Assembly: GCA_965203805.1 (NCBI GenBank)
Contig: OZ241917.1
Span: 3,264,001-3,328,000 of the forward strand
Length of the DNA stretch: 64,000 nt
Source of the DNA: Candidatus Latescibacterota bacterium
Lineage (GTDB): Bacteria > Latescibacterota > UBA2968 > GCA-2709665
Direction: 5' to 3'
In this document: positions 1-64,000 of the stretch, piece after piece
Layout of the letters: the number at the start of each line of letters is the position of its first letter
Position numbering within the stretch: position 1 is the stretch's first letter
Made by a program: the position numbers and the translations under genes
Notes under the pieces: model-generated
What the model was told of the DNA's origin: nothing
What the model saw: only the letters and a program-made list of their open reading frames with translations
Database searches by the model: none

Positions 1-73
1 GGCGCAACGGCTTAGATTTCGATCCGGTAATCCATACGCGCCACCCGTCACTTCTTTGCTGAGGAGCGCATTC

Positions 74-1750
74 ATGCCTCGCCTGACCGGCGGCCGGTTC
101 ATCGCCGAAATGTTCCACGGATACGGCGTCACCCACGTGTTCTTCATGCCCGTGATCGCACCTCTCGCTCTAATGGAAATGGAACGGCTGGGAATCCGGC
201 GCATCATGACCCACGGCGAGAAAAGCGCGGCCTATATGGCCGACGCCTATGCGCGCGTCCGCCGGGGCGCGGGCATCTGCATGGCGCAATCCGTGGGCGC
301 TGCCAACCTCGCTGCCGGGCTGCAGGACGCGTACCTCGCGTGTTCTCCCGTGATTGCCATCACCGGGCGCCAGACCCAGATCAACCGGCACCGGCACGCG
401 TACCAGGAAGTGGACCACGTTGCGCCGTTCGATGCCGTCACGAAGTACAACGTCCTGGTGGACCGGCCCGAGCAGTTGCCCTATTTCCTCCGGCAGGCCT
501 TCAGGGAAGCCACCACGGCAACGCCCGGGCCGGTACACCTCGACATGGCGGGATTCATTGGAGAGGCGGTCGTGAACGACGAGGCCGATCTGGACGTGGT
601 GGCCGAAGAACCCTTCGCCAAACTGCCCCCCTTCCGGCCCGAGCCCGATCCGGAAGCCGTCCACGGGGCGATCGATCTGCTCGCGGCCGCGGAACGGCCC
701 ATTATCGTCGCCGGCGGCGGGGTCATCGCCTCGGGCGCCGGGGCGGAGCTTCAGGATTTCGCGGAGAAGCTCGCCATTCCGGTCGCAACGTCGTTGAACG
801 CCAAAGAGGCCCTTCCCTGGAACCATCCCCTCGGCGTGGGCGTGTGCGGGCTATATTCCCGCGAATGCGCGAACCGCGCCGTTTGCGAGGCCGACCTGGT
901 CTTCTTTATCGGCAGCCACACCGGCGGACAGGTCACGAACGACTGGACGGTCCCTCCGGCCGGCACCCGTGTCATCCAGCTCGACATCAACCCGGCCGAA
1001 ATCGGACGCTCCTACCCGATCCGCCTCGGGATTCAGGCCGACGCGAAAGCCGGGTTGTCGAGGCTGATCGACGCCGCGGACGGGGCCGTCACGCGCAACG
1101 AGTGGACGTCGCGCGTCCGGCAACTCACCGCCCAATGGCGGGAGCGCGTGGCCCCGTACGTCAACTCGGATGAATTACCCATCCGTCCGGAGCGCCTCTG
1201 CCGGGAACTGACCCGGCACCTGCCCTCCGACGCCATTCTCGTTTCCGATACCGGACACGCCGGAATATGGACCGGTACCATGATCGATCTCAACCATCCG
1301 CGTCAGTCCTATATCCGATGCTCCGGCTCCCTCGGCTGGGGCATTCCCGCGGCCGTCGGCGCCCGGTGCGCCGCTCCGGACCGGCCGGTCGTGTGCTTTA
1401 CGGGCGACGGCGGCATCTGGTATCACGTCACGGAACTGGACACGGCCGTTCGAAACGACATACCCGTTGTCATCGTGGTGAACAACAACCATTCCCTGAA
1501 CCAGGAAAAGGGGATCAACGAAGATATCTACGGAGGCCCGGAACCGGGGTCCGACGAACTCTGGCACATGACCGACGGAGACTTTGCGAAAATGGCGGAA
1601 TCGATGGACTGCGCGGGCATTACGGTCCGGCGCGCCGCGGAGTTCGGGAGCGCCCTGGAGCGGGCGATCGGGTCGGGACGACCGGCCGTTATCGACGTCA
1701 AGACCCACATAGACGGGATCGCGCCGCAGGCCTGGTCGCCGCCGGCCTGA
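74..1750 (+). CDS. Thiamine-diphosphate-dependent enzyme, acetolactate synthase large-subunit-like
   Basis: N-terminal HGEKSAAYMADAYAR, PGPVHLD, and C-terminal ThDP motif GDGG...NN; ATG 74 after GAGGAG. Confidence 0.85.
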   Translation: MPRLTGGRFIAEMFHGYGVTHVFFMPVIAPLALMEMERLGIRRIMTHGEKSAAYMADAYARVRRGAGICMAQSVGAANLAAGLQDAYLACSPVIAITGRQTQINRHRHAYQEVDHVAPFDAVTKYNVLVDRPEQLPYFLRQAFREATTATPGPVHLDMAGFIGEAVVNDEADLDVVAEEPFAKLPPFRPEPDPEAVHGAIDLLAAAERPIIVAGGGVIASGAGAELQDFAEKLAIPVATSLNAKEALPWNHPLGVGVCGLYSRECANRAVCEADLVFFIGSHTGGQVTNDWTVPPAGTRVIQLDINPAEIGRSYPIRLGIQADAKAGLSRLIDAADGAVTRNEWTSRVRQLTAQWRERVAPYVNSDELPIRPERLCRELTRHLPSDAILVSDTGHAGIWTGTMIDLNHPRQSYIRCSGSLGWGIPAAVGARCAAPDRPVVCFTGDGGIWYHVTELDTAVRNDIPVVIVVNNNHSLNQEKGINEDIYGGPEPGSDELWHMTDGDFAKMAESMDCAGITVRRAAEFGSALERAIGSGRPAVIDVKTHIDGIAPQAWSPPA

Positions 1751-1770
1751 AACGGGAAGGGAATGCCCCT

Positions 1771-2652
1771 GTGTCCTCATCAGACGTAGACGGTCTCAAG
1801 CTTCTGGTCGTGGTCGCCCATCCGCACGACCTGTGCCACATGGGGGGCACCTGCGCCCACCACGTGGACCGCGGCGACCGCGTTTCCGTGGTGGCGATCA
1901 CCGCCGGGCAGCGCACACACAACGAAAAACTGGCCGACGAACTGCGCAAGCCGCCGGACCTGAGAGATCCGCAGGTGGTCCATGCATCGCAGGAAGATTA
2001 CGCGAAACGCAAGACAGAGGAATTCACAAGGGCATGCGCCGTCTTCGGCGTCACCGACGCGACCGTACTGCCGTTCTCCGATCATCCCCTCGAAGCGACC
2101 GGGGACGTGGTTGCCGCCGTCGCCGGGGTCCTGTACGAGGTCCGTCCTCACATGATTCTGACCCACGCGCCTTACACGCTGCCCGACCGGCGTTTTCAAT
2201 ATGCCTGGGTCAACGACCATACCGCAACCGGCATTGCAGTGCAAAAGGCGCTCAACCACGTGGGCATCCCCGACACCGAGCACGGCCGCGCGCCCCACAG
2301 AGTGGCCGCCATCTACTATACGGGCATCGATTACGGGTTCCACGAGGTCGACGTCTGTATCGATATCTCCGAGCACGTCGACAAGCGGATAGAGGCCGAG
2401 CAAATCTTCGAGTCCCAGGGGCACACGGCGGAATTCGCGAGAAAGCGGATCGAGTCCAGCGCCGGATTTCAGGGATGGAAGGCCGGCACCGGCTACGCCG
2501 AGACCTTCATCCGCGGGTACCGGGAGATTTCCAGGTTTCTGTCCGTCACCGAGGAGAACCTCCGGCTCGCGGGGAGCTCTCACGAGGAACGCCTGCGCTG
2601 GATCACGGGACGAGATCCACACAGCGGCGGGGAGGCCGGGGCGGGCAGATAG
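1771..2652 (+). CDS. PIG-L/LmbE-family deacetylase
   Basis: LLVVVAHPHD...GGT motif, NDH second motif, ESQ, YAETF; GTG start inferred. Confidence 0.75.
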   Translation: MSSSDVDGLKLLVVVAHPHDLCHMGGTCAHHVDRGDRVSVVAITAGQRTHNEKLADELRKPPDLRDPQVVHASQEDYAKRKTEEFTRACAVFGVTDATVLPFSDHPLEATGDVVAAVAGVLYEVRPHMILTHAPYTLPDRRFQYAWVNDHTATGIAVQKALNHVGIPDTEHGRAPHRVAAIYYTGIDYGFHEVDVCIDISEHVDKRIEAEQIFESQGHTAEFARKRIESSAGFQGWKAGTGYAETFIRGYREISRFLSVTEENLRLAGSSHEERLRWITGRDPHSGGEAGAGR

Positions 2653-2798
2653 TCCGAAGGGCCGGGCGCCGCCTGTCGAAGTTGCGGTCCGGGCACGCGG
2701 GTTTGCTGTTGCCCGCGGGGGCCGGATTCCACATATTCCCGCGTCCACGTACGATCATCGCACACGCATTCCACAACCCGATGGCAAGGAAGGTCTTT

Positions 2799-4364
2799 AT
2801 GCAAAACGTCTGTTGTCGTTCCGCTGTCATTCTCAGTTCGATCCTGCTTCTGATTCTCGCCGCTCCAGGCATGGCATTTGCGCAGGATACCGCCGCTTCC
2901 GAAACGGGTAACAGCTGGGTACAGAGCAACCTCGCCGACCTGGACCGGCTCTTCGGAAATACGGTCGAACTGCTGGCCGCGGTCCTCTTCGCGTCCTTCG
3001 GCACCGGCATTCCGCTCATCGTCGTGGTGCTGCTTCTGGGCGGCATCTATTATTCCTTCTTCTTCGGATGGATCTCCGTGAAGGGGTTTCGCCACTCCAT
3101 CGACGTCATCCGGGGACGCTACGACAATCCGGACGATCCGGGGGAGATTTCACACTTCCAGGCGCTTACCAGCGCGCTTTCTGCGACGGTCGGACTCGGA
3201 AACATCGCGGGCGTCGCCATCGCCGTCAGTCTCGGCGGCCCGGGAGCGATTTTCTGGATGCTCGTTACCGCGGTGTTCGGCATGTCCTCCAAGCTCGCTT
3301 CGTGCACCCTGGCCGTCATGTACCGGAAGATACACCCCGACGGCCGCGTCGCGGGCGGGCCGATGTATTACCTGGAAAACGGCCTTAAACGCAAGGGTAT
3401 GGGGGAATTCGGCCGTACCCTGGCAGTCATGTTCGCCTTTCTGACCGTGGGCGGAAGCCTGGGCGGCGGCAATATGTTCCAGGCCAATCAGACGCTGGAA
3501 ATCCTGGGTACCGTTTCGCCGGTCTTCAAGACCTACAACTGGCTGGTCGGCATCGGGCTCGCCGCCATGGTCGCCGTCGTGATCATCGGAGGCATCCGGC
3601 GGATCGGCCGCGTCACGTCGCGGGTGGTGCCCACGATGTGCCTGTTGTACGTGGCCACGTGCCTGCTGATCATCGTTTCCAACTTTACCCGGATTCCGGA
3701 ACTGCTGGCCACGATCTTCAGCCACGCCTTTTCGCCCCAGGCGCTCTACGGCGGCTTCATCGGCGTGCTGGTCACCGGCATCAAACGCGCCGCGTTCTCG
3801 AACGAAGCGGGCCTCGGGTCCGCGGCGTTCGCGCACGCCGCCGCCAGGACCGACGAACCCGCCAGGGAGGGAATGGTCGCGATGATCGGGCCGTTCATCG
3901 ACACGATCATCATTTGCCTGATGACGGGCCTCGTCTGTCTGATCACCGGCGTCTACTCGGATCCGCAGTTCCTCGGCCAGGCCCAGCAGGGTCAGCCGGT
4001 CGGCGCCGCGATGACGGCGGCCGCTTTCGAGACGTTCATCCCCGGCGCCCGCCATGTGCTGGCCATTGCCGTTGTACTCTTCGCGTATTCCACCATGATT
4101 TCATGGTCCTATTACGGCGAGCGGGCCTGGGAGTATCTCTTCGGCGACGGGACGATTCTTGTGTACCGCATCATCTTCGTCGTCTTTGTCTTCCTGGGCG
4201 CCGTTACCGCGCTGACCAACGTACTGAACTTTACCGACATGATGATTCTGGGAATGGCCTTCCCCAACATCATCGGCGGCGTGATCCTCAGCCCCCAGAT
4301 CAAGGCAACGCTCAACGACTACTGGGACCGCCTGAAATCCGGGCAGATGAAGGTGTACAAGTAA
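2799..4364 (+). CDS. Alanine/glycine:cation symporter (AGCS family)
   Basis: GEISHFQAL..ALSATVGLGNIAGVA, GGPGAIFWM, FSNEAGLGS motifs; multiple TM helices. Confidence 0.92.
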   Translation: MQNVCCRSAVILSSILLLILAAPGMAFAQDTAASETGNSWVQSNLADLDRLFGNTVELLAAVLFASFGTGIPLIVVVLLLGGIYYSFFFGWISVKGFRHSIDVIRGRYDNPDDPGEISHFQALTSALSATVGLGNIAGVAIAVSLGGPGAIFWMLVTAVFGMSSKLASCTLAVMYRKIHPDGRVAGGPMYYLENGLKRKGMGEFGRTLAVMFAFLTVGGSLGGGNMFQANQTLEILGTVSPVFKTYNWLVGIGLAAMVAVVIIGGIRRIGRVTSRVVPTMCLLYVATCLLIIVSNFTRIPELLATIFSHAFSPQALYGGFIGVLVTGIKRAAFSNEAGLGSAAFAHAAARTDEPAREGMVAMIGPFIDTIIICLMTGLVCLITGVYSDPQFLGQAQQGQPVGAAMTAAAFETFIPGARHVLAIAVVLFAYSTMISWSYYGERAWEYLFGDGTILVYRIIFVVFVFLGAVTALTNVLNFTDMMILGMAFPNIIGGVILSPQIKATLNDYWDRLKSGQMKVYK

Positions 4365-4377
4365 CCGCGCACATCCG

Positions 4378-4420
4378 CAAAAGAGGGGCGCTGCAACTCG
4401 CAGCGCCCCTCTTTTTATTT
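4378..4420. terminator. Intrinsic terminator
   Basis: AAAAGAGGGGCGCTGC-loop-GCAGCGCCCCTCTTTTT just after the stop codon. Confidence 0.85.
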
Positions 4421-4424
4421 GGGA

Positions 4425-5878
4425 ATCGGTGAGACGGGAGAAGGAAAAATGAAGAATTAAGAATGAAAACCTGAAGGCGGGGAGACGGTAGAGGAAACGA
4501 CCCGCTGGTTCCGGTTTGCCTATGGCATCCTGACAGGGCGCCTGTCGGCGGACAAACACCCGTTGGAACTGCGTTCCGGGCGATCCCAAACTTCACATCT
4601 CTAATTTACTTTTTTCTTCTTCGTCCTTTTTCTTATCCACGTGTACGGACCAAAAAGAAGCGTGCCTGCCTGCCGAGCAGGCTTCGGCGCAGGCAGGCCG
4701 CTCAAACGCCGCGGGGCTGCTTTTCCGCGAACCGCTTCCGTGGAGACACCGGGAGACGTTGCCCTGAAACCCTTACAGGCGTACCTGGACGACGTTGCTG
4801 GACGGACTCGCGCGGAAAAGCCCCATCCCCACCGCCATGCGCTTGAGTGAACTGCGCGAGGTTTGATGCATTTGTGATCTTGACGATTATGCGCTTGAGA
4901 ACCCCCGACACCCCCCCCCAACCTACCCCCTATCCCCCTTCCCGAAGGAAGGGGGAACGGCGATCCTATCAGGGAGTCCTGGTTGTCTCCCCCTCTCCCC
5001 CCGGGAGAGGGGGTTGGGGGGAGAGGTCTGCGGGGCTGGGAGTGGTTCGCTCCTGGCTGCTTCGTTTTTCTTCGTGTCTTCGTGCCTTTGTGTGAGCTGA
5101 CTTTGAATCTTGTTCTGACTATCGCTTCTGTTTCTGGCTGACTGCTGCTTTTCCCCCCTCCTCAGACCTACCCCCTAGCCCCCTTCCTGTGAGGAAGGGG
5201 GAACGGCGATGGGTCGATGGACCAGGCATGCAGACGTGCCGGCTGGCGAATTCCTGTCTATCAGTGTATCTATAGATGACCGGCACGCGATGACTGTCTT
5301 TTCTCCCCCTCTCCCCTTGGGAGAGGGGGCCTGCCTGCCGAGCAGAACTCGGCGCAGGCAGGCCGGGGGGAGAGGTCGCGTAAAAGCGGTGAGACGTAAG
5401 AGGTTAGACGGTAGATGAAGGCGGTGAGACGGTAGAGGTTAGACGGTAGATAATAACGTTACCACAGTGTTTTCACGCTAACCGTGCCTGTTTCTTTACC
5501 GATATGGTAACGACAAGAAAGACCATAGGGCACTGATATCATCTCCCGTCTTACGTCTCACGTCTCCCCGCCTTTCAGACCTACCCCCTAGCCCCCTTCC
5601 TGTGAGGAAGGGGGAACGGCGATGGGTCGATGGACTGGGCATGCAGACGTGCCGGGCTGGCGATTTCCTGTCAATCAGTGTATCTATAGATGACCGGCAC
5701 GCGATGCCTGTCTCTTCTCCCCCTCTCCCCCCGGGAGAGGGGGTTGGGGGGAGAGGTCTGCGGGGCTGGGGGTGGTTCGCTCCTGGCTGCTTTGTTTTTC
5801 TTCGTGTCTTCGTGCCTTTGTGTGAGCTGATTTTCGCTCTTGACTCAAGCTGATTGCTGATGGCTGATTGCTGTTTTT
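4425..5878 (+). repeat. Mosaic intergenic hairpin-module array 1
   Basis: Modules such as gtcctgacagg.., ttttccgcg..cgcggaaaa, ccccttcc..ggaagggg and cgtgccgg..ccggcacg are shared with 8 other loci. Confidence 0.9.
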
Positions 5879-5880
5879 CG

Positions 5881-6855
5881 CTATACATCCGCAATCGACA
5901 CGGGTTCGCCGGTTTCGAGAGACCGGTTCACCGCCACCACGACCTCCTGGGTCCTTACGGCATCCGAGTACGGACATCGCAGCTTCGATCCGTCGCCGGT
6001 ACGCACCGCTTCGATGAAGGCGTTGTCCATCTCCTGCCAGTAGGGGTTGCCGACCTCGATATGTTCCGACCGGTCGCCCTGTACAACGGTAATGGACTTT
6101 CTCTCGTTGTACTGGATCACCATATCCTTCGTGAAAATATCCAGCCCGCCGCGATGGCCGCACGACAGGAAACAGGCCGAAAAGAGCGTTGCCAGCGTGC
6201 CGTTTTCGAAAATCAACGTGGCCGCGCTCGCGTCTTCAATATCGTAGTCCTCCACGTCCGTCATCAACCCCGTACGGCCCCCGGCGAACACGGTTTTCAC
6301 CTCGCCGAAGAGATACCGGGCCATATCGGTCACGTGGACCGTCTGCTCGACGGCCTGCCCCCCGGACATCTGCTTCCGCCGCCACCAGGGGGTGCCCGGC
6401 AGCCCGCCCATCCAGTACCCGATGGCCAGCCCGACCGGACGGTCCGCAAGAAGGTCCCGCGTCCTGTCGATAATGTCCAGGTACCGGCCCTGGAAACCCA
6501 CGCAGGAGATCACGCCGTGCTCCCGGATGGCCGCGTCCGCCTCCCGCGCCGTATCCATGCCGAGCGAGATCGGCTTCTCGACAAAGAGCGCGATTCCCTT
6601 CTCCGCGGCCATAATCTCCTGCGTCTCGTGCGCAAATGGAGGGATGCAGATGTAGACCGCATCCAGTTCCACGTTGTTCAGCATGGACCGGTAATCCGTG
6701 AATACCTTCGCATCCCACTCCGCCGCGGCCTCGGCGGCCTTCGCCCGTTCCACGTCGCAAACGGCCACCACCGACACGTCGTCCATGACTTTCAAATGCC
6801 GGCGATGCGCGCGTGAGATGTTTCCCGCGCCGATGAACCCGACTTTCACCGTCAT
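5881..6855 (-). CDS. Gfo/Idh/MocA family oxidoreductase
   Basis: VGFIGAGNI Rossmann motif, EKP motif, SGG...H. Confidence 0.9.
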   Translation of the reverse strand: MTVKVGFIGAGNISRAHRRHLKVMDDVSVVAVCDVERAKAAEAAAEWDAKVFTDYRSMLNNVELDAVYICIPPFAHETQEIMAAEKGIALFVEKPISLGMDTAREADAAIREHGVISCVGFQGRYLDIIDRTRDLLADRPVGLAIGYWMGGLPGTPWWRRKQMSGGQAVEQTVHVTDMARYLFGEVKTVFAGGRTGLMTDVEDYDIEDASAATLIFENGTLATLFSACFLSCGHRGGLDIFTKDMVIQYNERKSITVVQGDRSEHIEVGNPYWQEMDNAFIEAVRTGDGSKLRCPYSDAVRTQEVVVAVNRSLETGEPVSIADV

Positions 6856-6906
6856 TTACATTTCCTTTACGGTATTCGATCCCAACCCGCCGGTTACGGC
6901 CGGTTT

Positions 6907-9681
6907 CTATTTCAACTCTTGCTTCAGCGCCCTGATCGTCTCTTCCAGCGCCTTCATCTCCTTGCCGGCCTGCTCCCAGTCCCACTGCTGCAGGGCCGAA
7001 CGCACACGGGAATAGTGCGCATCGGCTTTTGCCGCCAGTTCGGCAGCGGACTGCCCGGTCTGCACGGCCACGGAAGCCGCCGGCGCTTCCTCCTCACCGA
7101 TCGCAACGGTGGCGCCTGCTCCGGCCCCGAACAACTCCGACAGGGCCTCTTCGAACGTATTCCGCATCACCACCTGCCCGCCGAAAGCGACAATCACCTG
7201 CTTCAACTCCGGAATCGCCGTACTGCGTTCCTGCTCCCGCCTGGGCGGAGGCTGGCCGCCGGGCATGCCCTCTTCCTGTCCGTACGCCGGCTGTTCGGGC
7301 TCCTGCCTCGCCTGCAGATAGATGGGTTCGACGTAGATGAACGACCGCTCCACCGGGATGGCCAGCAGGTTTCCCCGGATCACCTCCGAGCCCCGCTGCC
7401 CCCACAACGTAAGCTGGCTGGAGATTTCCGGCTGCTGGTCCACCCGCGCTTCGATCTGCATCGGGCCGTAGATCAGCTTGTCTTTGGGCAGTTTGTACAC
7501 CAGGAGATGCCCGTAGTTTTCACCGTCGGACCGAGCCGCGAGCCAGGCGATCATATTGTCCCGCTTTTCAGGCGTGAACGGGACCATCAACAGGAATTCC
7601 TCCCGCTGCTCGCCGGGCAACTTGACGATGATGTAGTAGGGCAGCATCTTCTGCGGCTGGTCGCTGTAGATCTCGTTCGGAATCTCCCAGAGATCTTCCT
7701 GGTTGAAGAAGACGTTGACGTCTTCCATGTGATATGTCCGATACATGATCGCCTGCCTGAAAAACAGGTCGATGGGATACCGCACGTGCGCCCTGAGACC
7801 TTCCGGCATCTCGGACATCGGCTGGAACACGCCCGGGAACATCTCGCCGTAAGCTCGAATCAGCGGATCTTCCGTATCCACCTGATAGAACGTGACCGTG
7901 CCGTTATACGCGTCGACCACAACCTTCACGGAATTCCTGATATAGTTGATCCTCATCCGCCCGGAGCGGGTCGAATACGGGTACATGTCCGAGATCGTGT
8001 ACGCATCCTGAATCCAGTAAAGCCTGCCTTCGGACGCCACGACATAGGGATCGGTGTCGTACATGAGGAAGGGAACCAGCGTCTGAACCCGCTCCCGGAT
8101 CTGCCGGCGGAACATGATGCGGCTCTCAGGCAATATATAGCCGCTCAACAGAAGGCTCACGTCCCAGAACCGGATGGCAAACGACAGCCGATTGATAAAA
8201 CTGCCCGTGGGCACGCCGCCCAGCCCCTCATACGTCGAATACTGGTTCTCGTCGCCCTTCGGGTAGTCGAATTCCTCGATGCCCGTTTTCACGACCACGT
8301 AGGCGTAGGTTCTCTCGCCGTAATAGATCTCGGGCCTCTCGACCTCCAGCCCGGAAACCGAAACGGGCGGTATGTCCTTGACCATAAACGCCGGCAGGCC
8401 CTCCGGCGTCACGTGGTTCACCGGGCTTATGGTCACCCCGTATCCGTGGGTATACTGCAGGCGCTCGTTGACCCAGTTCCTCGCCTGGGACGGCAACCGG
8501 TTGGTATCCAGTTCCCGGGCGGACAACATCACCTGTCTGTAGACCCCGTCTATGGTGTACCGGTCCACGTCCACGCTCGGAAATACGTAATAAGGCCGGA
8601 TCTCCTGAACCTGCTGATAGGTCTGTTTCAGGGGGCGTTCATCCCAGATCCGGATGTTTCGCATCGTCAGGGGGTTGGCCTGAATGTCCGCCAGCGTCAG
8701 GTCTTCAGACGCCTCGAAGGGCTGCTCGACGATCCGGTCCAGCCCGTATGCCCGGTTCGTCGCCTCGATATTGTATTCGATGAAGGGGCCTTCCCGGCGG
8801 AGTTCGCTTGGCTCCACCACCAGCTTCTGCACCAGGGTCGCGGGGACCGCTCCCACGACGATGGTGCCGATAACGAGCACACCGACGCCCCTGAGCGGCA
8901 ACCGGGTATTGGGCTTCCTGACGTTCAGAAACAGGAAAACCGCCGTCGCCAGAAAGACGAACACCATCACCCAGTAGGCCCAGATCTGAACGTTGACATC
9001 CACGTAACCGGCGCCGAAGAACCGCCCCTGCGAATAGAGCAGGCCGTAGATCTTCAGCCGGTACTTCCACGCCAGCGCCAGAAGGAATACGCCGCCCAGC
9101 CCGGAAAGATGGGCCATGGGACGTTCCCCCACCTCGAGCCCTTCCCGGATACCAATGCCCCCTGCCGCGACGTACATCACCACCACGATCAGCGCCGACA
9201 GCACCAGCGCCGCGATCAGAAACCCGGAAAGGAAATCGTAGAACGGCAGCAGGAACACATAGAAGCCCACCTCCCGTCCGAAAATGGGATCCACGGCGCC
9301 GAAGGGCTGTTCGTAGAGGTACCTCAGCAGGACCGGCCACTGGCTGGCGCCGATGTTGCCAAGGATGAAAACCAGTACGGCTGCGATGAACACATGGGTT
9401 TTCCTGGACTGCAATACGCCGGCGGGTTCGTCGTCAACCCGCACCGCCCGCTGTGTCATGCGCCCCGCAATCCACAGGTTCACCCCCACCACAATCGCCG
9501 CGATTGCGCCGAAGACCATGCCCGATCCGAAGCGGGCGCGAATGATACGCCAGAACACCGAATCGTACTCCAGGCTCCTGAACCACAGCCAGTCGGTATA
9601 GTACGACACCAGGAAACTGATTCCGAAGAACCCGCCAACCAGCACGGCAAGAACGATCCATCCCCGCGGACGCCGATCCAT
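6907..9681 (-). CDS. UPF0182 family membrane protein
   Basis: YYTDWLWF, DPIFGREVGFY, NIRIWD, DVDRY, YTHGYG, INYIRNSVK motifs. Confidence 0.92.
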   Translation of the reverse strand: MDRRPRGWIVLAVLVGGFFGISFLVSYYTDWLWFRSLEYDSVFWRIIRARFGSGMVFGAIAAIVVGVNLWIAGRMTQRAVRVDDEPAGVLQSRKTHVFIAAVLVFILGNIGASQWPVLLRYLYEQPFGAVDPIFGREVGFYVFLLPFYDFLSGFLIAALVLSALIVVVMYVAAGGIGIREGLEVGERPMAHLSGLGGVFLLALAWKYRLKIYGLLYSQGRFFGAGYVDVNVQIWAYWVMVFVFLATAVFLFLNVRKPNTRLPLRGVGVLVIGTIVVGAVPATLVQKLVVEPSELRREGPFIEYNIEATNRAYGLDRIVEQPFEASEDLTLADIQANPLTMRNIRIWDERPLKQTYQQVQEIRPYYVFPSVDVDRYTIDGVYRQVMLSARELDTNRLPSQARNWVNERLQYTHGYGVTISPVNHVTPEGLPAFMVKDIPPVSVSGLEVERPEIYYGERTYAYVVVKTGIEEFDYPKGDENQYSTYEGLGGVPTGSFINRLSFAIRFWDVSLLLSGYILPESRIMFRRQIRERVQTLVPFLMYDTDPYVVASEGRLYWIQDAYTISDMYPYSTRSGRMRINYIRNSVKVVVDAYNGTVTFYQVDTEDPLIRAYGEMFPGVFQPMSEMPEGLRAHVRYPIDLFFRQAIMYRTYHMEDVNVFFNQEDLWEIPNEIYSDQPQKMLPYYIIVKLPGEQREEFLLMVPFTPEKRDNMIAWLAARSDGENYGHLLVYKLPKDKLIYGPMQIEARVDQQPEISSQLTLWGQRGSEVIRGNLLAIPVERSFIYVEPIYLQARQEPEQPAYGQEEGMPGGQPPPRREQERSTAIPELKQVIVAFGGQVVMRNTFEEALSELFGAGAGATVAIGEEEAPAASVAVQTGQSAAELAAKADAHYSRVRSALQQWDWEQAGKEMKALEETIRALKQELK

Positions 9682-9884
9682 ATTTTCTCCTTTTTCAAGA
9701 CCACGACGAAACGATGAATTCGACCACAAGAAAACAAAAAAACCGCTTTCTGTCAGCAAAAACATTTCGGCGGGCCGGCGCGGACATGGCGCCGCGCCTA
9801 ATCGTTGACATCCGGCGGCGCCTTTGTCTTATTATCCGTAACGCACATTTGCTTCGGCGGCCCGACCCGAATCAGGAGAAAACC

Positions 9885-10673
9885 ATGTCGGAATTTCAGG
9901 ATAAAGCGGTCATCGTCACCGGCGGCGCGAAGGGCATCGGCAGCGGCATCTGCCTGGCATTCGCCAGAGAGGGCGCCCGCGTGCTCTGCGCCGACGTGGA
10001 CGCGAACGCCGGCGATCGTCTGGCCGCGGAAAGCGACGCCCTCCCGGGCCATATCCAGTTCCAGGAGGCGGACGTCGCGCGTGACGACGCGTGCCGCGGG
10101 CTCGCGCGGACCTGCGTTTCGGAATGGGGCAGCGTGGATATCCTCTGCAACAACGTGGGCATCCAGCCGACACACAGCTACCTGCCTGCCCACGAACTGC
10201 CCGAAGACACGTGGGACGCCATCCTGAACGTCAACCTGAAGAGCGCCTTTCTGATGACGCGTCACTGCGTCCCCGAGATGATTAAACGCGGGGGCGGCGT
10301 GATTATCAACACGGCCAGCGTCCAGGGTCTCCAGTCCACCAAAGGCGTCTGCGCCTACGCCGCCAGCAAGGGCGGCATCCTTTCGCTGACGCGGCAACTC
10401 GCCCTGGAATACGCCGAACACAACGTGCGGGTGCTTGCGGTCAACCCCGGCACGATCGACACCCCTCTGGTCGACGAAGCCCTGAAGGCCACGGGCGGCG
10501 ACGAGAAGGAACAGCGCGAACGGATGGGCCGGTCCCATCCCATCGGCCGGATCGGGACCCCCGACGAGGTCGCGCAGGCCGTGCTGTTCCTCGCCAGCGA
10601 AAAAGCCTCGTTCATGACGGGCGAGAACGTGTGCGTGGACGGCGGCATGATGGCCAAAGGCGCCTGGAGCTGA
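9885..10673 (+). CDS. SDR family oxidoreductase
   Basis: TGGAKGIG, NNVG, YAASK, PGTIDT. Confidence 0.92.
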   Translation: MSEFQDKAVIVTGGAKGIGSGICLAFAREGARVLCADVDANAGDRLAAESDALPGHIQFQEADVARDDACRGLARTCVSEWGSVDILCNNVGIQPTHSYLPAHELPEDTWDAILNVNLKSAFLMTRHCVPEMIKRGGGVIINTASVQGLQSTKGVCAYAASKGGILSLTRQLALEYAEHNVRVLAVNPGTIDTPLVDEALKATGGDEKEQRERMGRSHPIGRIGTPDEVAQAVLFLASEKASFMTGENVCVDGGMMAKGAWS

Positions 10674-10702
10674 TCACCCGTCCAGGGCCGCAACAGAACC
10701 CT

Positions 10703-11182
10703 ATGGACTATCATCCGTTTATCGTCCACTTCCCCGTCGCCCTGCTCACCGTCGGATTCTTCTGCGACGCCGCCGGCATTTTTCTCCGCAGGGACCACCT
10801 CCTCCGCACCGGCTACCTCCTCCTGGTTCTGGGCGCGGTCTCCGCGATCGCGGCCGCGGTCACGGGAGACGCGGCCGAGGATTCGGCCGCCGGAATCCCC
10901 GGCATCGCCGCCGCGCTCGAGCAGCACGCGTCCATCTCCACCGCAGCCACATGGCTGGCCATCGGGCTTGCCCTCTTCCGCACCCACCTCACCGTCAAGG
11001 GAAAATTCTCCGGAAACCTCCGATTCGTATATCTCGCCGGCGCGGCGGCAACGGCGGTTCTCGTTGCCGTCAGCGGGTACACCGGAGGGCGAATGAGTTA
11101 CGAATACGGGCCGGGTGTCAGGCCTGTGATGGAAATTCACTCCCCCCGCAATCCGGCTCCGGGAGAGAAGACCCCCGATTGA
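10703..11182 (+). CDS. DUF2231-type membrane protein
   Basis: HPFIVHFPVAL N-terminus, four hydrophobic segments, GYTGGRMSY. Confidence 0.7.
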   Translation: MDYHPFIVHFPVALLTVGFFCDAAGIFLRRDHLLRTGYLLLVLGAVSAIAAAVTGDAAEDSAAGIPGIAAALEQHASISTAATWLAIGLALFRTHLTVKGKFSGNLRFVYLAGAAATAVLVAVSGYTGGRMSYEYGPGVRPVMEIHSPRNPAPGEKTPD

Positions 11183-11269
11183 CTCCGCGAGTGGTACAGA
11201 AATGCTGCGATGTTCCTGCCTCGGATTTCCCATGGTTGCTTTATAGTTCGCCTGACGGCGGAAGAACAC

Positions 11270-12530
11270 CCTTTGAAACTAACCTCCGGCAGGACAAGGG
11301 CTTAACCTCTCCCACAAACTCTATTTTCTCTTCGTCCTTTTTCTTGTACGCCCAAGAAAAAGGACCAAAAAGAACGGCGCCTGCCTGCCGAGCAGGCTTC
11401 GGCGCAGGCAGGCCGCTCGGCGCGGGGCCGGTTTTTCCGTGAACCACCTCAGTGGCGGAATTGGAATTTAGGTGCCCTGTCACCGGACCAGCCCATCCCG
11501 AACGATGTTGCTGGACGGATTTGCACGGAAAAACCCCCCACTCCACCACCGTACGCCTATTAGGACCACATGATGTTTGGAACGAAAATATCGCTAGCGA
11601 TTGTGCGTTTAAAAACCCCCCTCACCACCGCCGACCTACCCCCTATCCCCCTTCCCGGAGGGAAAGGGGGAACGGTGATCCTTTCAGGGTGTCCTGGTTG
11701 TCTCCCCCTCTCCTCACAGGAGAGGGGGCCGGGGGGAGAGGTCGCGTAACAGCGGGGAGACGTAAGAGGTGAGACGTTAGATGACGTCCTTGCCTGATTG
11801 GATCTTACTTTATGCCTGCGGCAAGAAATGAAACCGTACAGGGCACACAATATCTCCCGTCTTACGTCTCCCGTCTCCCCGCCCTTAGGGAATTTGGGGA
11901 GCTATGGATGTTGAATCTGATATTCGCTCTTGCTTCAAGCTGACTGCCGAATGCTGACCGCTGTTTGGTTTTCTTTGTGTCTTTGTGTCTCCGTGTGATA
12001 GGAATTTCGGTTTCGACTAAGCTCCGACGCCTGTCTTTTCTCCCCCTCTCCCCCCGGGAGAGGGGCCGGGGGGAGAGGTCGCGTAAAAGCGGTGAGACGT
12101 AAGAGGTGAGACGTTAGATGACGTCCTTGCCTGATTGGATCTTACTTTATGCCTGCGGCAAGAAATGAAACCGTACAGGGCACACAATATCTCCCGTCTT
12201 ACGTCTCCCGTCTCCCCGCTCTTCAGGCACTCACGGTATCTCCCGTCTAACGTCTCCCGTCTTACCGCCCCTCAGACCTACCCCCTTTCAGGGTGTCCTG
12301 GTTGTCTCCCCCTCTCCCCCCGGGAGAGGGGGCCGGGGGGAGAGGTCTGCGGGGCTGGGGGTGGTTCGCTCTCGGCTGAATGCTGACAGCTGTTTCTCAA
12401 CGGCAGGGAATTTGGGGAGATGTGGATGTTGAAGTTGATTCTTGTTTTTGATTCTCGCTCTTGCTTCAAGCTGACTGCCGAATGCTGACCGCTGTTGGCT
12501 GGTTGGGCGGCCGGGGGGAGAGGTCTCGTT
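11270..12530 (+). repeat. Mosaic array 2
   Basis: Same modules; internal ~160-bp direct duplication (~11722-11882 and ~12059-12218). Confidence 0.9.
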
Positions 12531-12663
12531 TCGTTCTTGATCGGAGGGGCGTTGTACGCTACCTTTCCAGCGAATGACGCGAGCGCGTCTACGCCGTTAC
12601 GGGCGCCGTTTTCGCCGCGGCCCGGACACTTTCACATCGGGTTGTTCGGAAGGGACCGACAGC

Positions 12664-15012
12664 ATGCACCCCGCGCCACATCCACCGTTTCGCACCGCCG
12701 CCGTCCTGGGCGCGGGCGTTATGGGATCGCAGATTGCCGCCCACCTGGCCAACGCCGGACTGTCCGTTCATCTTCTGGATCTTCCGGGCGGCGAAAGAAA
12801 CCGAAACGGGATTGTCGACGGCGCGCTGAAAGGACTCGAGCGTCTCAACCCCGCCCCCCTCTTTACGGAAGGAACCGCCCGCCGCATCACCCCCGGCAAT
12901 ATCGAGGACGACTTCCACCGTGCGTCCGAAGCGGACTGGATCATCGAAGCGGTCGTGGAGAAACCGGACGTCAAGCAGGAGATCATGGCGCGCGTGGAAT
13001 CCGCCGCGAACCGCCATGCCGTCATTTCCACCAACACCAGCGGCATTCCGATCCACCTGATCGCGCAGGGACGGTCCGCCGATTTCAGGCGGCGCTTCCT
13101 CGGCGCGCACTTCTTCAACCCGCCGCGCTACCTCAAGCTCCTCGAACTCATCCCCCTTCCCGATACGGATTCATCCGTTGTCGATCGCATTTCCCGGTTC
13201 GGCAGCGAACGGCTCGGGAAAGGCATTGTTGTCGCGAACGACACGCCCGGCTTCATCGGCAACCGCATCGGCGTGTACGCCATGATGCAGTGTATCCGGG
13301 CCTTTACGGATGAGGGGTATACGATCGAGGAAGTCGACGCCCTTACAGGCCCGCTGCTGGGACGTCCCAGGTCCGCCACGTTCAGAACTGCGGACGTTGT
13401 CGGTCTGGATACGCTCGTGCACGTTGCGGGTTACCTCCACGATGCCCTGCCGAACGACGAAAGCCGGGACGGGTTCCGGGTTCCCGAAGTGGTCGACCGG
13501 CTGGTTGCGGACGGCGCCACCGGCGCCAAGGCGGGCAGCGGGTTCTATAAGAAAGAGGGCCGAAACATCCTCTCGTTCAACCCCGAGACCCGGGCATACG
13601 ACCTGCCGGCGGAACCAGGACTGGGCGACCTCGAACCCGTTCGGAAACAGAGGGACCTTTCCCGGCGCCTTTGCGACCTCTACGCGAACGACGGGCGGGC
13701 GGGCGCTTTCTTCCGGAACCATCTCCTGGAAGTCCTGTCGTACAGCGCTCGCCGCATCCCGGAGATCACCGCCAATCCGGCCGACATCGACCGCGCGCTT
13801 CGCTGGGGATTCGGCTGGGAGGCAGGGCCCTTCGAAATGTGGGATATGATCGGATTCGATACCCTCCTCGGGGACATGGCCGCCGAAAACATCCCCCTGC
13901 CGGGCTGGATCGAAAGCATGTCCGGGGCGGGCGCCGCGGGATTCCGCGACCGCTCGCGGGTCTATACGCCGGATCGCGGATACGTGCGGGAATCGGGAGA
14001 AGAAAACGCCTCGCCCGCGGTTCGCACGGACAAGCCCCACGTCCGGTGGCGAAACGAGGACGCCGTTCTCCTGGACTTGGGAGAGGACATCGCCCTCTTC
14101 GAATACCGCTCCAAGGCAAACTCCATGGGCGAGACACTCGTTCGCGGGCTTGTTGACGCGGTCGACATCGTCGAATCGGGAAATTACCGCGGCATGGTCA
14201 TCTGCAACGGAGGGAAGAATTTCTCGGTGGGCGCCAACCTGGGGGAGATGGTCGCGCACGCGGAGCAGAAACGCTTCGATCGGATGCACGGACTCATTGT
14301 CAATTTCCAGCAGATGATCCAGCGTGTCCACTATTCCGCCAGACCGGTCGTCGTCGCCACCCACGGCCGCGTCCTTGGCGGCGGCTGCGAACTCACGCTG
14401 GCCTGCGCCAGTCCCGTGGCCGCGGCGGAATCCTACATCGGACTCGTGGAACTGGCCGTGGGACTCATCCCCGGCGGCTGCGGCACCATGCGCATGGCGG
14501 CGATTTCGCACGAGCGGGCTTCATCCGAGCAGGACAGCCACATCCAGCCCTTCCTGACCAGGGCCTTTGAAACGGTGGCGACGGCAAAGGTATCCAACAG
14601 CGCCCATCAGGCTCGGGAGTACGGGTTCCTTCCGCCGGCGTCGCCCATTGTGATGAACCAGGACCACCGGCTGGACGCCGCCAGACAGGAAGTCCTGCGC
14701 CTCTCGAACCAGGGATACGCGCCGCCGCCGGTCCGCAACGGCATCCGGGTACTCGGGCAGCCGGCCCGCGCGCGGTTCGAAGTGACGACCTACAATATGC
14801 TCCGTTCGGGTTTCATCTCCGAATACGACCGCTATCTGGCGAACCGGTTCGCGTACGTGCTGACCGGCGGAGACCTCAGCGGTCCCGCGAACGTACACGA
14901 AGACTATCTCCTCGAGCTGGAACGCGAAGTGTTCGTCGCCCTTACGGGCGAAGAGAAGACCCGGGAACGCATCTACAGCATCCTCCGAACCAACAGACCC
15001 CTGAGAAACTAA
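12664..15012 (+). CDS. 3-hydroxyacyl-CoA dehydrogenase / enoyl-CoA hydratase fusion (FadN-like)
   Basis: AVLGAGVMG, STNTSG, HFFNPPRY, C-terminal crotonase domain with GGGCE. Confidence 0.9.
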   Translation: MHPAPHPPFRTAAVLGAGVMGSQIAAHLANAGLSVHLLDLPGGERNRNGIVDGALKGLERLNPAPLFTEGTARRITPGNIEDDFHRASEADWIIEAVVEKPDVKQEIMARVESAANRHAVISTNTSGIPIHLIAQGRSADFRRRFLGAHFFNPPRYLKLLELIPLPDTDSSVVDRISRFGSERLGKGIVVANDTPGFIGNRIGVYAMMQCIRAFTDEGYTIEEVDALTGPLLGRPRSATFRTADVVGLDTLVHVAGYLHDALPNDESRDGFRVPEVVDRLVADGATGAKAGSGFYKKEGRNILSFNPETRAYDLPAEPGLGDLEPVRKQRDLSRRLCDLYANDGRAGAFFRNHLLEVLSYSARRIPEITANPADIDRALRWGFGWEAGPFEMWDMIGFDTLLGDMAAENIPLPGWIESMSGAGAAGFRDRSRVYTPDRGYVRESGEENASPAVRTDKPHVRWRNEDAVLLDLGEDIALFEYRSKANSMGETLVRGLVDAVDIVESGNYRGMVICNGGKNFSVGANLGEMVAHAEQKRFDRMHGLIVNFQQMIQRVHYSARPVVVATHGRVLGGGCELTLACASPVAAAESYIGLVELAVGLIPGGCGTMRMAAISHERASSEQDSHIQPFLTRAFETVATAKVSNSAHQAREYGFLPPASPIVMNQDHRLDAARQEVLRLSNQGYAPPPVRNGIRVLGQPARARFEVTTYNMLRSGFISEYDRYLANRFAYVLTGGDLSGPANVHEDYLLELEREVFVALTGEEKTRERIYSILRTNRPLRN

Positions 15013-15203
15013 CTTTGATTCGTCATTATTCGGGGACGTTAATTCGAATATGCGCAAGTGAATAAAGGCGATTTAACTGCAGATTTCCATGATCCTTCAG
15101 GTCACTGGATGTGAACGGAAAAAATGTCGTTCCGGACGACCTTTTCGGCCCGTTTCGGAAGGATTCGTCGCAGCGACCCGTTGCTGTTTTTGTCGAATTA
15201 CGG
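15012..15203 (+). repeat. ~190-bp dispersed element, copy 1
   Basis: Near-identical to 57462-57653 over the first ~140 bp. Confidence 0.85.
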
Positions 15204-15262
15204 TTAATCCCCGCGCCATCCGGTCCGCCTGATGGCGTGTAAAAGAAGAGGTCGAATCCGCC

Positions 15263-16447
15263 ATGAACAACGAAACCTGCATCGTGAGCAGCGTCCGTAC
15301 GGCCGTGGGCAAAGCCGGGAGAGGCGCCCTGCGCAATGTGCGGCCGGAAACCATGGGCGCGGCCGCGGTCAGCGGCGCCATGGCGCGCGTCACGGGCCTC
15401 CTGCCCGAGAGCGTCGACGACGTGATCATGGGCTGCGCGTTTCCCGAAGCGCAGCAGGGCATGGTTCTCGGCCGCGTTGTCGCGCGGAAAGCCGGCCTGC
15501 CGGAAACGGTCCCCGGCGTTACCATCAACCGCTTCTGCGCCTCCGGGCTGCAATCCATCGCGATGGCCCACCAAGCGATCTCCGCGGGCCAGGCCGACGT
15601 CATCGTGGCGGGCGGTGCCGAATCCATGAGCCTCGTGCCCATGGGCGGAAACCATTTCATGCCCGATCCCGACGTCACGCGTGAGAACCCGGACCTCTAC
15701 ATCGACATGGGCAACACCGCCGAGAATCTGGCGGAGAGCGAGGCCATCTCGCGGGAGGAACAGGACGCGTTCGCCCTGCGTTCCCACCAGCGCGCGCTGA
15801 ACGCCGCCGCCGGAGGCCGCTTCAATGAGGAGATTGTGCCCATGCACGTTGTGGACACGGTGTACGAGAATGGCGGCGCCGCGTCCACCGAAACGACGTT
15901 CAGGGCTGACGAAGGTCCCCGCGCCGACACCAGCGCCCCCGCCCTCGCCCGGCTCAGGCCGGTCTTCCGCGCGGGCGGCACCGTCACGGCGGGAAACGCC
16001 TCCCAGGTGTCGGACGGCGCCGCGGCGACGGTGGTGATGAGCGAACAAACGGCCAGAGAACTGGACGTGGAACCCATGGCGCGGCTCGCGGGATACGCCG
16101 TGGCCGGCGTGGCGCCCGAAATCATGGGGATCGGCCCCGCCGAAGCCGTGCCGAAAGCGCTCCGCCAGGCGGGCCTCACGCTGGACGATATCGGCCTGAT
16201 CGAACTGAACGAAGCCTTCGCGGTCCAGGCGCTCGCCGTCATCGGCAGACTGGGCCTGGACCTGGATATCGTCAACGTGAACGGCGGGGCCATCGCGCTC
16301 GGCCACCCCCTGGGCTGCACCGGCGCCAAACTCACCGCCACCCTGCTGCACGAGATGATCCGCCGCAATGTCCGGTACGGCATCTGCACCATGTGCATCG
16401 GCAGCGGGATGGGCGCGGCGGGTATTTTTGAGAACCTGAGGATATAA
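15263..16447 (+). CDS. fadA: Acetyl-CoA C-acyltransferase (thiolase)
   Basis: NRFCASG, NEAFA, GHPLGCTG, MCIGSG motifs. Confidence 0.93.
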   Translation: MNNETCIVSSVRTAVGKAGRGALRNVRPETMGAAAVSGAMARVTGLLPESVDDVIMGCAFPEAQQGMVLGRVVARKAGLPETVPGVTINRFCASGLQSIAMAHQAISAGQADVIVAGGAESMSLVPMGGNHFMPDPDVTRENPDLYIDMGNTAENLAESEAISREEQDAFALRSHQRALNAAAGGRFNEEIVPMHVVDTVYENGGAASTETTFRADEGPRADTSAPALARLRPVFRAGGTVTAGNASQVSDGAAATVVMSEQTARELDVEPMARLAGYAVAGVAPEIMGIGPAEAVPKALRQAGLTLDDIGLIELNEAFAVQALAVIGRLGLDLDIVNVNGGAIALGHPLGCTGAKLTATLLHEMIRRNVRYGICTMCIGSGMGAAGIFENLRI

Positions 16448-16452
16448 GATGC

Positions 16453-18909
16453 ATGGACGTTCTGACTTCCACCTGCGGCGTCCTGTCCTTTTCGTACGTC
16501 GAAGCCTTCGCCGTTGGGGTTCTCGTATGCGCCCTGGGTTATACCGGCGCGCCGTTGTGGCTGTGGACGGTTCTTTCGGCCGCGTTGATGTGGACGTTCG
16601 GCGCGCCCGGCGGCCTCTGGTGGGGCTTCGGCGTCCTCGCGCCGCTGTTTAACCTGCGTCCGCTGCGCCGCGCGCTGATTTCCTCCCGGATCCTCAGGAT
16701 CCTCAAGGCGCTCCGCCTCCTTCCAACCATCTCTCCGACCGAACAGGCCGCCATCGAAGCCGGAAGCGTATGGATCGACGCCGACCTCTTCTCCGGCAAA
16801 CCCGATTTCAAACGCCTCAACAGCGAACCCTATCCCGACCTGGCCGAAAAGGAACGGGCATTCCTCGACGGACCCGTGGAAGATGCCTGCCGCCTCGCCG
16901 ACGACTGGGAGATTCACCGGAACCGGGACCTGCCGGAGGAACTCTGGAACACCCTCAAAGCGCAGCGGTTCTACGGGATCATCATTCCGGAGGAATTCGG
17001 CGGGCTTGGATTCTCCGCGTCCGCGCACAGCGCCATCGTGGGCAAGCTGGCCTCCCGCTCCATGCCTCTGGCCGTCACCGTTATGGTGCCCAATTCGCTC
17101 GGGCCGGCGGAACTCCTGATCCACTACGGCACCCGCGACCAGAAGGAAACCTACCTGCCCCGGCTGGCGCGCGGGGAGGAAATCCCCTGCTTTGCCCTCA
17201 CCGAACCGAACGCCGGCTCCGACGCCGGAAGCATCCGGTCCAGCGGGGTTGTCTTCAAGGACGAGGACGGGCGGCTGTGTCTGCGGCTGAACTGGAACAA
17301 GCGATATATCACCCTGGCATCCGTCTCCACGCTCATCGGCCTGGCATTCAAACTCGAAGACCCGGAAAACCTGCTGGGTAAAGGCGAAAGCCCGGGAATT
17401 ACGTGCGCCCTCGTTCCACGGGACACGCCAGGCGTTGTCGTGGACGGACGGCACGATCCGATGGGCGTGCCCTTTCACAACGCCCCCACCGGGGGCAGGG
17501 ACGTTATCGTCCCTGCCGACGCCATCATCGGCGGGCCCGAAGGCGCCGGCCAGGGGTGGCGCATGCTTATGGAATCCCTGGCGGCGGGGCGCGGCATCTC
17601 GCTTCCCGCAACCGCGGCCTTCGGCGCCAAGCTGACCGCGCGCGTGGCGGGCGCCCACGCCACCGTACGCAAACAGTTCGGCCTGTCCATCGGGCAATTC
17701 CAGGGGGTGGAGGAACCGCTCGCGCGCATCGGCGCCTTTACCTACCTCATGGAAGCCGCGAGGCGTTTCACCTGCGGCGGCCTGGACGGGGGCGAGAAAT
17801 CGGCCGTTGTCTCGGCCATCGTCAAGTACAATCTCACGGAACTCCATCGGCGCGCCATAATGGACGGCATGGACGTCCTGGGAGGCAACGCCATCGCGCA
17901 GGGGCCCAGAAACCTGCTCGCCAGGTCGTACCTCTGGGCGCCCATCGCCATTACCGTGGAAGGCGCGAATATCCTCACGCGGACGTTCATCACGTTCGGA
18001 CAAGGCGCGATCCGGTGCCATCCGTACGTCTATCGGGAGATACAGGCGCTCAGATCGAACAACCTGCGCGCCTTCGACCGCGCCTTCTGGGCGCATGCGG
18101 GCCACTTCATCCGCAACGCCTTCCGGGCCTCCATCCTGAGCCTGTCGCGCGGATATCCGGCGCGAACGCCCGTGCGCGGTCCGGCCGCCCGGTACTACCG
18201 GAAACTGGCGTGGGCATCCGCCGCGTTCGCCTTCCTGGCCGACGTCGCCCTGATTACGATGGGCGGCGCCCTGAAGAAAGAAGAGAAGCTGGCCGGCCGC
18301 TTCGCGGACATCCTCTCCTGGATGTACCTGGGCACGGCCGTGCTGCGTCGATTCGAAGCCGAAGGCCGCCCACCCGGCCACCTGCCCTACCTGCACTGGG
18401 CGATGCAATATGCGTTCGCGCAGATTCAGGCCAGCTTCAGCGGCCTGCTCGCGAACCTGCGCGGCTTTCCCGGGCTCGGGCTGCTTTTCCGCTATCCCGC
18501 CGCGCTTTGGTGTCGCCTGAACCCCATCGGCCGGATGCCGTCCGACGCCCTCGGCGGCGAGGTCGCGCGCGCCATGCGGACGCCCGGCCCCGACCGGGAC
18601 GCGCTGACCTCGGACATCTACCTGCCGGACTCGGCCGGTGACGCCCTGGCCCGGCTGGAAGCGGCATTCGAGCTGTCCTGTAAGGCCGAGCCCATCTCGC
18701 GCAAGATCAAAGCGGCCGCGCGCGCGGGCGCGCTCTCGGGCCGGGACCCCGACCGCCTGGTCGCGCAGGCACTCGACAAAGAGCTGATCACGCGGGAAGA
18801 CGCGGCGCTGTTCCGGCGCGCCGAGGCCGCCCGGGAACAGGCCATCCGCGTGGACGCGTTCAAACCCGAAGCATACCTCCCATATCCGGAAAACGCGAGG
18901 CAACGATAA
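16453..18909 (+). CDS. fadE: Acyl-CoA dehydrogenase, long FadE type
   Basis: N-terminal TM segments, [34 protein letters not shown]. Confidence 0.9.
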
Positions 18910-18944
18910 CCGGGCGCCGCCGCGCGTCCCGAGGAGCGCAATCC

Positions 18945-20570
18945 ATGCAAGGCCAGATGATGGACTACCCGCTCACCCTGGACCGGATCCTCGAGCACGC
19001 CAACCGTCTGTATCCGCGCAAACGCATCACGACCGGATTGCCCGACGGGACCCTTCACCGCTACACGTACGCGGACCTGCGCCGCCGGTCGAAGCGGCTC
19101 GCCAGCGCTCTGGGCGGCCTGGGCGTCCAACCCGGCGACCGCGTGGGAACCTTCGCGTGGAACAACTACCAGCACCTGGAGCTGTACTTCGCGGTTCCGT
19201 GCAGCGGCGCCGTCTGCCATACGCTCAATATCCGCCTCTCGGCCGACCAACTGGCCTATATTATCAGCCACGCGGAGGACAAAGCCGTCTTTGTGGACGC
19301 GACCCTGCTGCCCCTCTTCGAAGCCGTGGCCGCCAGACTCGACCGTCCCCCCCGCGCCATCCTGTTCAATGCCGATCCCGGAACCGGCACGTCCCTCTCG
19401 GACGTCTGCGACTATGAAGACCTTATAGACAGCGGCAGCGACGCATTCGAATGGCCCGTCACCGACGAGGCCGCGGCCATGGGTCTCTGTTACACCAGCG
19501 GCACCACGGGCGAACCCCGGGGCGCGCTTTATTCGCACCGCTCGATGTTCCTGCACACCTTCGGCGTGAACCAGTCCAACGCCGTGGGCATTGTCGAATC
19601 GGATATCGTGATGCCGGTCGTACCCCAGTTTCACGCCATGGCTTGGGGTCTGCCCTATGCGTGCGCCATGGCCGGCGCGGACATGGTCCTTCCCGGACCC
19701 CACCTGAAGCCCGACGCCCTCGCCCGGACGATCGCGGACGAAGGCGTTACGGTGCCCGCCGGCGTTCCCACCATCTGGACCGGGCTCTATGAAGAACTGA
19801 AGGGCAACCCGCGCGACGTGTCCTGCATCCGGTCTCTGGTCGTGGGCGGTTCGGCCATGCCGCGCGGCCTGATCGAAGCCTACGAAACGGAACTCAACGT
19901 CCCGGTCCTGCACGCGTGGGGAATGACCGAACTCTCGCCCCTGGGCACCGTCTCCCGGCTGCAGCGGCATCACCGCGCCCTTTCGGACGCGGACAGGTGG
20001 GACGTCAAAGCCACGCAGGGGTATCCCATCTGCGGCGTTGAAATGCGGGTTGTGGATGACAGTGGAAGCGAAGCGCCCTGGGACGGCCGCAGCATCGGGG
20101 AGATTCAGGTCCGCGGCCCCTGGGTGATCGGGAGCTATTACAAACAGAAGCCTTCAGCCGACCGGTTCACGGACGACGGCTGGTTCCGGACCGGCGACGT
20201 GGGCGCGATGAGCCCGGACGGCTTCCTCCGCATCACGGACCGGACCCGAGACCTCATCAAGAGCGGCGGCGAGTGGATCTCCAGCGTCGAACTGGAGAAC
20301 GCGCTGATGGGGCACCCCGCCGTCACTGAAGCCGCCGTTATCGCCGTACCCGACGCGAAGTGGACGGAGCGTCCCTTCGCCATCGCCGTACGGTCGCCCG
20401 GCGCGGACCCGGTCACGGCCGAGGCGCTGCGGGCGCACCTGGCGTCGGCATATCCGAAATACTGGGTACCCGACCGGATCGTCTTCGTCGAGCAGATCCC
20501 CAAGACCAGTGTTGGAAAACTGGACAAGAAAGTGATCCGCCGCCGGCATGCCGAAGGACGGTTCGGATAG
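18945..20570 (+). CDS. Long-chain fatty acid--CoA ligase
   Basis: YTSGTTG, AWGMTE, WFRTGD, PKTSVGK. Confidence 0.9.
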
Positions 20571-20601
20571 CCGGCCGCGACCCGGGACAACAGGAACCCC
20601 G

Positions 20602-21333
20602 ATGCCTCTCCACCTGAAGAACCCTCACAGCATCCTGGCCGTTCTGCGATCCCGTCCCCAGGACGTCTACGAGATCCGTCTGCCGGACCCCGCGGCCGGC
20701 CCCTGGGGCCGGGTCCGGTCGTCCGCCGCGGAAATCGGCGTCAAAGTCACGAGCGGGACCCGCACGCCCCGGAGGCAAAACCGGACGGGCCGCGCGGGCG
20801 GCGCCGAGGCCGTCGTCAGGGAACGGCGCGCGGTCACCGTCCAGGACCTGTTCGCGAACGCGTCCGAGACCGGACTCTGGCTTGCGCTCGACCGCGTGCA
20901 GGACCCGCACAACGTGGGGGCGATCTTTCGCACGGCCGCCTTCTACGGCGTCCGCGGCATCCTGCTTACGCGGGACCGTTCCGCGTCGCTCACGGATACC
21001 GTGTACGACGTCGCGTCCGGCGGCGTGGAACACGTGCCCTTCTGCTTCCCGGCCAATCTCAGCAGGGCCCTCGACCTGGCGCGGAAGGCGAACCTCTGGA
21101 TTCTGGGCGCGTCCGAACACGCCGACGCCGACCTGAGCCGGATTGCGGGCGACCGGCCCTGGCTGCTGGTGCTGGGCAACGAGGAACGCGGGCTCCGCCG
21201 TCTCACGCTGGACAAATGCGACGTCACCTGCAGCATTCCATCGGCGGGCCGCGTCGCCTCCCTGAACGTCTCCGTGGCCGCGGGGATTTTCCTGCAGAAA
21301 CTCGCCCCGCCGCCGGAACCCGCCTCGCGATAA
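20602..21333 (+). CDS. TrmH/SpoU family RNA methyltransferase (RlmB-like)
   Basis: DPHNVGAIFRT, LGNEERG, SLNVSVA. Confidence 0.88.
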   Translation: MPLHLKNPHSILAVLRSRPQDVYEIRLPDPAAGPWGRVRSSAAEIGVKVTSGTRTPRRQNRTGRAGGAEAVVRERRAVTVQDLFANASETGLWLALDRVQDPHNVGAIFRTAAFYGVRGILLTRDRSASLTDTVYDVASGGVEHVPFCFPANLSRALDLARKANLWILGASEHADADLSRIAGDRPWLLVLGNEERGLRRLTLDKCDVTCSIPSAGRVASLNVSVAAGIFLQKLAPPPEPASR

Positions 21334-21452
21334 ACGGCCGGCGCCCGTATGCGATACAGGGCCGCGCCGCCCATGCTTCGGGAACCGGGCCCCCCTTGTC
21401 AGCATCTGCGTTATGCCTTATCTTTTTTTATAAAGGACCGGGAGAACAGCCG

Positions 21453-22079
21453 ATGCGCGAGACCATTTTCTGGGACGTGGATACCCAGTACGATTTCATC
21501 ATGCCGGACGGCAAGCTGTACATCCAGGCGGCGGAAAAAATCCTGCCCAACCTGGAGCGGCTCACCGCCTGCGCCCGGGAGCGGAACATCCCCATCTTCG
21601 GCTCGGTGGACTACCACAACCCCGACGATCCGGAGATTTCGGAGACGCCCGACTTCCAGGACACCTTTCCGCCGCACTGCCTGAAGGGCACGCCCGGCCA
21701 GCAAAAGGTCCCGGAAACACGAACCGCAAATCCGCTCTGGATCGACGGAGACGAGGAAGACCCCGCGGCCCTCGGAGAGCGGGTCCGCAGCCACGCCGGC
21801 GAGGTCATCTTCCGCAAACAACGCTTCGACGTCTTCACCAACCGGAACGTGGAACCGGTCCTGGATGCCGTCCGGCCCGGGCGCATCGTCCTGTACGGGG
21901 TTGCCCTGGACGTCTGCAACGCCTACGCCATCGACGGCTTTCTCGAGAGGAACACCGCTCCCGTCCACCTGGTCCTGGACGCCACGCAAGCCATCGTCCC
22001 CGAACGAGGTGAAACGCTCGTGGAAGGCTGGAAGGCCAGGGGCGTGACGGTCGTGTCGACCGACGAAATTACCGGATAG
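21453..22079 (+). CDS. Isochorismatase/nicotinamidase-family cysteine hydrolase
   Basis: DVDTQYDF, FPPHC, GVALDVC. Confidence 0.85.
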   Translation: MRETIFWDVDTQYDFIMPDGKLYIQAAEKILPNLERLTACARERNIPIFGSVDYHNPDDPEISETPDFQDTFPPHCLKGTPGQQKVPETRTANPLWIDGDEEDPAALGERVRSHAGEVIFRKQRFDVFTNRNVEPVLDAVRPGRIVLYGVALDVCNAYAIDGFLERNTAPVHLVLDATQAIVPERGETLVEGWKARGVTVVSTDEITG

Positions 22080-22153
22080 ACAGATCCGCGTTCGATCGGA
22101 AACGCGGACGATGTCAGGCGAGTCAGCGACCGCAGCCCAACCCGGAGCCGCCC

Positions 22154-23254
22154 ATGATACTCGTGAACCGGCACACCCAATCGGGAGGCGCCCCCTTTCG
22201 CGCCACGTTGCGCATCAGGCCGGCTTCCCGCATGGAACTGTTCGACGTGCGAGGCAGGTTGAGAGAGGAATTCGGGTCGGACTTCACCCGGTATTCCAGG
22301 CAATTCTACATTTCGGACCACACCACGGCCGGGTACCTGGATCAGCGCCTCGCCGAGATGTTCGAGCACAGCGTGGACAACATCCAGGAATATCTCGACG
22401 TCTTCCGCAAGCTCTTTCCCCCCGATGCCGGCTACGTACACGACGAACTCGATTTGAGAACGGAGCTCTCCGAACAGCAGCGCGCCAACGAGCCCCTCAA
22501 CGCCGATTCCCACCTCACGTTCATGGGGGGCGGATTGGACAACAGCGCGTCCTATGAACTTCAGGGAAACGAGCCGGTCTGGTTCGTGGAACTCGACGGG
22601 GTGCACGTTGGCGGTTCCCGCAGCAGGCGGACCACGGTGGTCGCATACAGCGGCGAGGAGGAGGTCGCCCGGACGCAGGTGAGGGTGCCCGCGGCCCCTC
22701 ACGCGATAGACGCCCAGAACCTGAGGGATCCGGGTTACGGTTTTATCGCCGGGTTACAGTCGCTGGTGCGCGAGCACAGGGTATCGTTCGGTCGTATCGA
22801 CGTGTCCCTTGCCGCGACGGAAAACCACGCGGGCCTGACCGTCAACGAGTATGAGACCCTGCTCATGACCCATGACCTTCGGGAGGTCCTGCGAAACCCC
22901 TTCCACTATATGGCGAAGATCGGCAAGTCGGCGCTCCGCGCCCCGCGCGCCATCCCCGCGAAGGCCCGTAACTACGCAAAGTACGATGCAGTACAGCTGT
23001 TCAACGAATTCGTGAGCCGGGCGCGCATGGGGGGTTCGGTGGTGGAAACGCTCGTGAACCGGGCGCTGTCGGTCCCGGTCGCGCGCTTCCTGCGGATGAA
23101 GCGGGAGATCAGCCTGCCTGTTCTGGACCGCGAAGGAAGAGAAGGAATCGGCGAGATCGGCTGGGGCACCTACCAGAGCCCCATCCTGGTCCAATGGAAG
23201 GTCGCCTCGGGACCGGCCCGGACGCTGAACGTGAGGCTGATGCGGTTCGTTTAG
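22154..23254 (+). CDS. Protein with two tandem YjbQ/UPF0047-like domains
   Basis: Domain 1: HTTAG, YVHD, NADSH; domain 2: AGLTVNE, SLPV, GTYQS. Confidence 0.6.
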   Translation: MILVNRHTQSGGAPFRATLRIRPASRMELFDVRGRLREEFGSDFTRYSRQFYISDHTTAGYLDQRLAEMFEHSVDNIQEYLDVFRKLFPPDAGYVHDELDLRTELSEQQRANEPLNADSHLTFMGGGLDNSASYELQGNEPVWFVELDGVHVGGSRSRRTTVVAYSGEEEVARTQVRVPAAPHAIDAQNLRDPGYGFIAGLQSLVREHRVSFGRIDVSLAATENHAGLTVNEYETLLMTHDLREVLRNPFHYMAKIGKSALRAPRAIPAKARNYAKYDAVQLFNEFVSRARMGGSVVETLVNRALSVPVARFLRMKREISLPVLDREGREGIGEIGWGTYQSPILVQWKVASGPARTLNVRLMRFV

Positions 23255-23262
23255 CCGCGATT

Positions 23263-23317
23263 GCAAAAAAAAAACGCCATCGTCCGAGTAGACTGCGGGC
23301 GATGGCGTTTTTTCTTG
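23263..23317. terminator. Bidirectional intrinsic terminator
   Basis: A10-CGCCATCG..CGATGGCG-T6 between convergent genes. Confidence 0.8.
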
Positions 23318-23323
23318 TTGCCG

Positions 23324-24427
23324 CTATTTCCCCGCCGCCACGTCGAGGTCTTTGTCTTTGAACAGGTCCAGGTACTTTCCGTACCCCGCGGCCTTCAGCG
23401 CATCCGCGGGAATAAAGCGCAGCGACGCCGAATTGATGCAATAGCGCAGCCCGGTTGGCGGCGGTCCGTCCGGGAAGACGTGGCCAAGGTGGGAATCTCC
23501 GTACTTGCTGCGGACTTCCGTGCGGGTGATGAAGAGGCTGTTGTCCACGCGTTCCACCACGTGCCCGGAAACCAGGGGCCGCGTGAAGCTCGGCCATCCG
23601 GTTCCGGACCGGTACTTGTGCGTGGAGCTGAAGAGCGGCTCGCCCGAGACGATATCCACGTAGATGCCCGCCTTCTTGTTGTCCCAGAATTCGTTGCGGA
23701 ACGGCCGCTCGGTGCCGTCCTCCTGGGTCACGTTCCACTGGATTGGCGTGAGCTTCCGGCGAAGCTCGGCTTCGGGGGGTTTGACCCAGTTCCCGCTGGA
23801 AGACTTCGCGGGTTTGTCCCGCCCCCAGGTCCGCTCGATGAAGCGGTCGCGGCCCGAGCCTTTCCGGTATCGGTTGTAATGGTCCGGCTTCTTCCTGTAG
23901 TAATCCTGGTGGTAGTCCTCCGCGGGATAGAAGGTTTGTGCGGGGCGGATGGGCGTGACGATGGGGGCGTCGAACCGGCCGGATCCCGCGAGCGTTTCTT
24001 TCGACGCTTCGGCGAGCTTTTTCTGCTCCTCGTCATGGTAGAAAATGGCGGACGTGTACTGGTGGCCCCGGTCATAGAACGACCCTCCCGAATCGGTGGG
24101 GTCGAACTGCCGCCAGTAGACGTCAAGCAATTGGGCGTAGGTGACGACAGCGGGGTCGTACGTGACCAGCACCGCTTCGATGTGCCTGGTCTGCCCCTTG
24201 CTGACCTGCCCGTACGTGGGGTTCACGATCGTTCCGCCGGTATAGCCGGATACCGCGGAGACCACGCCGTCCAGCTTGTCGAAAGGGGCTTCGATGCACC
24301 AGAAGCAGCCTCCGGCGAACGTGGCCTGCGCCGCGTTTTTCGTTTCGGACCGCCCGTCGCCGGCGCCAAGGGCCAGGGCGACAACCAGGACGGCGGCGGT
24401 GAACAACAGCACAAGGGTCGTTTTCAT
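23324..24427 (-). CDS. msrAB: Secreted bifunctional peptide-methionine sulfoxide reductase
   Basis: Signal peptide, GGCFWC (MsrA), GWPSF and RYCINS (MsrB). Confidence 0.93.
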
Positions 24428-25572
24428 ATCGCATCCTCCTGACTATCCGATCCTCGGGGAAATTGCGCGAGGGCGCGCTGATTCGATGTACTTTTTCATA
24501 ACGCCTGTCGGCCGGTAATGGTTGCAGGGAACTGAAGAGAAGGAAGAAGGAAAAAGGAAGAAGGAAGAAGGAAGAAGGAAAACCGGTTGTGGTCCTCGTT
24601 CGTATTATCCATCATGTCCTGACAGGCCGCCTGCCGGCGGACAGACACCCGTTGGAACTAACCTCCTGGGGGACATTGACTTTACTCCTCCAACCAACTT
24701 TCATTTTCTCTTCGTCCTTTTTCTTGTACGCCCAAGAAAAAGGACCAAAAAGAACGGCGCCTGCCTGCCGAGCAGGCTTCGGCGCAGGCAGGCCGCTCGG
24801 CGCGGGGCCGGTTTTTCCGTGAACCACCTCAGTGGCGCAATTGGAATTTGGGTGCCCTGTCACCGAAACAGCCCTGCCGGAACTATGTTGCTGGACGGAT
24901 TTGCACGGAAAAACCCCCCTCTCCACAACCGTCCGCTTGATAGGAACTTACAAAGCACCGTACGGCGATGTTCCTGCGCGCTGGAGCGTTTACAGACCCA
25001 CCAACCTACCCCCTATCCCCCTTCCCGGGGGGAGGGGGAAACTGTGATCCCCTCGTGGTGTCCTGGTTTGCTCCCCCTCTCCCCCCGGGAGAGGGGGCCG
25101 GGGGGAGAGGTCTGAGGGGTTGGGGGTGAGGGCGCTCTTGATTCTGGCTGACGGCTGAGAGCCGACCGCTGATTGCTGCTCTAAGGAAGGGAGAAAGCGG
25201 GATCCTATCGCGTGGCGTTCGTTACCCTTTCCTTATAGGAGAGGGTCCCTGTCTGGCGGTGGTTTTTCGGCAGGCAGGGGGGAGAGGTCTGCGTAAATTC
25301 GGGGAGACGTAAGAGGGTAGACGGTAGATGAAGACATTTACCGCAGTGTTTCTACATAAACCGTGCCTGTTTTTTTACCGATATGGTAACGACTGGAAAA
25401 ACCATGGGGCACTGATATCATCTCCCGTCTCACGTCTACCCGCCTCCGCCGACCTACCCCCTATCGCGTGGCGTTCGTTACCCTTTCCTTATGGGGCTTA
25501 TATACTTAACTTGATATTTGTTTTAGGTTGTTCTACCAATCAACCCGTCAACATCACAGAGGAGAAGTTGAT

Positions 25573-25845
25573 ATGAAAAGGGACCTTGAATTGCGAGATT
25601 GGATCCTAACAGTGCTCGAAGACGCTGATGATCCATATTTGAGCCAGTATGTAATCATCGAAAGAGTAAATAAATCAACTAACGACGAATACACCGAAGA
25701 GCAAATCCTCCACCATATACTCCTCGCCTCTGATATGGGTCAGGTGAAAGTGAACAACGGCGAAATTCGCCTCACAAACGACGGCCATAATCATATTGAA
25801 AAGATGAGGGAACCATCACGAGCTAGTTTGCCGCCAGATCAATAG
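25573..25845 (+). CDS. Small DUF2513-like winged-helix protein
   Basis: GAGGAG RBS; MKRDLEL..IL..LE N-terminus and RLTNDGH..IE C-terminus resemble DUF2513. Confidence 0.6.
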   Translation: MKRDLELRDWILTVLEDADDPYLSQYVIIERVNKSTNDEYTEEQILHHILLASDMGQVKVNNGEIRLTNDGHNHIEKMREPSRASLPPDQ

Positions 25846-25970
25846 TAAAACGCTTGCCGATCACACAGAGAAAGACTTGCGCCATCTGAACATTAATGTC
25901 CAACTGGCGCGCGTTGTTCTTTGGGGCCAACAACCCTCCCGCAGACGCCCTAGAAACAAGAGAATACCAT

Positions 25971-26225
25971 ATGAGCTTCATGATCAGCTACGATATGGGA
26001 GACGATGCAAACTACGAAAAAATCATAACGCGTCTCAATCTCCTCAATGGAAAACCCATCCTCAAATCCCAATGGATCATAAATTCACCATTATCGATTG
26101 AGCAACTATTCGACATCCTCAGTCCTTCTATCGGCCGAAAGCACCACCTCCTAATCATGCCCATCGGAGATGCCCTTTCAAGATCCAAAGGCCGTCGCCT
26201 TCCACGATGCTGGCGCGAATTTTAG
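25971..26225 (+). CDS. Small Cas2/VapD-like ferredoxin-fold protein
   Basis: MSFMISYD...Y..I...L.....ILKSQWII pattern; no CRISPR array or cas1 nearby. Confidence 0.55.
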   Translation: MSFMISYDMGDDANYEKIITRLNLLNGKPILKSQWIINSPLSIEQLFDILSPSIGRKHHLLIMPIGDALSRSKGRRLPRCWREF

Positions 26226-26312
26226 GCTCCGAGAAACTACCTTCAAAGCATCCTTCTCCTCTTTCGACTCCGGCTCAAACGTCAAACTTCCATCTCGCCA
26301 GTAAACACGCAC
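26178..26312 (-). CDS. 44-aa small protein (MRVYWRDGSLTFEPESKEEKDALK...)
   Basis: AGGAGG 5 nt before GTG; open to TGA at 26178; below the ORF-track cutoff. Confidence 0.45.
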   Translation of the reverse strand: MRVYWRDGSLTFEPESKEEKDALKVVSRSLKFAPASWKATAFGS

Positions 26313-26598
26313 CCAAGCCTCCTATCTATTAATTATATAGTATTTCGATCCCTAGAAAACGACGGGACACCCATTGACCGGTCTGCAAAACCGCGAGGGT
26401 GTACCACCTCTCCCGCACAAAACCTATATCAAGTTAAGTATATAAGTCCTTTCCTTATAGGAGAGGGTCCCTGCCTGGCGGTGGTTTTTCGGCAGGCAGG
26501 GGGGAGAGGTCTGAGGGGTTGGGGGTGAGGGCGCTCTTGATTTTGGCTGACGGCTGATAGCTGACCGCTGATTGCTGCTCTACCGAACGTTTTCACAC

Positions 26599-26627
26599 TT
26601 GATATATGAACGTTTGTGCAGTATATT
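26599..26627 (+). promoter_or_regulatory. Sigma70-like promoter with SOS-box-like site
   Basis: TTGATA-17bp-TATATT, 6 nt before ATG 26634; GAAC-N4-GTGC in the spacer. Confidence 0.55.
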
Positions 26628-26633
26628 CAGGAC

Positions 26634-27431
26634 ATGGCGCATTCGCACCTGGAAATCGAAGAGACCGCGGCGCGGTCGGTCCTGATGCCGCAGGACGGTC
26701 CGCCCGTTACCCGGTACACCCTGAATCCGTACATCGGATGCGGCATGGGGTGCGCCTATTGTTACGTGATGAAATACCCGTACGCCGAAGAACACCCCCT
26801 GCCCTGGGGCGCATGGGTGCAGCCCAAAACGAACGCGCCCTTTCTGCTGGGCAGGGCGCGGGACAAGATCTGGGGCCGGCGGATCTTCGTGGGTTCGGCC
26901 ACCGACCCGTACCAATACGTGGAACGCCGGTACCGGCTGACGCGCCGATGCCTGAACGTGCTGGAGGACAGCAACCCGAAAGACGTTGTGGTGCATACGC
27001 GGAGCCATCTGATCCTGGACGACGTGGAATTGCTCCGCGCATTCAAGCCCCCCTTGCGGGTGTGTTTTTCCATCCCGACGGACGACGACCGCGTGCGCAA
27101 AAAGCTGGAGCCGCACGCCCCCCGCATCGACGTGCGGCTGAAGACCATGCGGCGCCTCCGGGCCGAAGGCATTCACGTAACCGCGGCTGTGGCGCCTCTG
27201 CTCCACTGCGATCCGGCCCGCTTCGCCCGGCTGCTTCACGACGCCGCGGACGACGTCTACACCACGTCGATGCGATATACCGACAAAACGGGCCTCCAAT
27301 CGACGGACGGAGCGCGGGCGTATTTCGAAAGCGCCCGGTACAGAGACCTGGTCGCCGAAACAGACCGCTGCCTGGACGCGGCGGGCCTGACGACGAACGG
27401 AGACGACGGGCGAGACTTCGCGTCGAGGTGA
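26634..27431 (+). CDS. Radical SAM protein, SplB/Rv2578c-like DNA repair family
   Basis: LNPYIGCGMGCAYCY (CxxxCxxC), GSATDPYQ, LEPHAP. Confidence 0.85.
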   Translation: MAHSHLEIEETAARSVLMPQDGPPVTRYTLNPYIGCGMGCAYCYVMKYPYAEEHPLPWGAWVQPKTNAPFLLGRARDKIWGRRIFVGSATDPYQYVERRYRLTRRCLNVLEDSNPKDVVVHTRSHLILDDVELLRAFKPPLRVCFSIPTDDDRVRKKLEPHAPRIDVRLKTMRRLRAEGIHVTAAVAPLLHCDPARFARLLHDAADDVYTTSMRYTDKTGLQSTDGARAYFESARYRDLVAETDRCLDAAGLTTNGDDGRDFASR

Positions 27432-27765
27432 GTGCGGCAGTGCCACACTGGCGAATAAACGTCCGATAGAATGCCAGCTTGAAATCGGAAGCGGAAACAA
27501 GCCTGAAATGAACTTTAAATCGAGTTCAAAATCAAACCGTCAGCATTTGTATAAATGGTTGTGTTTTCGACGCTAATTCCGAAATGAAAATGAAATGAAC
27601 TGTGAAATGAGATGCAAAACGAGTTGGTAACGGCCCGCCGCAATGACATTCATCGATACAGACGATCAGAGCGCTGAAGCAAGTTGTCCTGGGCGATAAC
27701 ATACCCGTTTCCGTGGGTCCCGCCACACCCACTGATCGCCGGTTTCAGTTCTCCTGCCACTCCGG

Positions 27766-30700
27766 CTATTTCCCGCTGACGTCGATTACGCACACCGAAA
27801 TCCTTCGAGCTTCCTCATCGGAAAGCGTGGCTTCCAGTCGTTCCCGAAGCTCACCGGGAGTATCCGGACGCGTTCCCGACGGGGGTGGCTGTGTGTGCTC
27901 TTTGCCGAACCAGAATACCAGGTAAATCCCCTGTCCGGCCGCATCGGGATCTCGGGTGTATTTGGCGATCAGCTGAGACCTAATGGCGTTCCAAAGGTCG
28001 GGGTGGTTGTTCTTTTTTATCTCCACGGGCACGTTTACACCATCGTAGTTGACTCGAATGTCCGATCGCTTGTCGTTTGCGTAACGACCCTCTGGATGGG
28101 CGTCAATTTGTAGTGGATACAGTTTGTATTTCAAATCGGAAAGCAGTGCGTCCCGGCAGAGTTCTTCATGTTTCGGTTTTCGGACTTTCTTGTCAGAAGG
28201 GTTTTCCCAATATTGGCGCCAGTCGGAGGTGTTGCCGTTTTGGATTTTCCTGGCTATCTCGTCCAACCTGTCTACCAGGAGCGCAGCGAGGTCGGCGGCG
28301 TTGGCCGGGCTGCCGCTGTCCAGGGTCCGGCAGACCTGCTCGGGTTCCGGATGGCGATAACTTGCGTCTCGTTGGATAACCCGTTGGGAGTCCCGCGCAC
28401 GCGACAGGACATCGCGCCAACGGTACAGCGCCGAATCGGAAAGAAGCCTCGTGAGCGCATCACTCGCGTCCTTGTCGGGTGAAGCAGCGAGACGTCGTAT
28501 AAACGCATGAACAAGCTCAGAGTCGTTCGCTGCGGGCGTGCTCCATTCGTCGTCCCGTTCGTTCTGAAACTCATATGGCCGGTAGTAGATACCAATAAGG
28601 CGAATGAGGACTTCCAACACCGGGATTTGGAGTTCAATGTCGGAGAGTGAAAAGCCAGCGCGCGGAAATACTGTGGGGAAGAACCCTGCCAGGTTTCGCA
28701 CCCGCCTTTGTTGACCCTGCACAAAGTCGACTAAAACGGTCGAGTACACCTCGGGCGCAATAACGGCCGCCGCGGCCAACCAGCGCACCCGTTGAGCAAC
28801 ATTCATGCTCTTTGTGGCTAGCTTTCTATCGATCAGTTTCTTAAAGGACGTAGGATCCGCGTGTCGAAGAGCGGCCCACAGGAGATGGTCAAGCGCTTCG
28901 ATCTGCTCGGCATTGCACCTTGTCGGAAACGCACGCAACAGTGGCAGGCTTACGAGTCGAGCGACCCGGGCATGTTCCTTGTCATGGGCGACAACAAATA
29001 GCCCAGAAACATGCTTCCTCCCAGCACGAAAATCGGAAGTCGCGGACCTAACCACCATGTCGGCTATCAGATCCGGACGTAACTCCAAGACTTGCCGATA
29101 CCAGCTCGGCCGATTGGAAATGGCCAAACAGAAATGGAATGCCAACGCTTGCCGCATCCGGTGCTCGCCGAGACAACTGATTTGTTCTGGTGCTGAATCT
29201 CCTATTTCAGCCATCGCCGCCAGAAACGGCCAACCGATGTAGAAAACCCTACCCTCTTCTTTGACGGCGAGAATCTCCTCGACATCCGGAATGTCTTCCC
29301 TTTTGACTACACCGAAAATCCCCTGCCGAACTGCATCAATCAGGTTCCTATTACATCCCAGATCCTGCTCGATATCCCGGGGCCCTGAAACACTGCTATA
29401 ATTGATCGAATCTGAAAAATACCTGGCCGCAATCTCGGTGAGCAGGGCGGGTGCAGCCCGGTTCTCGCGCAGCGCAGTCACGTTTGATCGGAGTTGGTCC
29501 AGCCATTGTTCTTCTTGCTCTGTGCGCTGATCGATGTACTTGGATCGGCTCCTGTCCCGATCTTCCACCCGATCACCTTGCTGCGAGTCTCCCGGTCCAC
29601 GCAACTGAGCGAGACGGGTCATGAGTAACTCGTTTTTGCCCGCGTATTTCTCCAGAAGTTCAAGTGACAGGCCCTCGTGACCGCGCTGTTCAGAATGGCA
29701 ACGCCAGGCAAGTTCCAACAGGTGTTCCGCAACCCTCGGCTTGCGACTTGCCATTGCAAAAGCTTGCTTCAGACACCACACACCGAAGTCGGTTGGCGGG
29801 GAGGCATCGAAAAGCCCTTCCTGAATTTCGAACGCGCGATACCTGAGTTCGTCAGATTCGAGATTACGTTTCAATCCTACTAATGTTACCTTCTTTTGTA
29901 TTTCAGGGCGTTGCTCCAGCCAGGAACGTATATCACCAACGTCCTGGTCCAGGTAATGGTGCGCCCATCTGTACGCATCCAGCCAGGTGTAGAGCCGCTC
30001 GACTGACAGCTGATCGCCGTGGATTTCCAGGCCTTTCGCCAGCAGCATTGGCGGGAAGTGTTCGATACGAAGGCCGTTACGCCGCTCACAAAGGGCGTCG
30101 AGGAGTTCGGCTATTTGCGCCGGGGAAGACCTCTGTGTAAGTCCAGTTTCCCAAAACGTACTGTAATGGCCCAATGACGATCCTTCGTGATTTCCCGTTG
30201 CCGCGTAGTTCCAGACCTCAGAGGTAGACAGTTCCTCCGGGAATAGGCGCCAAAGCAGGATCCCCAGGAGTTCGTTCTCAGGATCGGATACACGACCGGC
30301 CTCAACGTCCTTCAGCAGCAAATGGAGAGCTCTGATTCGGTGTTCTTCGTCATCGAAGCGAATAACTGCATTGAGCGCTAACGCGTTTATGCCCGGCCAA
30401 CGGGTCTCGTCACGGACGATGTCAAGCAAGAGATCCGAGAGACCCGGAACGGCGGCGCCCTCGCGCAGAAACCGTAATACGAAATAGACGAACGTCTGTT
30501 GTTCGGTTTCGCGACTGGAGTTACTCAGGACATCCCTGATTGCGGGTTCCATCTCCGGCGTCGCGAGAGGACCGAATGCCTCCGCGATTTCAATAGAACC
30601 AAGTCGCCTCGCCTCGCGGTTAAGGGTCTTCAGGAGTGCCTCTTTCTCGTCGAGTGTAAACCCCCGGATATCGCCGTAGAGTCCGACGCCGACGGGGTCT

Positions 30701-31815
30701 CGCTCGATCAGCTCGGCGCGAGCACGCTTGCAGTGTGCGGCAAGCCAGGCGGACAGCCCCCTCAGTCCGGTCACCACGACCCCGTCCTCTCCCGTGATGA
30801 GAGAGAGAACCCGCGAGGCAGGAAGTCCACTTTCGATCAGTCGTGCGAGGTACCGGGCGCCGAGGTATTCCGCGACGTGCCGGTGAATCGGGCCAAATCG
30901 GTTTAGCGAACCCGATTCTGCCTTGAACAGCTTTGTGGAAAGCACGGACTCGAACGTGTCCGGGTTTTCGTATTCAATTTCACACAAAGACGGGAAGTCC
31001 GAATCCTGATCTCCCGTGCCCTGTGTGTACCCTTCTTTACCTGAAATCAGCTGGACAGCGCAAAGACGCCCCGCGGCGTCCAACAACTGATTTGTATTCG
31101 CCGGCTGACTGGCAACTTCGTGCTCTTCATTGTGCTCGCGAACCAGAATTGAACAGGCTTTCTCAAACGTTTGCAGGCGGCTCTCCGGCCATTGCTCGTT
31201 ACGGGCTATAACGGTGGCCAGCAACTCGAGGGTCAGCGGGTTTTGAAGCAGGCCGTCAATCCTCCGTTCTTGGGCATTCTCTATAAAAGCCTGGGGATCC
31301 TCGATACCTTCTTGGGCGCTCAAGATCCGGCGAATGTCGGCTTCCCCAAGGGGGTCCAGGCGAAGCACCGTGACGCTTGAGCCTGGCGATACGGTCGTCA
31401 GCCGACTCCAATCGTTGTCCCCGAGCCAATCCGCTTCCCGGCAAGACAGCCGGAAACGTGGTCGCCCCAGCTTTTCGAGCCGTTTGCGAAGTCTGTCGAA
31501 GGGTTTGCGAACGTCTTCGACGCCAGCCCGAACCTCGTCAAGGCCATCGATAAAGAGCGTCTTGCCGTGCCATTCGGGATGATTTTTCAGAGACAGTTCA
31601 ATAAAGTCGCGGGCGTCGACCTTGCAGGCTTCTTCTCCAAGGGCCTCGCATTCGGTCTTGAACGCGGTGGTCTTCCCCGACCCGGGGTCGCCCAGCAACA
31701 CATAAGCCGGAGCATCCCGAAACTCCGATAGAGGTCGTGAGTCCCTGGTCGGATCCCGTTTCTCATCCCCGAGCGGGATCACTGTACCTGTGCGTGGCAC
31801 GATCACGTTCATCAC
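27766..31815 (-). CDS. STAND/NACHT-like NTPase with C-terminal PD-(D/E)xK-like domain
   Basis: Walker A GDPGSGKT, Walker B FIDGLDE, NPLTL; long helical region; C-terminal RSDIRV..VPVEIK..QLIAKY. Confidence 0.75.
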   Translation of the reverse strand: MMNVIVPRTGTVIPLGDEKRDPTRDSRPLSEFRDAPAYVLLGDPGSGKTTAFKTECEALGEEACKVDARDFIELSLKNHPEWHGKTLFIDGLDEVRAGVEDVRKPFDRLRKRLEKLGRPRFRLSCREADWLGDNDWSRLTTVSPGSSVTVLRLDPLGEADIRRILSAQEGIEDPQAFIENAQERRIDGLLQNPLTLELLATVIARNEQWPESRLQTFEKACSILVREHNEEHEVASQPANTNQLLDAAGRLCAVQLISGKEGYTQGTGDQDSDFPSLCEIEYENPDTFESVLSTKLFKAESGSLNRFGPIHRHVAEYLGARYLARLIESGLPASRVLSLITGEDGVVVTGLRGLSAWLAAHCKRARAELIERDPVGVGLYGDIRGFTLDEKEALLKTLNREARRLGSIEIAEAFGPLATPEMEPAIRDVLSNSSRETEQQTFVYFVLRFLREGAAVPGLSDLLLDIVRDETRWPGINALALNAVIRFDDEEHRIRALHLLLKDVEAGRVSDPENELLGILLWRLFPEELSTSEVWNYAATGNHEGSSLGHYSTFWETGLTQRSSPAQIAELLDALCERRNGLRIEHFPPMLLAKGLEIHGDQLSVERLYTWLDAYRWAHHYLDQDVGDIRSWLEQRPEIQKKVTLVGLKRNLESDELRYRAFEIQEGLFDASPPTDFGVWCLKQAFAMASRKPRVAEHLLELAWRCHSEQRGHEGLSLELLEKYAGKNELLMTRLAQLRGPGDSQQGDRVEDRDRSRSKYIDQRTEQEEQWLDQLRSNVTALRENRAAPALLTEIAARYFSDSINYSSVSGPRDIEQDLGCNRNLIDAVRQGIFGVVKREDIPDVEEILAVKEEGRVFYIGWPFLAAMAEIGDSAPEQISCLGEHRMRQALAFHFCLAISNRPSWYRQVLELRPDLIADMVVRSATSDFRAGRKHVSGLFVVAHDKEHARVARLVSLPLLRAFPTRCNAEQIEALDHLLWAALRHADPTSFKKLIDRKLATKSMNVAQRVRWLAAAAVIAPEVYSTVLVDFVQGQQRRVRNLAGFFPTVFPRAGFSLSDIELQIPVLEVLIRLIGIYYRPYEFQNERDDEWSTPAANDSELVHAFIRRLAASPDKDASDALTRLLSDSALYRWRDVLSRARDSQRVIQRDASYRHPEPEQVCRTLDSGSPANAADLAALLVDRLDEIARKIQNGNTSDWRQYWENPSDKKVRKPKHEELCRDALLSDLKYKLYPLQIDAHPEGRYANDKRSDIRVNYDGVNVPVEIKKNNHPDLWNAIRSQLIAKYTRDPDAAGQGIYLVFWFGKEHTQPPPSGTRPDTPGELRERLEATLSDEEARRISVCVIDVSGK

Positions 31816-33062
31816 TCCTCAAACCAGTAATTGGCCGGTACGCTCAGAAACTCATTGAGCCCGATACCGCCTTCTCCGACAAGCAGTGACCGATACGGAC
31901 GAAAACGCTGCTTGAACACACCCATTCCCGGCAGAGTCAACGGCTTTGTACCGCTTTTGACCTCAATGGCGATGATGCGGGGACCGCGTTTCAGGACGAA
32001 GTCGACTTCGTGCGAACCCTCCCGCCAGTAAAAGAGATGAATGTCCCGCGACGCAGTGTTAAACAGATGCGCTCCTGCCGCGCTCTCGAAAATGCGTCCC
32101 CAGAATGTGCGGTCGGCCAGCGCTTCATCAAAAGAATATCCTGAGCCAGCCGTCATCAGGGCGGTGTTGAGCACGATGAGCTTTGGGCTGGAGGCGCGGC
32201 GTCGGTACGGCCGGTTGGGATATTTCGGCAAGCCCGTGAGCAGCCCGGCGTTCGAAAGCAGGTCAAGATAGCGGGCCAGGGTGGTGGTGTTGCCGGCATC
32301 CTGCAGTTGGCCCAGCATCTTCGTGTACGACAGGATCTGTCCGGAATACGCGGCGCCTGATTCGAACACCTGTTTGAGTAGCACCGGTTTGTCCACCCGC
32401 GTCATTCCGAGGATATCCCGCTCTATGTTCGGCTCGATGAGGGCGCCCATGATATAGTTACGCCACCGATCCAGATTCCGGGCGAACCGTGCAGACCCTG
32501 GATAGCCACCGAAGTAGAGATATCTCTCCAGATCGAAGTTGAACCCCTCGGTCATTTCATCGAACGACCAATGAGAGACATCGATAGGTTCGAAACGCCC
32601 GGCGAGGCTCTCGTTCAAACCCGATTGCATCAGCAGGGGCGCCGAGCCGAGAATCACCACGTGTAGAGGACAGTTCCGGGCGCGGTCCGCGTCCCACAGG
32701 CCCTTAACCGTGTCGGACCACTGTGGAATCTTCTGGATTTCGTCTATCGCCAGCACGAAGACGCGTCCGAATCGTTCGGCCTCGCGCCGTGCTTCTTCCC
32801 AGTTGCGCACCAGCCACGCCGTGTCACGCACCTGTTCCAGAGGGAAGGTTGATGTGATAGATTCTGAATAATGGCGATTTTCGAAGCTATCGGGTTCGTC
32901 CACGGACACGTAGCGGCTGCGGAGGTCAATCTGCCGCAATGCCTGGCGTACGATCGTCGTCTTGCCCGTTTGGCGGGGTCCGAACAGGGCGATGACCTGT
33001 TGTGGCGCCTCGCGCAACCGGTCCGTAAGCGTATTCACTTGATCACGCTGAAAGTTCCTCAT
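31812..33062 (-). CDS. AAA_14 ATPase with DUF4143 domain
   Basis: GPRQTGKTT, IDEIQ, GGYP, C-terminal EVDFV..IAIEVKSG. Confidence 0.88.
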   Translation of the reverse strand: MRNFQRDQVNTLTDRLREAPQQVIALFGPRQTGKTTIVRQALRQIDLRSRYVSVDEPDSFENRHYSESITSTFPLEQVRDTAWLVRNWEEARREAERFGRVFVLAIDEIQKIPQWSDTVKGLWDADRARNCPLHVVILGSAPLLMQSGLNESLAGRFEPIDVSHWSFDEMTEGFNFDLERYLYFGGYPGSARFARNLDRWRNYIMGALIEPNIERDILGMTRVDKPVLLKQVFESGAAYSGQILSYTKMLGQLQDAGNTTTLARYLDLLSNAGLLTGLPKYPNRPYRRRASSPKLIVLNTALMTAGSGYSFDEALADRTFWGRIFESAAGAHLFNTASRDIHLFYWREGSHEVDFVLKRGPRIIAIEVKSGTKPLTLPGMGVFKQRFRPYRSLLVGEGGIGLNEFLSVPANYWFEE

Positions 33063-33068
33063 ACAGAT

Positions 33069-33097
33069 AAATTACTCTATTGAGTAAATTTAGTCAA
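33069..33097 (-). promoter_or_regulatory. Putative leaderless promoter with palindromic operator
   Basis: Minus strand TTGACT-17bp-TAATTT, 6 nt before ATG; TTACTC-N4-GAGTAA overlaps the -10 and spacer. Confidence 0.5.
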
Positions 33098-33264
33098 GAC
33101 AGTAATTATGATTTCCACGGTACAAATTTGCAATCCGGTTCTCGCGCCGCCAAGCCGTCGATTCAGGTACAATAAACAGGACCCCCGTAGGTGTGTGTTC
33201 CTTCGGGCGTCCCGTTGCGAAAACCTGCGTGCGGCGTGCTGTTGCGATGGATAATTTCGTGCGA

Positions 33265-34731
33265 TTACTTCAGCCGGCGCCTCATGGGGCGCCTGGGCGA
33301 GGGCGCGGCGGAGCGGATCTCCTGAATGAACTCGGCCGCGGCGTCGCGGTAGGTCTCGAACGGGTCCTGCAGGCTCAGATGGCTCTCGTTCTCCAGGTAG
33401 ACCGAGTCCCAATCCACAATGTACCGCATCCGGTTCTCCGACAGTGCCCTGATCACGTCGGAGCGGCCCTGCGCCCGTGTATCCGCCGGCGGTTCGTCTC
33501 CCGCGCGGGCGATCTGCTCCTCCGTTAATATGCGGCGCGTCATCCCCTTGTGCTCCAGGTCGAGGTAGAACCCCCGGTTGGAATCGATATTGTGATACTC
33601 CAGGTCCAGGCTCTGGAGCCACGGATCGTTCCAATCCACGCCTTCCGACTGCACGAACATCTCCAGCATCCACTTCTTGGCCACCCAGTCCAGCCGGTCC
33701 TTCAACTCCATCGGGTCCCGCTCCAGGGCGTCCAGTGTCTGCTCCCACTCGGACAGCACCCAGTCCGACTCCTCGTCCATCCCCCGCAGATGGCGCTTTG
33801 CCAGATCCAGGTACCGGCGCTGGATGTCCACCGCCGAGACCGGCCTGCCGTTCTTGCGCTCCAGAACCCATTTGTGGGTGGGGTCCCGTGAAATCTCCTT
33901 CAACGCCCAGACCGGATCCCCCAGGCCCACGTCCTGCGGAAAAACCTTGAGTTCGAGCAGATTCAACACCATCGCGGTGGTTCCCACCTTCAACGCGGTG
34001 GCGTACTCCGACATATTCGAATCGCCCATCAGCAGGTGCAGCCTGCGGTACTTGTTGTAGTCGGCCAGCGGTTCGTCGCGGGTATTGATAATTGCCCTGG
34101 AGAACTGGATCCACTGGTAGATCTCCGTGACAATGTGGTCCGCGCGTTGTGAAATCTGGAAGGCGACGGGGTCCTCGTGACCGACGTCTTCGACCTCGTC
34201 CCGGCCATAGTAATAGAAGCTGTCGTCGTAGCTGCCCACACGGCCGGCGCCGCTGTAGATCTGCCGTGTCACCAGAAACGGGAGCAGCGCCGGTATCACC
34301 ACCATGGAAAACGGCACGTTTCGCCGTATCAGGTAGTTCTCGTGGCAGCCGAACGTGGCGCCGGTATAATGGTCGATATTGTTCTTGAGGAACGAAGCCT
34401 CTTTCGCGAGCCCCAGGGACCGAAGCGAACGTTGCAGAATCCGTTCGCCCGCGCGGTCGGAGGCGACCAGATCGAACAGGCTCTTGCACTCGGGCGTGGT
34501 ATATTCGATATGCCCCATGTCGATATAGACCCTGCCGGAATTGAACAAAAAACCGCCGTTTCCCGGCGGTTCGTCCCGGCCCCGATAGTGGATATCGAGT
34601 ATCCCCTTGCGCTCGGTGTGGAATATATGGTCCTTTACCTTCACCGTAATGGCATCCGGGCTGACGAAGCCCTCGTGCTCCGGGGCCATGCATCCATATT
34701 CCGTTTCCAGACCGAAAATGCGACGTTCCAT
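33265..34731 (-). CDS. pafA: Pup/UBact--protein ligase
   Basis: RIFGLETEYG, NSGRVYIDMGHIEY, GCHENY, INTRDEPLAD, RRLHL; lacks the Dop HxHPEY motif. Confidence 0.85.
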   Translation of the reverse strand: MERRIFGLETEYGCMAPEHEGFVSPDAITVKVKDHIFHTERKGILDIHYRGRDEPPGNGGFLFNSGRVYIDMGHIEYTTPECKSLFDLVASDRAGERILQRSLRSLGLAKEASFLKNNIDHYTGATFGCHENYLIRRNVPFSMVVIPALLPFLVTRQIYSGAGRVGSYDDSFYYYGRDEVEDVGHEDPVAFQISQRADHIVTEIYQWIQFSRAIINTRDEPLADYNKYRRLHLLMGDSNMSEYATALKVGTTAMVLNLLELKVFPQDVGLGDPVWALKEISRDPTHKWVLERKNGRPVSAVDIQRRYLDLAKRHLRGMDEESDWVLSEWEQTLDALERDPMELKDRLDWVAKKWMLEMFVQSEGVDWNDPWLQSLDLEYHNIDSNRGFYLDLEHKGMTRRILTEEQIARAGDEPPADTRAQGRSDVIRALSENRMRYIVDWDSVYLENESHLSLQDPFETYRDAAAEFIQEIRSAAPSPRRPMRRRLK

Positions 34732-34774
34732 TGCGGGTCCTCAGCTATTCAAACAATGGACAGGATGTAAACCA

Positions 34775-34975
34775 AAAGCGCGAGAAGACGAGAGAACGAG
34801 AGAACGAGAAAGGCGCGAGAGAACGAGAAATGCACGAGAGAACGAGAAAGGCGCGAGAGAACGAGAAATGCACGAGAGAACGAGAAGACGAAAAAGCGCG
34901 AGAAGACGAGAGAACGAGAAGACGAAAAAGCGCGAGAAGACGAGAGAACGAGAAAAGCGCGAGAAGACGAAGAGG
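34775..34975 (+). repeat. Purine-rich degenerate tandem repeat (GCGAGAAGACGAGAGAAC..)
   Basis: ~200 bp of reiterated CGAGA(G/A)A units. Confidence 0.85.
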
Positions 34976-35056
34976 CGAGTGACGGCAGTGAATCGATTCA
35001 CCGTGGGTCGGTACGGAGTTGCGTGATCACGTCAGGATTGCAGGGTCAGCCGCCGC

Positions 35057-35836
35057 TCAGCGATACGGCTTGATCACGGGCTGTATTTCTCTATTGCCAA
35101 GAACGCGATAGGGGCGTTTGTCCGCACCCGACCGGTCGAAAACCACGGCCTCGACCTCGGCCGATTCCAACGCGGTCTTCAGGATCGCCTGCAGGTCCGC
35201 CTCGCCGGCCAGCCGCTCCAACTCGGACGGCTCCCGTGGAACTTCTTCCAGGGTTCCCACAAACCGCCCTGCCGCCCATGCCTCCAGCGCGGCCTTCAAC
35301 GCGTTCCGCAGGTTGAGGCGCCCGGTCTCCGGCAGGCAGCTCCGCATCAGCCCGTCCGCTTCCGGAATCTCGCCCAAAACGCCGCGGCCCGCGTATTTCT
35401 GAAACGCGCCGTCGTAGTCCACGGTATAGAAGACGGCGCCTTCCTCCGATACATCGAGCTCCAGCATCAGGACGCGCACGATATACGGCGACCGGAACAC
35501 CTCGTCGAACGCCGTCTTGACCGCGGGACCCAGGCCGAAGTGCACGATCTGCTGCAGGTTCACGTCCTGCTCGGAGTAATTGAACCCGATCACCGACGCC
35601 AGGTCCACGGCGGACTGCCGCAGCTTCTCGATGTCGGCGGGGTGCCCGAGCGCCGCCATGCCGATGCGGTCGTACACCTCGAAGATTTTCTGCTGGCCCT
35701 GACCCAGTGTGAGGAGCAGCGCGCCGTCGCGGTAGGCCAGGCCCACAACCGGGCTGCCGCCCCGGAGCTGGTCCTCGATGTAGTCCCGCCGGTTGGCGAC
35801 CGCCTCGGTCCATCGATAGGGTTCGTCCAGCATCAT
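35057..35836 (-). CDS. prcA: Proteasome subunit alpha
   Basis: EPYRW..RRDYIEDQL..GSPVVG, KIFEVYDRI; overlaps the beta stop codon. Confidence 0.85.
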   Translation of the reverse strand: MMLDEPYRWTEAVANRRDYIEDQLRGGSPVVGLAYRDGALLLTLGQGQQKIFEVYDRIGMAALGHPADIEKLRQSAVDLASVIGFNYSEQDVNLQQIVHFGLGPAVKTAFDEVFRSPYIVRVLMLELDVSEEGAVFYTVDYDGAFQKYAGRGVLGEIPEADGLMRSCLPETGRLNLRNALKAALEAWAAGRFVGTLEEVPREPSELERLAGEADLQAILKTALESAEVEAVVFDRSGADKRPYRVLGNREIQPVIKPYR

Positions 35837-36651
35837 TCCTCAGCGTCTCCCGATCCCTCCGCCCGGGCGATGTACCGCTCGTGGGACGCCCGCAGCTCCT
35901 CCTCCGTCACGGTGCGGAGTCCATCCGCCGAGATGGTTTTCACCGTGGGCAACACGCCGGCATCCCGCTCGTACCTTCCCGTGGCCGCGTCGTATTCCGC
36001 GGCCGTATGCAGCAGGCGCAGCGCCATCCCCAGGCTCTCGCTCCGGTCCAGCTCGGCAAACGGACGTTCGCCCCACTGGTTGTTGTAGTACATCGCGCCA
36101 CGGATGGCGGCCGCACCCGATCCCGTGGTGGAAAAATCGGCGCTTTCGAACTGCGCGCCCAGCACGTCGTAGAAGAAGATCTTCCCGCGGCTGTCCAGTC
36201 GATCGTACGTGACGAAAATGGGGATCACCGGCCCGATGCCCTGCATGGCCATCGGCAGATTGTCGCGAATCAGAAGGGAGAGCCGCCGCAGCTTGGCCGC
36301 CAGGCTCATTTCCTGCAACTGCCGGCGCCGGTGATATTGAAAGGTGTGCTCGAGGATGCGGGCGATTTCGTACGCCATGGCCGGCGATCCGGAGATGGCC
36401 ATCACCGAGAACGCGTCGATATCGATGACCTTATCGGCGCGGTCGTAAAGCACGGTATGGCCGGCGGTCGCCCGGCGGTCGCCGGCAATGAGGACGCCAT
36501 CCCGGTATCGAAGGGCCAGGATGGTCGTGCCCTCGGTGGGCTGAAACGGAAGGGACGCCGCGCCCCCCTGTGCGCCTTCCGCCAGGTCCGCGCCGGGCAG
36601 CCGGTATCCCCCGCCCTTCAACAGATCGAGAAAATCCCCACCCGCACTCAT
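35833..36651 (-). CDS. prcB: Proteasome subunit beta
   Basis: Propeptide then EG|TTILA (catalytic Thr1), AGDRRAT, DKV, GSG. Confidence 0.9.
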   Translation of the reverse strand: MSAGGDFLDLLKGGGYRLPGADLAEGAQGGAASLPFQPTEGTTILALRYRDGVLIAGDRRATAGHTVLYDRADKVIDIDAFSVMAISGSPAMAYEIARILEHTFQYHRRRQLQEMSLAAKLRRLSLLIRDNLPMAMQGIGPVIPIFVTYDRLDSRGKIFFYDVLGAQFESADFSTTGSGAAAIRGAMYYNNQWGERPFAELDRSESLGMALRLLHTAAEYDAATGRYERDAGVLPTVKTISADGLRTVTEEELRASHERYIARAEGSGDAEE

Positions 36652-36655
36652 CGGC

Positions 36656-36847
36656 TTACTCGCCCGTGCGCTGGCGGTAGCGTCGCGCCTGATTCGGGTC
36701 CACGCGGCGCATGCGGCGCAGCAGGTCGCGGGTATCGGGGCGGTCAACGTCCGGTCGGGACGGTCCGTCGTTCCCGTCGTTCGGTCCCTCTTCGGGGGAC
36801 CCCGGCCGTCGGGTTCGCCGTTCCAAACTGGCAAGGTCTCTCTTCAT
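36656..36847 (-). CDS. ubact: Ubiquitin-like modifier UBact
   Basis: 63 aa, disordered N-terminus, LLRRMRRVDP..ARRYRQRTGE C-terminus (R[T/S]G[E/Q]), located between dop and prcB. Confidence 0.9.
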   Translation of the reverse strand: MKRDLASLERRTRRPGSPEEGPNDGNDGPSRPDVDRPDTRDLLRRMRRVDPNQARRYRQRTGE

Positions 36848-36880
36848 AGCTATCTCCTCCTCGGGCTGCGCGGCCTGGGG

Positions 36881-38401
36881 TCAGGCCTTTAACGCGTTCA
36901 GGAACTCCTCCAGTCCATCCGAGCGATCCAGCACTCTATTATAATACGCGACCTTCTCTCCATCAACCAGATCCTTCATATCCACGGCACGCAGTTTCCC
37001 GTTCCGTGAAAACACGATCCGGTCCCAGTTGACCGATCTGACGTCGTGCCCGAATTTTTCCAGGCATCGCCCGCGGAAATATGCCCGCGTATCCGCAGGC
37101 GGAACGGACATCGCCTCCTCAATCCGCTCGTCGTCGACGAGCCGTACCATTTTTGCCTGTTCTTCCAGCAGAAAGTAGAGCCCGGCCTCACGGTCCACGT
37201 TGTGGTACTCCAGGTCCTGGCTTTGAAGCCAGGTCAGATCGTCCGGATTGTCCCAGGAGAGTCCTTCCGCTTCGCGAAAACAATCCAGCAACCACTTCTT
37301 GCTCACCCAGTCGCAGGCGCCCACCATCGCCATGGGTTCCCGTTCGAGGCCGTCCAGCGTCTCCTCCCAGGCGTTCAGCACCCAGTCCGTTTCCACGTCT
37401 CCGCCTCCGAAACGGTCTCGCGCCCGCGCCAGGTACATCCGCTGGATCTCGACGGCCGGAACCAGCCGTTCGGTCTTGCGGTCCAGCTCCACCATCCACT
37501 GGTAGCTCTGGTCGCGCGACACGTCCTTCAGTGAGGAGATCGGATCCTTCAGGATCACGCCGGGAAGATCGTCCTCTTCGATCAGCCCCACCACCAAGGC
37601 CGCGGCGCCGACTTTCAGGGCCGTGACGTATTCCGACATGTTCGAGTCGCCGAGGATCACGTGGAGCCTGCGGTAGCGGCCGGCGTCGGCGTGGGGCTCG
37701 TCCCGCGTGTTGATGAGCGGCCGCTTGTGCATGGTATCCACGCTGGCGATTACCTCGAAGAATTCGGACCGCTGCGAGAGCTGATAGACGGCCGCCCTGT
37801 CGCCGCGTTCCACGCCCATCTTGCCCGCGCCCGTGTAGATCTGCCGGGTTACGAGAAACGGCAGCAGGCCCTTCACGATTCGCTCGAAAGGGGTCCCGCG
37901 GTCCATCAGGTAGTTCTCGTGGCACCCGTAGCTGTGGCCTTCGAAATCGGTGTTGTTCTTGTAGATCCGGACCGTGCCCTCGGGGAGCATTTCCGTTCGC
38001 CTTCGGGCGCAGATGTCCACGATCCGCTCGCCGGCGCGGTCCTGCGCCACCAGTTCGAAGAGGCTGAGGCACTCGCCCGTGGCGTATTCCGGATGGGTAT
38101 GGTCATTGTAAAAGCGGGCGCCGTTGCCAATGATCAGATCGCTTTTCAGTTCATCGAGCGGCACCTTTCGCCGGCGGTCCTTCTGAAGGTGCACTTTCTC
38201 GTCGATATCGTTGCGCAGGGAGCTCACTTCAAACCCCCGCACGTCCTTGCGGGGGTTCTCCAACTGATAGTCCCACAGGGGCGTGAAATCACCCGTGAGA
38301 TAACAACGGATCAACTGCATCGACTCTTCCACCACGTCGATGCGGTTCACCCCGTCGATCGTGATTCCGTACTCGGTTTCCAGGCCGAAGAGTCTGTTCA
38401 T
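36881..38401 (-). CDS. dop: Depupylase/deamidase Dop
   Basis: GLETEYG, NGARFYNDHTHPEY, YKNNTD..GHSYGCHENY, RRLHVILGD. Confidence 0.88.
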   Translation of the reverse strand: MNRLFGLETEYGITIDGVNRIDVVEESMQLIRCYLTGDFTPLWDYQLENPRKDVRGFEVSSLRNDIDEKVHLQKDRRRKVPLDELKSDLIIGNGARFYNDHTHPEYATGECLSLFELVAQDRAGERIVDICARRRTEMLPEGTVRIYKNNTDFEGHSYGCHENYLMDRGTPFERIVKGLLPFLVTRQIYTGAGKMGVERGDRAAVYQLSQRSEFFEVIASVDTMHKRPLINTRDEPHADAGRYRRLHVILGDSNMSEYVTALKVGAAALVVGLIEEDDLPGVILKDPISSLKDVSRDQSYQWMVELDRKTERLVPAVEIQRMYLARARDRFGGGDVETDWVLNAWEETLDGLEREPMAMVGACDWVSKKWLLDCFREAEGLSWDNPDDLTWLQSQDLEYHNVDREAGLYFLLEEQAKMVRLVDDERIEEAMSVPPADTRAYFRGRCLEKFGHDVRSVNWDRIVFSRNGKLRAVDMKDLVDGEKVAYYNRVLDRSDGLEEFLNALKA

Positions 38402-38419
38402 GAACCCTGCTCAGTTTCA

Positions 38420-39635
38420 GGGAAAGGGAAGAAGGAGAAAGAATTAAGAATGAAGAATGAAAACGGGATGGTCCTCGTGGGGATTATCTATCGCGTCCTG
38501 ACAGGCCGCCTGCCGGCGGACAAACACCCGTTGGAACTGCGTTCCGGGCGGTCCCAAACTTCAATTTTCTTTTTTCCTTCATGCCCTTTTTCTTGCTTCG
38601 CCCAAGAAAAAGGGCCAAAAAGAAGGGCGCCGCTCAAACGCCGCGGGGCTGCTTTTCCGCGAACCGCTTCAGTGGAGACAACGGGAGTCGTTGCCCTGAA
38701 ACCCTTACAGGCGTTCCCGGACGACGTTGCTGAACGGACTCGCGCGGAAAAGCCCCTTCACCACCACCGTTCGCTTGAGTGAACTGCGCGAGGTCTGATG
38801 CATTTGCGGTCTTGACGATTATGCGCTTCAGACCCCCACCCCCGCCAACCTACCCCCTAACCCCCTTCCTGTGAGGAAGGGGGAACGGCGATGGGTCGAT
38901 GGACTGGGCATGCAAACGTGCCGGCTGGCGAATTCCTGTCTATCAGTGTATCTATAGATGACCGGCACGCGATGCCTGTCCTTTCTCCCCCTCTCCCCCC
39001 GGGAGAGGGGGTTGGGGGGAGAGGTCTGCGTAAATTCGGTGAGACGTAAGAGGGTAGACGGTAGATGAAAACGTTACCACAGTGTTTTCACGCTAACCGT
39101 GCCTGTTTCTTTACCGACTATGGTAACGACGAGAAAGACCATAGGGCATTCATCTCACGTCTACCCTTTTCGAGACCCATTCCCTGACCCCCTTCCTGCG
39201 AGGAAGGGGGAAAGCGGGATCCTATCGCGTAGCGTTCGTTACCCTTTCCTTATAGGAGAGGGTCCCTGCCTGCCGGTGATTTTTCGGCAGGCAGGGGGAT
39301 AGGTCTGCGCATCCGCGAGGTCATGTCGCCAGGCCTTATCGTCGCCCCGTTGAAGCAGGTTGTCATCCCTCATCTCACGTCTCACGTCTTGCGTCTCCCC
39401 GCCAACCTACTGCCTACCCCCTTCCTATAAGGAAGGGGGACCCCCGGATCCTATCGCGTAGCGTTCGTTTCCCTTTCCTTATAGGAAAGGGTCCTGCCTG
39501 CCGGTGATTTTTCGGCAGGCAGGGGGATAGGTCTGCGCATCCGCGAGGTCATGTCGCCAGGCCTTATCGTCGCCCCGTTGAAGCAGGTTGTCATCCCTCA
39601 TCTCCCGTCTCACGTCTAACGTCTCCCCGCTCTTC
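38420..39635 (+). repeat. Mosaic array 4, between arc and dop
   Basis: Same modules; internal duplication ~39218-39400 / ~39447-39630. Confidence 0.9.
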
Positions 39636-39636
39636 G

Positions 39637-41358
39637 CTATACAATCCGATGTCCGCGGCGGTCCGGTTCCCGGCCGGGGCGGATCGGCGACGCGCGGACG
39701 ACGTTTTCCGGATCGTAATCGAGCAGCTTCAGCCAGTCTTCCGTGTTGTCGGTGGGCGGGAAGATCTCGTTCTCGGTATACTCGGTGTCCACCGCCTGGA
39801 GCAGGTCGTCCCCCGAGATGCCCTCTTCCTGTCCGGACGCGATGGACCGCCGGATGGCCATCTCCTTTGCCCGCCTCACAATCGACTCCATGATCGCCCC
39901 GCTGGCCAGGTCCCCGCGCCGGAGGACGTCCTTTCGGCCGCTTCGAAGGGTCACTTCGAGAAACCGCGTATGGTCCCGCTTCGAGAAAATCTCTTCCGCC
40001 GTGCGCGCGACGAGCGACTCGACAGCCGCGGCGGAATCGCCGCCGTGTTGCTCCAGCGTCTTCCGGTCGATCGGCAGGTCGGGCGTGAGGTAGATCTTGA
40101 GGATATCGAGCGCGCCGTGCCGGTCCGGGCGCTTCACCTTGATTTTCCGGTCGATTCGGCCCGGCCGCAAAATGGCGGGATCGATCAGGTCCGGGCGGTT
40201 GGACGCCAGAATGATCACCACGTCCTGGAGCGACTCGATGCCGTCCATTTCCGAACAGAACATCGGCACCACGGTGTTCGAAATGCTGTGCGACCGCATC
40301 GCCCGGCGCGTACCGAGAACGGATTCCGCCTCGTCGATGAACACCACGGGCAGATAGCCCTCTTTCCGCTTCTCCCGCGCCCGGGAGAAGATCTCGCGAA
40401 TCTGGCGTTCGGACTCGCCCAGCCACATATTGAGGATTTCCGGCCCCTTGATGTTCATGAAACACTCCTTCAGGTTCAGACCGGCCTCCTGCTGGGCCTG
40501 CTTGACGAGGTTGTACGCGGTTGCCTTGCCGATCAGGGTCTTGCCGCAGCCCGGCGGGCCGTACAACAGGAACCCCTTGGGGACGCTGTATCGGAACCTG
40601 GAGAACAGGTCCGGATGCAACGTGGGCATCTCGATCGTATCTTTGATGGCCTGGATGGCCTCTTCCTGGCCGCCGATCTTTTCCCAGGGCAGATCCGGAA
40701 TTTCTTCGAGGTAATAGTCCCTGGCCTCTTTTCCGGGCATGCGTTCCAGCGCCACCCGGAAGTTCGGGTCCACGCGGACCTCGTCGCCCGCCTTGAGGGA
40801 CGCCTGCGCCAGGTCGCTCGAGCGGGAAAGCACCGAGACCTGCCCGCCCGGTTCCTGCCCGACCCGCAGCCGGCCGTCTTCCAGCACGTCGGATATCTTC
40901 ACCACCTGGCCCGAGGATGAAAAGCCCAGCTCGCCAACGATGGCGAACGCGTCGTTTACCAGCACCCTCGCGCCCACCTTCAGCGCCTCCTGGTCCAGCC
41001 GGGAATCGACGTTGGCGTAATATTCCGATCCGCCCACGCTGATGTAGGCCACGCCGTCGCGGGGCCCCTCGAGGAGCGTGCCCACGCGGTTCGCCGGCGC
41101 GGTGACCTTTTCGAGCGCGGCCTCCATCTCCACGATGGTGCGCCTCGCCTCCTCGAACGTGATTTCGTCTTCCTGAAGCTGTCTGCGGAGATGGTAGAGC
41201 AGGGGGCGCCGTTTGTCCTTTTCGTCCATCGACATCAATATCTGGTCGATAATGGACAGCGAGCGGAACGTGTGCTGCATATCCACGTAGTCCTGCAGAA
41301 AGTCGTCGGGCGACTTTCGTTGTCGATTTCCGTCGTCGGGGCGGTTAATGGCGCTCAC
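39637..41358 (-). CDS. arc: Proteasomal AAA ATPase ARC/Mpa
   Basis: Coiled coil plus two OB-like segments, GPPGCGKT, FIDE, SNRPDLIDPAILRPGRID. Confidence 0.9.
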   Translation of the reverse strand: MSAINRPDDGNRQRKSPDDFLQDYVDMQHTFRSLSIIDQILMSMDEKDKRRPLLYHLRRQLQEDEITFEEARRTIVEMEAALEKVTAPANRVGTLLEGPRDGVAYISVGGSEYYANVDSRLDQEALKVGARVLVNDAFAIVGELGFSSSGQVVKISDVLEDGRLRVGQEPGGQVSVLSRSSDLAQASLKAGDEVRVDPNFRVALERMPGKEARDYYLEEIPDLPWEKIGGQEEAIQAIKDTIEMPTLHPDLFSRFRYSVPKGFLLYGPPGCGKTLIGKATAYNLVKQAQQEAGLNLKECFMNIKGPEILNMWLGESERQIREIFSRAREKRKEGYLPVVFIDEAESVLGTRRAMRSHSISNTVVPMFCSEMDGIESLQDVVIILASNRPDLIDPAILRPGRIDRKIKVKRPDRHGALDILKIYLTPDLPIDRKTLEQHGGDSAAAVESLVARTAEEIFSKRDHTRFLEVTLRSGRKDVLRRGDLASGAIMESIVRRAKEMAIRRSIASGQEEGISGDDLLQAVDTEYTENEIFPPTDNTEDWLKLLDYDPENVVRASPIRPGREPDRRGHRIV

Positions 41359-41374
41359 CTCCGGGATCGAAAAG

Positions 41375-42385
41375 GGAGAATTAAGAATTGAGAATGAAGA
41401 ATGAAAACGGGATGGTCCTCGTGCGGTCTATCCATCGTGTCCTGACGGGGCGCCTGGCGGCGGACAGATTCCCGTTGGAACTGCGTTCCGGGCGGTCCCA
41501 AACTTCAAACTTCAATTTTCTTTTTTCCTTCATGCCCTTTTTCTTGCTTCGCCCAAGAAAAAGGGCCAAAAAGAAGGGCGCCTGCCTGCCGAGCAGGCTT
41601 CGGCGCAGGCAGGCCGCTCAAACGCCGCGGGGCTGCTTTTCCGCGAACCGCTTCAGTGGAGACAACGGGAGACGTTGCCCTGAAACCCTTACAGGCGTTC
41701 CCGGACGACGTTGCTGGACGGACTCGCGCGGAAAAGCCCCACCCCATCCTCCGTGCGTTCGATAGAACCTCGCGAAGTTACCTGCGATGAACTTCTTGCG
41801 CGATGCAACGCTTGCAATCTCCCACACCACCGCCAACCTACTGTCTACCCCCTTCCCGAAGGAAGGGGCCCCCCCGGATCCTATCGCGTGGCGTTCGTTA
41901 CCCTCTCCTCACAGGAGAGGGTCCCTGCCTGGCGGTGGTTTTTCGGCAGGCAGGGGGGAGAGGTCTGCGCATCCGCGAGGTCATGTCGCCAGGCCTTATC
42001 GTCGCCCCGTCGAAGCAGGTTGTCATCCCTCCTCTGCCGTCCTACATCTCACCTCTCCCCGCCTTTGAGACCTACCCCCTAACCCCCTTCCTGTGAGGAA
42101 GGGGGAACGGTGACGGGTCGATGTCCTGGGCATGCAAATGTGCCGGGTGGCGAATTCCTGTCAATCAGTGTATCTATTGATGACCGGCCCGCGACACCTG
42201 TCTTTTCTCCCCCTCTCCTCACAGGAGAGGGGGCCTGCCTGCCGAGCAGGTCTCGGCGCAGGCAGGCCGGGGGGAGAGGTCTGCGGGGCCGGGAGGGGTT
42301 CGCATTCGGCTGACTTTTGATTGTGATGTTCGCTCTTGATTCAAGCTGACGGCTGATCGCTGATAGCTGCTCTTTGCTGCCTTTC
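41375..42385 (+). repeat. Mosaic array 5
   Basis: Same modules in the same orientation. Confidence 0.9.
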
Positions 42386-42386
42386 G

Positions 42387-43283
42387 CTAGTCATCCATCT
42401 CCCGCTTGAAGGTGAGCTTCATCTTGGCGCCGGCGTTCTCCACCTTGACGTTGCCCCTGATTACGGTGACGTCCACGTCTTTGAACGATAACTTGATTTC
42501 ATGTGCGATCACGATTCCGTGGTCCACGTCGATGGTCCATTTCCCCTTCCCCTCACCCGTGCCTTCGACCATGATGGACACCGCGTTCGAGAATATCCAT
42601 CCGCGGTACCGCATCTGCCGGGCCTCTTCGATGAGGGCGAGGCGGCGGCCCTTCTTCTTCGTCAGTCGCTTCAATACGTAAACGCTGTTGATTTCCACCG
42701 CGCCTTTGTCCTGGAGCGCGGGGATGGGAATCTCGTGGCGGCGCTGCCCGCGCCACGAATCTCCGGAGCCGACCTCACGATCGGGCAGGACCGGATGGAT
42801 TTCCGGCGCCCAGAGCTGGTGCAGATCGCTGATCGCCGCTTCCCGGCGCACTTCGTAGGACTTGAAGCCGGGCTTGAACCCGACCACGTCGCCCGCCGCG
42901 GTGACGTTCCACGCAAATGTCCGGTTGTTGAACATATCGAGCAGGTACGGGAAGTTGTTTTCGCTGATCTGAACGCGGTCTTCCATGACCGTACTCTCGG
43001 CGTTCTGAACCGTTGCCGTGACGGTTGCGGCTTCCGCCGAGATTGCAGTGACGGCTTCCCTGCTTTTCCACTTTCCGTAGGTCCGGACGTCGACGGTGCC
43101 GGACGTCTTGTCTTCGTCGATCAGGTCGGCGCGACCGCTGTAATATTCCAGCGTCCAGGCGTTCTTGTACAGGTTCGACTGCCCCGTCTTGTAGACGAAC
43201 TTGAGCGCCACCTTCTCTGCAAACGCCGACCCTGACGGGACAACCAGAAGCCAACCGAAAAACACATAAAGTAAGCGGCTCAT
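42387..43283 (-). CDS. Hypothetical secreted beta-rich protein
   Basis: Signal peptide (SAFA), GGAGGG RBS, LKFVYKTG.. and WTIDVDHG beta motifs. Confidence 0.7.
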   Translation of the reverse strand: MSRLLYVFFGWLLVVPSGSAFAEKVALKFVYKTGQSNLYKNAWTLEYYSGRADLIDEDKTSGTVDVRTYGKWKSREAVTAISAEAATVTATVQNAESTVMEDRVQISENNFPYLLDMFNNRTFAWNVTAAGDVVGFKPGFKSYEVRREAAISDLHQLWAPEIHPVLPDREVGSGDSWRGQRRHEIPIPALQDKGAVEINSVYVLKRLTKKKGRRLALIEEARQMRYRGWIFSNAVSIMVEGTGEGKGKWTIDVDHGIVIAHEIKLSFKDVDVTVIRGNVKVENAGAKMKLTFKREMDD

Positions 43284-43466
43284 CGCTCCCTCCTGACAAT
43301 CTAATTCGCCGTGATTCCGGACAGGCGCTATTTCGCATAAGTATAGCCCGGTGTTTTTGGAATGTCAACCCGGACAGTGATTGAATTCTGATGAAAAGCT
43401 GATTAGAACCTGTGGAGAGACTTTGGAGGATGAGATTGGCGCGAGGGGATCGCCGGGAGAGACCGT

Positions 43467-43652
43467 GATCAGAGGACGATCAAGGACCCGGGAAGAGGCC
43501 ACGATCAGAGGACGATCAAGAGTCCGGGAAGAGGCCACGATCAGAGGACGATCAAGAGTCCGGGAAGAGGCCACGATCAGAGGACGATCAAGGGCCCGGG
43601 AAGAGGCCGTGATCAGAGGAGGATCAAGGGCCCGGGAAGAGGACACGGTCAG
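43467..43652 (+). repeat. 36-bp tandem repeat, about 5 copies
   Basis: GATCAGAGGACGATCAAGAGTCCGGGAAGAGGCCAC head-to-tail, no spacers. Confidence 0.9.
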
Positions 43653-43763
43653 AAAAAAAGCACCGGAAAATTGGCCACGAATAGTACAAAAAGGCACAAA
43701 GGGTGTCGCTGTAAAACGGACCGAAGAGGTCGTCCGGAAGCACATTTGTTACATTCACGTCCG

Positions 43764-44007
43764 GTGAGCTGAAGTTCCCGGAAATCCGACGTCGAGTCGG
43801 CTTTATTGACCTGCGTAACTTCGAATCAACGTACCCGAAAATACCCGAATCAAGGTTAACTTTAATTCGACAAAGAACACCGGAAAATTGGCCACAAGAG
43901 GCACACGGGTAAGTGAGCTGAAGTTCACGGAAATCCGACGTCGAGTCGCCTTTATTAACCTGCGTAACTTCAAATCAACGTACCCGGAAAAAGCCGAATC
44001 AAGGTTA
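43764..44007 (+). repeat. ~95-bp direct duplication downstream of the GxxExxY gene
   Basis: gtgagctgaagttc..gaatcaaggtta at ~43764-43858 and ~43913-44007. Confidence 0.85.
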
Positions 44008-44442
44008 GCGGGATTTGCGGGAAGGTGGGATGTTGGGGTTGCCCTGGGCGCGTTGTTTGAAGCTGTTGTTGGTGACTCTTTTGACTTCCAGGCTCTTTGC
44101 GCCGAAGTTGATGAGCAGCCCGACCTCCAGGTCGAACGCCTCGAGGTAGTTGATCGCCTGCGCGAAATGGACGTCTTCCAACTCGATCACTGCCTTCAGT
44201 TCAACACACACGACGTTTTCCACCAGGAAATCGGCTCTTCTGAAGCCTATCTGTTTACCTTTGAAAAAAATGGGCATTTTATGCTCGCGGCTGAAAGAAA
44301 TGTCCTCAATTTCCATCTCCATCTGCAGCGCATTCTGGTAGATGGATTCCTGGAAGCCGTTGCCCAGCGCGGAATGGACCGTCATCGCGCAACCGATAAT
44401 CTTCGCTGTCAGCGCCGAGTGTTTGTGTTCATTCTTTATCAT
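44005..44442 (-). CDS. GxxExxY protein (PD-(D/E)xK nuclease fold)
   Basis: LGNGFQESIY, RADFLVE..VELK, QAINYL, GLLINFG. Confidence 0.93.
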   Translation of the reverse strand: MIKNEHKHSALTAKIIGCAMTVHSALGNGFQESIYQNALQMEMEIEDISFSREHKMPIFFKGKQIGFRRADFLVENVVCVELKAVIELEDVHFAQAINYLEAFDLEVGLLINFGAKSLEVKRVTNNSFKQRAQGNPNIPPSRKSR

Positions 44443-44898
44443 AGGCCGAGAGTACCTTGATCATTTTGATTCACCGAAATGGGAACCAGGTCGAACCCGT
44501 CTGGATAAATCGTGCGGGACTGAAGATATCATTGGAGAGCTTGTCCCTGAGGAATTCCAGGGTTGCCGCGCCATCATTCAGTGCTGTATTCGTCGCGTTC
44601 AGGGCGCGTTAACCGCGGCGAATAAGGCATTTTCCGTAAATGAAACGTACGGGCCGGATCGAGAATACGTCCACTCGCGAGATATTCACCTCCGGGATTC
44701 AGAGGAATTCGACTTGACATTGGCGATTGACTTGACTTATATGGACTCGGAAATCATGCCTGCACATTTCGCGCCAGGCACGTTGTTCTGACGGCGCATT
44801 TCGACAACGTCGGGATTGACGAATTACCAAAACCGCAAGTCGACGGGTATGCATTGCAGCAACGCGCGTACGTCCTCGAGATCGAAAGGAGGGCAGCG

Positions 44899-46890
44899 AT
44901 GAAGTCCTTCACCCTCCCACTCGTTTCGCTGCTGGTCTGTTCTCAGCCGGTTGCCGCGCAGAAGATCGGCGTGCCCGTACCGGTCGAAATCGTTGAGACT
45001 TCCACGACGCTGACCCTTGATTTCTCAAACTGCGACTACGAGCTGATCCTGTATTCCATCGATACTCACCTGGAGGACCAGTCCTACGGACTGTGCAATC
45101 CGTTGGGCTACTCCGTGACCGCCGCCTTCGGCGATTCGAATCCAGTTCTGGAAGGCGATCCGGATGCCGGTCCGCAAGCACCCCTTTCCGACCGCGTCAG
45201 CCTTGAGAGCAAACTTAGGGCACAGGAACGGAAACTTGCGAGCCACCTGCAGGTATCCGGCGGTTATCGCCCCCACGCCGCGAAGGCGGTACCCCAGCAG
45301 ATCGGCAGTACCCGGCAGTTTGCCTTTCCCGCCATTGGAAATGAAGCCAAGACCACCGTTACTGCTTCACTCGTGGCAACCAGCGAGCGGGCAAGCGCCT
45401 ACGTGGACGTTTACGACGTCGCCAGGATGAATAAAGCGTCCCTCCAGGCGCAGATCGACCGCTTCAGCAATAAAACCCACCCTATTGTCACATCCGCAGT
45501 CGGACGGGAATCCGACGTGGATAACGACGGCAAAATTCACATCCTTTACAGCAATCTGGTAAACCGGGGCGGACCCATATTCGGTGCGGCGGGATTCTTC
45601 TACGCGCCGTCCCTGCTTCCTGCGGATCAGGGTGGCGATGGAAATCTATCCGATATGGTTTATTTGGATCCAGACATAGACCCCGGCAGGATTGATGCCG
45701 TACTCGCCCACGAATTCCAGCATCTTATCAGCTTCAACCAGCACGTGCTCGTTCGGAACGGGCAATCGGAAGCTTTATGGCTCAATGAAGGGCTGTCGCA
45801 CTACTGTGAAGATCTCATCGGCGGGTACGGCGCACACAATGACCGGCACGTCGACATCTTCCTGAGACACAGTGCCAAAGGTCCGTTGGGTACAACCGGC
45901 TACACGGACCAGAGGAGTCGAGGCGCCGCGTATCTTTTCGTACGGAGCCTCGTTGAGGAGACCGGCCCGGGAATACTGGCGCGGCTCGTGCAAACAGACA
46001 GAGCGGGATTCGGGAATATCGAAGCCGCGACGGGCCGTCGATTCGGCGCCATCTTTGACAGGCATGTTTCGCGGCTGTTCCTGAGTGGATTGGGCCTCAA
46101 CACCGAACTCAATTATACGACAGCGCCTCTTGCAGACGACACTTCAAACGCACGGACATTCCCCGTCCCCGTTCACGCAACAATCTGGCCGGGAGGCGGG
46201 CACCAAATGGACAACCGGGGGCTTGTACCGGTCCTCCGGGACGATTCGCACGCCGTCACGATCAAAGGGGACATCTATCAACTCTCACCCGTGTATATAC
46301 GTCTGCTCGGAAACCGGAAACAGACGACGATAACCATACAGACAGATCCGGAAGGTGAGTTTCGGGCCCAACTCATTCCCATACCGATAGGCTATCAACC
46401 GCGTATCGCGATTCCCGGGAATTATTCGCCTCGCGTTGTGTTCGACACGCCGCTGCCCGCTCAATTCCGGACAGGCGAAGCAATACCCGTCAGCGGGACA
46501 GTCTCCGATACGTTGTTGTCCGGAATGGTTGAATTCTTCCTGGAGAGCCCCCTGCGATCGATCCACTTCGAAACGCCGGTTTCCAAAGGAAGATTCAACA
46601 CGACACTTTTCTTCTACCCCGATGAAGTCGGGAAATACACACTCTCCATCTCCGTGGCGAAACTGCACGGGTTGGTGGTCTTTAACTCGATGCCCGTAGT
46701 ACACGGGGATCCGCCTTCACCTGACTTTGACCGCGACGGAACGGTCGATTTCACGGATTTCATCGGGTTTGCGCGGGCGTTTGGCAAGTCCTGGGCCGAC
46801 GAAAATTTCGAACCATGGTTCGATCTGGACCTGGACGGCGAGGTGGGGTTTTCCGACTTTCTCATTTTCGGGAAGGCATTTGGACTATGA
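44899..46890 (+). CDS. Secreted Zn-metallopeptidase (M30-like) with Ig-like repeat and dockerin/EF-hand tail
   Basis: Signal peptide; HEFQH..WLNEGLS; C-terminal DFDRDGTVDFTDF..DLDLDGEVGFSDF. Confidence 0.78.
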   Translation: MKSFTLPLVSLLVCSQPVAAQKIGVPVPVEIVETSTTLTLDFSNCDYELILYSIDTHLEDQSYGLCNPLGYSVTAAFGDSNPVLEGDPDAGPQAPLSDRVSLESKLRAQERKLASHLQVSGGYRPHAAKAVPQQIGSTRQFAFPAIGNEAKTTVTASLVATSERASAYVDVYDVARMNKASLQAQIDRFSNKTHPIVTSAVGRESDVDNDGKIHILYSNLVNRGGPIFGAAGFFYAPSLLPADQGGDGNLSDMVYLDPDIDPGRIDAVLAHEFQHLISFNQHVLVRNGQSEALWLNEGLSHYCEDLIGGYGAHNDRHVDIFLRHSAKGPLGTTGYTDQRSRGAAYLFVRSLVEETGPGILARLVQTDRAGFGNIEAATGRRFGAIFDRHVSRLFLSGLGLNTELNYTTAPLADDTSNARTFPVPVHATIWPGGGHQMDNRGLVPVLRDDSHAVTIKGDIYQLSPVYIRLLGNRKQTTITIQTDPEGEFRAQLIPIPIGYQPRIAIPGNYSPRVVFDTPLPAQFRTGEAIPVSGTVSDTLLSGMVEFFLESPLRSIHFETPVSKGRFNTTLFFYPDEVGKYTLSISVAKLHGLVVFNSMPVVHGDPPSPDFDRDGTVDFTDFIGFARAFGKSWADENFEPWFDLDLDGEVGFSDFLIFGKAFGL

Positions 46891-47153
46891 TTACGGTGAT
46901 TAAGGGTTGATTGAGACCCATGGAGAGACAGTGGTTGATGTGATTGTGACGGGCTGATCGACAGATAGGAATATCTGGAATTCGCATGCACAGGATGGCA
47001 GACAGGCACATTTCGTGCGATACCCCTTGACACGTGCAATGATGCGTAGAACCTGTTCCGGATTTCAATCTTGGCACAGGGCCACCGTGGCATCAGGTCC
47101 ATATCGGGTTACAGCGGTACGCAATCGGTCTCAAACGCGAAGACAGGCCAGAG

Positions 47154-48071
47154 ATGAGAACTCTTGCAAGTGCACTCCTCCTCATGTTACTCTGCGTTCA
47201 TCCGCTTGTTGCCGATGCTCAAGACCTCGCAGCGATTCCCGTCGACTACTTTCTCGACATCAGTCTGTCTTCGCCGATTCCCGTTGAAATCACAACCGGA
47301 CAGGCTGTTCGAGTTTCCGGCACTGTATTCGACCCAACAATAACAATGGTCGGGTTTTCCTTTTTTGACGAAAGCGGCGCGAATCCATACCTGAACCATT
47401 CGCCCGTGACAGACGGTCGATTCAAGAAGACGATATTCTTTCCGCACAAGACATCAGGCACGTACGACCTGGTATTATACAGATATCGAGGAAGCGCCCA
47501 ATCTGCATCCCAACGGGATCTATTCAGATCCCTTAACGTGATGAAGGGCGGGGGGGCCGCGTCCTTCCCTTTCGACTATTTCGAGGAAATCACACTCACA
47601 TCACCTATGCCGGTTGTATTTGCGCCAGGTCAGAAGCTGCGGGTAACCGGCACCGTGTCCGATCCATCGGTGTCTTATATCGAATTCTATCTCTGGTGGT
47701 TATCCACTGGACACCGGAGTCCGTTTCGCGGATCGACAAAAGCAACCTTCAAGGCTGCCGTCGAGAATGGACAATTTGCCATCGAGCTGGATTTAACCGA
47801 TCAGCGACCTGGAGATTATTGGCTCGACGTGTATTTGCATAGACGAGGGAGTCGTTCCCTGGGCCCCAGAAGATTCAGACCGATTACCGTGGTACCGCCT
47901 CCTGACTTTGACGACAATAACGTGGTCAATTTCGCGGACTTCCTGACTTTTGTACGGATGTTCGGACGTTCTTCAGCCGGCGGAAGATTCAGGTTCGATC
48001 TGGACGGGGACGGCGACATCGGGTTTTCGGACTTTCTGATATTCGCAAGAGCGTTCGGAGAAAGACTTTGA
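47154..48071 (+). CDS. Secreted protein, two Ig-like repeats plus dockerin/EF-hand tail
   Basis: Signal peptide; two P.DYF..I.L.SP.P..GQ..RV.GTV.DP repeats; DFDDNNVVNFADF..DLDGDGDIGFSDF. Confidence 0.75.
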   Translation: MRTLASALLLMLLCVHPLVADAQDLAAIPVDYFLDISLSSPIPVEITTGQAVRVSGTVFDPTITMVGFSFFDESGANPYLNHSPVTDGRFKKTIFFPHKTSGTYDLVLYRYRGSAQSASQRDLFRSLNVMKGGGAASFPFDYFEEITLTSPMPVVFAPGQKLRVTGTVSDPSVSYIEFYLWWLSTGHRSPFRGSTKATFKAAVENGQFAIELDLTDQRPGDYWLDVYLHRRGSRSLGPRRFRPITVVPPPDFDDNNVVNFADFLTFVRMFGRSSAGGRFRFDLDGDGDIGFSDFLIFARAFGERL

Positions 48072-48445
48072 TTCAAGTGCGGCGACGGTGTGCGTCGGCC
48101 TCGATGGCCGTGACCCGTCCCACCGGGAATCGCGGGTCCGTGTCATTGCGAACCCAATAGCCGGTTCTTCGGCAAAGCGCATCATCGCCTGAATAATTCA
48201 CCAAACATGAACTTACACTAAACATGAACTCACATGGATGGACAGGATAAAGACCAGGCGCAGGACAAATGCTCACGATGCCGGGCCATACCGATGGATC
48301 CTTACCTCACTGGGACACGAAACGTCACCCTGACCCATCAATTTCGAAATTCACCAAACATCAACTTACATGTGAAAAACAACCCGTTATACATCAAAAC
48401 CAGGGTTTTCGTGAATAATCCATCATAGCGACGGGGCGCCAACAG

Positions 48446-51064
48446 ATGAGACTTTTTTCGGGATCGTTGTTCCTGTTGTTGACATTCGTTCACCCGCTTT
48501 CCGCGCAGAGGATCGGCGAACAGCAACCGGTCAGACTCATCGGGACGCAGACCCCTTTGACCCTCGAGTTTACCGACCGGGACTATCTGATGATCCTCTA
48601 TTCGCTGCATTCGGACGTCCCGCCCGATCTCAAGGAAAGTCCCGAGTACGGATTCTCTGTTTTCAGCCACTCGAACGGCGCCGGTTCCGCCGGCGTTCGC
48701 GGCGCCGGCGCCGGGTTCCCGCCTCTGTCGACCGGCGGTCCGGACGCGCAGCTTCGAAGACGGGAGCAGGAACTCGCCCGCCGCGTACGGGAAACCGGCG
48801 GATACCGCCCCCCGGCGACGAAAGTCGCGCCGCACCAGGTCAGCGCCCGCCAGTTCGCGTTTCCGGCGTTCGGCAACGTGCCCGATACGACCGTCTCCGC
48901 GGTTCTCGTCGCGGGCAGCTACAGGGCGAATGCCTACGTGGACGTGGCCGACACCGGCCGCGTCAGCAGGACGCGAATCCAGGGCGACGCCGACCTGTTC
49001 AGCTTAAGGATCCATCCCGTTGTCGCGTCCGCGCTCGCACGCGATCCGGGTGAAGGGGACATCGGGAAGGTTACCCTGCTCTACACCCACCTGGTTGACG
49101 AAGTTGGTGACGACACCACCACGGTACGCGGATTCTTCAACGCCGCGTCGGTCCTGCCTCCGAACCAGGGCGGCAACGGCGACCAGCTCAACCTGCTGTT
49201 TATCAATCCATTCAATGATCCGGACGTCGCCGAGGCCGTGCTTGCCCATGAATTCCAACACCTCTTCAGCTTCCACCAGCACGTGCTCATTCGAAACGGA
49301 AAGCCGGAAGAAGCCTGGCTAAATGAAGGACTGTCGCACGTGTGTGAGGACCTGGTGGGCGCACACGACGTGCACAATCGACTGAATATCGAACGCTTCC
49401 TCGCCGACCCGAGCGGTACGCCGCTGCGCGGGTCGGTCGAGATCCCGGGCGTCCGCGGCGCCGCCTATCTGTTCGTGCGGAGCCTGATCGAAGACTATGG
49501 CATGGGAATCCTCCCGCGCCTGGTTCAGACGAACAACGTTGGACTCCGCAACGTCAGACAAGCCGCCGGCGACCCCATCACCGACATTTACGTGAAATTT
49601 CTTTCGCGGCTGTACTTCACCGGGTCGGGGCTGAACCCCTCGCTCGAATATACCGCCCCCTTACTGGTGGACGCCGCGACCGGCGCCCGCCTGTTCCCCC
49701 GTCCGCGGGAGATTCACGTCACACCCCAGACTTCCCCCGGACAGGGTAGCGTCCAGCCCCTGTCCGGCGCCTATATCCGACTTTCGTACGACGAAAGCCG
49801 CACGATATGGATCCAGACCGCCGCGGAGGGCTCGCCCGGGGCGGTCCTTGTCCCGATTCTGCCGGCCGACCGGGACCGTATCTCGATTCCGACCGGTTTC
49901 TTTACGGGCATCACGCTGGACGCGCCAGTCGCCGGACCCTTTCTGTCCTACAAGCCGATTCCGATTTCCGGCGCCGTGTCCGACACGCTCGTCGCCGAAC
50001 TCGAGATCGTCCTCCAGCTCGAGGATTACAGCACCGAAAACCGGTACGTCGTCCCGGTTCGCGACGGAAAATTCACCCATACGTTCTTCTTCTCGCACGA
50101 ACAGGCGGGCGACTACCGGCTGGTGGTGAAAACGAAACGGGCAGACCGGCAGGACAGCGACACGGCGGGCACGTTCGGCGCCTTCACCGTTGAGGAAGGA
50201 CCGGCAACCGCTCCGATTCCCGTCGGTTACTTTATGGACATCGTCTTCTCCTCTCCGATTCCCGTCAAGGCGCGGTCCGGGCAGGCGTTCCGGCTTTCCG
50301 GCACGGTATCCGATCCGTCGCTGACCGTTATCAAATTCAGTTTCTGGCACGAGGATATCGACAGGTCCCTGCATTTCAATGCGCCGGTGACGGACGGTCA
50401 ATTCAGGAAAACGATCTTCTTCACGCACGGACAAACCGGCGTTTACCAGTTTGCGATCAACCGGCAGCGGGACGATACGAGCTATTCGTTCCCACAGGAT
50501 GCATTCAGCCCCTTTGTCGTCGTCGAAGGAGTCGGAGCGGCCCTCATCCCCGTGGATTTCTTCGACGAAATCAGACTCCAGGCGCCAATGCCGATCGAAT
50601 ACCGGATCGGCCTGCCGGTGAGCCTGGAGGGCGAAATTTCCGATGCCTCGGTATCCCAGATCGAGTTCGAATTCTACACGCCGGGCGGGGACACGGAGAC
50701 GCCGTCCGAGACGATCGACACGCGTTTCACCGCGCAGGTGGTTAACGGCCGGTTCAGCACCGACGTCGTCTTTCCATCCGAACAGCGGGTCTCGGATGAC
50801 TATACGCTGGACATCTGGCTGTGGCGAAGCGGCGAACGTACCCGGGGGTTCCGGAGATTCTCGCCGATTACCATTCTGGCGGCGCTGCCGGCTGCCGACT
50901 TCAACCGCGACGGATCGGTGGGGTTCGCGGATTTCATCGCGTTTGCGGAGGCGTTCGGTACTTCGGCCGGCGACGCGGACTTTGACGTCCGGTTTGACCT
51001 GGACGGGGACGGGACCGTTGGATTCGGGGATTTCGTCATCTTCGCGCGCGCATTCGGACAATGA
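48446..51064 (+). CDS. Secreted M30-like metallopeptidase with three Ig-like repeats and dockerin/EF-hand tail
   Basis: HEFQH..WLNEGLS; three repeats; DFNRDGSVGFADF..DLDGDGTVGFGDF; paralogue of 44899-46890. Confidence 0.78.
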   Translation: MRLFSGSLFLLLTFVHPLSAQRIGEQQPVRLIGTQTPLTLEFTDRDYLMILYSLHSDVPPDLKESPEYGFSVFSHSNGAGSAGVRGAGAGFPPLSTGGPDAQLRRREQELARRVRETGGYRPPATKVAPHQVSARQFAFPAFGNVPDTTVSAVLVAGSYRANAYVDVADTGRVSRTRIQGDADLFSLRIHPVVASALARDPGEGDIGKVTLLYTHLVDEVGDDTTTVRGFFNAASVLPPNQGGNGDQLNLLFINPFNDPDVAEAVLAHEFQHLFSFHQHVLIRNGKPEEAWLNEGLSHVCEDLVGAHDVHNRLNIERFLADPSGTPLRGSVEIPGVRGAAYLFVRSLIEDYGMGILPRLVQTNNVGLRNVRQAAGDPITDIYVKFLSRLYFTGSGLNPSLEYTAPLLVDAATGARLFPRPREIHVTPQTSPGQGSVQPLSGAYIRLSYDESRTIWIQTAAEGSPGAVLVPILPADRDRISIPTGFFTGITLDAPVAGPFLSYKPIPISGAVSDTLVAELEIVLQLEDYSTENRYVVPVRDGKFTHTFFFSHEQAGDYRLVVKTKRADRQDSDTAGTFGAFTVEEGPATAPIPVGYFMDIVFSSPIPVKARSGQAFRLSGTVSDPSLTVIKFSFWHEDIDRSLHFNAPVTDGQFRKTIFFTHGQTGVYQFAINRQRDDTSYSFPQDAFSPFVVVEGVGAALIPVDFFDEIRLQAPMPIEYRIGLPVSLEGEISDASVSQIEFEFYTPGGDTETPSETIDTRFTAQVVNGRFSTDVVFPSEQRVSDDYTLDIWLWRSGERTRGFRRFSPITILAALPAADFNRDGSVGFADFIAFAEAFGTSAGDADFDVRFDLDGDGTVGFGDFVIFARAFGQ

Positions 51065-51069
51065 CGGAA

Positions 51070-52478
51070 AGTCAATTAAGAATTAAGAATGAAGAATGAA
51101 GAATTAAAACCTGAAGGCGGGGAGATGGGAAAGGGAGGGGGAGGAGGAAGGAAGAAGGAAAACCTGTCCCGTCTCACGTCTACCCCGCCGCCGACCTACC
51201 CCCTATCGCGTGGCGTTCGTTACCCTTTCCTTATAGGAGAGGGTCCCTGCCTGGCGGTGGTTTTTCGGCAGGCAGGGGGGAGAGGTCACGCATCAGGGAG
51301 GAGGTCTCGCCCGGCCATATCGTCGTCCCGTGGCCGCGAGTGATCATCTCCCGTCTTACGTCTTGCGTCTCCCCGCCTTTCAGACCTACCCCCTAACCCC
51401 CTTCCTGTGAGGAAGGGGGAACGGTGACGGGTCGATGGACCGGGCATGCAAACGTGCCGGCTGGCGAATTCCTGTCTATCAGTGTATCTATAAATGACCG
51501 GCACGCGAAGTCTGTCTCTTCTCCCCCTCTCCCCGCCTCCGCCGACCTACCCCCTATCGCGTGGCGTTCGTTACCCTTTCCTTATAGGAGAGGGTCCCTG
51601 CCTGGCGGTGGTTTTTCGGCAGGCAGGGGGGAGAGGTCTGCGCATCAGGGAGGAGGTCTCGCCCGGCCATATCGTCGTCCCGTGGCCGCGAGTGATCATC
51701 TCCCGTCTTACGTCTTGCGTCTCCCCGCCTTTCAGACCTACCCCCTATCCCCCTTCCTGTGAGGAAGGGGGAACGGTGACGGGTCGATGGACCGGGCATG
51801 CAGACGTGCCGGCTGGCGAATTCCTGTCTATCAGTGTATCTATAAATGACCGGCACGCGAAGTCTGTCTCTTCTCCCCCTCTCCCCGCCTCCGCCGACCT
51901 ACCCCCTAGCCCCCTTCCTGTGAGGAAGGGGGAACGGTGATGGGTCGATGGACCGGGCATGCAAACGTGCCGGCTGGCCAATTCCTTTCTATCAGAGTAT
52001 CTATAGATCACCGGCACGCGAAGTCTGTCTTTTCTCCCCCTCTCCCCGCCTCCGCCGACCTACCCCCTATCGCGTGGCGTTCGTTACCCTCTCCTCACAG
52101 GAGAGGGTCCCTGCCTAGCGGTGGTTTTTCGGCAGGCAGGGGGGAGAGGTCGCGCATCAGGGAGGAGGTCTCGCCCGGCCATATCGTCGTCCCGTTGACG
52201 CAGGTTGTCATCTCCCGTCTTACGTCTTGCGTCTCCCCGCTCTTCAGGCACTCACGGTATCTCACGTCTCACGTCTTGCGTCTCCCCGCCTTTCAGACCT
52301 ACCCCCTATCGCGTGGCGTTCGTTACCCTCTCCTCACAGGAGAGGGTCCCTGCCTGGCGGTGGTTTTTCGGCAGGCAGGGGGGAGAGGTCTGCGGGGAGG
52401 GGGGTTGGGTGGAGAGGGGTTGGGGGTGAGGGCGATTCTGCTTCAAGCTGATTGCTGAAAGCCGACAGCTGATCGCTG
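51070..52478 (+). repeat. Mosaic array 6
   Basis: Same modules; ~351-bp tandem unit starting at 51191 and 51542. Confidence 0.9.
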
Positions 52479-52479
52479 T

Positions 52480-53247
52480 TTACCGTCCGCGACAGAGCAG
52501 GGCGTCCGCGTTGCGCCAGGCGATGGCTTCCCTGACGTCCTCGGGCGCGTCGAGGATCTGCAGTTTCAGCAATGCGGGCGCGGGTGTGTTGAACGGCATG
52601 CCGGACCCGAAAGCCAGTCGCCCGGCGCCCCACGCCCGGGTGAGTTCCTGAATGCTGCGCTCCAGGACCGCCGTGAGGCGGGAGACGTCCACCAGGAACC
52701 GGACGTCCGGAGGCAGAATGCGCCCGGTGAAGCCGTGGCCGTTCAGGATCATCCATCGAACGTGCGGCCGCAAATGAAAAAGCCGGCGAAACGTCGCCGG
52801 CTTCAGGTCATCCGCCATATCCCAGGGATGCCGTTGTCGCCGGTCCACAATACGCATCGGCACCTGCACGGACCACCCCGCCTCGGAAACCGCATCCAGC
52901 AATTCAAGCGACGCCTCCGACGCCGGATCGTACCCGTGGTATTGCGGGACCAGTCGGATCCCGCACAGTTCCAGGTCCTCCACGCACCGGCGCAGGTCCT
53001 CCTTCCAGCCCGCGTAGGTCGGATTCAACGTGGCGAACGGAATCAGCCGATCGCGGTGGCGCAGCACCTGGCGGGCCAGCTCCTCGTTGGCCGAATGGGC
53101 GTCCCTGTAGAAAACCCCGTGGATTGACGCCACCACCGCCCGGTCGATGCCGCTGCGGTCCATCAGCCTCAGCAGCCCCGGCACCGTGTTGTGGCGCAGC
53201 CGCCGGAACGGCCAGTGCCCCACCCACGCGTTGACGTCAATGATCAC
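52480..53247 (-). CDS. Amidohydrolase-family (amidohydro_2-like) protein
   Basis: IIDVNAWVG, MDRSGIDRAVV, FGSGMPF, IAWRNA; metal ligands look degenerate; GTG start inferred. Confidence 0.7.
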   Translation of the reverse strand: MIIDVNAWVGHWPFRRLRHNTVPGLLRLMDRSGIDRAVVASIHGVFYRDAHSANEELARQVLRHRDRLIPFATLNPTYAGWKEDLRRCVEDLELCGIRLVPQYHGYDPASEASLELLDAVSEAGWSVQVPMRIVDRRQRHPWDMADDLKPATFRRLFHLRPHVRWMILNGHGFTGRILPPDVRFLVDVSRLTAVLERSIQELTRAWGAGRLAFGSGMPFNTPAPALLKLQILDAPEDVREAIAWRNADALLCRGR

Positions 53248-53287
53248 GTCTATAGCCCCATTCCAATGGCGCCACGGAACCTGAAGT

Positions 53288-53943
53288 CTACAGATCGAAG
53301 AGTTCACGAAACCACTGTATGAATGACTGAGTTGCGGGCAAATTCGCGTCTAACGCCTTGCTCTCAATCGCTCTGCCAGGGTTCCGGACGGGCGGGTCTT
53401 GCCAACTGAGCCATGTATACAGCTTTGCCTTATTCGTATGGGCATTGCGATAGGGCGCGTCCCAATCTTTTTTTGCCGTTTCAGTGCAGCCTTCCGCGTA
53501 GTTCCACAGGGGTTGATCGGGTACAAGATCCCGCAAAAAAGTTTCCAGATCGCCTTTGGACCGATTGTCTGGCATAATCCAGATGCCAAGACGCCTCTGT
53601 GACCGGTTGCTTACGATCAAGCCGTCCGGTGGCAACGCAGTCGGCATTTCCGGGAAGGATGCGTTAGTTTTAGATTATACAGGCTCTGGTAACGGCGTCC
53701 GGCGCCCTGGTCGTCCGCATCGATCATAATTCCAAGAGTCCTGATCGTGGACGATTTCAAGAGCACACCCATGTAATCCTTATTCAGAATCTCATTTACA
53801 CTCTTACCTATGTCGATGTATACGGGGTACTCGGACTCATTGGCGCCAGGCCATTCAATCTGGGTGCGCATTATCTCACGGACAGTATACAAGTCATCAT
53901 AACCCTCGACAACGAGACGCTTAGGGTTGTCTCCGGCCATCAA
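53288..53943 (-). pseudogene. DUF3226 (TOPRIM-like) gene split by a 1-bp frameshift
   Basis: N-half LVVEGYDD..GIMIDAD and C-half GIWIMPDN..GDLETFL in different frames; the join is at a T4 run at 53668-53671. Confidence 0.7.
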
Positions 53944-55079
53944 CGAATCTCCACGAAGTGCTGAATCGCTTTCTTTATTTCCTCTTCGGTGTATGAAACC
54001 GCGTGATTGTTGTCGCGCTCAATACGTTGAACTGATACCGTCGGTCCAGGATGTACGTCAAGGGAAGACGCACCAGCATTTGCAGCCAAACTGCTAAGGC
54101 AATCGTAATTGTGCGTGGTTGCGAACACCTGAACTTCGAAAATTCGTGCAGTCTCAACTATCAGTTTCCACATGTCCGACATTGCGGAGTAGTGGAGGCC
54201 CGTGTCGATTTCATCGACCAACAGAACTCCGCCACGACATTGCGTAATTGCGATTGCGAGCGAGAATAAGCGCCAAATGCCGTCACCCATACTGCCTATC
54301 GGTACAGGATTCTCAAAGCGACTGTGTTTTACGATAAATCCGGATCGGCCAGCGCTTCCAGTCCAGTCGCGTCTGTACGGGGTACTGAGCGCAACAATTC
54401 GTTCAATGCCCGGATCGATACACGCCAACGCCGTGAGAACAAGCTCTTCGTCAGACGTAAGTGCGATAACGTTCCACATTTCAACAAGCTCGTCTGCATC
54501 CATCGCATCCGTGGTAATGTAACGTACACGGGACACGTGATCACGCGCTCGACCCCTTCGCAATCGCCGTGGGATGTCCAGCGATTCGGCTGACAATGTA
54601 CCGGTAGCGCTCAAGGGAATTAAATCCGCTATCGGTGAGGGAGCCCCCTCCAAGCGAAGGCCCAATTGTGGGATATTCTCTCCTGGGGAGCTGAACAGGT
54701 CTGATTCTTTATCAGTTAAATCCGCCACTTCGACCTTTAGATGTTGTCGTGGAGACTGATTCATCGCTGACAATTTAAATGCCGTCTTAACGTGAAGTTG
54801 GTGACCGGTAAACAGGTGGGACGTATCCACTTCGGGATAGGCGCGCCCTGATGGCCTGGTTCTTTCAACTCCATTCTCACCCCTGCGCCTGAGTATCTGC
54901 CACAACGCCCGGGGGTCGGCCTGACTGGTTAGCAGGTGGAGGGCCTCCAACAAGGATGTTTTTCCACTATTGTTCGCCCCAACCAGAAGATTGACAAGTG
55001 CCAGGTCGTCCATGTCGAAACGCTCAAATCCCCTGAACCCTTCAATGTGGATCGAGGAAATCACCAGGAGAGTCCTCAC
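53940..55079 (-). CDS. AAA_15/AAA_21 (ABC-type) ATPase
   Basis: GANNSGKT, MGDG signature, LLVDEIDTGLH, ATTHN. Confidence 0.88.
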   Translation of the reverse strand: MRTLLVISSIHIEGFRGFERFDMDDLALVNLLVGANNSGKTSLLEALHLLTSQADPRALWQILRRRGENGVERTRPSGRAYPEVDTSHLFTGHQLHVKTAFKLSAMNQSPRQHLKVEVADLTDKESDLFSSPGENIPQLGLRLEGAPSPIADLIPLSATGTLSAESLDIPRRLRRGRARDHVSRVRYITTDAMDADELVEMWNVIALTSDEELVLTALACIDPGIERIVALSTPYRRDWTGSAGRSGFIVKHSRFENPVPIGSMGDGIWRLFSLAIAITQCRGGVLLVDEIDTGLHYSAMSDMWKLIVETARIFEVQVFATTHNYDCLSSLAANAGASSLDVHPGPTVSVQRIERDNNHAVSYTEEEIKKAIQHFVEIR

Positions 55080-55265
55080 AGAAACTTACTTTGAAAGGAT
55101 AAACGTCGCAGGCGAGATTATCAATATTCAGACGGCTCGATTCTGTCGATTTCTCTCAGAGTCACACACCGACACCGTCTCAATCGATTGGGAAAGAATA
55201 TAGGATACAACATCTTCAGAACAAACCGAAAACCTCGGTACAATACTCAGATATGGCACGTCGTC

Positions 55266-56297
<1,032 letters not shown>

Positions 56298-56606
56298 GGA
56301 AACCTCCCCCATACTGTGATTAAAGGCTGATTAGAATGATGAAAGGCTGATTACAACCAGGGATGTGATTTGCGTGATTACTTTAATTAACCGCAATTCG
56401 GAAAAATTGGCCACAAAAAGCACAAAGGCACAGAAAGCATCCATGCAAAACGGCGTGTGTCACAACGCGGTGACCCTTCAGTTCGTTCCTCAATTCGACA
56501 AAAATGGCAACAAAAAGCACAAAAGGCACAGAAAGCAGCAGATGCAGAGGAAAACCGGCATTCGAAAGTCGCGATGGGAAGCGGAATCCGACGCGGAAAC
56601 CCCTCG

Positions 56607-57437
56607 TCAACGTTTCAGGGCCACGCCGATGAAGAAGGTGTTGCCGGCCGTGGTGTTGCATCCCGATGCGACGTGGATCAGGTCCAGGCTCACTTCCACC
56701 CTCGGGTTCACCCTGTAGATGATTCCCGGGGCGATCTTGAGGATGTTCTGGTCGCCGATGAGGCCCACCTCATCCCCGGGGTCGCAGTTTCCGAACGTGC
56801 GGATCCCGGAAACGAACCCCTTGATCAGGATTCGATTGACAGTCATCCCGGCTTCCAGCGTGTAGAACCATTCGTTGCTGAACGTTCCCCCGCGCAGCCG
56901 GTACCCCGCCTCCCCCGTGACGTACCCCGGCAGGGGGTACAGGGATTTCCCCACCAGCAGGCGCGCGTCTCCGTCGATCTTCCTCGTACTCAGGGGCACC
57001 CGGGTGTTCTCATCCTCTTCGTACCACGTGGGGATCTTCCCGCCCGCGGCGACGGAGGCCACGAAGTCCCGGTTCCACAGGAGGCGGCGCATCCGCACCT
57101 CCACGTCCCCGAACCCCCACCGCCGCTCCAGCGCCGTGCCTGTCTGGAACGTGCGGGTGTCCTTCATGTTCTTGTAGGGCGCGGTGGCCACAAACGTGAG
57201 CTCGTTGGAAATCCCGTACTCCAGGTAGGCCGTACAGTTCACGTCCCGCAATTTCCCCTCCCCGTCCTTATCCACCTTGTCCCCGGCGGCGTCGATATCC
57301 TGCGTCGTATTCAGATAGCCGCCCGACAGCTTCACATAATACCCGCCCTTCTTCTGTGTCCACGCGCCCGCGAAGGCATGGGAAGCGATGACCAGCAGCC
57401 AAAGAACACAACCCCCCCAGAGGACTCGCCATCTCAT
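56607..57437 (-). CDS. Hypothetical exported beta-barrel-like protein
   Basis: Signal peptide AFA|GAWTQ, YLEYG, GFGDVE, alternating beta-strand pattern. Confidence 0.65.
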   Translation of the reverse strand: MRWRVLWGGCVLWLLVIASHAFAGAWTQKKGGYYVKLSGGYLNTTQDIDAAGDKVDKDGEGKLRDVNCTAYLEYGISNELTFVATAPYKNMKDTRTFQTGTALERRWGFGDVEVRMRRLLWNRDFVASVAAGGKIPTWYEEDENTRVPLSTRKIDGDARLLVGKSLYPLPGYVTGEAGYRLRGGTFSNEWFYTLEAGMTVNRILIKGFVSGIRTFGNCDPGDEVGLIGDQNILKIAPGIIYRVNPRVEVSLDLIHVASGCNTTAGNTFFIGVALKR

Positions 57438-57461
57438 TTCAAGCTTCTCCTTCCGAATTCC

Positions 57462-57653
57462 ACTTTGATTCGTCATTATTCGGGGACGTTAATTCGAATA
57501 TGTGCAAGTGAATAAAGGTGATTTAACTGCTGATTTCTATGATCCTTCAGGTCACTGGACGTGAACGGAAAAAATGTTCTTCCGGACGACCTTTTCCGCC
57601 CAATTCGAAAGGTGTTGTCGCGACGCCGCGTTGCTGATTTTGTCGCATTAAGG
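57462..57653 (+). repeat. ~190-bp dispersed element, copy 2
   Basis: Matches 15012-15203. Confidence 0.85.
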
Positions 57654-57739
57654 TCCATTATTGACCGGTGAACCCCAACCCGCTTTTCACGATCCCTTCC
57701 GCTTACTTTAACGAACCGGACCGGGTTCCGTTCCGTAGA

Positions 57740-58713
57740 ATCGGGGAGACGAGAGACGGGAAAAGGAAGAATGAAGAATGAAAACCGGTTGGTCCTCCTG
57801 CCGTTTCTCCATCGTGTCCTGACAGGGCGCCTGGCGGCGGACAGACACCCGTTGGAACGACGTTCCGGGCGGTCCCAAACTTCAATCTTCAATTTTCTTT
57901 TTTCCTTCATGCCCTTTTTCTTGCTTCGCCCAAGAAAAAGGGCCAAAAAGAAGGGCGCCTGCCTGCCTGCCAAAGCGTCACTGGCAGGCGCAGGCAGACC
58001 GCTCAAACGCCGCGGGGCTGCTTTTCCGCGAACCGCCTTCGTGGAGGGAACATGCGCCGCTGACCTGAAACCCTTGCAGGCGTTCCCGGACGACGTTGCC
58101 GGACGGACTCGCGCGGAAAAGCCCCTTCTCCACCACCGCCGACCTACCCCCTATCCCCCTTCCTGCCTGGAAGGGGGAACGGTGACGGGTCGATGGACCG
58201 GGCATGCAAACGTGCCGGCTGGCGAATTCCTGTCTATCAGTGTATCTATAGATGACCGGCACGCGATGCCTGACTTTTCTCCCCCTCTCCCCGCCTCTTC
58301 GGGACCTATCCCCCTTCCCGGGGGGAAGGGGGACCCCCGGATCCTATCGCGTGGCGTTCGTTTCCCTTTCCTTATAGGAAAGGGTCCTGTCTGCCGTGAT
58401 TCTTCGGCAGGCAGGGGGATAGGTCTGCGCATCCGCGAGGTCATGTCGCCAGGCCTTATCGTCGCCCCGTTGAAGCAGGTTGTCATCCCCCATCTCACGT
58501 CCTACGTCTACCCGCTACCCACTTCTTCGAGACCTACCCCCTAACCCCCTTCCTGCCTGGAAGGGGGAACGGTGACGGGTCGATGGACCGGGCATGCAAA
58601 CGTGCCGGCTGGCGAATTCCTGTCTATCAGAGTATCTATAGATCACCGGCACGCGATGCCTGTCTTTTCACCCCCTCTCCCCCCGGGAGAGGGGGCCGGG
58701 GGGAGAGGTCTGC
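57740..58713 (+). repeat. Mosaic array 7
   Basis: Same modules in the same orientation. Confidence 0.9.
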
Positions 58714-58883
58714 GTTTCGACTATGCCACAAGGGCTGTCTGGACAGCGGATCCCGCACATCCTGGAAGCGTGTTCGCGCTATGCATATGGCAGGCACCAC
58801 GCTCGGTGTTCTGTCCCGGAAATAAGTTGCCTGAAAATGGTGAGGTATTTTTGGGACGGGACGCTGAATCGGCGTCACCCGAT

Positions 58884-58914
58884 AAAAAAACCGGGGCGGC
58901 CGCTGTCCCGGTTT
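58884..58914 (-). terminator. Intrinsic terminator
   Basis: A7-CCGGG..CCCGG hairpin downstream of the minus-strand gene cluster. Confidence 0.55.
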
Positions 58915-58942
58915 GCGTGGATACATCAAAAAGTGAATCAAT

Positions 58943-59125
58943 TCAATCCTGATAGCCGTTGTTGAGGAAAGGCGGATCTTCTTTGAAACCTTCACTTCCT
59001 TTCGCCTTCTCTTCGGAAAGCCATTTCCTGATCAGCTCGTCCCGTTCCTTCCGGCCCTCTTCCCGGCCCCGTCGAAGTCCCCGTTCACGGTTCCACCGTC
59101 TAACCGCCTCGTGGATGCCCAACAT
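58943..59125 (-). CDS. Small charged hypothetical protein
   Basis: GGAGGTG RBS; RERGLRRGREEGRKE low-complexity helix. Confidence 0.5.
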   Translation of the reverse strand: MLGIHEAVRRWNRERGLRRGREEGRKERDELIRKWLSEEKAKGSEGFKEDPPFLNNGYQD

Positions 59126-59214
59126 AAGATCCTTCACCTCCAATAAAACGAAAGAAGACGTTACCGCGAAGAGCCCAGAAACACGCCTGAACTTTCTTTC
59201 TTCACTGCGCGCCT

Positions 59215-59874
59215 CTACTCCGATCCCGCCGTGGCCGGTTCGGTTGCGGAAGTTAATGCTTCCGGGCTTTTCCCGATCGGGCCTCCACCATAGAGAACCG
59301 TCGGAAGTTCGGGCACCTTTTCTTCTCTGTCTTTCGACAATCTCATCACAGTTTTTTGAGCGGTCTCGGTTATCTGCTCCAATTCATCGTCACTGCGAGC
59401 AATGCCCTGAACATCTCGGTGACTCTTCAAAAACAGAAGAATCGCGTTGTACATATACTCTTCGAAAAAGTTCTCCACACCTCGCTTGATAGCGTGATCG
59501 TCTTCTACAAGAGCAGCCAGATGGTTCAAATAGTGGAAAACTTGAAGTGTGTGAAACTTAACCATATCAACAGAGGTAGCTTCTTCGTTTTCGAGGGAGA
59601 TCCCACACTTGAGACCTAGTCCCGAAGCATACCGTGCAACATCTTCAAGAGTTAACTCTGAATTTCGACGGGATTCCAAAGCATCAATATGCTCCTCAGA
59701 AGTGCCAAGTTTCCTGGCCAGATCCCGCTGCGACATCTTTGCTCTGCACCTGACAGAATGCAAGAAAAACGCACAGCCGTGATCCCTGATTTCCTTCTCC
59801 AACTCGTCGCAAAGCTCAGGATCTTCTGTCGTGTCCCTCACCATTGCCATTACTGAGCTGTATCGCTTGGACAT
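59215..59874 (-). CDS. XRE-family HTH protein, HigA-like antitoxin with C-terminal extension
   Basis: MSQRDLARKLGTSEEHIDALE HTH; GGAGG RBS; follows the toxin-like gene. Confidence 0.7.
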   Translation of the reverse strand: MSKRYSSVMAMVRDTTEDPELCDELEKEIRDHGCAFFLHSVRCRAKMSQRDLARKLGTSEEHIDALESRRNSELTLEDVARYASGLGLKCGISLENEEATSVDMVKFHTLQVFHYLNHLAALVEDDHAIKRGVENFFEEYMYNAILLFLKSHRDVQGIARSDDELEQITETAQKTVMRLSKDREEKVPELPTVLYGGGPIGKSPEALTSATEPATAGSE

Positions 59875-59883
59875 GGCGCCTCC

Positions 59884-60279
59884 TCATTTCCTTTTCTCGT
59901 TCTGGGCCTCAAGTTTGTCAATATACCTTTTGCAATCCTTGAGATCCGTATCTTGTGTGTCCTTATAACCCATCGTTATGAAATACAAGGTTCGGGTCTC
60001 TACATGTGGATACACATAGAGACGAGCTTCCGGCAAATTTCCCCGACCTCTCTGATCAATTTCGAGCAGGCCCCGATCTCCACCACCACGAACCTTGCCC
60101 CGCTTGCGTACCTCCCCCAATTGTACACCATCGTTTAAAGCACTAAAAACTCTCGCAAAATTCATCATCACGGCTACCATCACATCTTTATCCTTCTTCT
60201 CAAACCACTTTTTCTTCCTCAAAAACAAATTCGATGGAAGTATCGTCCAATCTTCCGAATCCAACACTTCGCGCTCCAT
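59884..60279 (-). CDS. RelE/HigB-like toxin
   Basis: Basic 131 aa; GLLEI..RLYVY..G.KDTQDTDLK pattern; toxin-first order. Confidence 0.6.
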   Translation of the reverse strand: MEREVLDSEDWTILPSNLFLRKKKWFEKKDKDVMVAVMMNFARVFSALNDGVQLGEVRKRGKVRGGGDRGLLEIDQRGRGNLPEARLYVYPHVETRTLYFITMGYKDTQDTDLKDCKRYIDKLEAQNEKRK

Positions 60280-60563
60280 TCAATTGACATAAGTCTCCAC
60301 AGTACGGCGCAATAATGCCAAAATCAAGATCAAAAGCCAAGGTACTGCTCCCACGCATGCCGCACCAGACAATACCTAATCACAAAAAACCGCATTGCAC
60401 AACTTAGGTTTCCAAAGATTGGACTGACAATCCTTGAGGAGATCCTCCATCCCTGTCATGCCAAGCATCCCATTCTAACATTACGATAGAATCCGAAGAT
60501 ACAAGCGACGTGCCCTGCAACAGGCTCTACAAGAACCTGAGGCGTACAATCTAAATCCCCTCT

Positions 60564-60588
60564 CTGTCAAATTGAGTATATAAGCCCG
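60564..60588. mobile_element. Solo IS1595-like terminal repeat
   Basis: CTGTCAAATTGAGTATATAAGCCCG, 20/25 identical to the cassette TIR; borders a low-GC segment. Confidence 0.55.
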
Positions 60589-60824
60589 TAAGGAAAATAT
60601 GCCCCTATCCCTAACATTCCAAACAGACTTTCTGTGATCCATTCGAGCAATTTTCTATTTTTGAGACCACGAGGACAGGTTCAGCAGCCGGAACAGATCG
60701 TTTCAGACCGCAAATAAGGCCACGCGCGAGATTCTTCGGGACGCAATTTACGAATCATTCGATACAATATATCCATTCCATCCCGGATCGTCAAGAGCGG
60801 CACCGGTTGTACGGGAAAAGCCTA

Positions 60825-62013
60825 AAAAGCGGTGAGACGGGAAAGGGAGGAAGGAGGAAGGAACAAGGAAAAATGAAGAAGGAAGAAGGAAAACCGGTTG
60901 GTCCTCCTGCCGTTTCTCCATCGTGTCCTGACAGGGCGCCTGGCGGCGGACAGACACCCGTTGGAACGACGTTCCGGGCGGTCCCAAACTTCAATCTTCA
61001 ATTTTCTTTTTTCCTTCATGCCCTTTTTCTTGCTTCGCCCAAGAAAAAGGGCCAAAAAGAAGGGCGCCTGCCTGCCTGCCAAAGCGTCACTGGCAGGCGC
61101 AGGCAGGCCGCTCAAACGCCGCGGGGCTGCTTTTCCGCGAACCGCTTCAGTCGAGAATACGGGAGACGTTGCCCTGAAACCCTTGCAGGCATTCCCGGAC
61201 GACGTTGCTGGACGGACTCGCGCGGAAAAGCCCCTTCCCCACCACCGGACGCTTGATAGGAACTTACAAGGAACCGTACGGCGATGTTCCTGCGCGCTGG
61301 AGCGTTTACAGATCCCCCGCTCCCCACCGCCGACCACCCCCTAACCCCCTTCCTGCCAAGAAGGGGGAACGGTGACGGGTCGATGGACCGGGCATGCAAA
61401 CGTGCCGGCTGGCGAATTCCTGTCTATCAGTGTATCTATAAATGACCGGCACGCGAAGTCTGTCTTTTCTCCCCTCTCCTCCCCGCCAACCTACCCCCTA
61501 TCCCCCTTCCTGTGAGGAAGGGGGAACGGTGATCCTATCAGGGAGTCCTGTTTGTCTCCCCCTCTCCCCCCGGGAGAGGGGGTTGGGGGGAGAGGTCTGC
61601 GGGGCTGGGGGTGGTATGCAACTGGCGTTCGTTGCCCTTTCCTTATAGGAAAGGGTCCCTGCCTGGCGGTGGTTTTTCGGCAGGCAGGGGGGATAGGTCT
61701 GCGCATCCGCGAGGTCATTTCGCCAGGCCTTATCGTCGCCCCGTTGAAGCAGGTTGTCATCTCCCGTCTCACGTCTCCCCGCTTCTGAGGGGGCCGGGGG
61801 GAGAGGTCGCGTAAAAGCGGTGAGAGGGGAGAGGGGACAATTAAAAATTAAGAATGAAAACCTGAAGGCGGTGAGAGGGTAGACGTTAGACGGTAGATGA
61901 AGGCGGTGAGACGGGAAAGGGAGGAAGGAACACGGAAGAAGGAAGAATGAAAACCGGTTGGTCCGCGTGCGTCTTATCCATAGCGTCCTGACAGGTCGCC
62001 TGCCGTCGGACAC
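60825..62013 (+). repeat. Mosaic array 8
   Basis: Same modules; ends in a truncated module next to the Uma2 stop codon. Confidence 0.9.
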
Positions 62014-62024
62014 TGAGAAGCTAC

Positions 62025-62573
62025 TTAAAATACTTCGTCGATGTTCAACTTAAAACCCTGCAAAGTAGCCGAAGTCAACGTCTCTCCTTTACCGTAGACG
62101 TCCGCAACCACCAATCCTCTTTCCCCAGGCAGCAGGACCGTGATTGTTTTTTCCTCAGTGTCCACCATCCAGTACTCTCCCACGCCGTGCCTGGCATACA
62201 GTACCCGCTTGAATGTCGTGTCGCGTGTGGCCGTGGACGCAGAGAGGATTTCGACGATCAGGTCCGGCGCTCCCTGCACGTTTTCGGGGGTGATGATACT
62301 GCCGCGTTCGTTGGAGACAAAAAGCAGATCGGGTTGCACCACGTCCAGGTCCGACAACACCACGTCGAAAAGAGCGTGATAGACTCGACCCAGGTTGTTC
62401 TCAGACGCAAACTGAAACAGTTTCGATCCCAGCAGGATGGACACGCTCTGGTGAAGTTCTCCAGGCGCAGGCGTCATAGCCAACTCTCCGTCAAGCAGTT
62501 CATACCGCTTGTCTTCCGGTGTGTTCAGGTAGTCTTCGTAGGTAAACTTGACCGTTGGATTCGGGATCGCCAT
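62025..62573 (-). CDS. Uma2 family endonuclease
   Basis: FTYEDY, RYELLDG, VQPDL, APDLIVEILS, GVGEYW. Confidence 0.9.
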   Translation of the reverse strand: MAIPNPTVKFTYEDYLNTPEDKRYELLDGELAMTPAPGELHQSVSILLGSKLFQFASENNLGRVYHALFDVVLSDLDVVQPDLLFVSNERGSIITPENVQGAPDLIVEILSASTATRDTTFKRVLYARHGVGEYWMVDTEEKTITVLLPGERGLVVADVYGKGETLTSATLQGFKLNIDEVF

Positions 62574-62769
62574 GGTTGCCGCCCTTTCTCCGGAGACGGT
62601 TTTCGTGCGTGACACTGGAATCAGCAACGCGGGACCTCACGTGGTCCGCATAGGTTCCTTGCCGGCTCAGGAACCGCAACCGGGGAAACGACGCCGGTTA
62701 ACGCGTCCCCCTCTTGCCAATGACGCTATACAAAATATCCATCGCATTGCATTTCGTCAAGCCTGAACC

Positions 62770-63695
62770 GCCGAAGAAGGAAGAGGAAGAAGGGGTGGTC
62801 CTCGTGCGGTTTATCCATTGTGTCCTGACAGGACGCCTGCCGGCGGACATACACCCCTTGGAACCGCGTTCCGGCCGGTCCCAAACTTTACTTCTTCAAT
62901 CTTCAATTTTTCTTCCTGCCCTTTTTCTTGCTTCGCCCAAGAAAAAGGGCCAAAAAGAAGGGCGCCTGCCTGCCTGCCAAAGCGTCACTGGCAGGCGCAG
63001 GCAGGCCGCTCAAACGCCGCGGGGCTGCTTTTCCGCGAACCGTTTCGGTGGCGAATACGGAAGTCGTTGCCCTGAAACCCTTGCAGGCGTTCCCGGACCA
63101 CGTTGCTGGACGGACTCGCGCGGAAAAGCCTCTTCCCCACCGCCGGACGCGTGATAGGAACTTACAAGAAACCGTACGGCGATGTTCCTGCGCGCTGGAG
63201 CGTTTACAGACCCGCCTCTCCTCACCGCCGAGACCTACCCCCTAGCCCCCTTCCTGTGAGGAAGGGGGACCCCCGGATCCCGTCGCGTGGCGTTCGTTAC
63301 CCTTTCCTTATAGGAAAGGGTCCCTGCCTGGCGGTGGTTTTTCGCCAGGCAGGGGGGATAGGTCTGCGCATCCGCGAGGTCATGTCGCCAGGCCTTATCG
63401 TCGCCCCGTTGAAGCAGGTTGTCATCTCCCGTCTTACGTCTCCCGTCTCCCGGCCTTTCAGACCTACCCCCTTCCTATAAGGAAGAAGGAAAGCAGGATC
63501 CTATCGCGCGGCGTTCGTTTCCCTTTCCTTATAGGAAAGGGTCCCTGCCTGGCGGTGGTTTTTCGGCAGGCAGGGGGGAGAGGTCTGCGCATCCGCGAGG
63601 TCATGTCGCCAAGCCTTATCGTCGCCCCGTTGACGCAGGTTGTCATCTCCCGTCTCACGTCTAACGTCTCACCAGGGGAGGGGGGTTGGGAGGAA
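62770..63695 (+). repeat. Mosaic array 9
   Basis: Same modules in the same orientation. Confidence 0.9.
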
Positions 63696-63711
63696 GGTTT
63701 TATTTTATCGC

Positions 63712-63750
63712 AAAAAAAACCGCCGGGCCTCCCGCCCGGCGGTTTTTTTT
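63712..63750. terminator. Intrinsic terminator
   Basis: A8-CCGCCGGGC..GCCCGGCGG-T8. Confidence 0.88.
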
Positions 63751-63768
63751 ATATCTATGCGACTGCGA

Positions 63769-64000
63769 CTACTTGAGCAGCAGCATTTTCTGGGACAGCG
63801 TGGAGGTTCCGGCGTCGACCTTGGCGATGTAGACACCGCTCGCAACGCCGCGTCCCTGGTTGTCCCGGGCGTCCCACTGGATCGAGTAGCGACCCGCCGC
63901 GGTGATCTGAGAAACCAGGCGCCGCACCTGCTGGCCGAGCACGTCGTAGATGACGACCGAAACCGGTCCCGCCTCGGGCAGGTCGTAGGAAATCGTGGTG
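63769..64000 (-). CDS. C-terminus of a secreted protein, FlgD-Ig/T9SS-type sorting domain (partial)
   Basis: TTISYDLPEAG.V...IYDVLGQQVR.L..WDARDNQG..VASGVY..KMLLLK*. Confidence 0.85.
   Translation of the reverse strand, partial: TTISYDLPEAGPVSVVIYDVLGQQVRRLVSQITAAGRYSIQWDARDNQGRGVASGVYIAKVDAGTSTLSQKMLLLK

Follow-up and report, generated by a model that had tools for sequence, protein, structure and literature searches.

The nine intergenic blocks of the window (the whole 64,000-nucleotide stretch analysed here, from the Latescibacterota genome G000) are, in a reading that we place just on the probable side, non-coding and non-autonomous composite repeats of a BOX/BIME/MITE-like kind, confined to this Latescibacterota lineage, that fill whole spacers and expand by homology-guided growth. 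Small interspersed repeats are usually viewed as scattered, randomly oriented selfish DNA. The arrays described here, from a member of an uncultured phylum, reach 2 kb and, across a 250-kb origin-proximal zone, occupy one spacer in four, and they combine near-complete turnover between sister species with a site-specific direction that is nevertheless common to three species.

The blocks, with limits set by the flanking open reading frames, measure 1.0 to 2.1 kb each and add up to 13.2 kb, or 21% of the window. The initial annotation had described nine arrays assembled from shared modules, all facing the plus strand, with no inverted copy. Both statements are borne out in the window: a repeat search yielded 48 direct-repeat families common to the nine blocks, and a scan with 19 anchor motifs gave 284 matches (227 plus, 57 minus), all 57 minus-strand matches coming from palindromic or low-complexity anchors (D, F, E1, h7L/h7R and a7, with h7L and h7R being two mutually complementary heptamer arms), while the asymmetric anchors (A1, A2, B, C1, C2, core, G1, G2, X, H and T7) had no minus match in the nine blocks. 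The proposed block size of 0.9 to 1.5 kb was correct as to the kilobase scale and somewhat low as to the measured range, and the proposed A-B-C opening stands for module A, found at the start of 7/9 blocks, more than for C, found in only 6/9. A CTGATTG-type heptamer tail, which had not been named before, ends 5/9 blocks. The flanking genes represent all four strand configurations. As had been stated, the arrays are modular and larger than classical REP clusters, and no transposase family match was found among the ORFs within the blocks. A match to a described Rfam family, which had been left open, was not obtained for any of 4227 families at the gathering score across the whole window (best sub-threshold match, 24.9 bits vs a gathering score of 91). 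The arrays and their best-defined cassettes are the following:

4425..5880, plus strand: array 1, between convergent genes (orthologous spacer in G012, 114 bp); head a7-A-(B2)-C, then core-D-F-X, core-D-E-F-B2-X, an h7 unit, core-D-E-F-X and tail T7
5386..5572, plus strand: h7 unit, with GAGACGG/TAGACGG-type heptamers as inverted arms and a core of ~90 nt
5576..5760, plus strand: complete core-D-E-F-X cassette with imperfect terminal inverted repeats (left CAGACCTACCCCC, right GGGGGAGAGGTCTG)
11270..12573, plus strand: array 2, flanking genes +/+ (G012 spacer, 391 bp); A head absent, with B-B2, core-D/F-X, repeated h7 units and a final tail T7
24443..26579, plus strand: array 3, between divergent genes (G012 spacer, 608 bp); a head-to-tail array at 24530-25170, then G-X and an h7 unit, and later G-X-T7 at 26448-26580; the ~0.9 kb in between is free of repeats and carries two small ORFs (25528-26225)
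38402..39636, plus strand: array 4, filling the pafA/arc spacer (both genes on the minus strand) end to end
41359..42386, plus strand: array 5, upstream of arc; head at 41369-41520, B at 41533-41577, B2 at 41580-41628 and C at ~41640-41790, then G-X, H, core-D-E-F-B2-X and the tail at ~42290-42386
51065..52479, plus strand: array 6, between convergent genes (G012 spacer, 316 bp); a7 head without A-B-C, alternating core-G-X, H-h7R and core-D-E cassettes, tail T7
51193..51287, plus strand: core-G-X cassette, 95 nt, two hairpins, terminal inverted repeats as in core-D-E-F-X
57516..59214, plus strand: array 7, flanking genes -/-; recognisable modules end at ~58700
60280..62024, plus strand: array 8, flanking genes -/-; modules at 60825-62012, with a second, partial head at 61830-62012
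62628..63768, plus strand: array 9, with a Uma2 gene on one side and a FlgD_ig/Por_Secre_tail gene on the other; the final plus array ahead of a polarity switch

These arrays share a grammar in which a head (AGAATGA-type heptamers and module A, often followed by B-B2-C) and a tail (a G-rich stretch and CTGATTG-type heptamers) enclose a variable run of core-D-E-(F-X), core-G-X, H-h7R and h7 units. Several cassettes are bounded by imperfect inverted ends of the form (C)AGACCT[AC][CT]CCCC, and left and right cassette ends lie 100-249 nt apart in 65 pairs genome-wide. Folded as single-stranded DNA, modules G (z = −4.4), D (−3.7) and B (−4.2) and the h7 unit (−2.4) are more stable than shuffled sequences, and E (−0.07), F (−0.5), B2 (−1.0) and A (+0.4) are not. 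The hairpins that beat shuffles are one reason to consider that the spacers encode functional structured RNAs (small RNAs, insulators, terminators or mRNA stabilisers). Array modules also occur in contigs of one metatranscriptome run (which may contain DNA and whose contigs are strandless), and arrays 4 and 5 lie within the conserved arc-pafA-prcBA cluster, so that they must be transcribed through or transcription re-initiates. We nevertheless regard an RNA function as improbable, since the 60 arrays found genome-wide have no orientation preference relative to genes, array content is not conserved between species, Rfam matches are absent, and promoter- and terminator-like sites are not in excess (0 vs 1.0 expected and 5 vs 4.7, respectively). 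Furthermore, stem changes are few, with no excess of G-U over A-C on pairs common to both strands (3 vs 5), and the variable columns of module A are spread over the reading frame as 15, 11 and 11 of 31 each, without a third-position excess.

With respect to the genome-wide distribution, the interval 3.24-3.49 Mb holds 33 of the 60 arrays and 34.7 kb of their combined 48.1 kb; here 29/119 spacers carry an array compared to 25/3188 elsewhere (based on crude gene calls). Arrays were defined by resemblance to the nine in the window, which under-counts other module families. Array direction is organised in blocks: plus up to 3.3277 Mb, which includes the window, minus from 3.3356 to 3.4571 Mb, and plus again from 3.4646 Mb. 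Random orientation, which would have spoken against the initial annotation, is thus not what we observe (12 runs vs 30.4 ± 3.8 in shuffles). The strands of the upstream and downstream genes relative to the array (20 −,−; 20 +,+; 11 −,+; 9 +,−) confirm the claim that orientation is independent of the flanking genes. Neither polarity switch coincides with a strand change of the flanking genes or with an inversion, both switches being collinear in G002, G008, G009, G012 and G014.

The initial annotation had taken this uniform direction to suggest a replication-strand-linked spreading of single-stranded hairpins, as in HUH elements of IS200/IS605, or a polar architectural role. In the first case, with an enzyme of the IS200/IS605 or RAYT type, hairpin modules would be cut and pasted on the lagging-strand template and orientation would record fork direction. 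The strongly non-random, gene-independent orientation is what such a process predicts, and a weak genome-wide association with skew points the same way (79/132 elements are plus at negative skew vs 32/68 at positive skew; Fisher, P = 0.10), although it reaches P = 0.004 only once the minus block is dropped post hoc. Both switches, however, lie inside one replichore, and no GC-skew sign change occurs at either of them; the third-codon replication skew keeps its sign over the three blocks (−0.087, −0.047 and −0.054), and young, highly similar cassettes are found both ways round in that replichore. The origin candidate at 3.64 Mb (dnaA and DnaA boxes, with 2/22 of the genome's perfect DnaA boxes within 223 bp) is no point of polarity reversal either: it has 14 consecutive plus elements to its right and 9 plus vs 3 minus to its left. 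Module strand is not tied to origin or terminus. The genome does encode one clear RAYT (G000, 4533506-4534117; NCBIfam REP_Tyr_transpos, 104 bits vs a cut-off of 80), one of two Y1 domain matches, both RAYT-like and distant from the arrays. A search for a RAYT or HUH gene flanked by array modules had been proposed; this one is flanked by its own GTAG-tagged REP palindromes (GTAGGGCAGGGATGCCCT; 19 copies, 17 near the gene, 0 in arrays), with a B2-like hairpin adjoining its stop codon as the sole array-type hairpin there. TnpB/Cas12f1-like_TNB had no match in the genome. We therefore consider replication-linked single-strand spreading very unlikely. Given that the direction flips beyond the window and ignores replication, the arrays look like an oversized relative of known intergenic repeats.

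Comparison with relatives shows how rapidly array content changes. Array-type sequence was matched in 32/41 related genomes, the genus itself being represented by every one of its 15 genomes, G000 included, and exact core-D matches numbered at least 108 among 185,579 species genomes, with the 80 listed loci all in Latescibacterota-type MAGs. Between the window and G012, genes are ~92% identical and collinear, and the spacers (window/G012: 1440/114, 1392/391, 1964/608, 1132/224, 1000/169 and 1435/316 bp) align over little more than heptamer tracts. Sister species thus have arrays at the same sites with almost wholly different cassettes, and orthologous spacers differ by wholesale replacement. 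At the 20/78 loci examined for array 4, its spacer ranges from 208 to 1235 bp among 10 congeners and from 0 to 240 bp among 9 relatives that are more distant; at the site of array 5, L012, L013 and L025 have a 29-bp spacer. The head (~120 nt) and tail (~70 nt) of array 5 align to a 283-bp element at the orthologous site in L011, with ~780 nt of intervening cassettes present in the window only, indicating that head and tail are retained while cassettes turn over. The proposed comparison of filled and empty sites showed the same sites varying in length and gave no clean empty site; nor did the window's cassettes show any conversion tract, excision product or target duplication.

Within arrays, cassettes multiply in tandem: array 6 contains two copies of 268 nt (51289-51556 and 51641-51908) that are 99% identical at a period of 352, and cassette p-distances are 0.035-0.10 within an array compared to 0.08-0.24 between arrays. 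Across arrays, p-distances for like and opposite orientation are similar (D-E, 0.108/0.112; G, 0.091/0.078; F, 0.138/0.136; H, 0.236/0.212), and nearest-neighbour cassettes show no excess of matching orientation (P = 0.06-0.63). Cassettes are common to plus and minus arrays alike (the 30 core-G-X copies in the genome divide into 15 plus and 15 minus), yet every copy takes the orientation of its recipient array. Arrays thus probably grow by duplication together with homology-guided copying into a resident scaffold. Cassettes would enter by gene conversion or template switching at shared junction sequences or, alternatively, by insertion targeted to resident units. Entry at resident units would in turn let the head-tail scaffold fix the polarity of a site, and the co-orientation of neighbours over ~100 kb may be ancient and inherited, and not a reflection of how replication or transcription run today. 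Should polarity reflect scaffold-templated copying, the arrays would be a clear example from nature of non-coding cassettes shuffled through homology. This composite-repeat model does not account for the co-orientation of scaffolds in ~100 kb blocks and leaves the conserved block polarity unexplained. A regional cue acting at insertion would yield the same pattern as scaffold templating.

The arrays, or a motif in them, could instead be polar chromosome-architecture elements that a chromosome-organising machine reads directionally, with convergence at 3.33 Mb and divergence at 3.46 Mb. In support of such a role, block polarity is kept at orthologous sites in three species despite the replacement of content (G012 has 12 plus blocks and then 15 minus at the orthologous switch, and G002 has 7 plus, 14 minus and 2 plus), the array-rich zone is syntenic in G000, G002 and G012, at a distance of 115-410 kb on one side of dnaA, and the 39 copies of the unrelated h7 core follow these blocks as well (11 runs vs 20.5 ± 3.1, P = 0.0015). 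However, no conserved polar motif is singled out, array length at one site ranges tenfold between sister species, and in other genera that keep this gene order the spacers measure 0-240 bp. The switch-point genes are also unremarkable (secreted Ig/cohesin-domain proteins, a BFN-UVR nuclease, oxidoreductases, and TPR and ABC proteins). In addition, a related element in G016, from a related genus, is randomly oriented (19 runs vs 21.0 ± 3.1). This element is a classical MITE of ~525 nt with 14-nt inverted ends and CTAG-type flanks, present in at least 40 copies at 95-100% identity, and it has the B-B2 hairpins in common with the arrays, so that B-B2 modules ride on mobile DNA. Taken together, an architectural role seems to us a doubtful explanation. 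A locus-anchored cassette exchange is a slightly less doubtful, though still unlikely, proposal: long-lived head-tail scaffolds would acquire hairpin cassettes and reshuffle them at a core of 13 nt, a regional chromosomal cue, conserved across species and distinct from both replication and transcription, would give each scaffold its direction, and the arrays would mark or help build polar domains on one side of the origin. If polarity does reflect a chromosomal cue, it would offer a new handle on bacterial chromosome organisation.

The composite-repeat reading is in line with several known systems. BOX elements of streptococci, as described in the available portions of two reports (PMC3049150, PMC10969869), follow a boxA-boxB(n)-boxC plan, with Streptococcus suis variants built of seven submodules, and the arrays share with them fixed 5' and 3' end modules around variable, permuted internal modules (here evident from array 5 vs L011 and from the anchor grammar), as well as a non-coding, stem-loop-forming, intergenic and strain-variable nature and clustering with mutually inserting small repeats. 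The likeness is one of build and probably not of sequence homology, given unrelated organisms of a different phylum and the lack of any Rfam match. According to the same portions, BOX elements span 67-637 bp, whereas the arrays extend to 2.1 kb and draw on 10 or more module types; inverted ends and target duplications, which BOX elements possess, are not established for whole arrays here; and regional block polarity, a feature of the arrays, is unreported there for BOX. Like REP/BIME and REPIN-RAYT systems, as described in the abstract of PMC3733652 and in abstracts of the REPIN papers, the arrays consist of short G+C-rich extragenic palindromes that are clustered, vertically inherited and long-lived in their lineage, and a RAYT is present in the genome. 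In many REP families neighbouring units are oppositely oriented (PMC3733652, same part), unlike the asymmetric modules here, which are all direct within the arrays of the window, with a minor-strand share of 2.2% over the 60 arrays. REP palindromes carry a GTAG or CGTC tag at one end (PMC3733652, same part); no such tag lies directly at the D, E, F or G2 stems, read by eye; the core motif does contain a CTAC at 8 nt from the D stem, and GTAG/CGTC are confined to the heptamer arms. The palindromes of the RAYT itself are, unlike in REPIN-RAYT systems, a family separate from the arrays.

As in MITEs, including their nested clusters, the cassettes are ~95-185 nt long, intergenic and in many copies, with no coding frame and with imperfect inverted ends (the CAGACCTACCCCC...GGGGGAGAGGTCTG pair on core-D-E-F-X and core-G-X, and heptamer arms on h7 units). 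They differ from MITEs in that neither target duplication, clean empty site nor partner IS was found for the window's cassettes, CTAG-type flanks occurring only on the G016 element, and in that orientation is uniform across ~100 kb. The search for a partner IS with matching ends, a crude end-pair scan with the DDE families left out, gave no convincing pair 600-3500 nt apart around a transposase. IS200/IS605 elements and their derivatives resemble the arrays in their hairpins, in the lack of long inverted ends on some modules and in gene-independent orientation; the arrays differ in being mosaics, with no associated TnpA/TnpB and an orientation that does not track replication.

We consider it extremely unlikely that the arrays are an assembly artefact of collapsed or mis-joined repeats. 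No contig of four sequencing runs spans array 5, as such an artefact might predict, but contigs of run X1 enter it from both flanks with 0 differences (40900-41420 and 42260-42900), the same run holds unique inner pieces (41711-41868 and 42094-42231), and the two flanks are present in run X3, from another study, at 4 and 8 differences. Sister species, assembled independently, also show arrays of this kind at the same sites in the same orientation. In practical terms, the arrays break short-read assemblies and produce spurious ORFs of 100-250 aa.

The nine intergenic blocks built from one shared vocabulary are real, comprising 48 direct-repeat families and taking up 20.6% of the window (13,160 nt). 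Their uniform plus-strand orientation, proposed in the initial annotation, is borne out by a scan with 19 anchor motifs, in which every asymmetric anchor lies on the plus strand only; the scan of the blocks gave 284 matches, and the 57 on the minus strand come exclusively from anchors that are palindromic or of low complexity. The arrays were also said to hold no transposase, and indeed no block ORF matches a transposase family. Rfam searches of the window returned nothing at gathering scores, with relaxed searches giving matches far below them.

We observe a common anatomy of head, cassettes and tail. The head, an AGAATGA-type heptamer run with module A, is found in seven of the nine blocks; hairpins B and B2 and module C usually come next, so that the A-B-C opening ascribed to most arrays stands for module A and is looser for C, which is present in only 6/9. 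Cassettes start with a 13-nt core (GACCTACCCCCTA) and come as core-D-E (closing F and X optional), core-G-X, H plus a heptamer arm, and h7 units whose heptamer arms are inverted, X (GGGGGGAGAGGTC) being the closing module of some of them. The tail is a CTGATTG-type heptamer stretch (five of nine blocks). The core and X form imperfect inverted ends, with 65 end pairs spaced 100-249 nt genome-wide. As single strands, modules G, D, B and h7 are more stably folded than shuffled sequences, which is not the case for E, F, B2 and A. An excess of G-U over A-C pairs that would indicate strand-specific folding was gone (3 versus 5) when the count was confined to pairs predicted on both strands. A small protein encoded by module A (frame ..VLTGRL.AD.HPLE.RSGRSQT, conserved in appearance) was also rejected, since the third-position excess is absent and some copies contain stops, and no promoter or terminator enrichment was detected in the arrays.

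The genome is closed (5,865,457 bp, 59% G+C), and its closest relatives are labelled as Candidatus Latescibacterota MAGs, with the ARC ATPase at most 98% identical. Based on Pfam and ORF calls, the genes between blocks include a TPP enzyme, an Na/Ala symporter, UPF0182, a beta-oxidation operon, MsrAB and the arc-pafA-prcB-prcA Pup-proteasome cluster, as well as several of defence type. Features in the window, compared where indicated with the congener G012, are:

27766-33062, minus strand: NACHT protein, 1348 aa (NCBIfam antiphage EruA, 958 bits, cut-off 1000)
43249-48421: insert of 5.2 kb, lower in G+C (52-55%), without counterpart in G012
43419-43689, within this insert: tandem repeat, period 36 nt, about seven units
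44005-44442, minus strand, within this insert: PDDEXK_3 nuclease gene
53288-55079, minus strand: PDC-M38 candidate defence pair, AAA_15 ATPase and DUF3226
59215-60279, minus strand, between arrays 7 and 8: HTH_3/HTH_31 gene and 130-aa ORF, G+C about 49%, missing from G012

The NACHT stretch is 80-85% identical to G012, its surroundings about 92%, and the gene adjoins a DUF4143/AAA_14 ATPase matching PADLOC PDC-S01 (E 5e-160). The DUF3226 gene is split across an overlapping pair of ORFs (53288-53647 and 53617-53943). In G012 the orthologous site measures 26 bp and lacks the whole 2-kb PDC-M38 cassette. Three further ORFs in the 5.2-kb insert have no family match. Small nuclease genes of the PD-(D/E)XK type are found repeatedly between arrays, namely Uma2 (62025-62627) and, at genome positions 3336199 and 3343615, DUF559. 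Between the fadB-like and thiolase genes lies a 195-nt insert (15010-15207) with zero array anchors, where G012 has 2 bp.

BLAST of the nine blocks against the genome revealed 255 repeat patches. Arrays of 300 bp or more account for 60 of these, and 33 of the 60 (34.7 of 48.1 kb) fall within 3.24-3.49 Mb. By crude gene calls, arrays occupy 29 of 119 spacers in this region versus 25 of 3188 elsewhere. Along the genome, array orientation reads +++++--+++++++++++++-----------------++++--+++++++++---+-++-, that is, 12 runs compared to 30.4 +/- 3.8 in shuffles. The window arrays belong to a run of 13 plus arrays (3.2416-3.3277 Mb), followed, from 8 kb beyond the window's right end, by 17 minus arrays (3.3356-3.4571 Mb) and then four plus arrays. 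Copies of the core motif on its own run 28 plus, 31 minus and 4 plus in succession, and the h7 core, an unrelated unit with 39 copies, falls into the same orientation blocks (11 runs versus 20.5 +/- 3.1). The congeners G012 and G002 show the same polarity switch at the orthologous place; scaffolds are co-oriented over about 100 kb, with switch points common to three species.

Array orientation does not depend on flanking gene strand, the four configurations being represented by 20, 20, 11 and 9 arrays. The suggested link to the replication strand did not hold up either, as skew sign is constant across the blocks and array polarity does not flip at 3.64 Mb. There, dnaA (3.640 Mb) lies beside the genome's best DnaA-box cluster (2 of 22 perfect boxes), with elements in plus orientation on either side, and a terminus signature is seen at 0.8 Mb, where skew and gene strand converge sharply. 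All three orientation blocks have a negative third-codon replication skew (-0.087, -0.047 and -0.054), and the genome-wide association of orientation with local skew is weak (p = 0.10). An origin or terminus at the polarity switches is not supported, neither switch having a DnaA-box cluster or a skew change. As far as the sequence tells, polarity does not appear to be determined by replication. This genome is lopsided in GC skew and gene-strand bias: the convergent switch at 0.8 Mb is sharp, the opposite one is diffuse and zig-zags over 2.7-4.4 Mb, and dnaA and its boxes lie within a negative-skew zone; sampled 20-kb pieces of G016, from another genus, show similar lopsidedness.

An inversion of the minus block was likewise rejected, both switch regions being collinear in the five congeners tested (G002, G008, G009, G012 and G014). 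In G016 the minus-block genes are inverted and about 1.15 Mb away, an arrangement that is the derived state because G015 and G020, two further outgroups, keep that of the window.

Between sister species, array content is replaced almost entirely. Across the nine sites, lengths are 1000-1964 bp in the window versus 114-608 bp in G012, with collinear coding DNA about 92% identical and almost nothing alignable between the array sites except heptamer tracts. Among the 20 of 78 loci examined, the arc-pafA spacer (array 4) ranges from 208 to 1235 bp in ten congeners and from 0 to 240 bp in nine relatives at greater distance. Upstream of arc (array 5, 41359-42386), three congeners have a spacer of 29 bp. 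At this spacer, a related locus (L011) holds a 283-bp head-tail element whose head and tail can be aligned to the two ends of the 1028-bp window array, with about 780 nt of intervening cassettes found in the window only. Cassettes within an array are younger duplicates (352-nt period, 99% identity), with p-distances of 0.035-0.10 within arrays versus 0.08-0.24 between arrays.

These observations fit a composite repeat in which the direction of each site is set by a head-tail scaffold already resident there. The interior would grow by tandem duplication and, further, by homology-guided copying at shared junctions or by insertions directed at resident units. Cassette copies are no more divergent across plus and minus blocks than among like-oriented copies, and therefore sequence moves between blocks, always landing in the local direction. 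Such landing could reflect scaffold templating or, alternatively, a regional cue acting at insertion, and the data at hand are compatible with either.

Two Y1 matches lie outside the window:

Genome 4533506-4534117: REP-associated tyrosine transposase (RAYT), surrounded by REP units of its own (GTAG-tagged, about 240 nt)
Genome 4546926-4550684: second Y1 domain, inside a 1252-aa methylase-like frame

The RAYT, the sole clear one, was rejected as a source of the polarity, its own GTAG-tagged REP having 19 copies, none in arrays, and no TnpB was found. DUF559 and four-helix-bundle genes, both suggested initially, were rejected as drivers: two of six DUF559 genes lie inside minus-block arrays and the other four do not, and none of the three 23S_rRNA_IVP genes touches a module.

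Sequencing support for array 5 was judged on Logan contigs. Contigs of one run match its flanks and unique inner pieces with 0-2 differences, and a run from another study matches the flanks with 4-8 differences; none of the matches listed spans the array. The one RNA run in the contig set is informative on neither transcription nor strand.

By analogy, the nearest described build is the streptococcal BOX-type element, in which, according to excerpts of PMC3049150 and PMC10969869, end modules surround inner modules of variable number and permutation, clustered with other small repeats. The arrays described here exceed BOX elements several-fold in size, contain more modules and occur in another phylum. 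Membership in REP/REPIN fails on the three features tested (cognate RAYT, GTAG/CGTC tag and opposite-facing neighbours), and with MITEs the arrays share inverted ends only. Heptamer ends in Nezha find no support in excerpts of PMC3184786. G016 carries a textbook MITE of about 525 nt with inverted ends CCTGAATAATTCAT and CTAG-type flanks (e.g., L105, a locus from that genome, 19100-19630), present in at least 40 copies of 95-100% identity, 21 plus and 19 minus without run structure. It has just the B-B2 hairpins in common with the arrays, and therefore the hairpin vocabulary travels on mobile DNA. Judged by titles and abstract openings, the literature on Latescibacteria intergenic repeats and on heptanucleotide, STRR and MITE repeats gave no description of the arrays. 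The repeat family matches 32 of 41 related genomes and, among the matches listed, is lineage-restricted: exact core-D matches number at least 108 among 185,579 species genomes, and all 80 listed loci fall in the Latescibacterota lineage.

Follow-up and report, generated by a model that had tools for sequence, protein, structure and literature searches.

The stems of modules B and C, two components of the intergenic repeat arrays of Candidatus Latescibacterota, an uncultured sponge- and coral-associated lineage, conserve pairing and not sequence, and their pairs are almost wholly Watson-Crick. With the GC hairpin H they form a core unit of about 200 nt (B-H-C: the B hairpin, then an A-tract, H and C), which is old and distributed across the order, and which we read as a new family of single-strand hairpin elements akin to REPs, BIMEs, and MITEs. 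The window, by which we mean the whole analysed stretch of 64 kb, contains 37 direct-repeat families that are combined differently in about 10 arrays (Table 1), and the repeat family occupies roughly one fifth of it. As in BIMEs, the concept of which also includes the binding of IHF or gyrase, palindromic and non-palindromic motifs occur in intergenic clusters in varying order, with optional modules and modules nested in one another. In the first array, copy depth per 20 nt ranges genome-wide from 4 to 61. Our favored explanation, which we hold with moderate confidence, is that such arrays combine several families of small hairpin-forming repeats, which are interspersed and non-coding and work in the manner of REP/BIME, REPIN, ERIC/BOX or MITE elements.

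Table 1. Modules and other features of the repeat arrays in the window.
Feature	Position	Strand	Context or repeat family
Array 1, module mosaic	4425..5880	+	Between 3' ends of Na:alanine symporter gene and GFO/IDH/MocA gene
Module A, t1 form, small hairpins CGCC-TGTC-GGCG and GGAAC-TGC-GTTCC	4500..4612	+	D7, D13
Module B, degenerate, GTCCTTTTTCTTA..GGAC	4621..4652	+	
hp1, optional small GC hairpin, GCCTGCCTGCC..GGCAGGCAGGC	4663..4697	+	Inserted between B and H
Hairpin H, GCCGC..GCGGGGC	4698..4718	+	A-tract before
Module C type 1, stem GCTTTTCCGCG/CGCGGAAAAGC	4719..4821	+	
Module D, insertion-like	4822..4905	+	Between C and E
Module E hairpin, CCCCCTTCC-CGAA-GGAAGGGGG	4934..4955	+	D5; conserved ACCTACCCCC upstream
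Module F hairpin, CCCCCTCTCCC-CCC-GGGAGAGGGGG	4989..5013	+	
MITE-like element, ~30-nt inverted ends GGTGAGACGTAAGAGGTTAGACGGTAGAT .. ATCTCCCGTCTTACGTCTCAC	5383..5575	.	D17
Module B, intact, GTCCTTTTTCTTG-TACGCC-CAAGAAAAAGGAC	11334..11365	+	
hp1 hairpin	11379..11413	+	
Hairpin H	11413..11430	+	
Module C type 2, stem GTTTTTCCGTG/CACGGAAAAAC	11431..11534	+	
Module F variant, CCCCCTCTCCT-CAC-AGGAGAGGGGG, inner pair C-G -> T-A	11704..11728	+	
Module C type 2	24811..24914	+	
Module C type 1	38651..38753	+	Within pafA-arc spacer of Pup-proteasome operon
Module C type 1	41635..41737	+	
Module C type 1	58020..58122	+	E directly after, without D
Module C type 1	61129..61231	+	
Module C type 1	63027..63129	+	

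Module C is 101-105 nt long, and a stem of 10-11 bp closes its interior of about 82 nt. It lies where the original prediction had placed it (4719-4821, 11431-11534, and 24811-24914), and the genome holds 25 exact copies, found by a regular expression that allowed four arm combinations, and 49 model-detected ones. The two stem variants that had been described as differing by compensated pairs are real: 11 exact copies carry GCTTTTCCGCG/CGCGGAAAAGC, 14 carry GTTTTTCCGTG/CACGGAAAAAC, and none is mixed. Wider searches yielded the further stem types TGCAYAGCGCG/CGCGCTCTGCT and GTTTTTGCGTG/CACGCAAAAAC. In the RNAalifold consensus of 32 copies from the same genome, nine stem pairs persist; six of them differ on both sides and none is broken. 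The larger set of 113 distinct copies, drawn from 28 genomes, pairs at 96.1% across the 11-pair stem, and double-sided changes occur at 10 of the 11 pairs, the cell counts being inflated by shared ancestry. The covariation score and the percentage of paired positions, in a comparison that also counted a second, weaker helix, exceeded those of 500 out of 500 shuffles and of every slid register. Of the roughly 1240 stem cells, only 7 are G·T, versus 18 that are A·C or C·A.

Compensation extends to the other hairpins that the original prediction had named, B and F, and is altogether far beyond shuffled controls and stronger than first claimed. Because a perfect palindrome matches on both strands, the perfect detections of B in the genome (22 of GTCC.., 20 of GCCC.., and four of ..CTTA) were halved to 11, 10, and two loci; these 23 loci with three haplotypes confirm the compensated variants, and no true B copy has an uncompensated arm. 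The 5' arm of the B hairpin is T-rich and the 3' arm A-rich. Of the 86 C copies stored with sufficient flanking sequence, 67 are preceded, mostly 32-37 nt upstream, by a T-rich and perfectly paired hairpin of 8 bp or more; these 67 hairpins have 30 different arm sequences. For F, 92 perfect detections of CCCCCTCTCCC and 12 of CCCCCTCTCCT represent 46 and six loci that bear out its compensated variants, and five more loci carry one T·G. Module E has 19 copies in the window and 134 perfect detections, equal to 67 loci, in total. The position and pairing of H, as read from alignments, are conserved in the t1, t2, t3, and g6 forms of the unit; of the 25 aligned units, 17 contain hp1 and seven lack it. 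None of the open frames through module A or across the units matched Pfam, and those of module A lack a conserved start codon in the alignments.

Covariance-model matches were obtained in 31 of the 61 genomes sampled from the order and class. All 14 genomes of the genus, 18 of 21 of its family, and 12 of 31 of a second family contain the unit, which was detected in none of eight genomes from other families of the class; most relatives have 12 to 65 copies per genome. The distant g6 form keeps the B-Atract-H-C architecture with wholly different stem sequences. When 185,579 species genomes were scanned for the pattern, the matches fell mostly in records titled Candidatus Latescibacterota. Within the genome of the window, the stems and three interior blocks of C share pairwise identities of 0.9-1.0, versus 0.2-0.6 in the variable parts and flanks. 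Since the stems and blocks are thus more than 90% alike while the variable parts have fallen to 20-60%, the copies are constrained and not decayed, and the earlier statement that the modules are no decayed junk holds. Conservation of each single copy is a trait of RNA genes or of elements used by the host more than of MITEs in decay.

These data also bear on the idea that pairing is under no selection, and that a few founder palindromes were recently amplified or the arms homogenised by hairpin-templated repair or gene conversion, with compensation as a by-product. The sharing of haplotypes would agree with it, as two of the 34 arm haplotypes hold 26 and 24 of the 113 copies, and so would the inflation of cell counts by common ancestry and the missing G·U intermediates, which fit the use of one arm as a template for the other. 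However, a by-product of this kind is hard to reconcile with 34 haplotypes spread over 28 genomes, with differences that are compensated at 10 of the 11 positions, and with copies old enough for their variable parts to have diverged while the stems stayed intact; B, with its 30 arm sequences, behaves alike. We regard it as highly improbable.

The interior of module C presents a different picture. It contains three conserved blocks, GAAY-CNCCTCAGNGG, TGSCCTG..ACC, and GYTGGACGGA. The motifs AACC and GTTGCTGGACGGA, which had been noted as conserved before, are confirmed, and TGCCCTG and ACC are conserved too. The interior has no consensus helix, and no interior pair reaches a mean pairing probability of 0.25. 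The folding energy of the interior is not better than that of dinucleotide shuffles (MFE z of -0.33 on the forward and -0.19 on the reverse strand). Covariation supports only the closing stem, whereas in a generic structured ncRNA it would be expected to back a structure over most of the molecule. A candidate helix between the blocks CB1 and CB3 is 78.0% complementary, with many G·U pairs, versus 76.5% in shuffled sequences, and 7 of 500 shuffles reach its value. If real, this long-range helix would point to a forward-strand RNA.

The original prediction had offered a structured ncRNA or a single-stranded DNA recognition element as the nature of the unit. Its structural part stands, as the stems are compensated and the B-H-C core is order-wide, whereas the unfolded interior, the lack of Rfam matches, and an orientation unrelated to genes weaken the RNA version. 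In that version, B-H-C or C alone would be a structured ncRNA present in many copies, which acts as an sRNA or, in cis, as part of an mRNA; its stems would be RNA helices, and the blocks in its loop would contact a protein or base-pair to a target. Besides the strong stem covariation, the order-wide conservation, and the constraint on each copy, the terminator-like features of the unit would favor an RNA. On the reverse strand, where a T-run follows H, the combination of H and the A-tract resembles, partly by eye, an intrinsic terminator, a layout that would agree with an sRNA transcribed from this strand. Terminator-like scores were also obtained for H with the T-run of C's 5' arm on the plus strand (the H copy at 11413..11430) and for hp1 (4663..4697) with a T-run on the minus strand. 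Moreover, metatranscriptome contigs from two studies (Logan contigs, three RNA libraries) cover module C, although strand, ends, and level are unreadable from contigs and DNA carry-over is possible. On the other hand, the stems are almost devoid of G·U, the CB1:CB3 helix barely exceeds shuffles, and one sigma-70-like site occurs in 8.4 kb, compared to 2.0 expected. The comparison of the array modules with Rfam matched no family: the window contains no match at the gathering score, and at E values up to 10 the regions 4400-5900 and 11180-12580 gave only hairpin noise far below gathering scores. Compensated stems are not in themselves proof of an ncRNA, because they are also the rule in mobile REPINs; according to Bertels and Rainey (2011; PMC3116915), compensatory changes are common in these elements and the hairpins are predicted to form in single-stranded DNA or mRNA. 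The case for a folded ncRNA is thus unproven, and we consider it unlikely.

The placement of the units adds to this picture. Relative to both neighboring genes, 12 units are opposite, seven are co-oriented, and seven are mixed, i.e. their orientation is unrelated to that of the genes. The forward strand is the C-rich strand of the replichore in 22 of 27 type-1/2/4 units (p 0.0015), a bias that derives from clustered, non-independent copies and is confounded with gene-strand bias. The scarcity of G·T, the unfolded interior, the gene-independent orientation, and the replichore bias are pointers to DNA rather than RNA, and "ssDNA recognition element" fits the data better than "structured ncRNA." The stems would then act as hairpins in single-stranded nucleic acid, more likely DNA than a free-standing folded RNA, and the conserved loop blocks of C may provide a putative protein-recognition surface. 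Such DNA would become accessible as a single strand at replication forks or in the course of mobilisation.

The arrays are subject to turnover. The pafA-arc spacer, where the repeat family splits the Pup-proteasome operon, is 205-1235 nt long and has differing module sets in 10 congeners. A MITE-like element of the D17 type is its sole content in four congeners, and the H-C-D block is missing from it in genome G001, with ambiguous junctions. Module D at 11535-11625 is flanked by an 8-nt direct repeat, CACCACCG, and the homologous site behind the C copy at 58020 lacks the module. This direct repeat flanks module D only, and no target duplication was established for B-H-C.

MITEs, including ERIC, BOX, and Correia-type elements, are small, non-coding, and intergenic with inverted ends; BOX elements have a modular A-B-C build, and nesting is known. 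The B-H-C family resembles them in size, non-coding nature, intergenic dispersal, inverted ends, modular build, and nesting. Module C could be a classical 104-bp MITE, its 11-bp arms being terminal inverted repeats that a DDE transposase reads as double-stranded DNA and that co-vary since both ends must fit one enzyme. Arm length and element size would fit, as would the unfolded interior, the direct repeat around D that is missing after 58020, and, in a by-eye reading of genome G022, the ~14-bp inverted ends that bound a whole unit of ~500 bp. C is short and non-coding with inverted arms, but no related autonomous IS with the same ends was found: no IS in the genome ends in C arms, and no cognate transposase was detected for the at least four arm types in one genome or the 34 haplotypes overall. 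Furthermore, variation affects 10 of the 11 positions of the arms and conservation the interior blocks, the reverse of what a sequence-specific recognition of ends would predict, and, unlike in MITEs, the conservation spans an order and constrains each copy. C accompanies B and H at a fixed distance, so that its arms need not mark where the mobile unit ends. All 32 solo C-arm matches outside known copies look like chance by eye, most of them lying in unique, seemingly coding sequence. A classical MITE is, on balance, distinctly unlikely.

Known mobile partners were likewise considered. A B hairpin is interrupted by an IS110-family element, with one half of B on either side. An assignment of B-H-C to the bridge or seek RNA of IS110/IS1111, a structured RNA encoded beside the recombinase at the element's non-coding end, was rejected: because the only IS110-family gene found in the genome interrupts B and the other 48 model matches are far away, the unit is a target of the IS and not its own RNA. 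REP/BIME arrays of enterobacteria and tagged REP families are, as described by Di Nocera et al. (2013; PMC3733652), mosaics of intergenic palindromes, often in inverted pairs, that serve as IS targets; the REPs are 20-40 bp long, bear a GTAG or CGTC tag, and lie mainly between unidirectional and convergent genes. The arrays described here share with these accounts the mosaic composition, the several families per genome, the frequent inverted pairs, and the targeting by IS. In contrast to REPs as described there, B-H-C measures ~200 nt and has an unfolded loop of ~82 nt with conserved blocks, and eight of its spacers are divergent, next to 24 unidirectional and eight convergent ones. The REPIN-RAYT system as presented in PMC3116915 is similar with respect to its non-coding mobile units, which have conserved ends in inverted orientation and a spacer of lower conservation, and to its long persistence, vertical inheritance, and clustering. 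However, a REPIN according to that text folds as one long hairpin, and copies of its own repeat flank the single-copy RAYT, whereas the interior of C is unfolded and Y1 transposase genes occur in only seven of the 14 congeners, all of which carry the element. No matching Y1 transposase was found, and none is flanked by B-H-C units. Membership in REPIN-RAYT was rejected, as the RAYT-like gene of the genome (L026) is flanked by GTAGGGCAGGGATGCCCTC, a true GTAG-tagged REP that differs from B-H-C.

Other systems also read folded DNA, and the proposed single-strand hairpin family can be compared with them. Transposons of the IS200/IS605 group and their non-autonomous derivatives rely on the recognition of DNA hairpins rather than sequence, and their insertion orientation is tied to the direction of replication. 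The hairpin recognition proposed here and the replichore-linked orientation (22 of 27, from clustered copies) are reminiscent of this group, except that neither a matching Y1 partner nor a TnpB was found. Integron attC sites are imperfect inverted repeats of ~60-140 nt with a variable center, which are read as folded single-stranded DNA and conserve structure, not sequence. Unlike in attC sites, the arms of C do not fit RYYYAAC / GTTRRRY core sites, and the neighbors of B-H-C units are not co-oriented cassettes. As a further alternative, B-H-C might be a non-selfish, host-retained element of Latescibacterota, hundreds of millions of years old, with an invariant putative protein-binding loop (GAAY / TGSCCTG / GACGGA) on a sequence-free stem and two freely varying segments as a copy-specific address or guide; it would then represent a new class of RNA- or ssDNA-guided or chromosome-organising system tied to replication direction. 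We deem this very unlikely.

To our knowledge, research on interspersed repeats of bacteria has dealt almost exclusively with Proteobacteria, Firmicutes, and Cyanobacteria. The B-H-C family cautions that an ncRNA is not identifiable from compensated stems alone, and it offers a clean and testable case for telling whether selection acts on hairpins of DNA or of RNA. The conservation of the stems and the three loop motifs in each copy implies that something still reads these elements. The family thus provides a candidate binding site for a putative protein partner and a marker of genome dynamics in Latescibacterota symbionts.

Module C, a 101-105-nt piece of the intergenic arrays in which a 10-11-bp closing stem encloses an interior of about 82 nt, lies exactly where the original prediction had placed it (see table). 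Its two predicted stem variants, types 1 and 2, are indeed compensated: a regular expression allowing any mixture of arms found 25 copies in the host genome (11 of type 1, 14 of type 2), and no mixed pair among them. In this genome, a single contig of 5.87 Mb with 59% G+C, nhmmer found 35 copies of C and a covariance model built from 32 copies (alignment A1) found 49. The model matches include a third type, whose stem (TGCAYAGCGCG/CGCGCTCTGCT) is wholly different and whose interior blocks are those of the other types; one copy carries an additional compensated pair (GTTTTTGCGTG/CACGCAAAAAC). For 32 own-genome copies RNAalifold retained nine stem pairs, with six two-sided changes and none broken. 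A broader alignment, A3, comprises 114 matches (113 distinct) from 100 sources in 28 genomes, without the extracted stretches L037, L107, L009, L013, L028, and L033. Here the 11-pair stem is 96.1% paired, two-sided changes occur at 10 of the 11 pairs, and the arms fall into 34 haplotypes. Covariation score and paired percentage of the whole tested structure both exceed those of all 500 shuffles, and the structure also surpasses every slid register. Cells that deviate from Watson-Crick pairing are scarce: seven show G·T or T·G, 18 show A·C or C·A, and 13 of these 18 fall on one column pair where the g6 form of more distant relatives is out of register.

The compensated variants of the palindromic modules B and F were recovered as well. 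Module B has three haplotypes with 11, 10, and 2 perfect loci, which correspond to 22, 20, and 4 detections, a palindrome being detected once per strand. With detections halved for the same reason, the two variants of F account for 46 and 6 perfect loci, and five further loci contain one T·G. The two-sided changes in the C, B, and F stems thus bear out the claim that selection acts on their pairing. The stretch from B to C contains an A-tract and a small GC hairpin, H. The order B-A-tract-H-C is kept in types 1, 2, and 3 of the host genome and also in distant g6 genomes, where all stem sequences are different. Flank of 120 nt or more was available for 86 copies of C; upstream of 67 of them, mostly 32-37 nt off, stands a hairpin whose 5' arm is T-rich and whose stem has 8 bp or more. 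These hairpins represent 30 different sequences; as the search accepted perfect hairpins only, their perfection is given by construction, their position and diversity are not. An inverted type-3 unit is frequently found about 190 nt from a type-1/2 unit, and the host genome contains seven such pairs. Upstream of two type-2 copies of C (see table) stands the GCCC form of B, elsewhere the companion of type 1. Types of B and C have therefore been reshuffled, presumably by recombination between units.

The original prediction had interpreted the A-B-C unit as a structured ncRNA or an ssDNA recognition element. Selection for pairing stands, whereas a folded ncRNA finds no support in the C interior, which lacks a consensus helix and folds no better than shuffled sequence. 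RNAalifold gave no consensus interior helix for all copies or per subfamily, and the subfamily folds disagree. In averaged pair probabilities no interior pair reaches 0.25 on either strand, and mutual information and register scans of the interior gave nothing consistent. In folding energy the interior does not differ from dinucleotide shuffles (mean z -0.33 forward, -0.19 reverse), nor do its halves and variable segments. One candidate pairing, between the conserved interior blocks CB1 and CB3, is 78% paired, mostly by G·U, against 76.5% in shuffles, 7 of 500 of which match its value. A CCGUC:GACGG pairing is present in the g3 form and fails in most others. Comparison with Rfam returned no matching family, and resemblances to 5S rRNA and to a T-loop, noticed by eye, are without Rfam support. 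A sigma-54-like reading of CB3 was dismissed by eye, the GG-to-GC spacing being 8 instead of 10. Coding in module A or in frames across A-B-C was rejected because none of the six frames has a Pfam match, copies do not share the start codon, and the length of C varies by 1-2 nt between types.

Contigs covering the modules occur in three metatranscriptome libraries from two studies; being assembled, they carry neither strand nor ends. Module C is spanned by two of them, 129 and 141 nt long, each with 11 differences; such contigs may stem from DNA carry-over. The depth excess of the arrays in metatranscriptome contigs follows copy number, and a DNA run shows the same pattern. Pattern scans revealed terminator-like sites at hp1, another small hairpin module, with a T-run (minus strand) and at H with the T-run of the C arm (plus strand), and one sigma-70-like site versus 2.0 expected. 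Crude gene calling (GC3 > GC1 > GC2, minimum 200 aa) places the units in 40 intergenic regions, of which 24 are unidirectional, 8 convergent, and 8 divergent, the background being 2145, 389, and 389. A cis-acting role in mRNA is unlikely given the orientation of 26 type-1/2/4 units relative to their neighbours: 12 oppose both, 7 share the direction of both, and 7 are mixed. Cumulative GC skew has its minimum at about 4.42 Mb and its maximum at about 0.8 Mb; all 49 model matches lie within 2.22-5.69 Mb, around the minimum, and none in the other 2.4 Mb around the maximum. The forward strand of 22 of 27 type-1/2/4 units is on the C-rich strand of the replichore (binomial p 0.0015), with copies that are clustered and a bias confounded with gene-strand bias.

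That the repeats are not decayed junk, as originally proposed, is most strongly supported by the contrast in per-column identity among 11 type-1 and 15 type-2 copies of the host genome. Pairwise column identity is 0.9-1.0 in the stems, H, and the three conserved blocks of C, but falls to 0.2-0.6 in both variable segments and in the flanks past C. Thus, these are old copies, all of which have retained the same parts. The covariance model matched 31 of 61 genomes, host included: all 14 congeners, 18 of 21 family members (none in genera g4 and g5), and 12 of 31 genomes of a second family. Each positive genome typically has about 10-65 copies, which makes some 720 or more in the 31 genomes; none of eight genomes from two other families of the class matched. 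A pattern scan across all prokaryotes, with each species represented by one genome, matched at least 109 stretches. Among the 80 matches listed, most are titled Candidatus Latescibacterota and six come from three MAGs titled Gemmatimonadota; the few scattered ones listed are about as many as expected by chance. A shared neighbour gene was sought in the flanks of six copies from six second-family genomes (groups g6 and g11), which contain unrelated genes (hisG, fic, hsdR-like, kinase, groEL, aminotransferase, argJ).

The window (G000:C1:3264001-3328000 of the host genome) contains, among others, genes for a Pup-ligase, proteasome subunits, and an ARC ATPase. The named sequences most similar to the Pup-ligase come from MAGs labelled Candidatus Latescibacteria or Latescibacterota (about 70% identity), and DNA runs containing the stretch are mostly labelled sponge, also coral and marine metagenomes. 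Some ten intergenic regions in the window, each 1-1.5 kb long, are made of 37 direct-repeat families in varying order; single 20-nt pieces of array 1 are present 4-61 times genome-wide. Blocks of modules are tandemly duplicated inside arrays, which accordingly grow by local duplication too. Two other tandem arrays have no relation to the hairpin modules: the first repeats a 36-nt unit 5.6 times at 90% matches, the second has a purine-rich 19/38-nt unit. A DUF3226 gene adjoining an AAA_15/AAA_21 ATPase gene is split across two overlapping open frames, which may reflect a frameshift.

Modules also vary in their presence. Of 25 aligned units, 17 have hp1 and 7 lack it, and in some the hp1 loop itself holds another hairpin. 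Module D is missing, by eye, at the homologous place after the C copy at 58020. A 1.2-kb array splits the Pup-proteasome operon between pafA and arc; in ten congeners (L109-L117 among the stretches) this spacer measures 205, 212, 288, 332, 342, 699, 795, 933, 1232, and 1235 nt and its module sets differ. Four congeners have nothing in this spacer but a separate inverted-repeat element, whose ends consist of GAGACG(G)TA(A/G)GA(G)G motifs; in genome G013 this element lies within a B hairpin. In G022 the whole unit of about 500 bp has inverted ends of about 14 bp (by-eye reading). The IS110 family is known for insertion into palindromic repeats. The sole IS110-family transposase gene of the host genome belongs to an element in the 3' arm of a B hairpin, so that B halves flank the IS, followed by hp1-H-C (type 2). 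No IS ending in C arms was found in this genome, and TnpB was not found. A RAYT-like Y1 transposase gene (HVHVL motif) has on either side GTAG-tagged REPs (GTAGGGCAGGGATGCCCTC) distinct from the hairpin modules studied; Y1 transposase genes occur in just 7 of 14 congeners. RAYT or TnpB as mobiliser was rejected, no link to the units being seen. An hp1-type hairpin follows the stop codon of the RAYT-like gene.

Coordinates of features in the window and elsewhere in the host genome
Feature	Window	Other coordinates	Details
Module C	4719-4821; 11431-11534; about 24811-24914		
Type-2 C after GCCC form of B		G000 2517795; 3346764	
Module D	11535-11625		direct repeat CACCACCG on both sides (by eye)
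GAGACG-ended element	5383-5575; 11749-11880; 12086-12200		
pafA-arc array	38402-39636		
Module-block tandem duplications	39187-39630; 51188-52069; 63241-63670		161-352 nt; 90-98% matches
Unrelated tandem arrays	43453-43653; 34774-34965		
Split DUF3226	53288-53943 (- strand)		profile residues 90-208 / 1-79
IS110-family transposase gene		L108 361-1975 (G000:C1 about 4837526-4839140)	gene 456 aa, in split B hairpin
RAYT-like gene		L026 280-2520 (G000:C1 about 4532600-4534830)	gene 201 aa, with flanking REPs

Compensatory stem changes are already documented for REP/REPIN-like elements (PMC3116915; PMC3733652). A family of single-strand hairpins resembling REP, BIME, REPIN, or MITE elements fits the data better than a folded ncRNA. 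The present family differs from these elements in its order-wide age and the constraint on every copy, in a big unfolded loop with invariant motifs closed by a sequence-free stem, and in having no recognisable partner enzyme. Literature on Latescibacteria or Latescibacter and on sponge-symbiont repeats yielded general MITE/REP papers only and no description of the family. The constraint on each copy could arise from use by the host, from a continued need for mobility, or from patchy gene conversion, and there is a small chance that these repeats are a host-used element of a new sort.

Follow-up and report, generated by a model that had tools for sequence, protein, structure and literature searches.

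In this Latescibacterota genome, msrAB and a radical SAM gene are separated by an intergenic mosaic of repeats, and one hairpin module of this array is split by a stretch of low-GC DNA that carries two small genes. The locus raises the questions of what the insert is, from what kind of element it is derived, and whether the array played any part in receiving it. According to the best reading, to which we assign a probability of roughly 0.85, the insert is a mobile insertion cassette of the IS1595 family, a kind of element already known, that would have arisen by internal deletion of a transporter IS1595, been inserted by a DDE transposase at an AT-rich 8-mer, and been tolerated in a gene-free spacer. 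Positions given below refer to the window, i.e., the whole stretch of 64,000 nucleotides that was analysed.

Boundaries of the cassette and the interrupted module

A boundary check and a de novo scan place the whole element, to which no strand is assigned, at 25493..26450 (958 bp, 45.5% GC). It is flanked by two copies of TTCCTTAT, both given on the plus strand, at 25485-25492 and 26451-26458. The left copy consists of five bases of the left arm of the hairpin and its three-base loop; the right copy, together with the last three bases of the element, re-forms 8 of the 10 pairs of the hairpin. The left (25493..25517, plus strand) and right (26426..26450, minus strand) terminal inverted repeats agree at 23 of their 25 terminal bases, and a second computation gave arms of 31 nt with a 90% match. 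The right end closes with an A where nearly all ends of the family have a G, and the letters could be read equally well as a 9-bp duplication next to a right end that lacks one base, the norm of the family being 8 bp. When the genome (5.87 Mb) was scanned de novo for inverted ends accompanied by an exact 8-bp repeat, nine candidates were obtained, the cassette included; the end profile scored 43 and 39 bits at the two cassette ends and at most 22 bits in the reversed genome. The cassette is present in a single copy. The insert of about 958 bp with 25-bp inverted ends and an 8-bp duplication, as described in the first-pass annotation, is thus borne out.

The host array, delimited by repeat comparison and likewise without an assigned strand, occupies 24540..25492 on the left and 26451..26577 on the right of the cassette. 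Its hairpin module is 21 nt long and has 15 exact copies genome-wide; the left arm plus loop occurs 28 times, and just one of these 28 copies is interrupted, by the cassette. An empty module forms a stem of 10 pairs when folded, and it is on the loop that the insertion is centred. Empty alleles had been reported at about 25225, 39242 and 51223, and exact empty modules do start there (25225..25245, in the same array as the cassette, 39242..39262 and 51223..51243, all on the plus strand); a fourth exact match on this strand, absent from that report, lies at 51574..51594. In the relatives G012 and G001 the spacer flanked by the orthologous msrAB and radical SAM genes carries no insert and, in G001, is nearly free of array, and so the insertion is lineage-specific. 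A scan for split modules gave 42 joins, 34 of them listed with low-repeat interiors, and recovered the cassette. All 28 module copies are found within 225 kb (G000:C1:3245317-3470675), in blocks of a single orientation (13 plus, 13 minus and 2 plus), and the switch of orientation shows no coincidence with the GC-skew extreme. Array-type repeats in general pile up in the bin from 3.0 to 3.5 Mb, which holds 35 of their 80 kb.

Relationship with the IS1595 family

The IS1595 family is characterized by an 8-bp duplication and by a transposase composed of a zinc ribbon and a DDE domain (PMC8101967), and mobile insertion cassettes and transporter IS have been described (PMC3129680). Over its first 22 bases the left end of the cassette matches the ends of the autonomous L069 and L085 exactly, and it agrees at 21 of the 22 with those of L088; the three elements encode transposases with the domains PF12762 and PF12760. 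Within the cassette, a profile search gave no PF12762 match. The earlier assignment of the insert as a transposase-less IS1595-family derivative with passengers stands, given that elsewhere intact PF12762+PF12760 transposases lie between these ends. A dif/Xer-type site was also considered for the end and was dropped, since these ends bracket DDE transposases with duplications. The ends may be those of the ISNwi1-like subgroup.

The exact end pattern was found at 41 loci of the genome collection (36 distinct ones once double listings were removed), in hosts that include Alphaproteobacteria, Rhodobacteraceae, Arenicellales, Nitrospirales and Latescibacterota. Paired ends were present in 31 of the 36, and 25 of these 31 have a duplication matching at 7-8 of 8 positions. 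Six of the paired elements contain a full IS1595 transposase, 13 are MITEs (149 or 172 bp), nine carry only tnpB, one has a frameshifted methylase-like gene and two are of undecided content. Eleven copies of the 149-bp MITE, with fresh duplications, belong to one Arenicellales assembly (L073, L075, L077, L079, L090, L091, L096, L097, L100, L106 and L107). The host genus has two further passenger-only cassettes with these ends; one (L035:5876-6490) carries a single MtlR/HEPN-like gene and the other (L031:8319-10534) a methylase-HNH fragment plus further small genes. The pattern was not found in those genomes searched among 400 from the phylum of G061, and a metagenome scan for the end returned two matches, neither of them informative. 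The backbone of the transposase tree did not resolve, and no clade could be attributed to the end type of the cassette.

In the cassette's own genome there are five DDE_Tnp_IS1595 matches. Two of them correspond to intact transporter elements that have related ends and are flanked by 8-bp duplications (L002 and L001, with 16-17 and 13 of 22 bases in common with the cassette end, respectively), and the closest end, with 21 of 22 bases, belongs to a broken element that keeps a transposase fragment of 114 residues. In this broken element (L006:1701-5330) passengers replace the first two thirds of the transposase. Near it there is a 502-bp internally deleted IS element with an 8-bp duplication, which is presumably IS256-like.

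A solo IS1595-type end, detected with the end profile, is located in the window outside the arrays, at 60565..60588 on the minus strand; neither for this end nor for ten other solo ends was a partner found within up to 12 kb. It faces low-GC DNA that contains an HTH gene (59215-59874) and a frame of 131 residues (59884-60279), for which no family match was found and which we read, as an assumption, as a RelE/HigB-type partner. Three genomes of the collection, G005, G006 and G009, share an IS1595-type element of 383 bp (L141:2479-2861, L146:2738-3120 and L144:2480-2863) that is probably a single old fixed insertion, because the copies of G006 and G009 have the same imperfect duplication. Another locus (L149:4236-10318) holds three related ends in a nested or tandem arrangement, each of them flanked by one and the same 8-bp word.

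Passenger genes and a probable transposase relic

The first passenger gene (25573..25845, plus strand, preceded just upstream by AGGAG) encodes 90 residues. Its product gave a match to Pfam PF10711 with an E value of 3e-4, which is below the cut-off, a match to phrog_585 with 6e-5, and an Atlas value of 0.90 to DUF2513 clusters; the support for the assignment as DUF2513/YjcQ-like is weak or borderline throughout. The second passenger gene (25971..26225, plus strand) encodes a solo SinR/Cas2-like protein of 84 residues with a predicted Cas2 fold and a Tyr-Asp motif in strand 1, and has a full-length homologue at 55%. Both frames are intact, NCBIfam has no family for either product, and no sigma-70 promoter was detected inside the cassette on the strand of the passengers at the scan threshold.

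Between the two genes, and converging on the first, the minus strand at 25823..25927 probably holds a relic of the last 30 or so codons of an IS1595 transposase. The signal is weak (4.4 bits over positions 279-307 of the 312 of the transposase profile, the best of 300 shuffled sequences reaching 3.5 bits; tblastn E value of 2e-4), yet it lies at the expected place and on the expected strand. Among 60 relatives, only two homologues of passenger 2 were detected, both inside IS1595 elements, beside one end and upstream of and divergent from the transposase; they occupy the same position as in the cassette, with the transposase present. Passenger 1 had no match in these two relatives. In the autonomous L069 and L088 a passenger converges on the 3' end of the transposase gene. 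These results mark solo Cas2-like genes as recurrent passengers of IS1595 in the host genus.

Probable origin of the cassette by internal deletion, and its possible movement

From the relic, the position of passenger 2 and the layout of L069 and L088, we infer that the cassette is a transporter IS1595 from which most of the transposase has been cut out. The parent would have been organized as an end, a converging passenger, the transposase, a diverging Cas2-like passenger and the other end, and would have lost about nine tenths of the transposase gene by internal deletion. A DDE transposase would have placed either the cassette or its intact parent into an AT-rich 8-mer, producing the 8-bp duplication. 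The duplications of the family are AT-rich, as judged by inspection, which is consistent with a target choice driven by AT content; that the 8-mer used here was also the arm and loop of a hairpin repeat would be chance, and the gene-free spacer could tolerate the insertion.

The order of these events allows two versions. It may be that an intact transporter IS1595 was inserted at this site and lost its transposase in place, never having moved as a cassette; the insert would then be a relic unable to move, and any retention of it would be due to its passengers. The single copy in the genome, the relic that is still there, the altered terminal base of the right end, the 60 relatives without a close copy of the Cas2-like gene, and the many solo ends and broken copies of the genus all agree with this version. 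On the other hand, both passenger frames have remained intact, and the same end type also bounds the 149- and 172-bp MITEs and passenger-only cassettes; in other genomes such passenger-only and empty elements are multi-copy with fresh duplications, so that movement in trans would be real for the family. Since the cassette is present in one copy, deletion after insertion reads the same as movement as a cassette, and decay in place stands about even with movement, perhaps slightly short of it. As for its present state, the cassette would be immobile in this genome, given that the transposase of the element with the closest end is a fragment and that the terminal base of the right end is changed. 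Both versions fall within the reading as an internal-deletion derivative. The cassette itself illustrates cleanly, though in no unusual way, how IS1595 sheds its transposase and carries small genes.

Predicted fold and candidate function of passenger 2

The model of passenger 2 (pLDDT 86.7) shows a ferredoxin-like fold, predicted to be that of Cas2, and the top rows in both Foldseek (best E value 5.6e-3) and VIA are Cas2 proteins. Superposition on an E. coli Cas2 gave a Z score of 9.0 (rmsd of 2.6 over 73 residues), and on BPSL1038 a Z score of 7.5. Tyr7-Asp8 and Ser33 are invariant in nine aligned homologues; Asp8, located at the end of strand 1 and aligned with SSO8090, is the candidate catalytic residue. 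Passenger 2 does not qualify as a CRISPR-Cas2 proper: it gave no Pfam match, PF09827 included, and it is neighboured by msrAB and the radical SAM gene. Nuclease activity of a solo Cas2-like protein has a precedent in BPSL1038, a Cas2-like DNase that is independent of CRISPR (PMC10491678).

It could be speculated that the two passengers work together, as a Cas2/VapD-like nuclease and its small DNA-binding partner, and that a role of this module in addiction or phage defence would explain the persistence of the cassette. The predicted fold, the invariant residues and the precedent of BPSL1038 speak for this proposal; however, the transposase stood between the two genes in the inferred parent, the two relatives with the Cas2-like gene gave no match for passenger 1, Z scores near 8-9 are close to the level reached by common folds, and the SST motif of BPSL1038 is absent from passenger 2. 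We consider such a joint function unlikely.

Target choice and the repeat arrays

The first-pass annotation had also proposed that the arrays act as safe landing pads for mobile gene cassettes. On this view IS1595 cassettes would be steered into the modules, either by the transposase or by a host protein that binds the hairpins. Its attraction comes from the insertion being centred on the loop with the hairpin re-formed at the right junction, and from the existence of REP-targeting IS in the IS3, IS110, IS4, IS256 and IS5 families (PMC1525189). To evaluate target enrichment, the IS1595 sites of 15 genomes of the genus were compared with a baseline of random AT-rich 8-mers, 6.4% of which adjoin repeat modules. 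Two of 19 paired sites, one of them the cassette itself, lie beside repeats (p = 0.34), as does one of 15 solo ends, some of which may be orthologous; the pooled value is 3 of 34 (p = 0.37), i.e., no enrichment. These small numbers depend on a repeat library built from this genome only, which may miss lineage-specific repeats. Furthermore, the three orthologous 383-bp copies were counted once, the L130 pair was set by hand with its duplication unconfirmed, and transposase matches without recognisable ends were left out.

Within this genome, none of the five other IS1595 elements or ends that were located is in an array, and only one of the 28 modules is occupied. For the other IS of the genome (39 of 57 long repeats, kept by their end motif), 5 of 39 lie beside repeats against a whole-genome baseline of 3.8% (p = 0.016), which would favour steering into the arrays; nevertheless, this excess disappears against the 17.6% obtained for roughly intergenic positions. 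The REP-targeting IS reach ratios above 45%, as opposed to 2 of 17 for IS1016, a member of the IS1595 family (PMC1525189). Hence the idea of landing pads is not borne out, and a steering of cassettes into the modules seems very improbable. The arrays look like tolerated intergenic space rather than preferred targets, and the lack of support for arrays that exist to receive mobile DNA narrows what they may do.

TnpB-only relatives with the same ends

The larger value of this study may reside in a lead outside the window. Elements that carry only tnpB between the ends of the cassette are multi-copy in G061, G062 and G063, and in these three genomes searches for the IS1595 transposase family gave no matches or only partial ones. 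The loci analysed (L172, L176, L180, L183, L173, L177, L181, L184, L174, L178, L182, L185 and L204-L224) come from G061-G063, G523, G563 and G577; in the genome of the cassette no such TnpB was found with the query used. Most copies of group A matched all three RuvC motifs, and the patterns used missed some others. Other IS1595-type ends enclose more distant TnpB groups, in which clear sites are too few for a motif.

In the first set, with tnpB used to orient the copies, the triplet that precedes the left duplication is ATG in 9 of 12 cases and RYG in all 12; the corresponding values are 1/72 and 4/72 at ends of non-TnpB elements, and 0/12 on the far side. Three further genomes gave 13 related loci, eight with a clear duplication, and YG precedes it in all eight versus 9 of 72 control ends (p = 8e-7). 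Taken together, YG is found directly before the left duplication at 20 of 20 clear TnpB sites, against the same 9/72. Besides, a 6-base segment near the end of tnpB can pair with the last six bases of the element, fully in 26 of 32 copies, at five of six positions in five copies and at four in one. A single two-sided change was seen; this count leaves out two rows, and the segment is also coding. A pseudoknot between the 3' part of tnpB and the terminal bases is thus possible. RNAalifold on eight right ends of TnpB elements found two-sided changes in only 3 of 44 pairs, a weak signal.

The YG before the left duplication is likely a TAM signature. Together with the terminal pairing, it suggests a guide RNA that would end in the inverted repeat, with the TAM just outside the duplication. 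It is also possible that YG reflects a host-specific preference of the transposase; autonomous IS1595 with other end variants show the motif in 1 of 16 cases in four hosts. If the transposase has no such preference, homing or restoration driven by TnpB would filter the surviving cut-and-paste insertions. A broader proposal, to which we give even odds, is that of a modular IS1595 carrier, of which the cassette would be one member, shared by several unrelated lineages of marine symbionts, with a transposase, an empty MITE, a Cas2-like, MtlR/HEPN-like or methylase gene, or TnpB as its cargo; the guide of TnpB would start at the duplication, the TAM would be approximately ATG, and homing or restoration would filter the insertions. 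If this is true, the TAM could be read straight from genomes, and these relatives would supply compact nucleases for which a short TAM is predicted. If their insertions are filtered by a TAM to which the transposase is indifferent, they would also make it possible to test directly whether a cut-and-paste transposon profits from an RNA-guided nuclease, a matter that a 2026 review treats as open (PMC13565253).

Comparison with known systems

Published work already describes TnpB associated with DDE transposases as well as solo TnpB flanked by matching ends (PMC10691335, PMC13565253). As in the DDE-1 to DDE-6 branches of PMC10691335, the relatives described here, none of which is present in the window, have tnpB alone between inverted ends and the 3' end of the gene next to the end of the element. 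IS1595 was not found as a TnpB partner in the literature searched: the main text of PMC10691335, in the part available, does not include it, with one mention in the supplement's list of family models, and the additional files on transposon ends may hold it; the available part of PMC13565253 names ISL2, IS630 and IS1031. In Fanzors the 5' duplication is inside the TAM (PMC13565253), whereas in these relatives the motif is just outside the duplication.

Passenger 2 shares the Cas2 fold, as predicted, and the aspartate of strand 1 with the CRISPR-independent Cas2/VapD-like nucleases BPSL1038, VapD and SSO8090. It differs from them in that the identity is 12-21% and that it is carried as an IS passenger, its nuclease activity being putative; BPSL1038 has, in addition, the SST motif that passenger 2 lacks. 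With the REP/BIME-targeting IS (IS1397, ISKpn1, IS621, ISPpu9 and ISRm22) the cassette shares the presence of an IS-type element inside an extragenic palindrome; nevertheless, those IS insert into REPs in most or all of their copies (PMC1525189), and the site and module counts given above separate the cassette from them. The closest counterparts are the mobile insertion cassettes and transporter IS of the IS1595 family, which have in common with it inverted ends of about 25 bp starting with GG, an 8-bp duplication, passenger genes and no intact transposase; the autonomous relatives of the cassette likewise encode the zinc ribbon and the DDE domain (PMC8101967, PMC3129680). Compared with the known members of this class, the cassette is new in its sequence and in its solo Cas2-like and DUF2513-like passengers.
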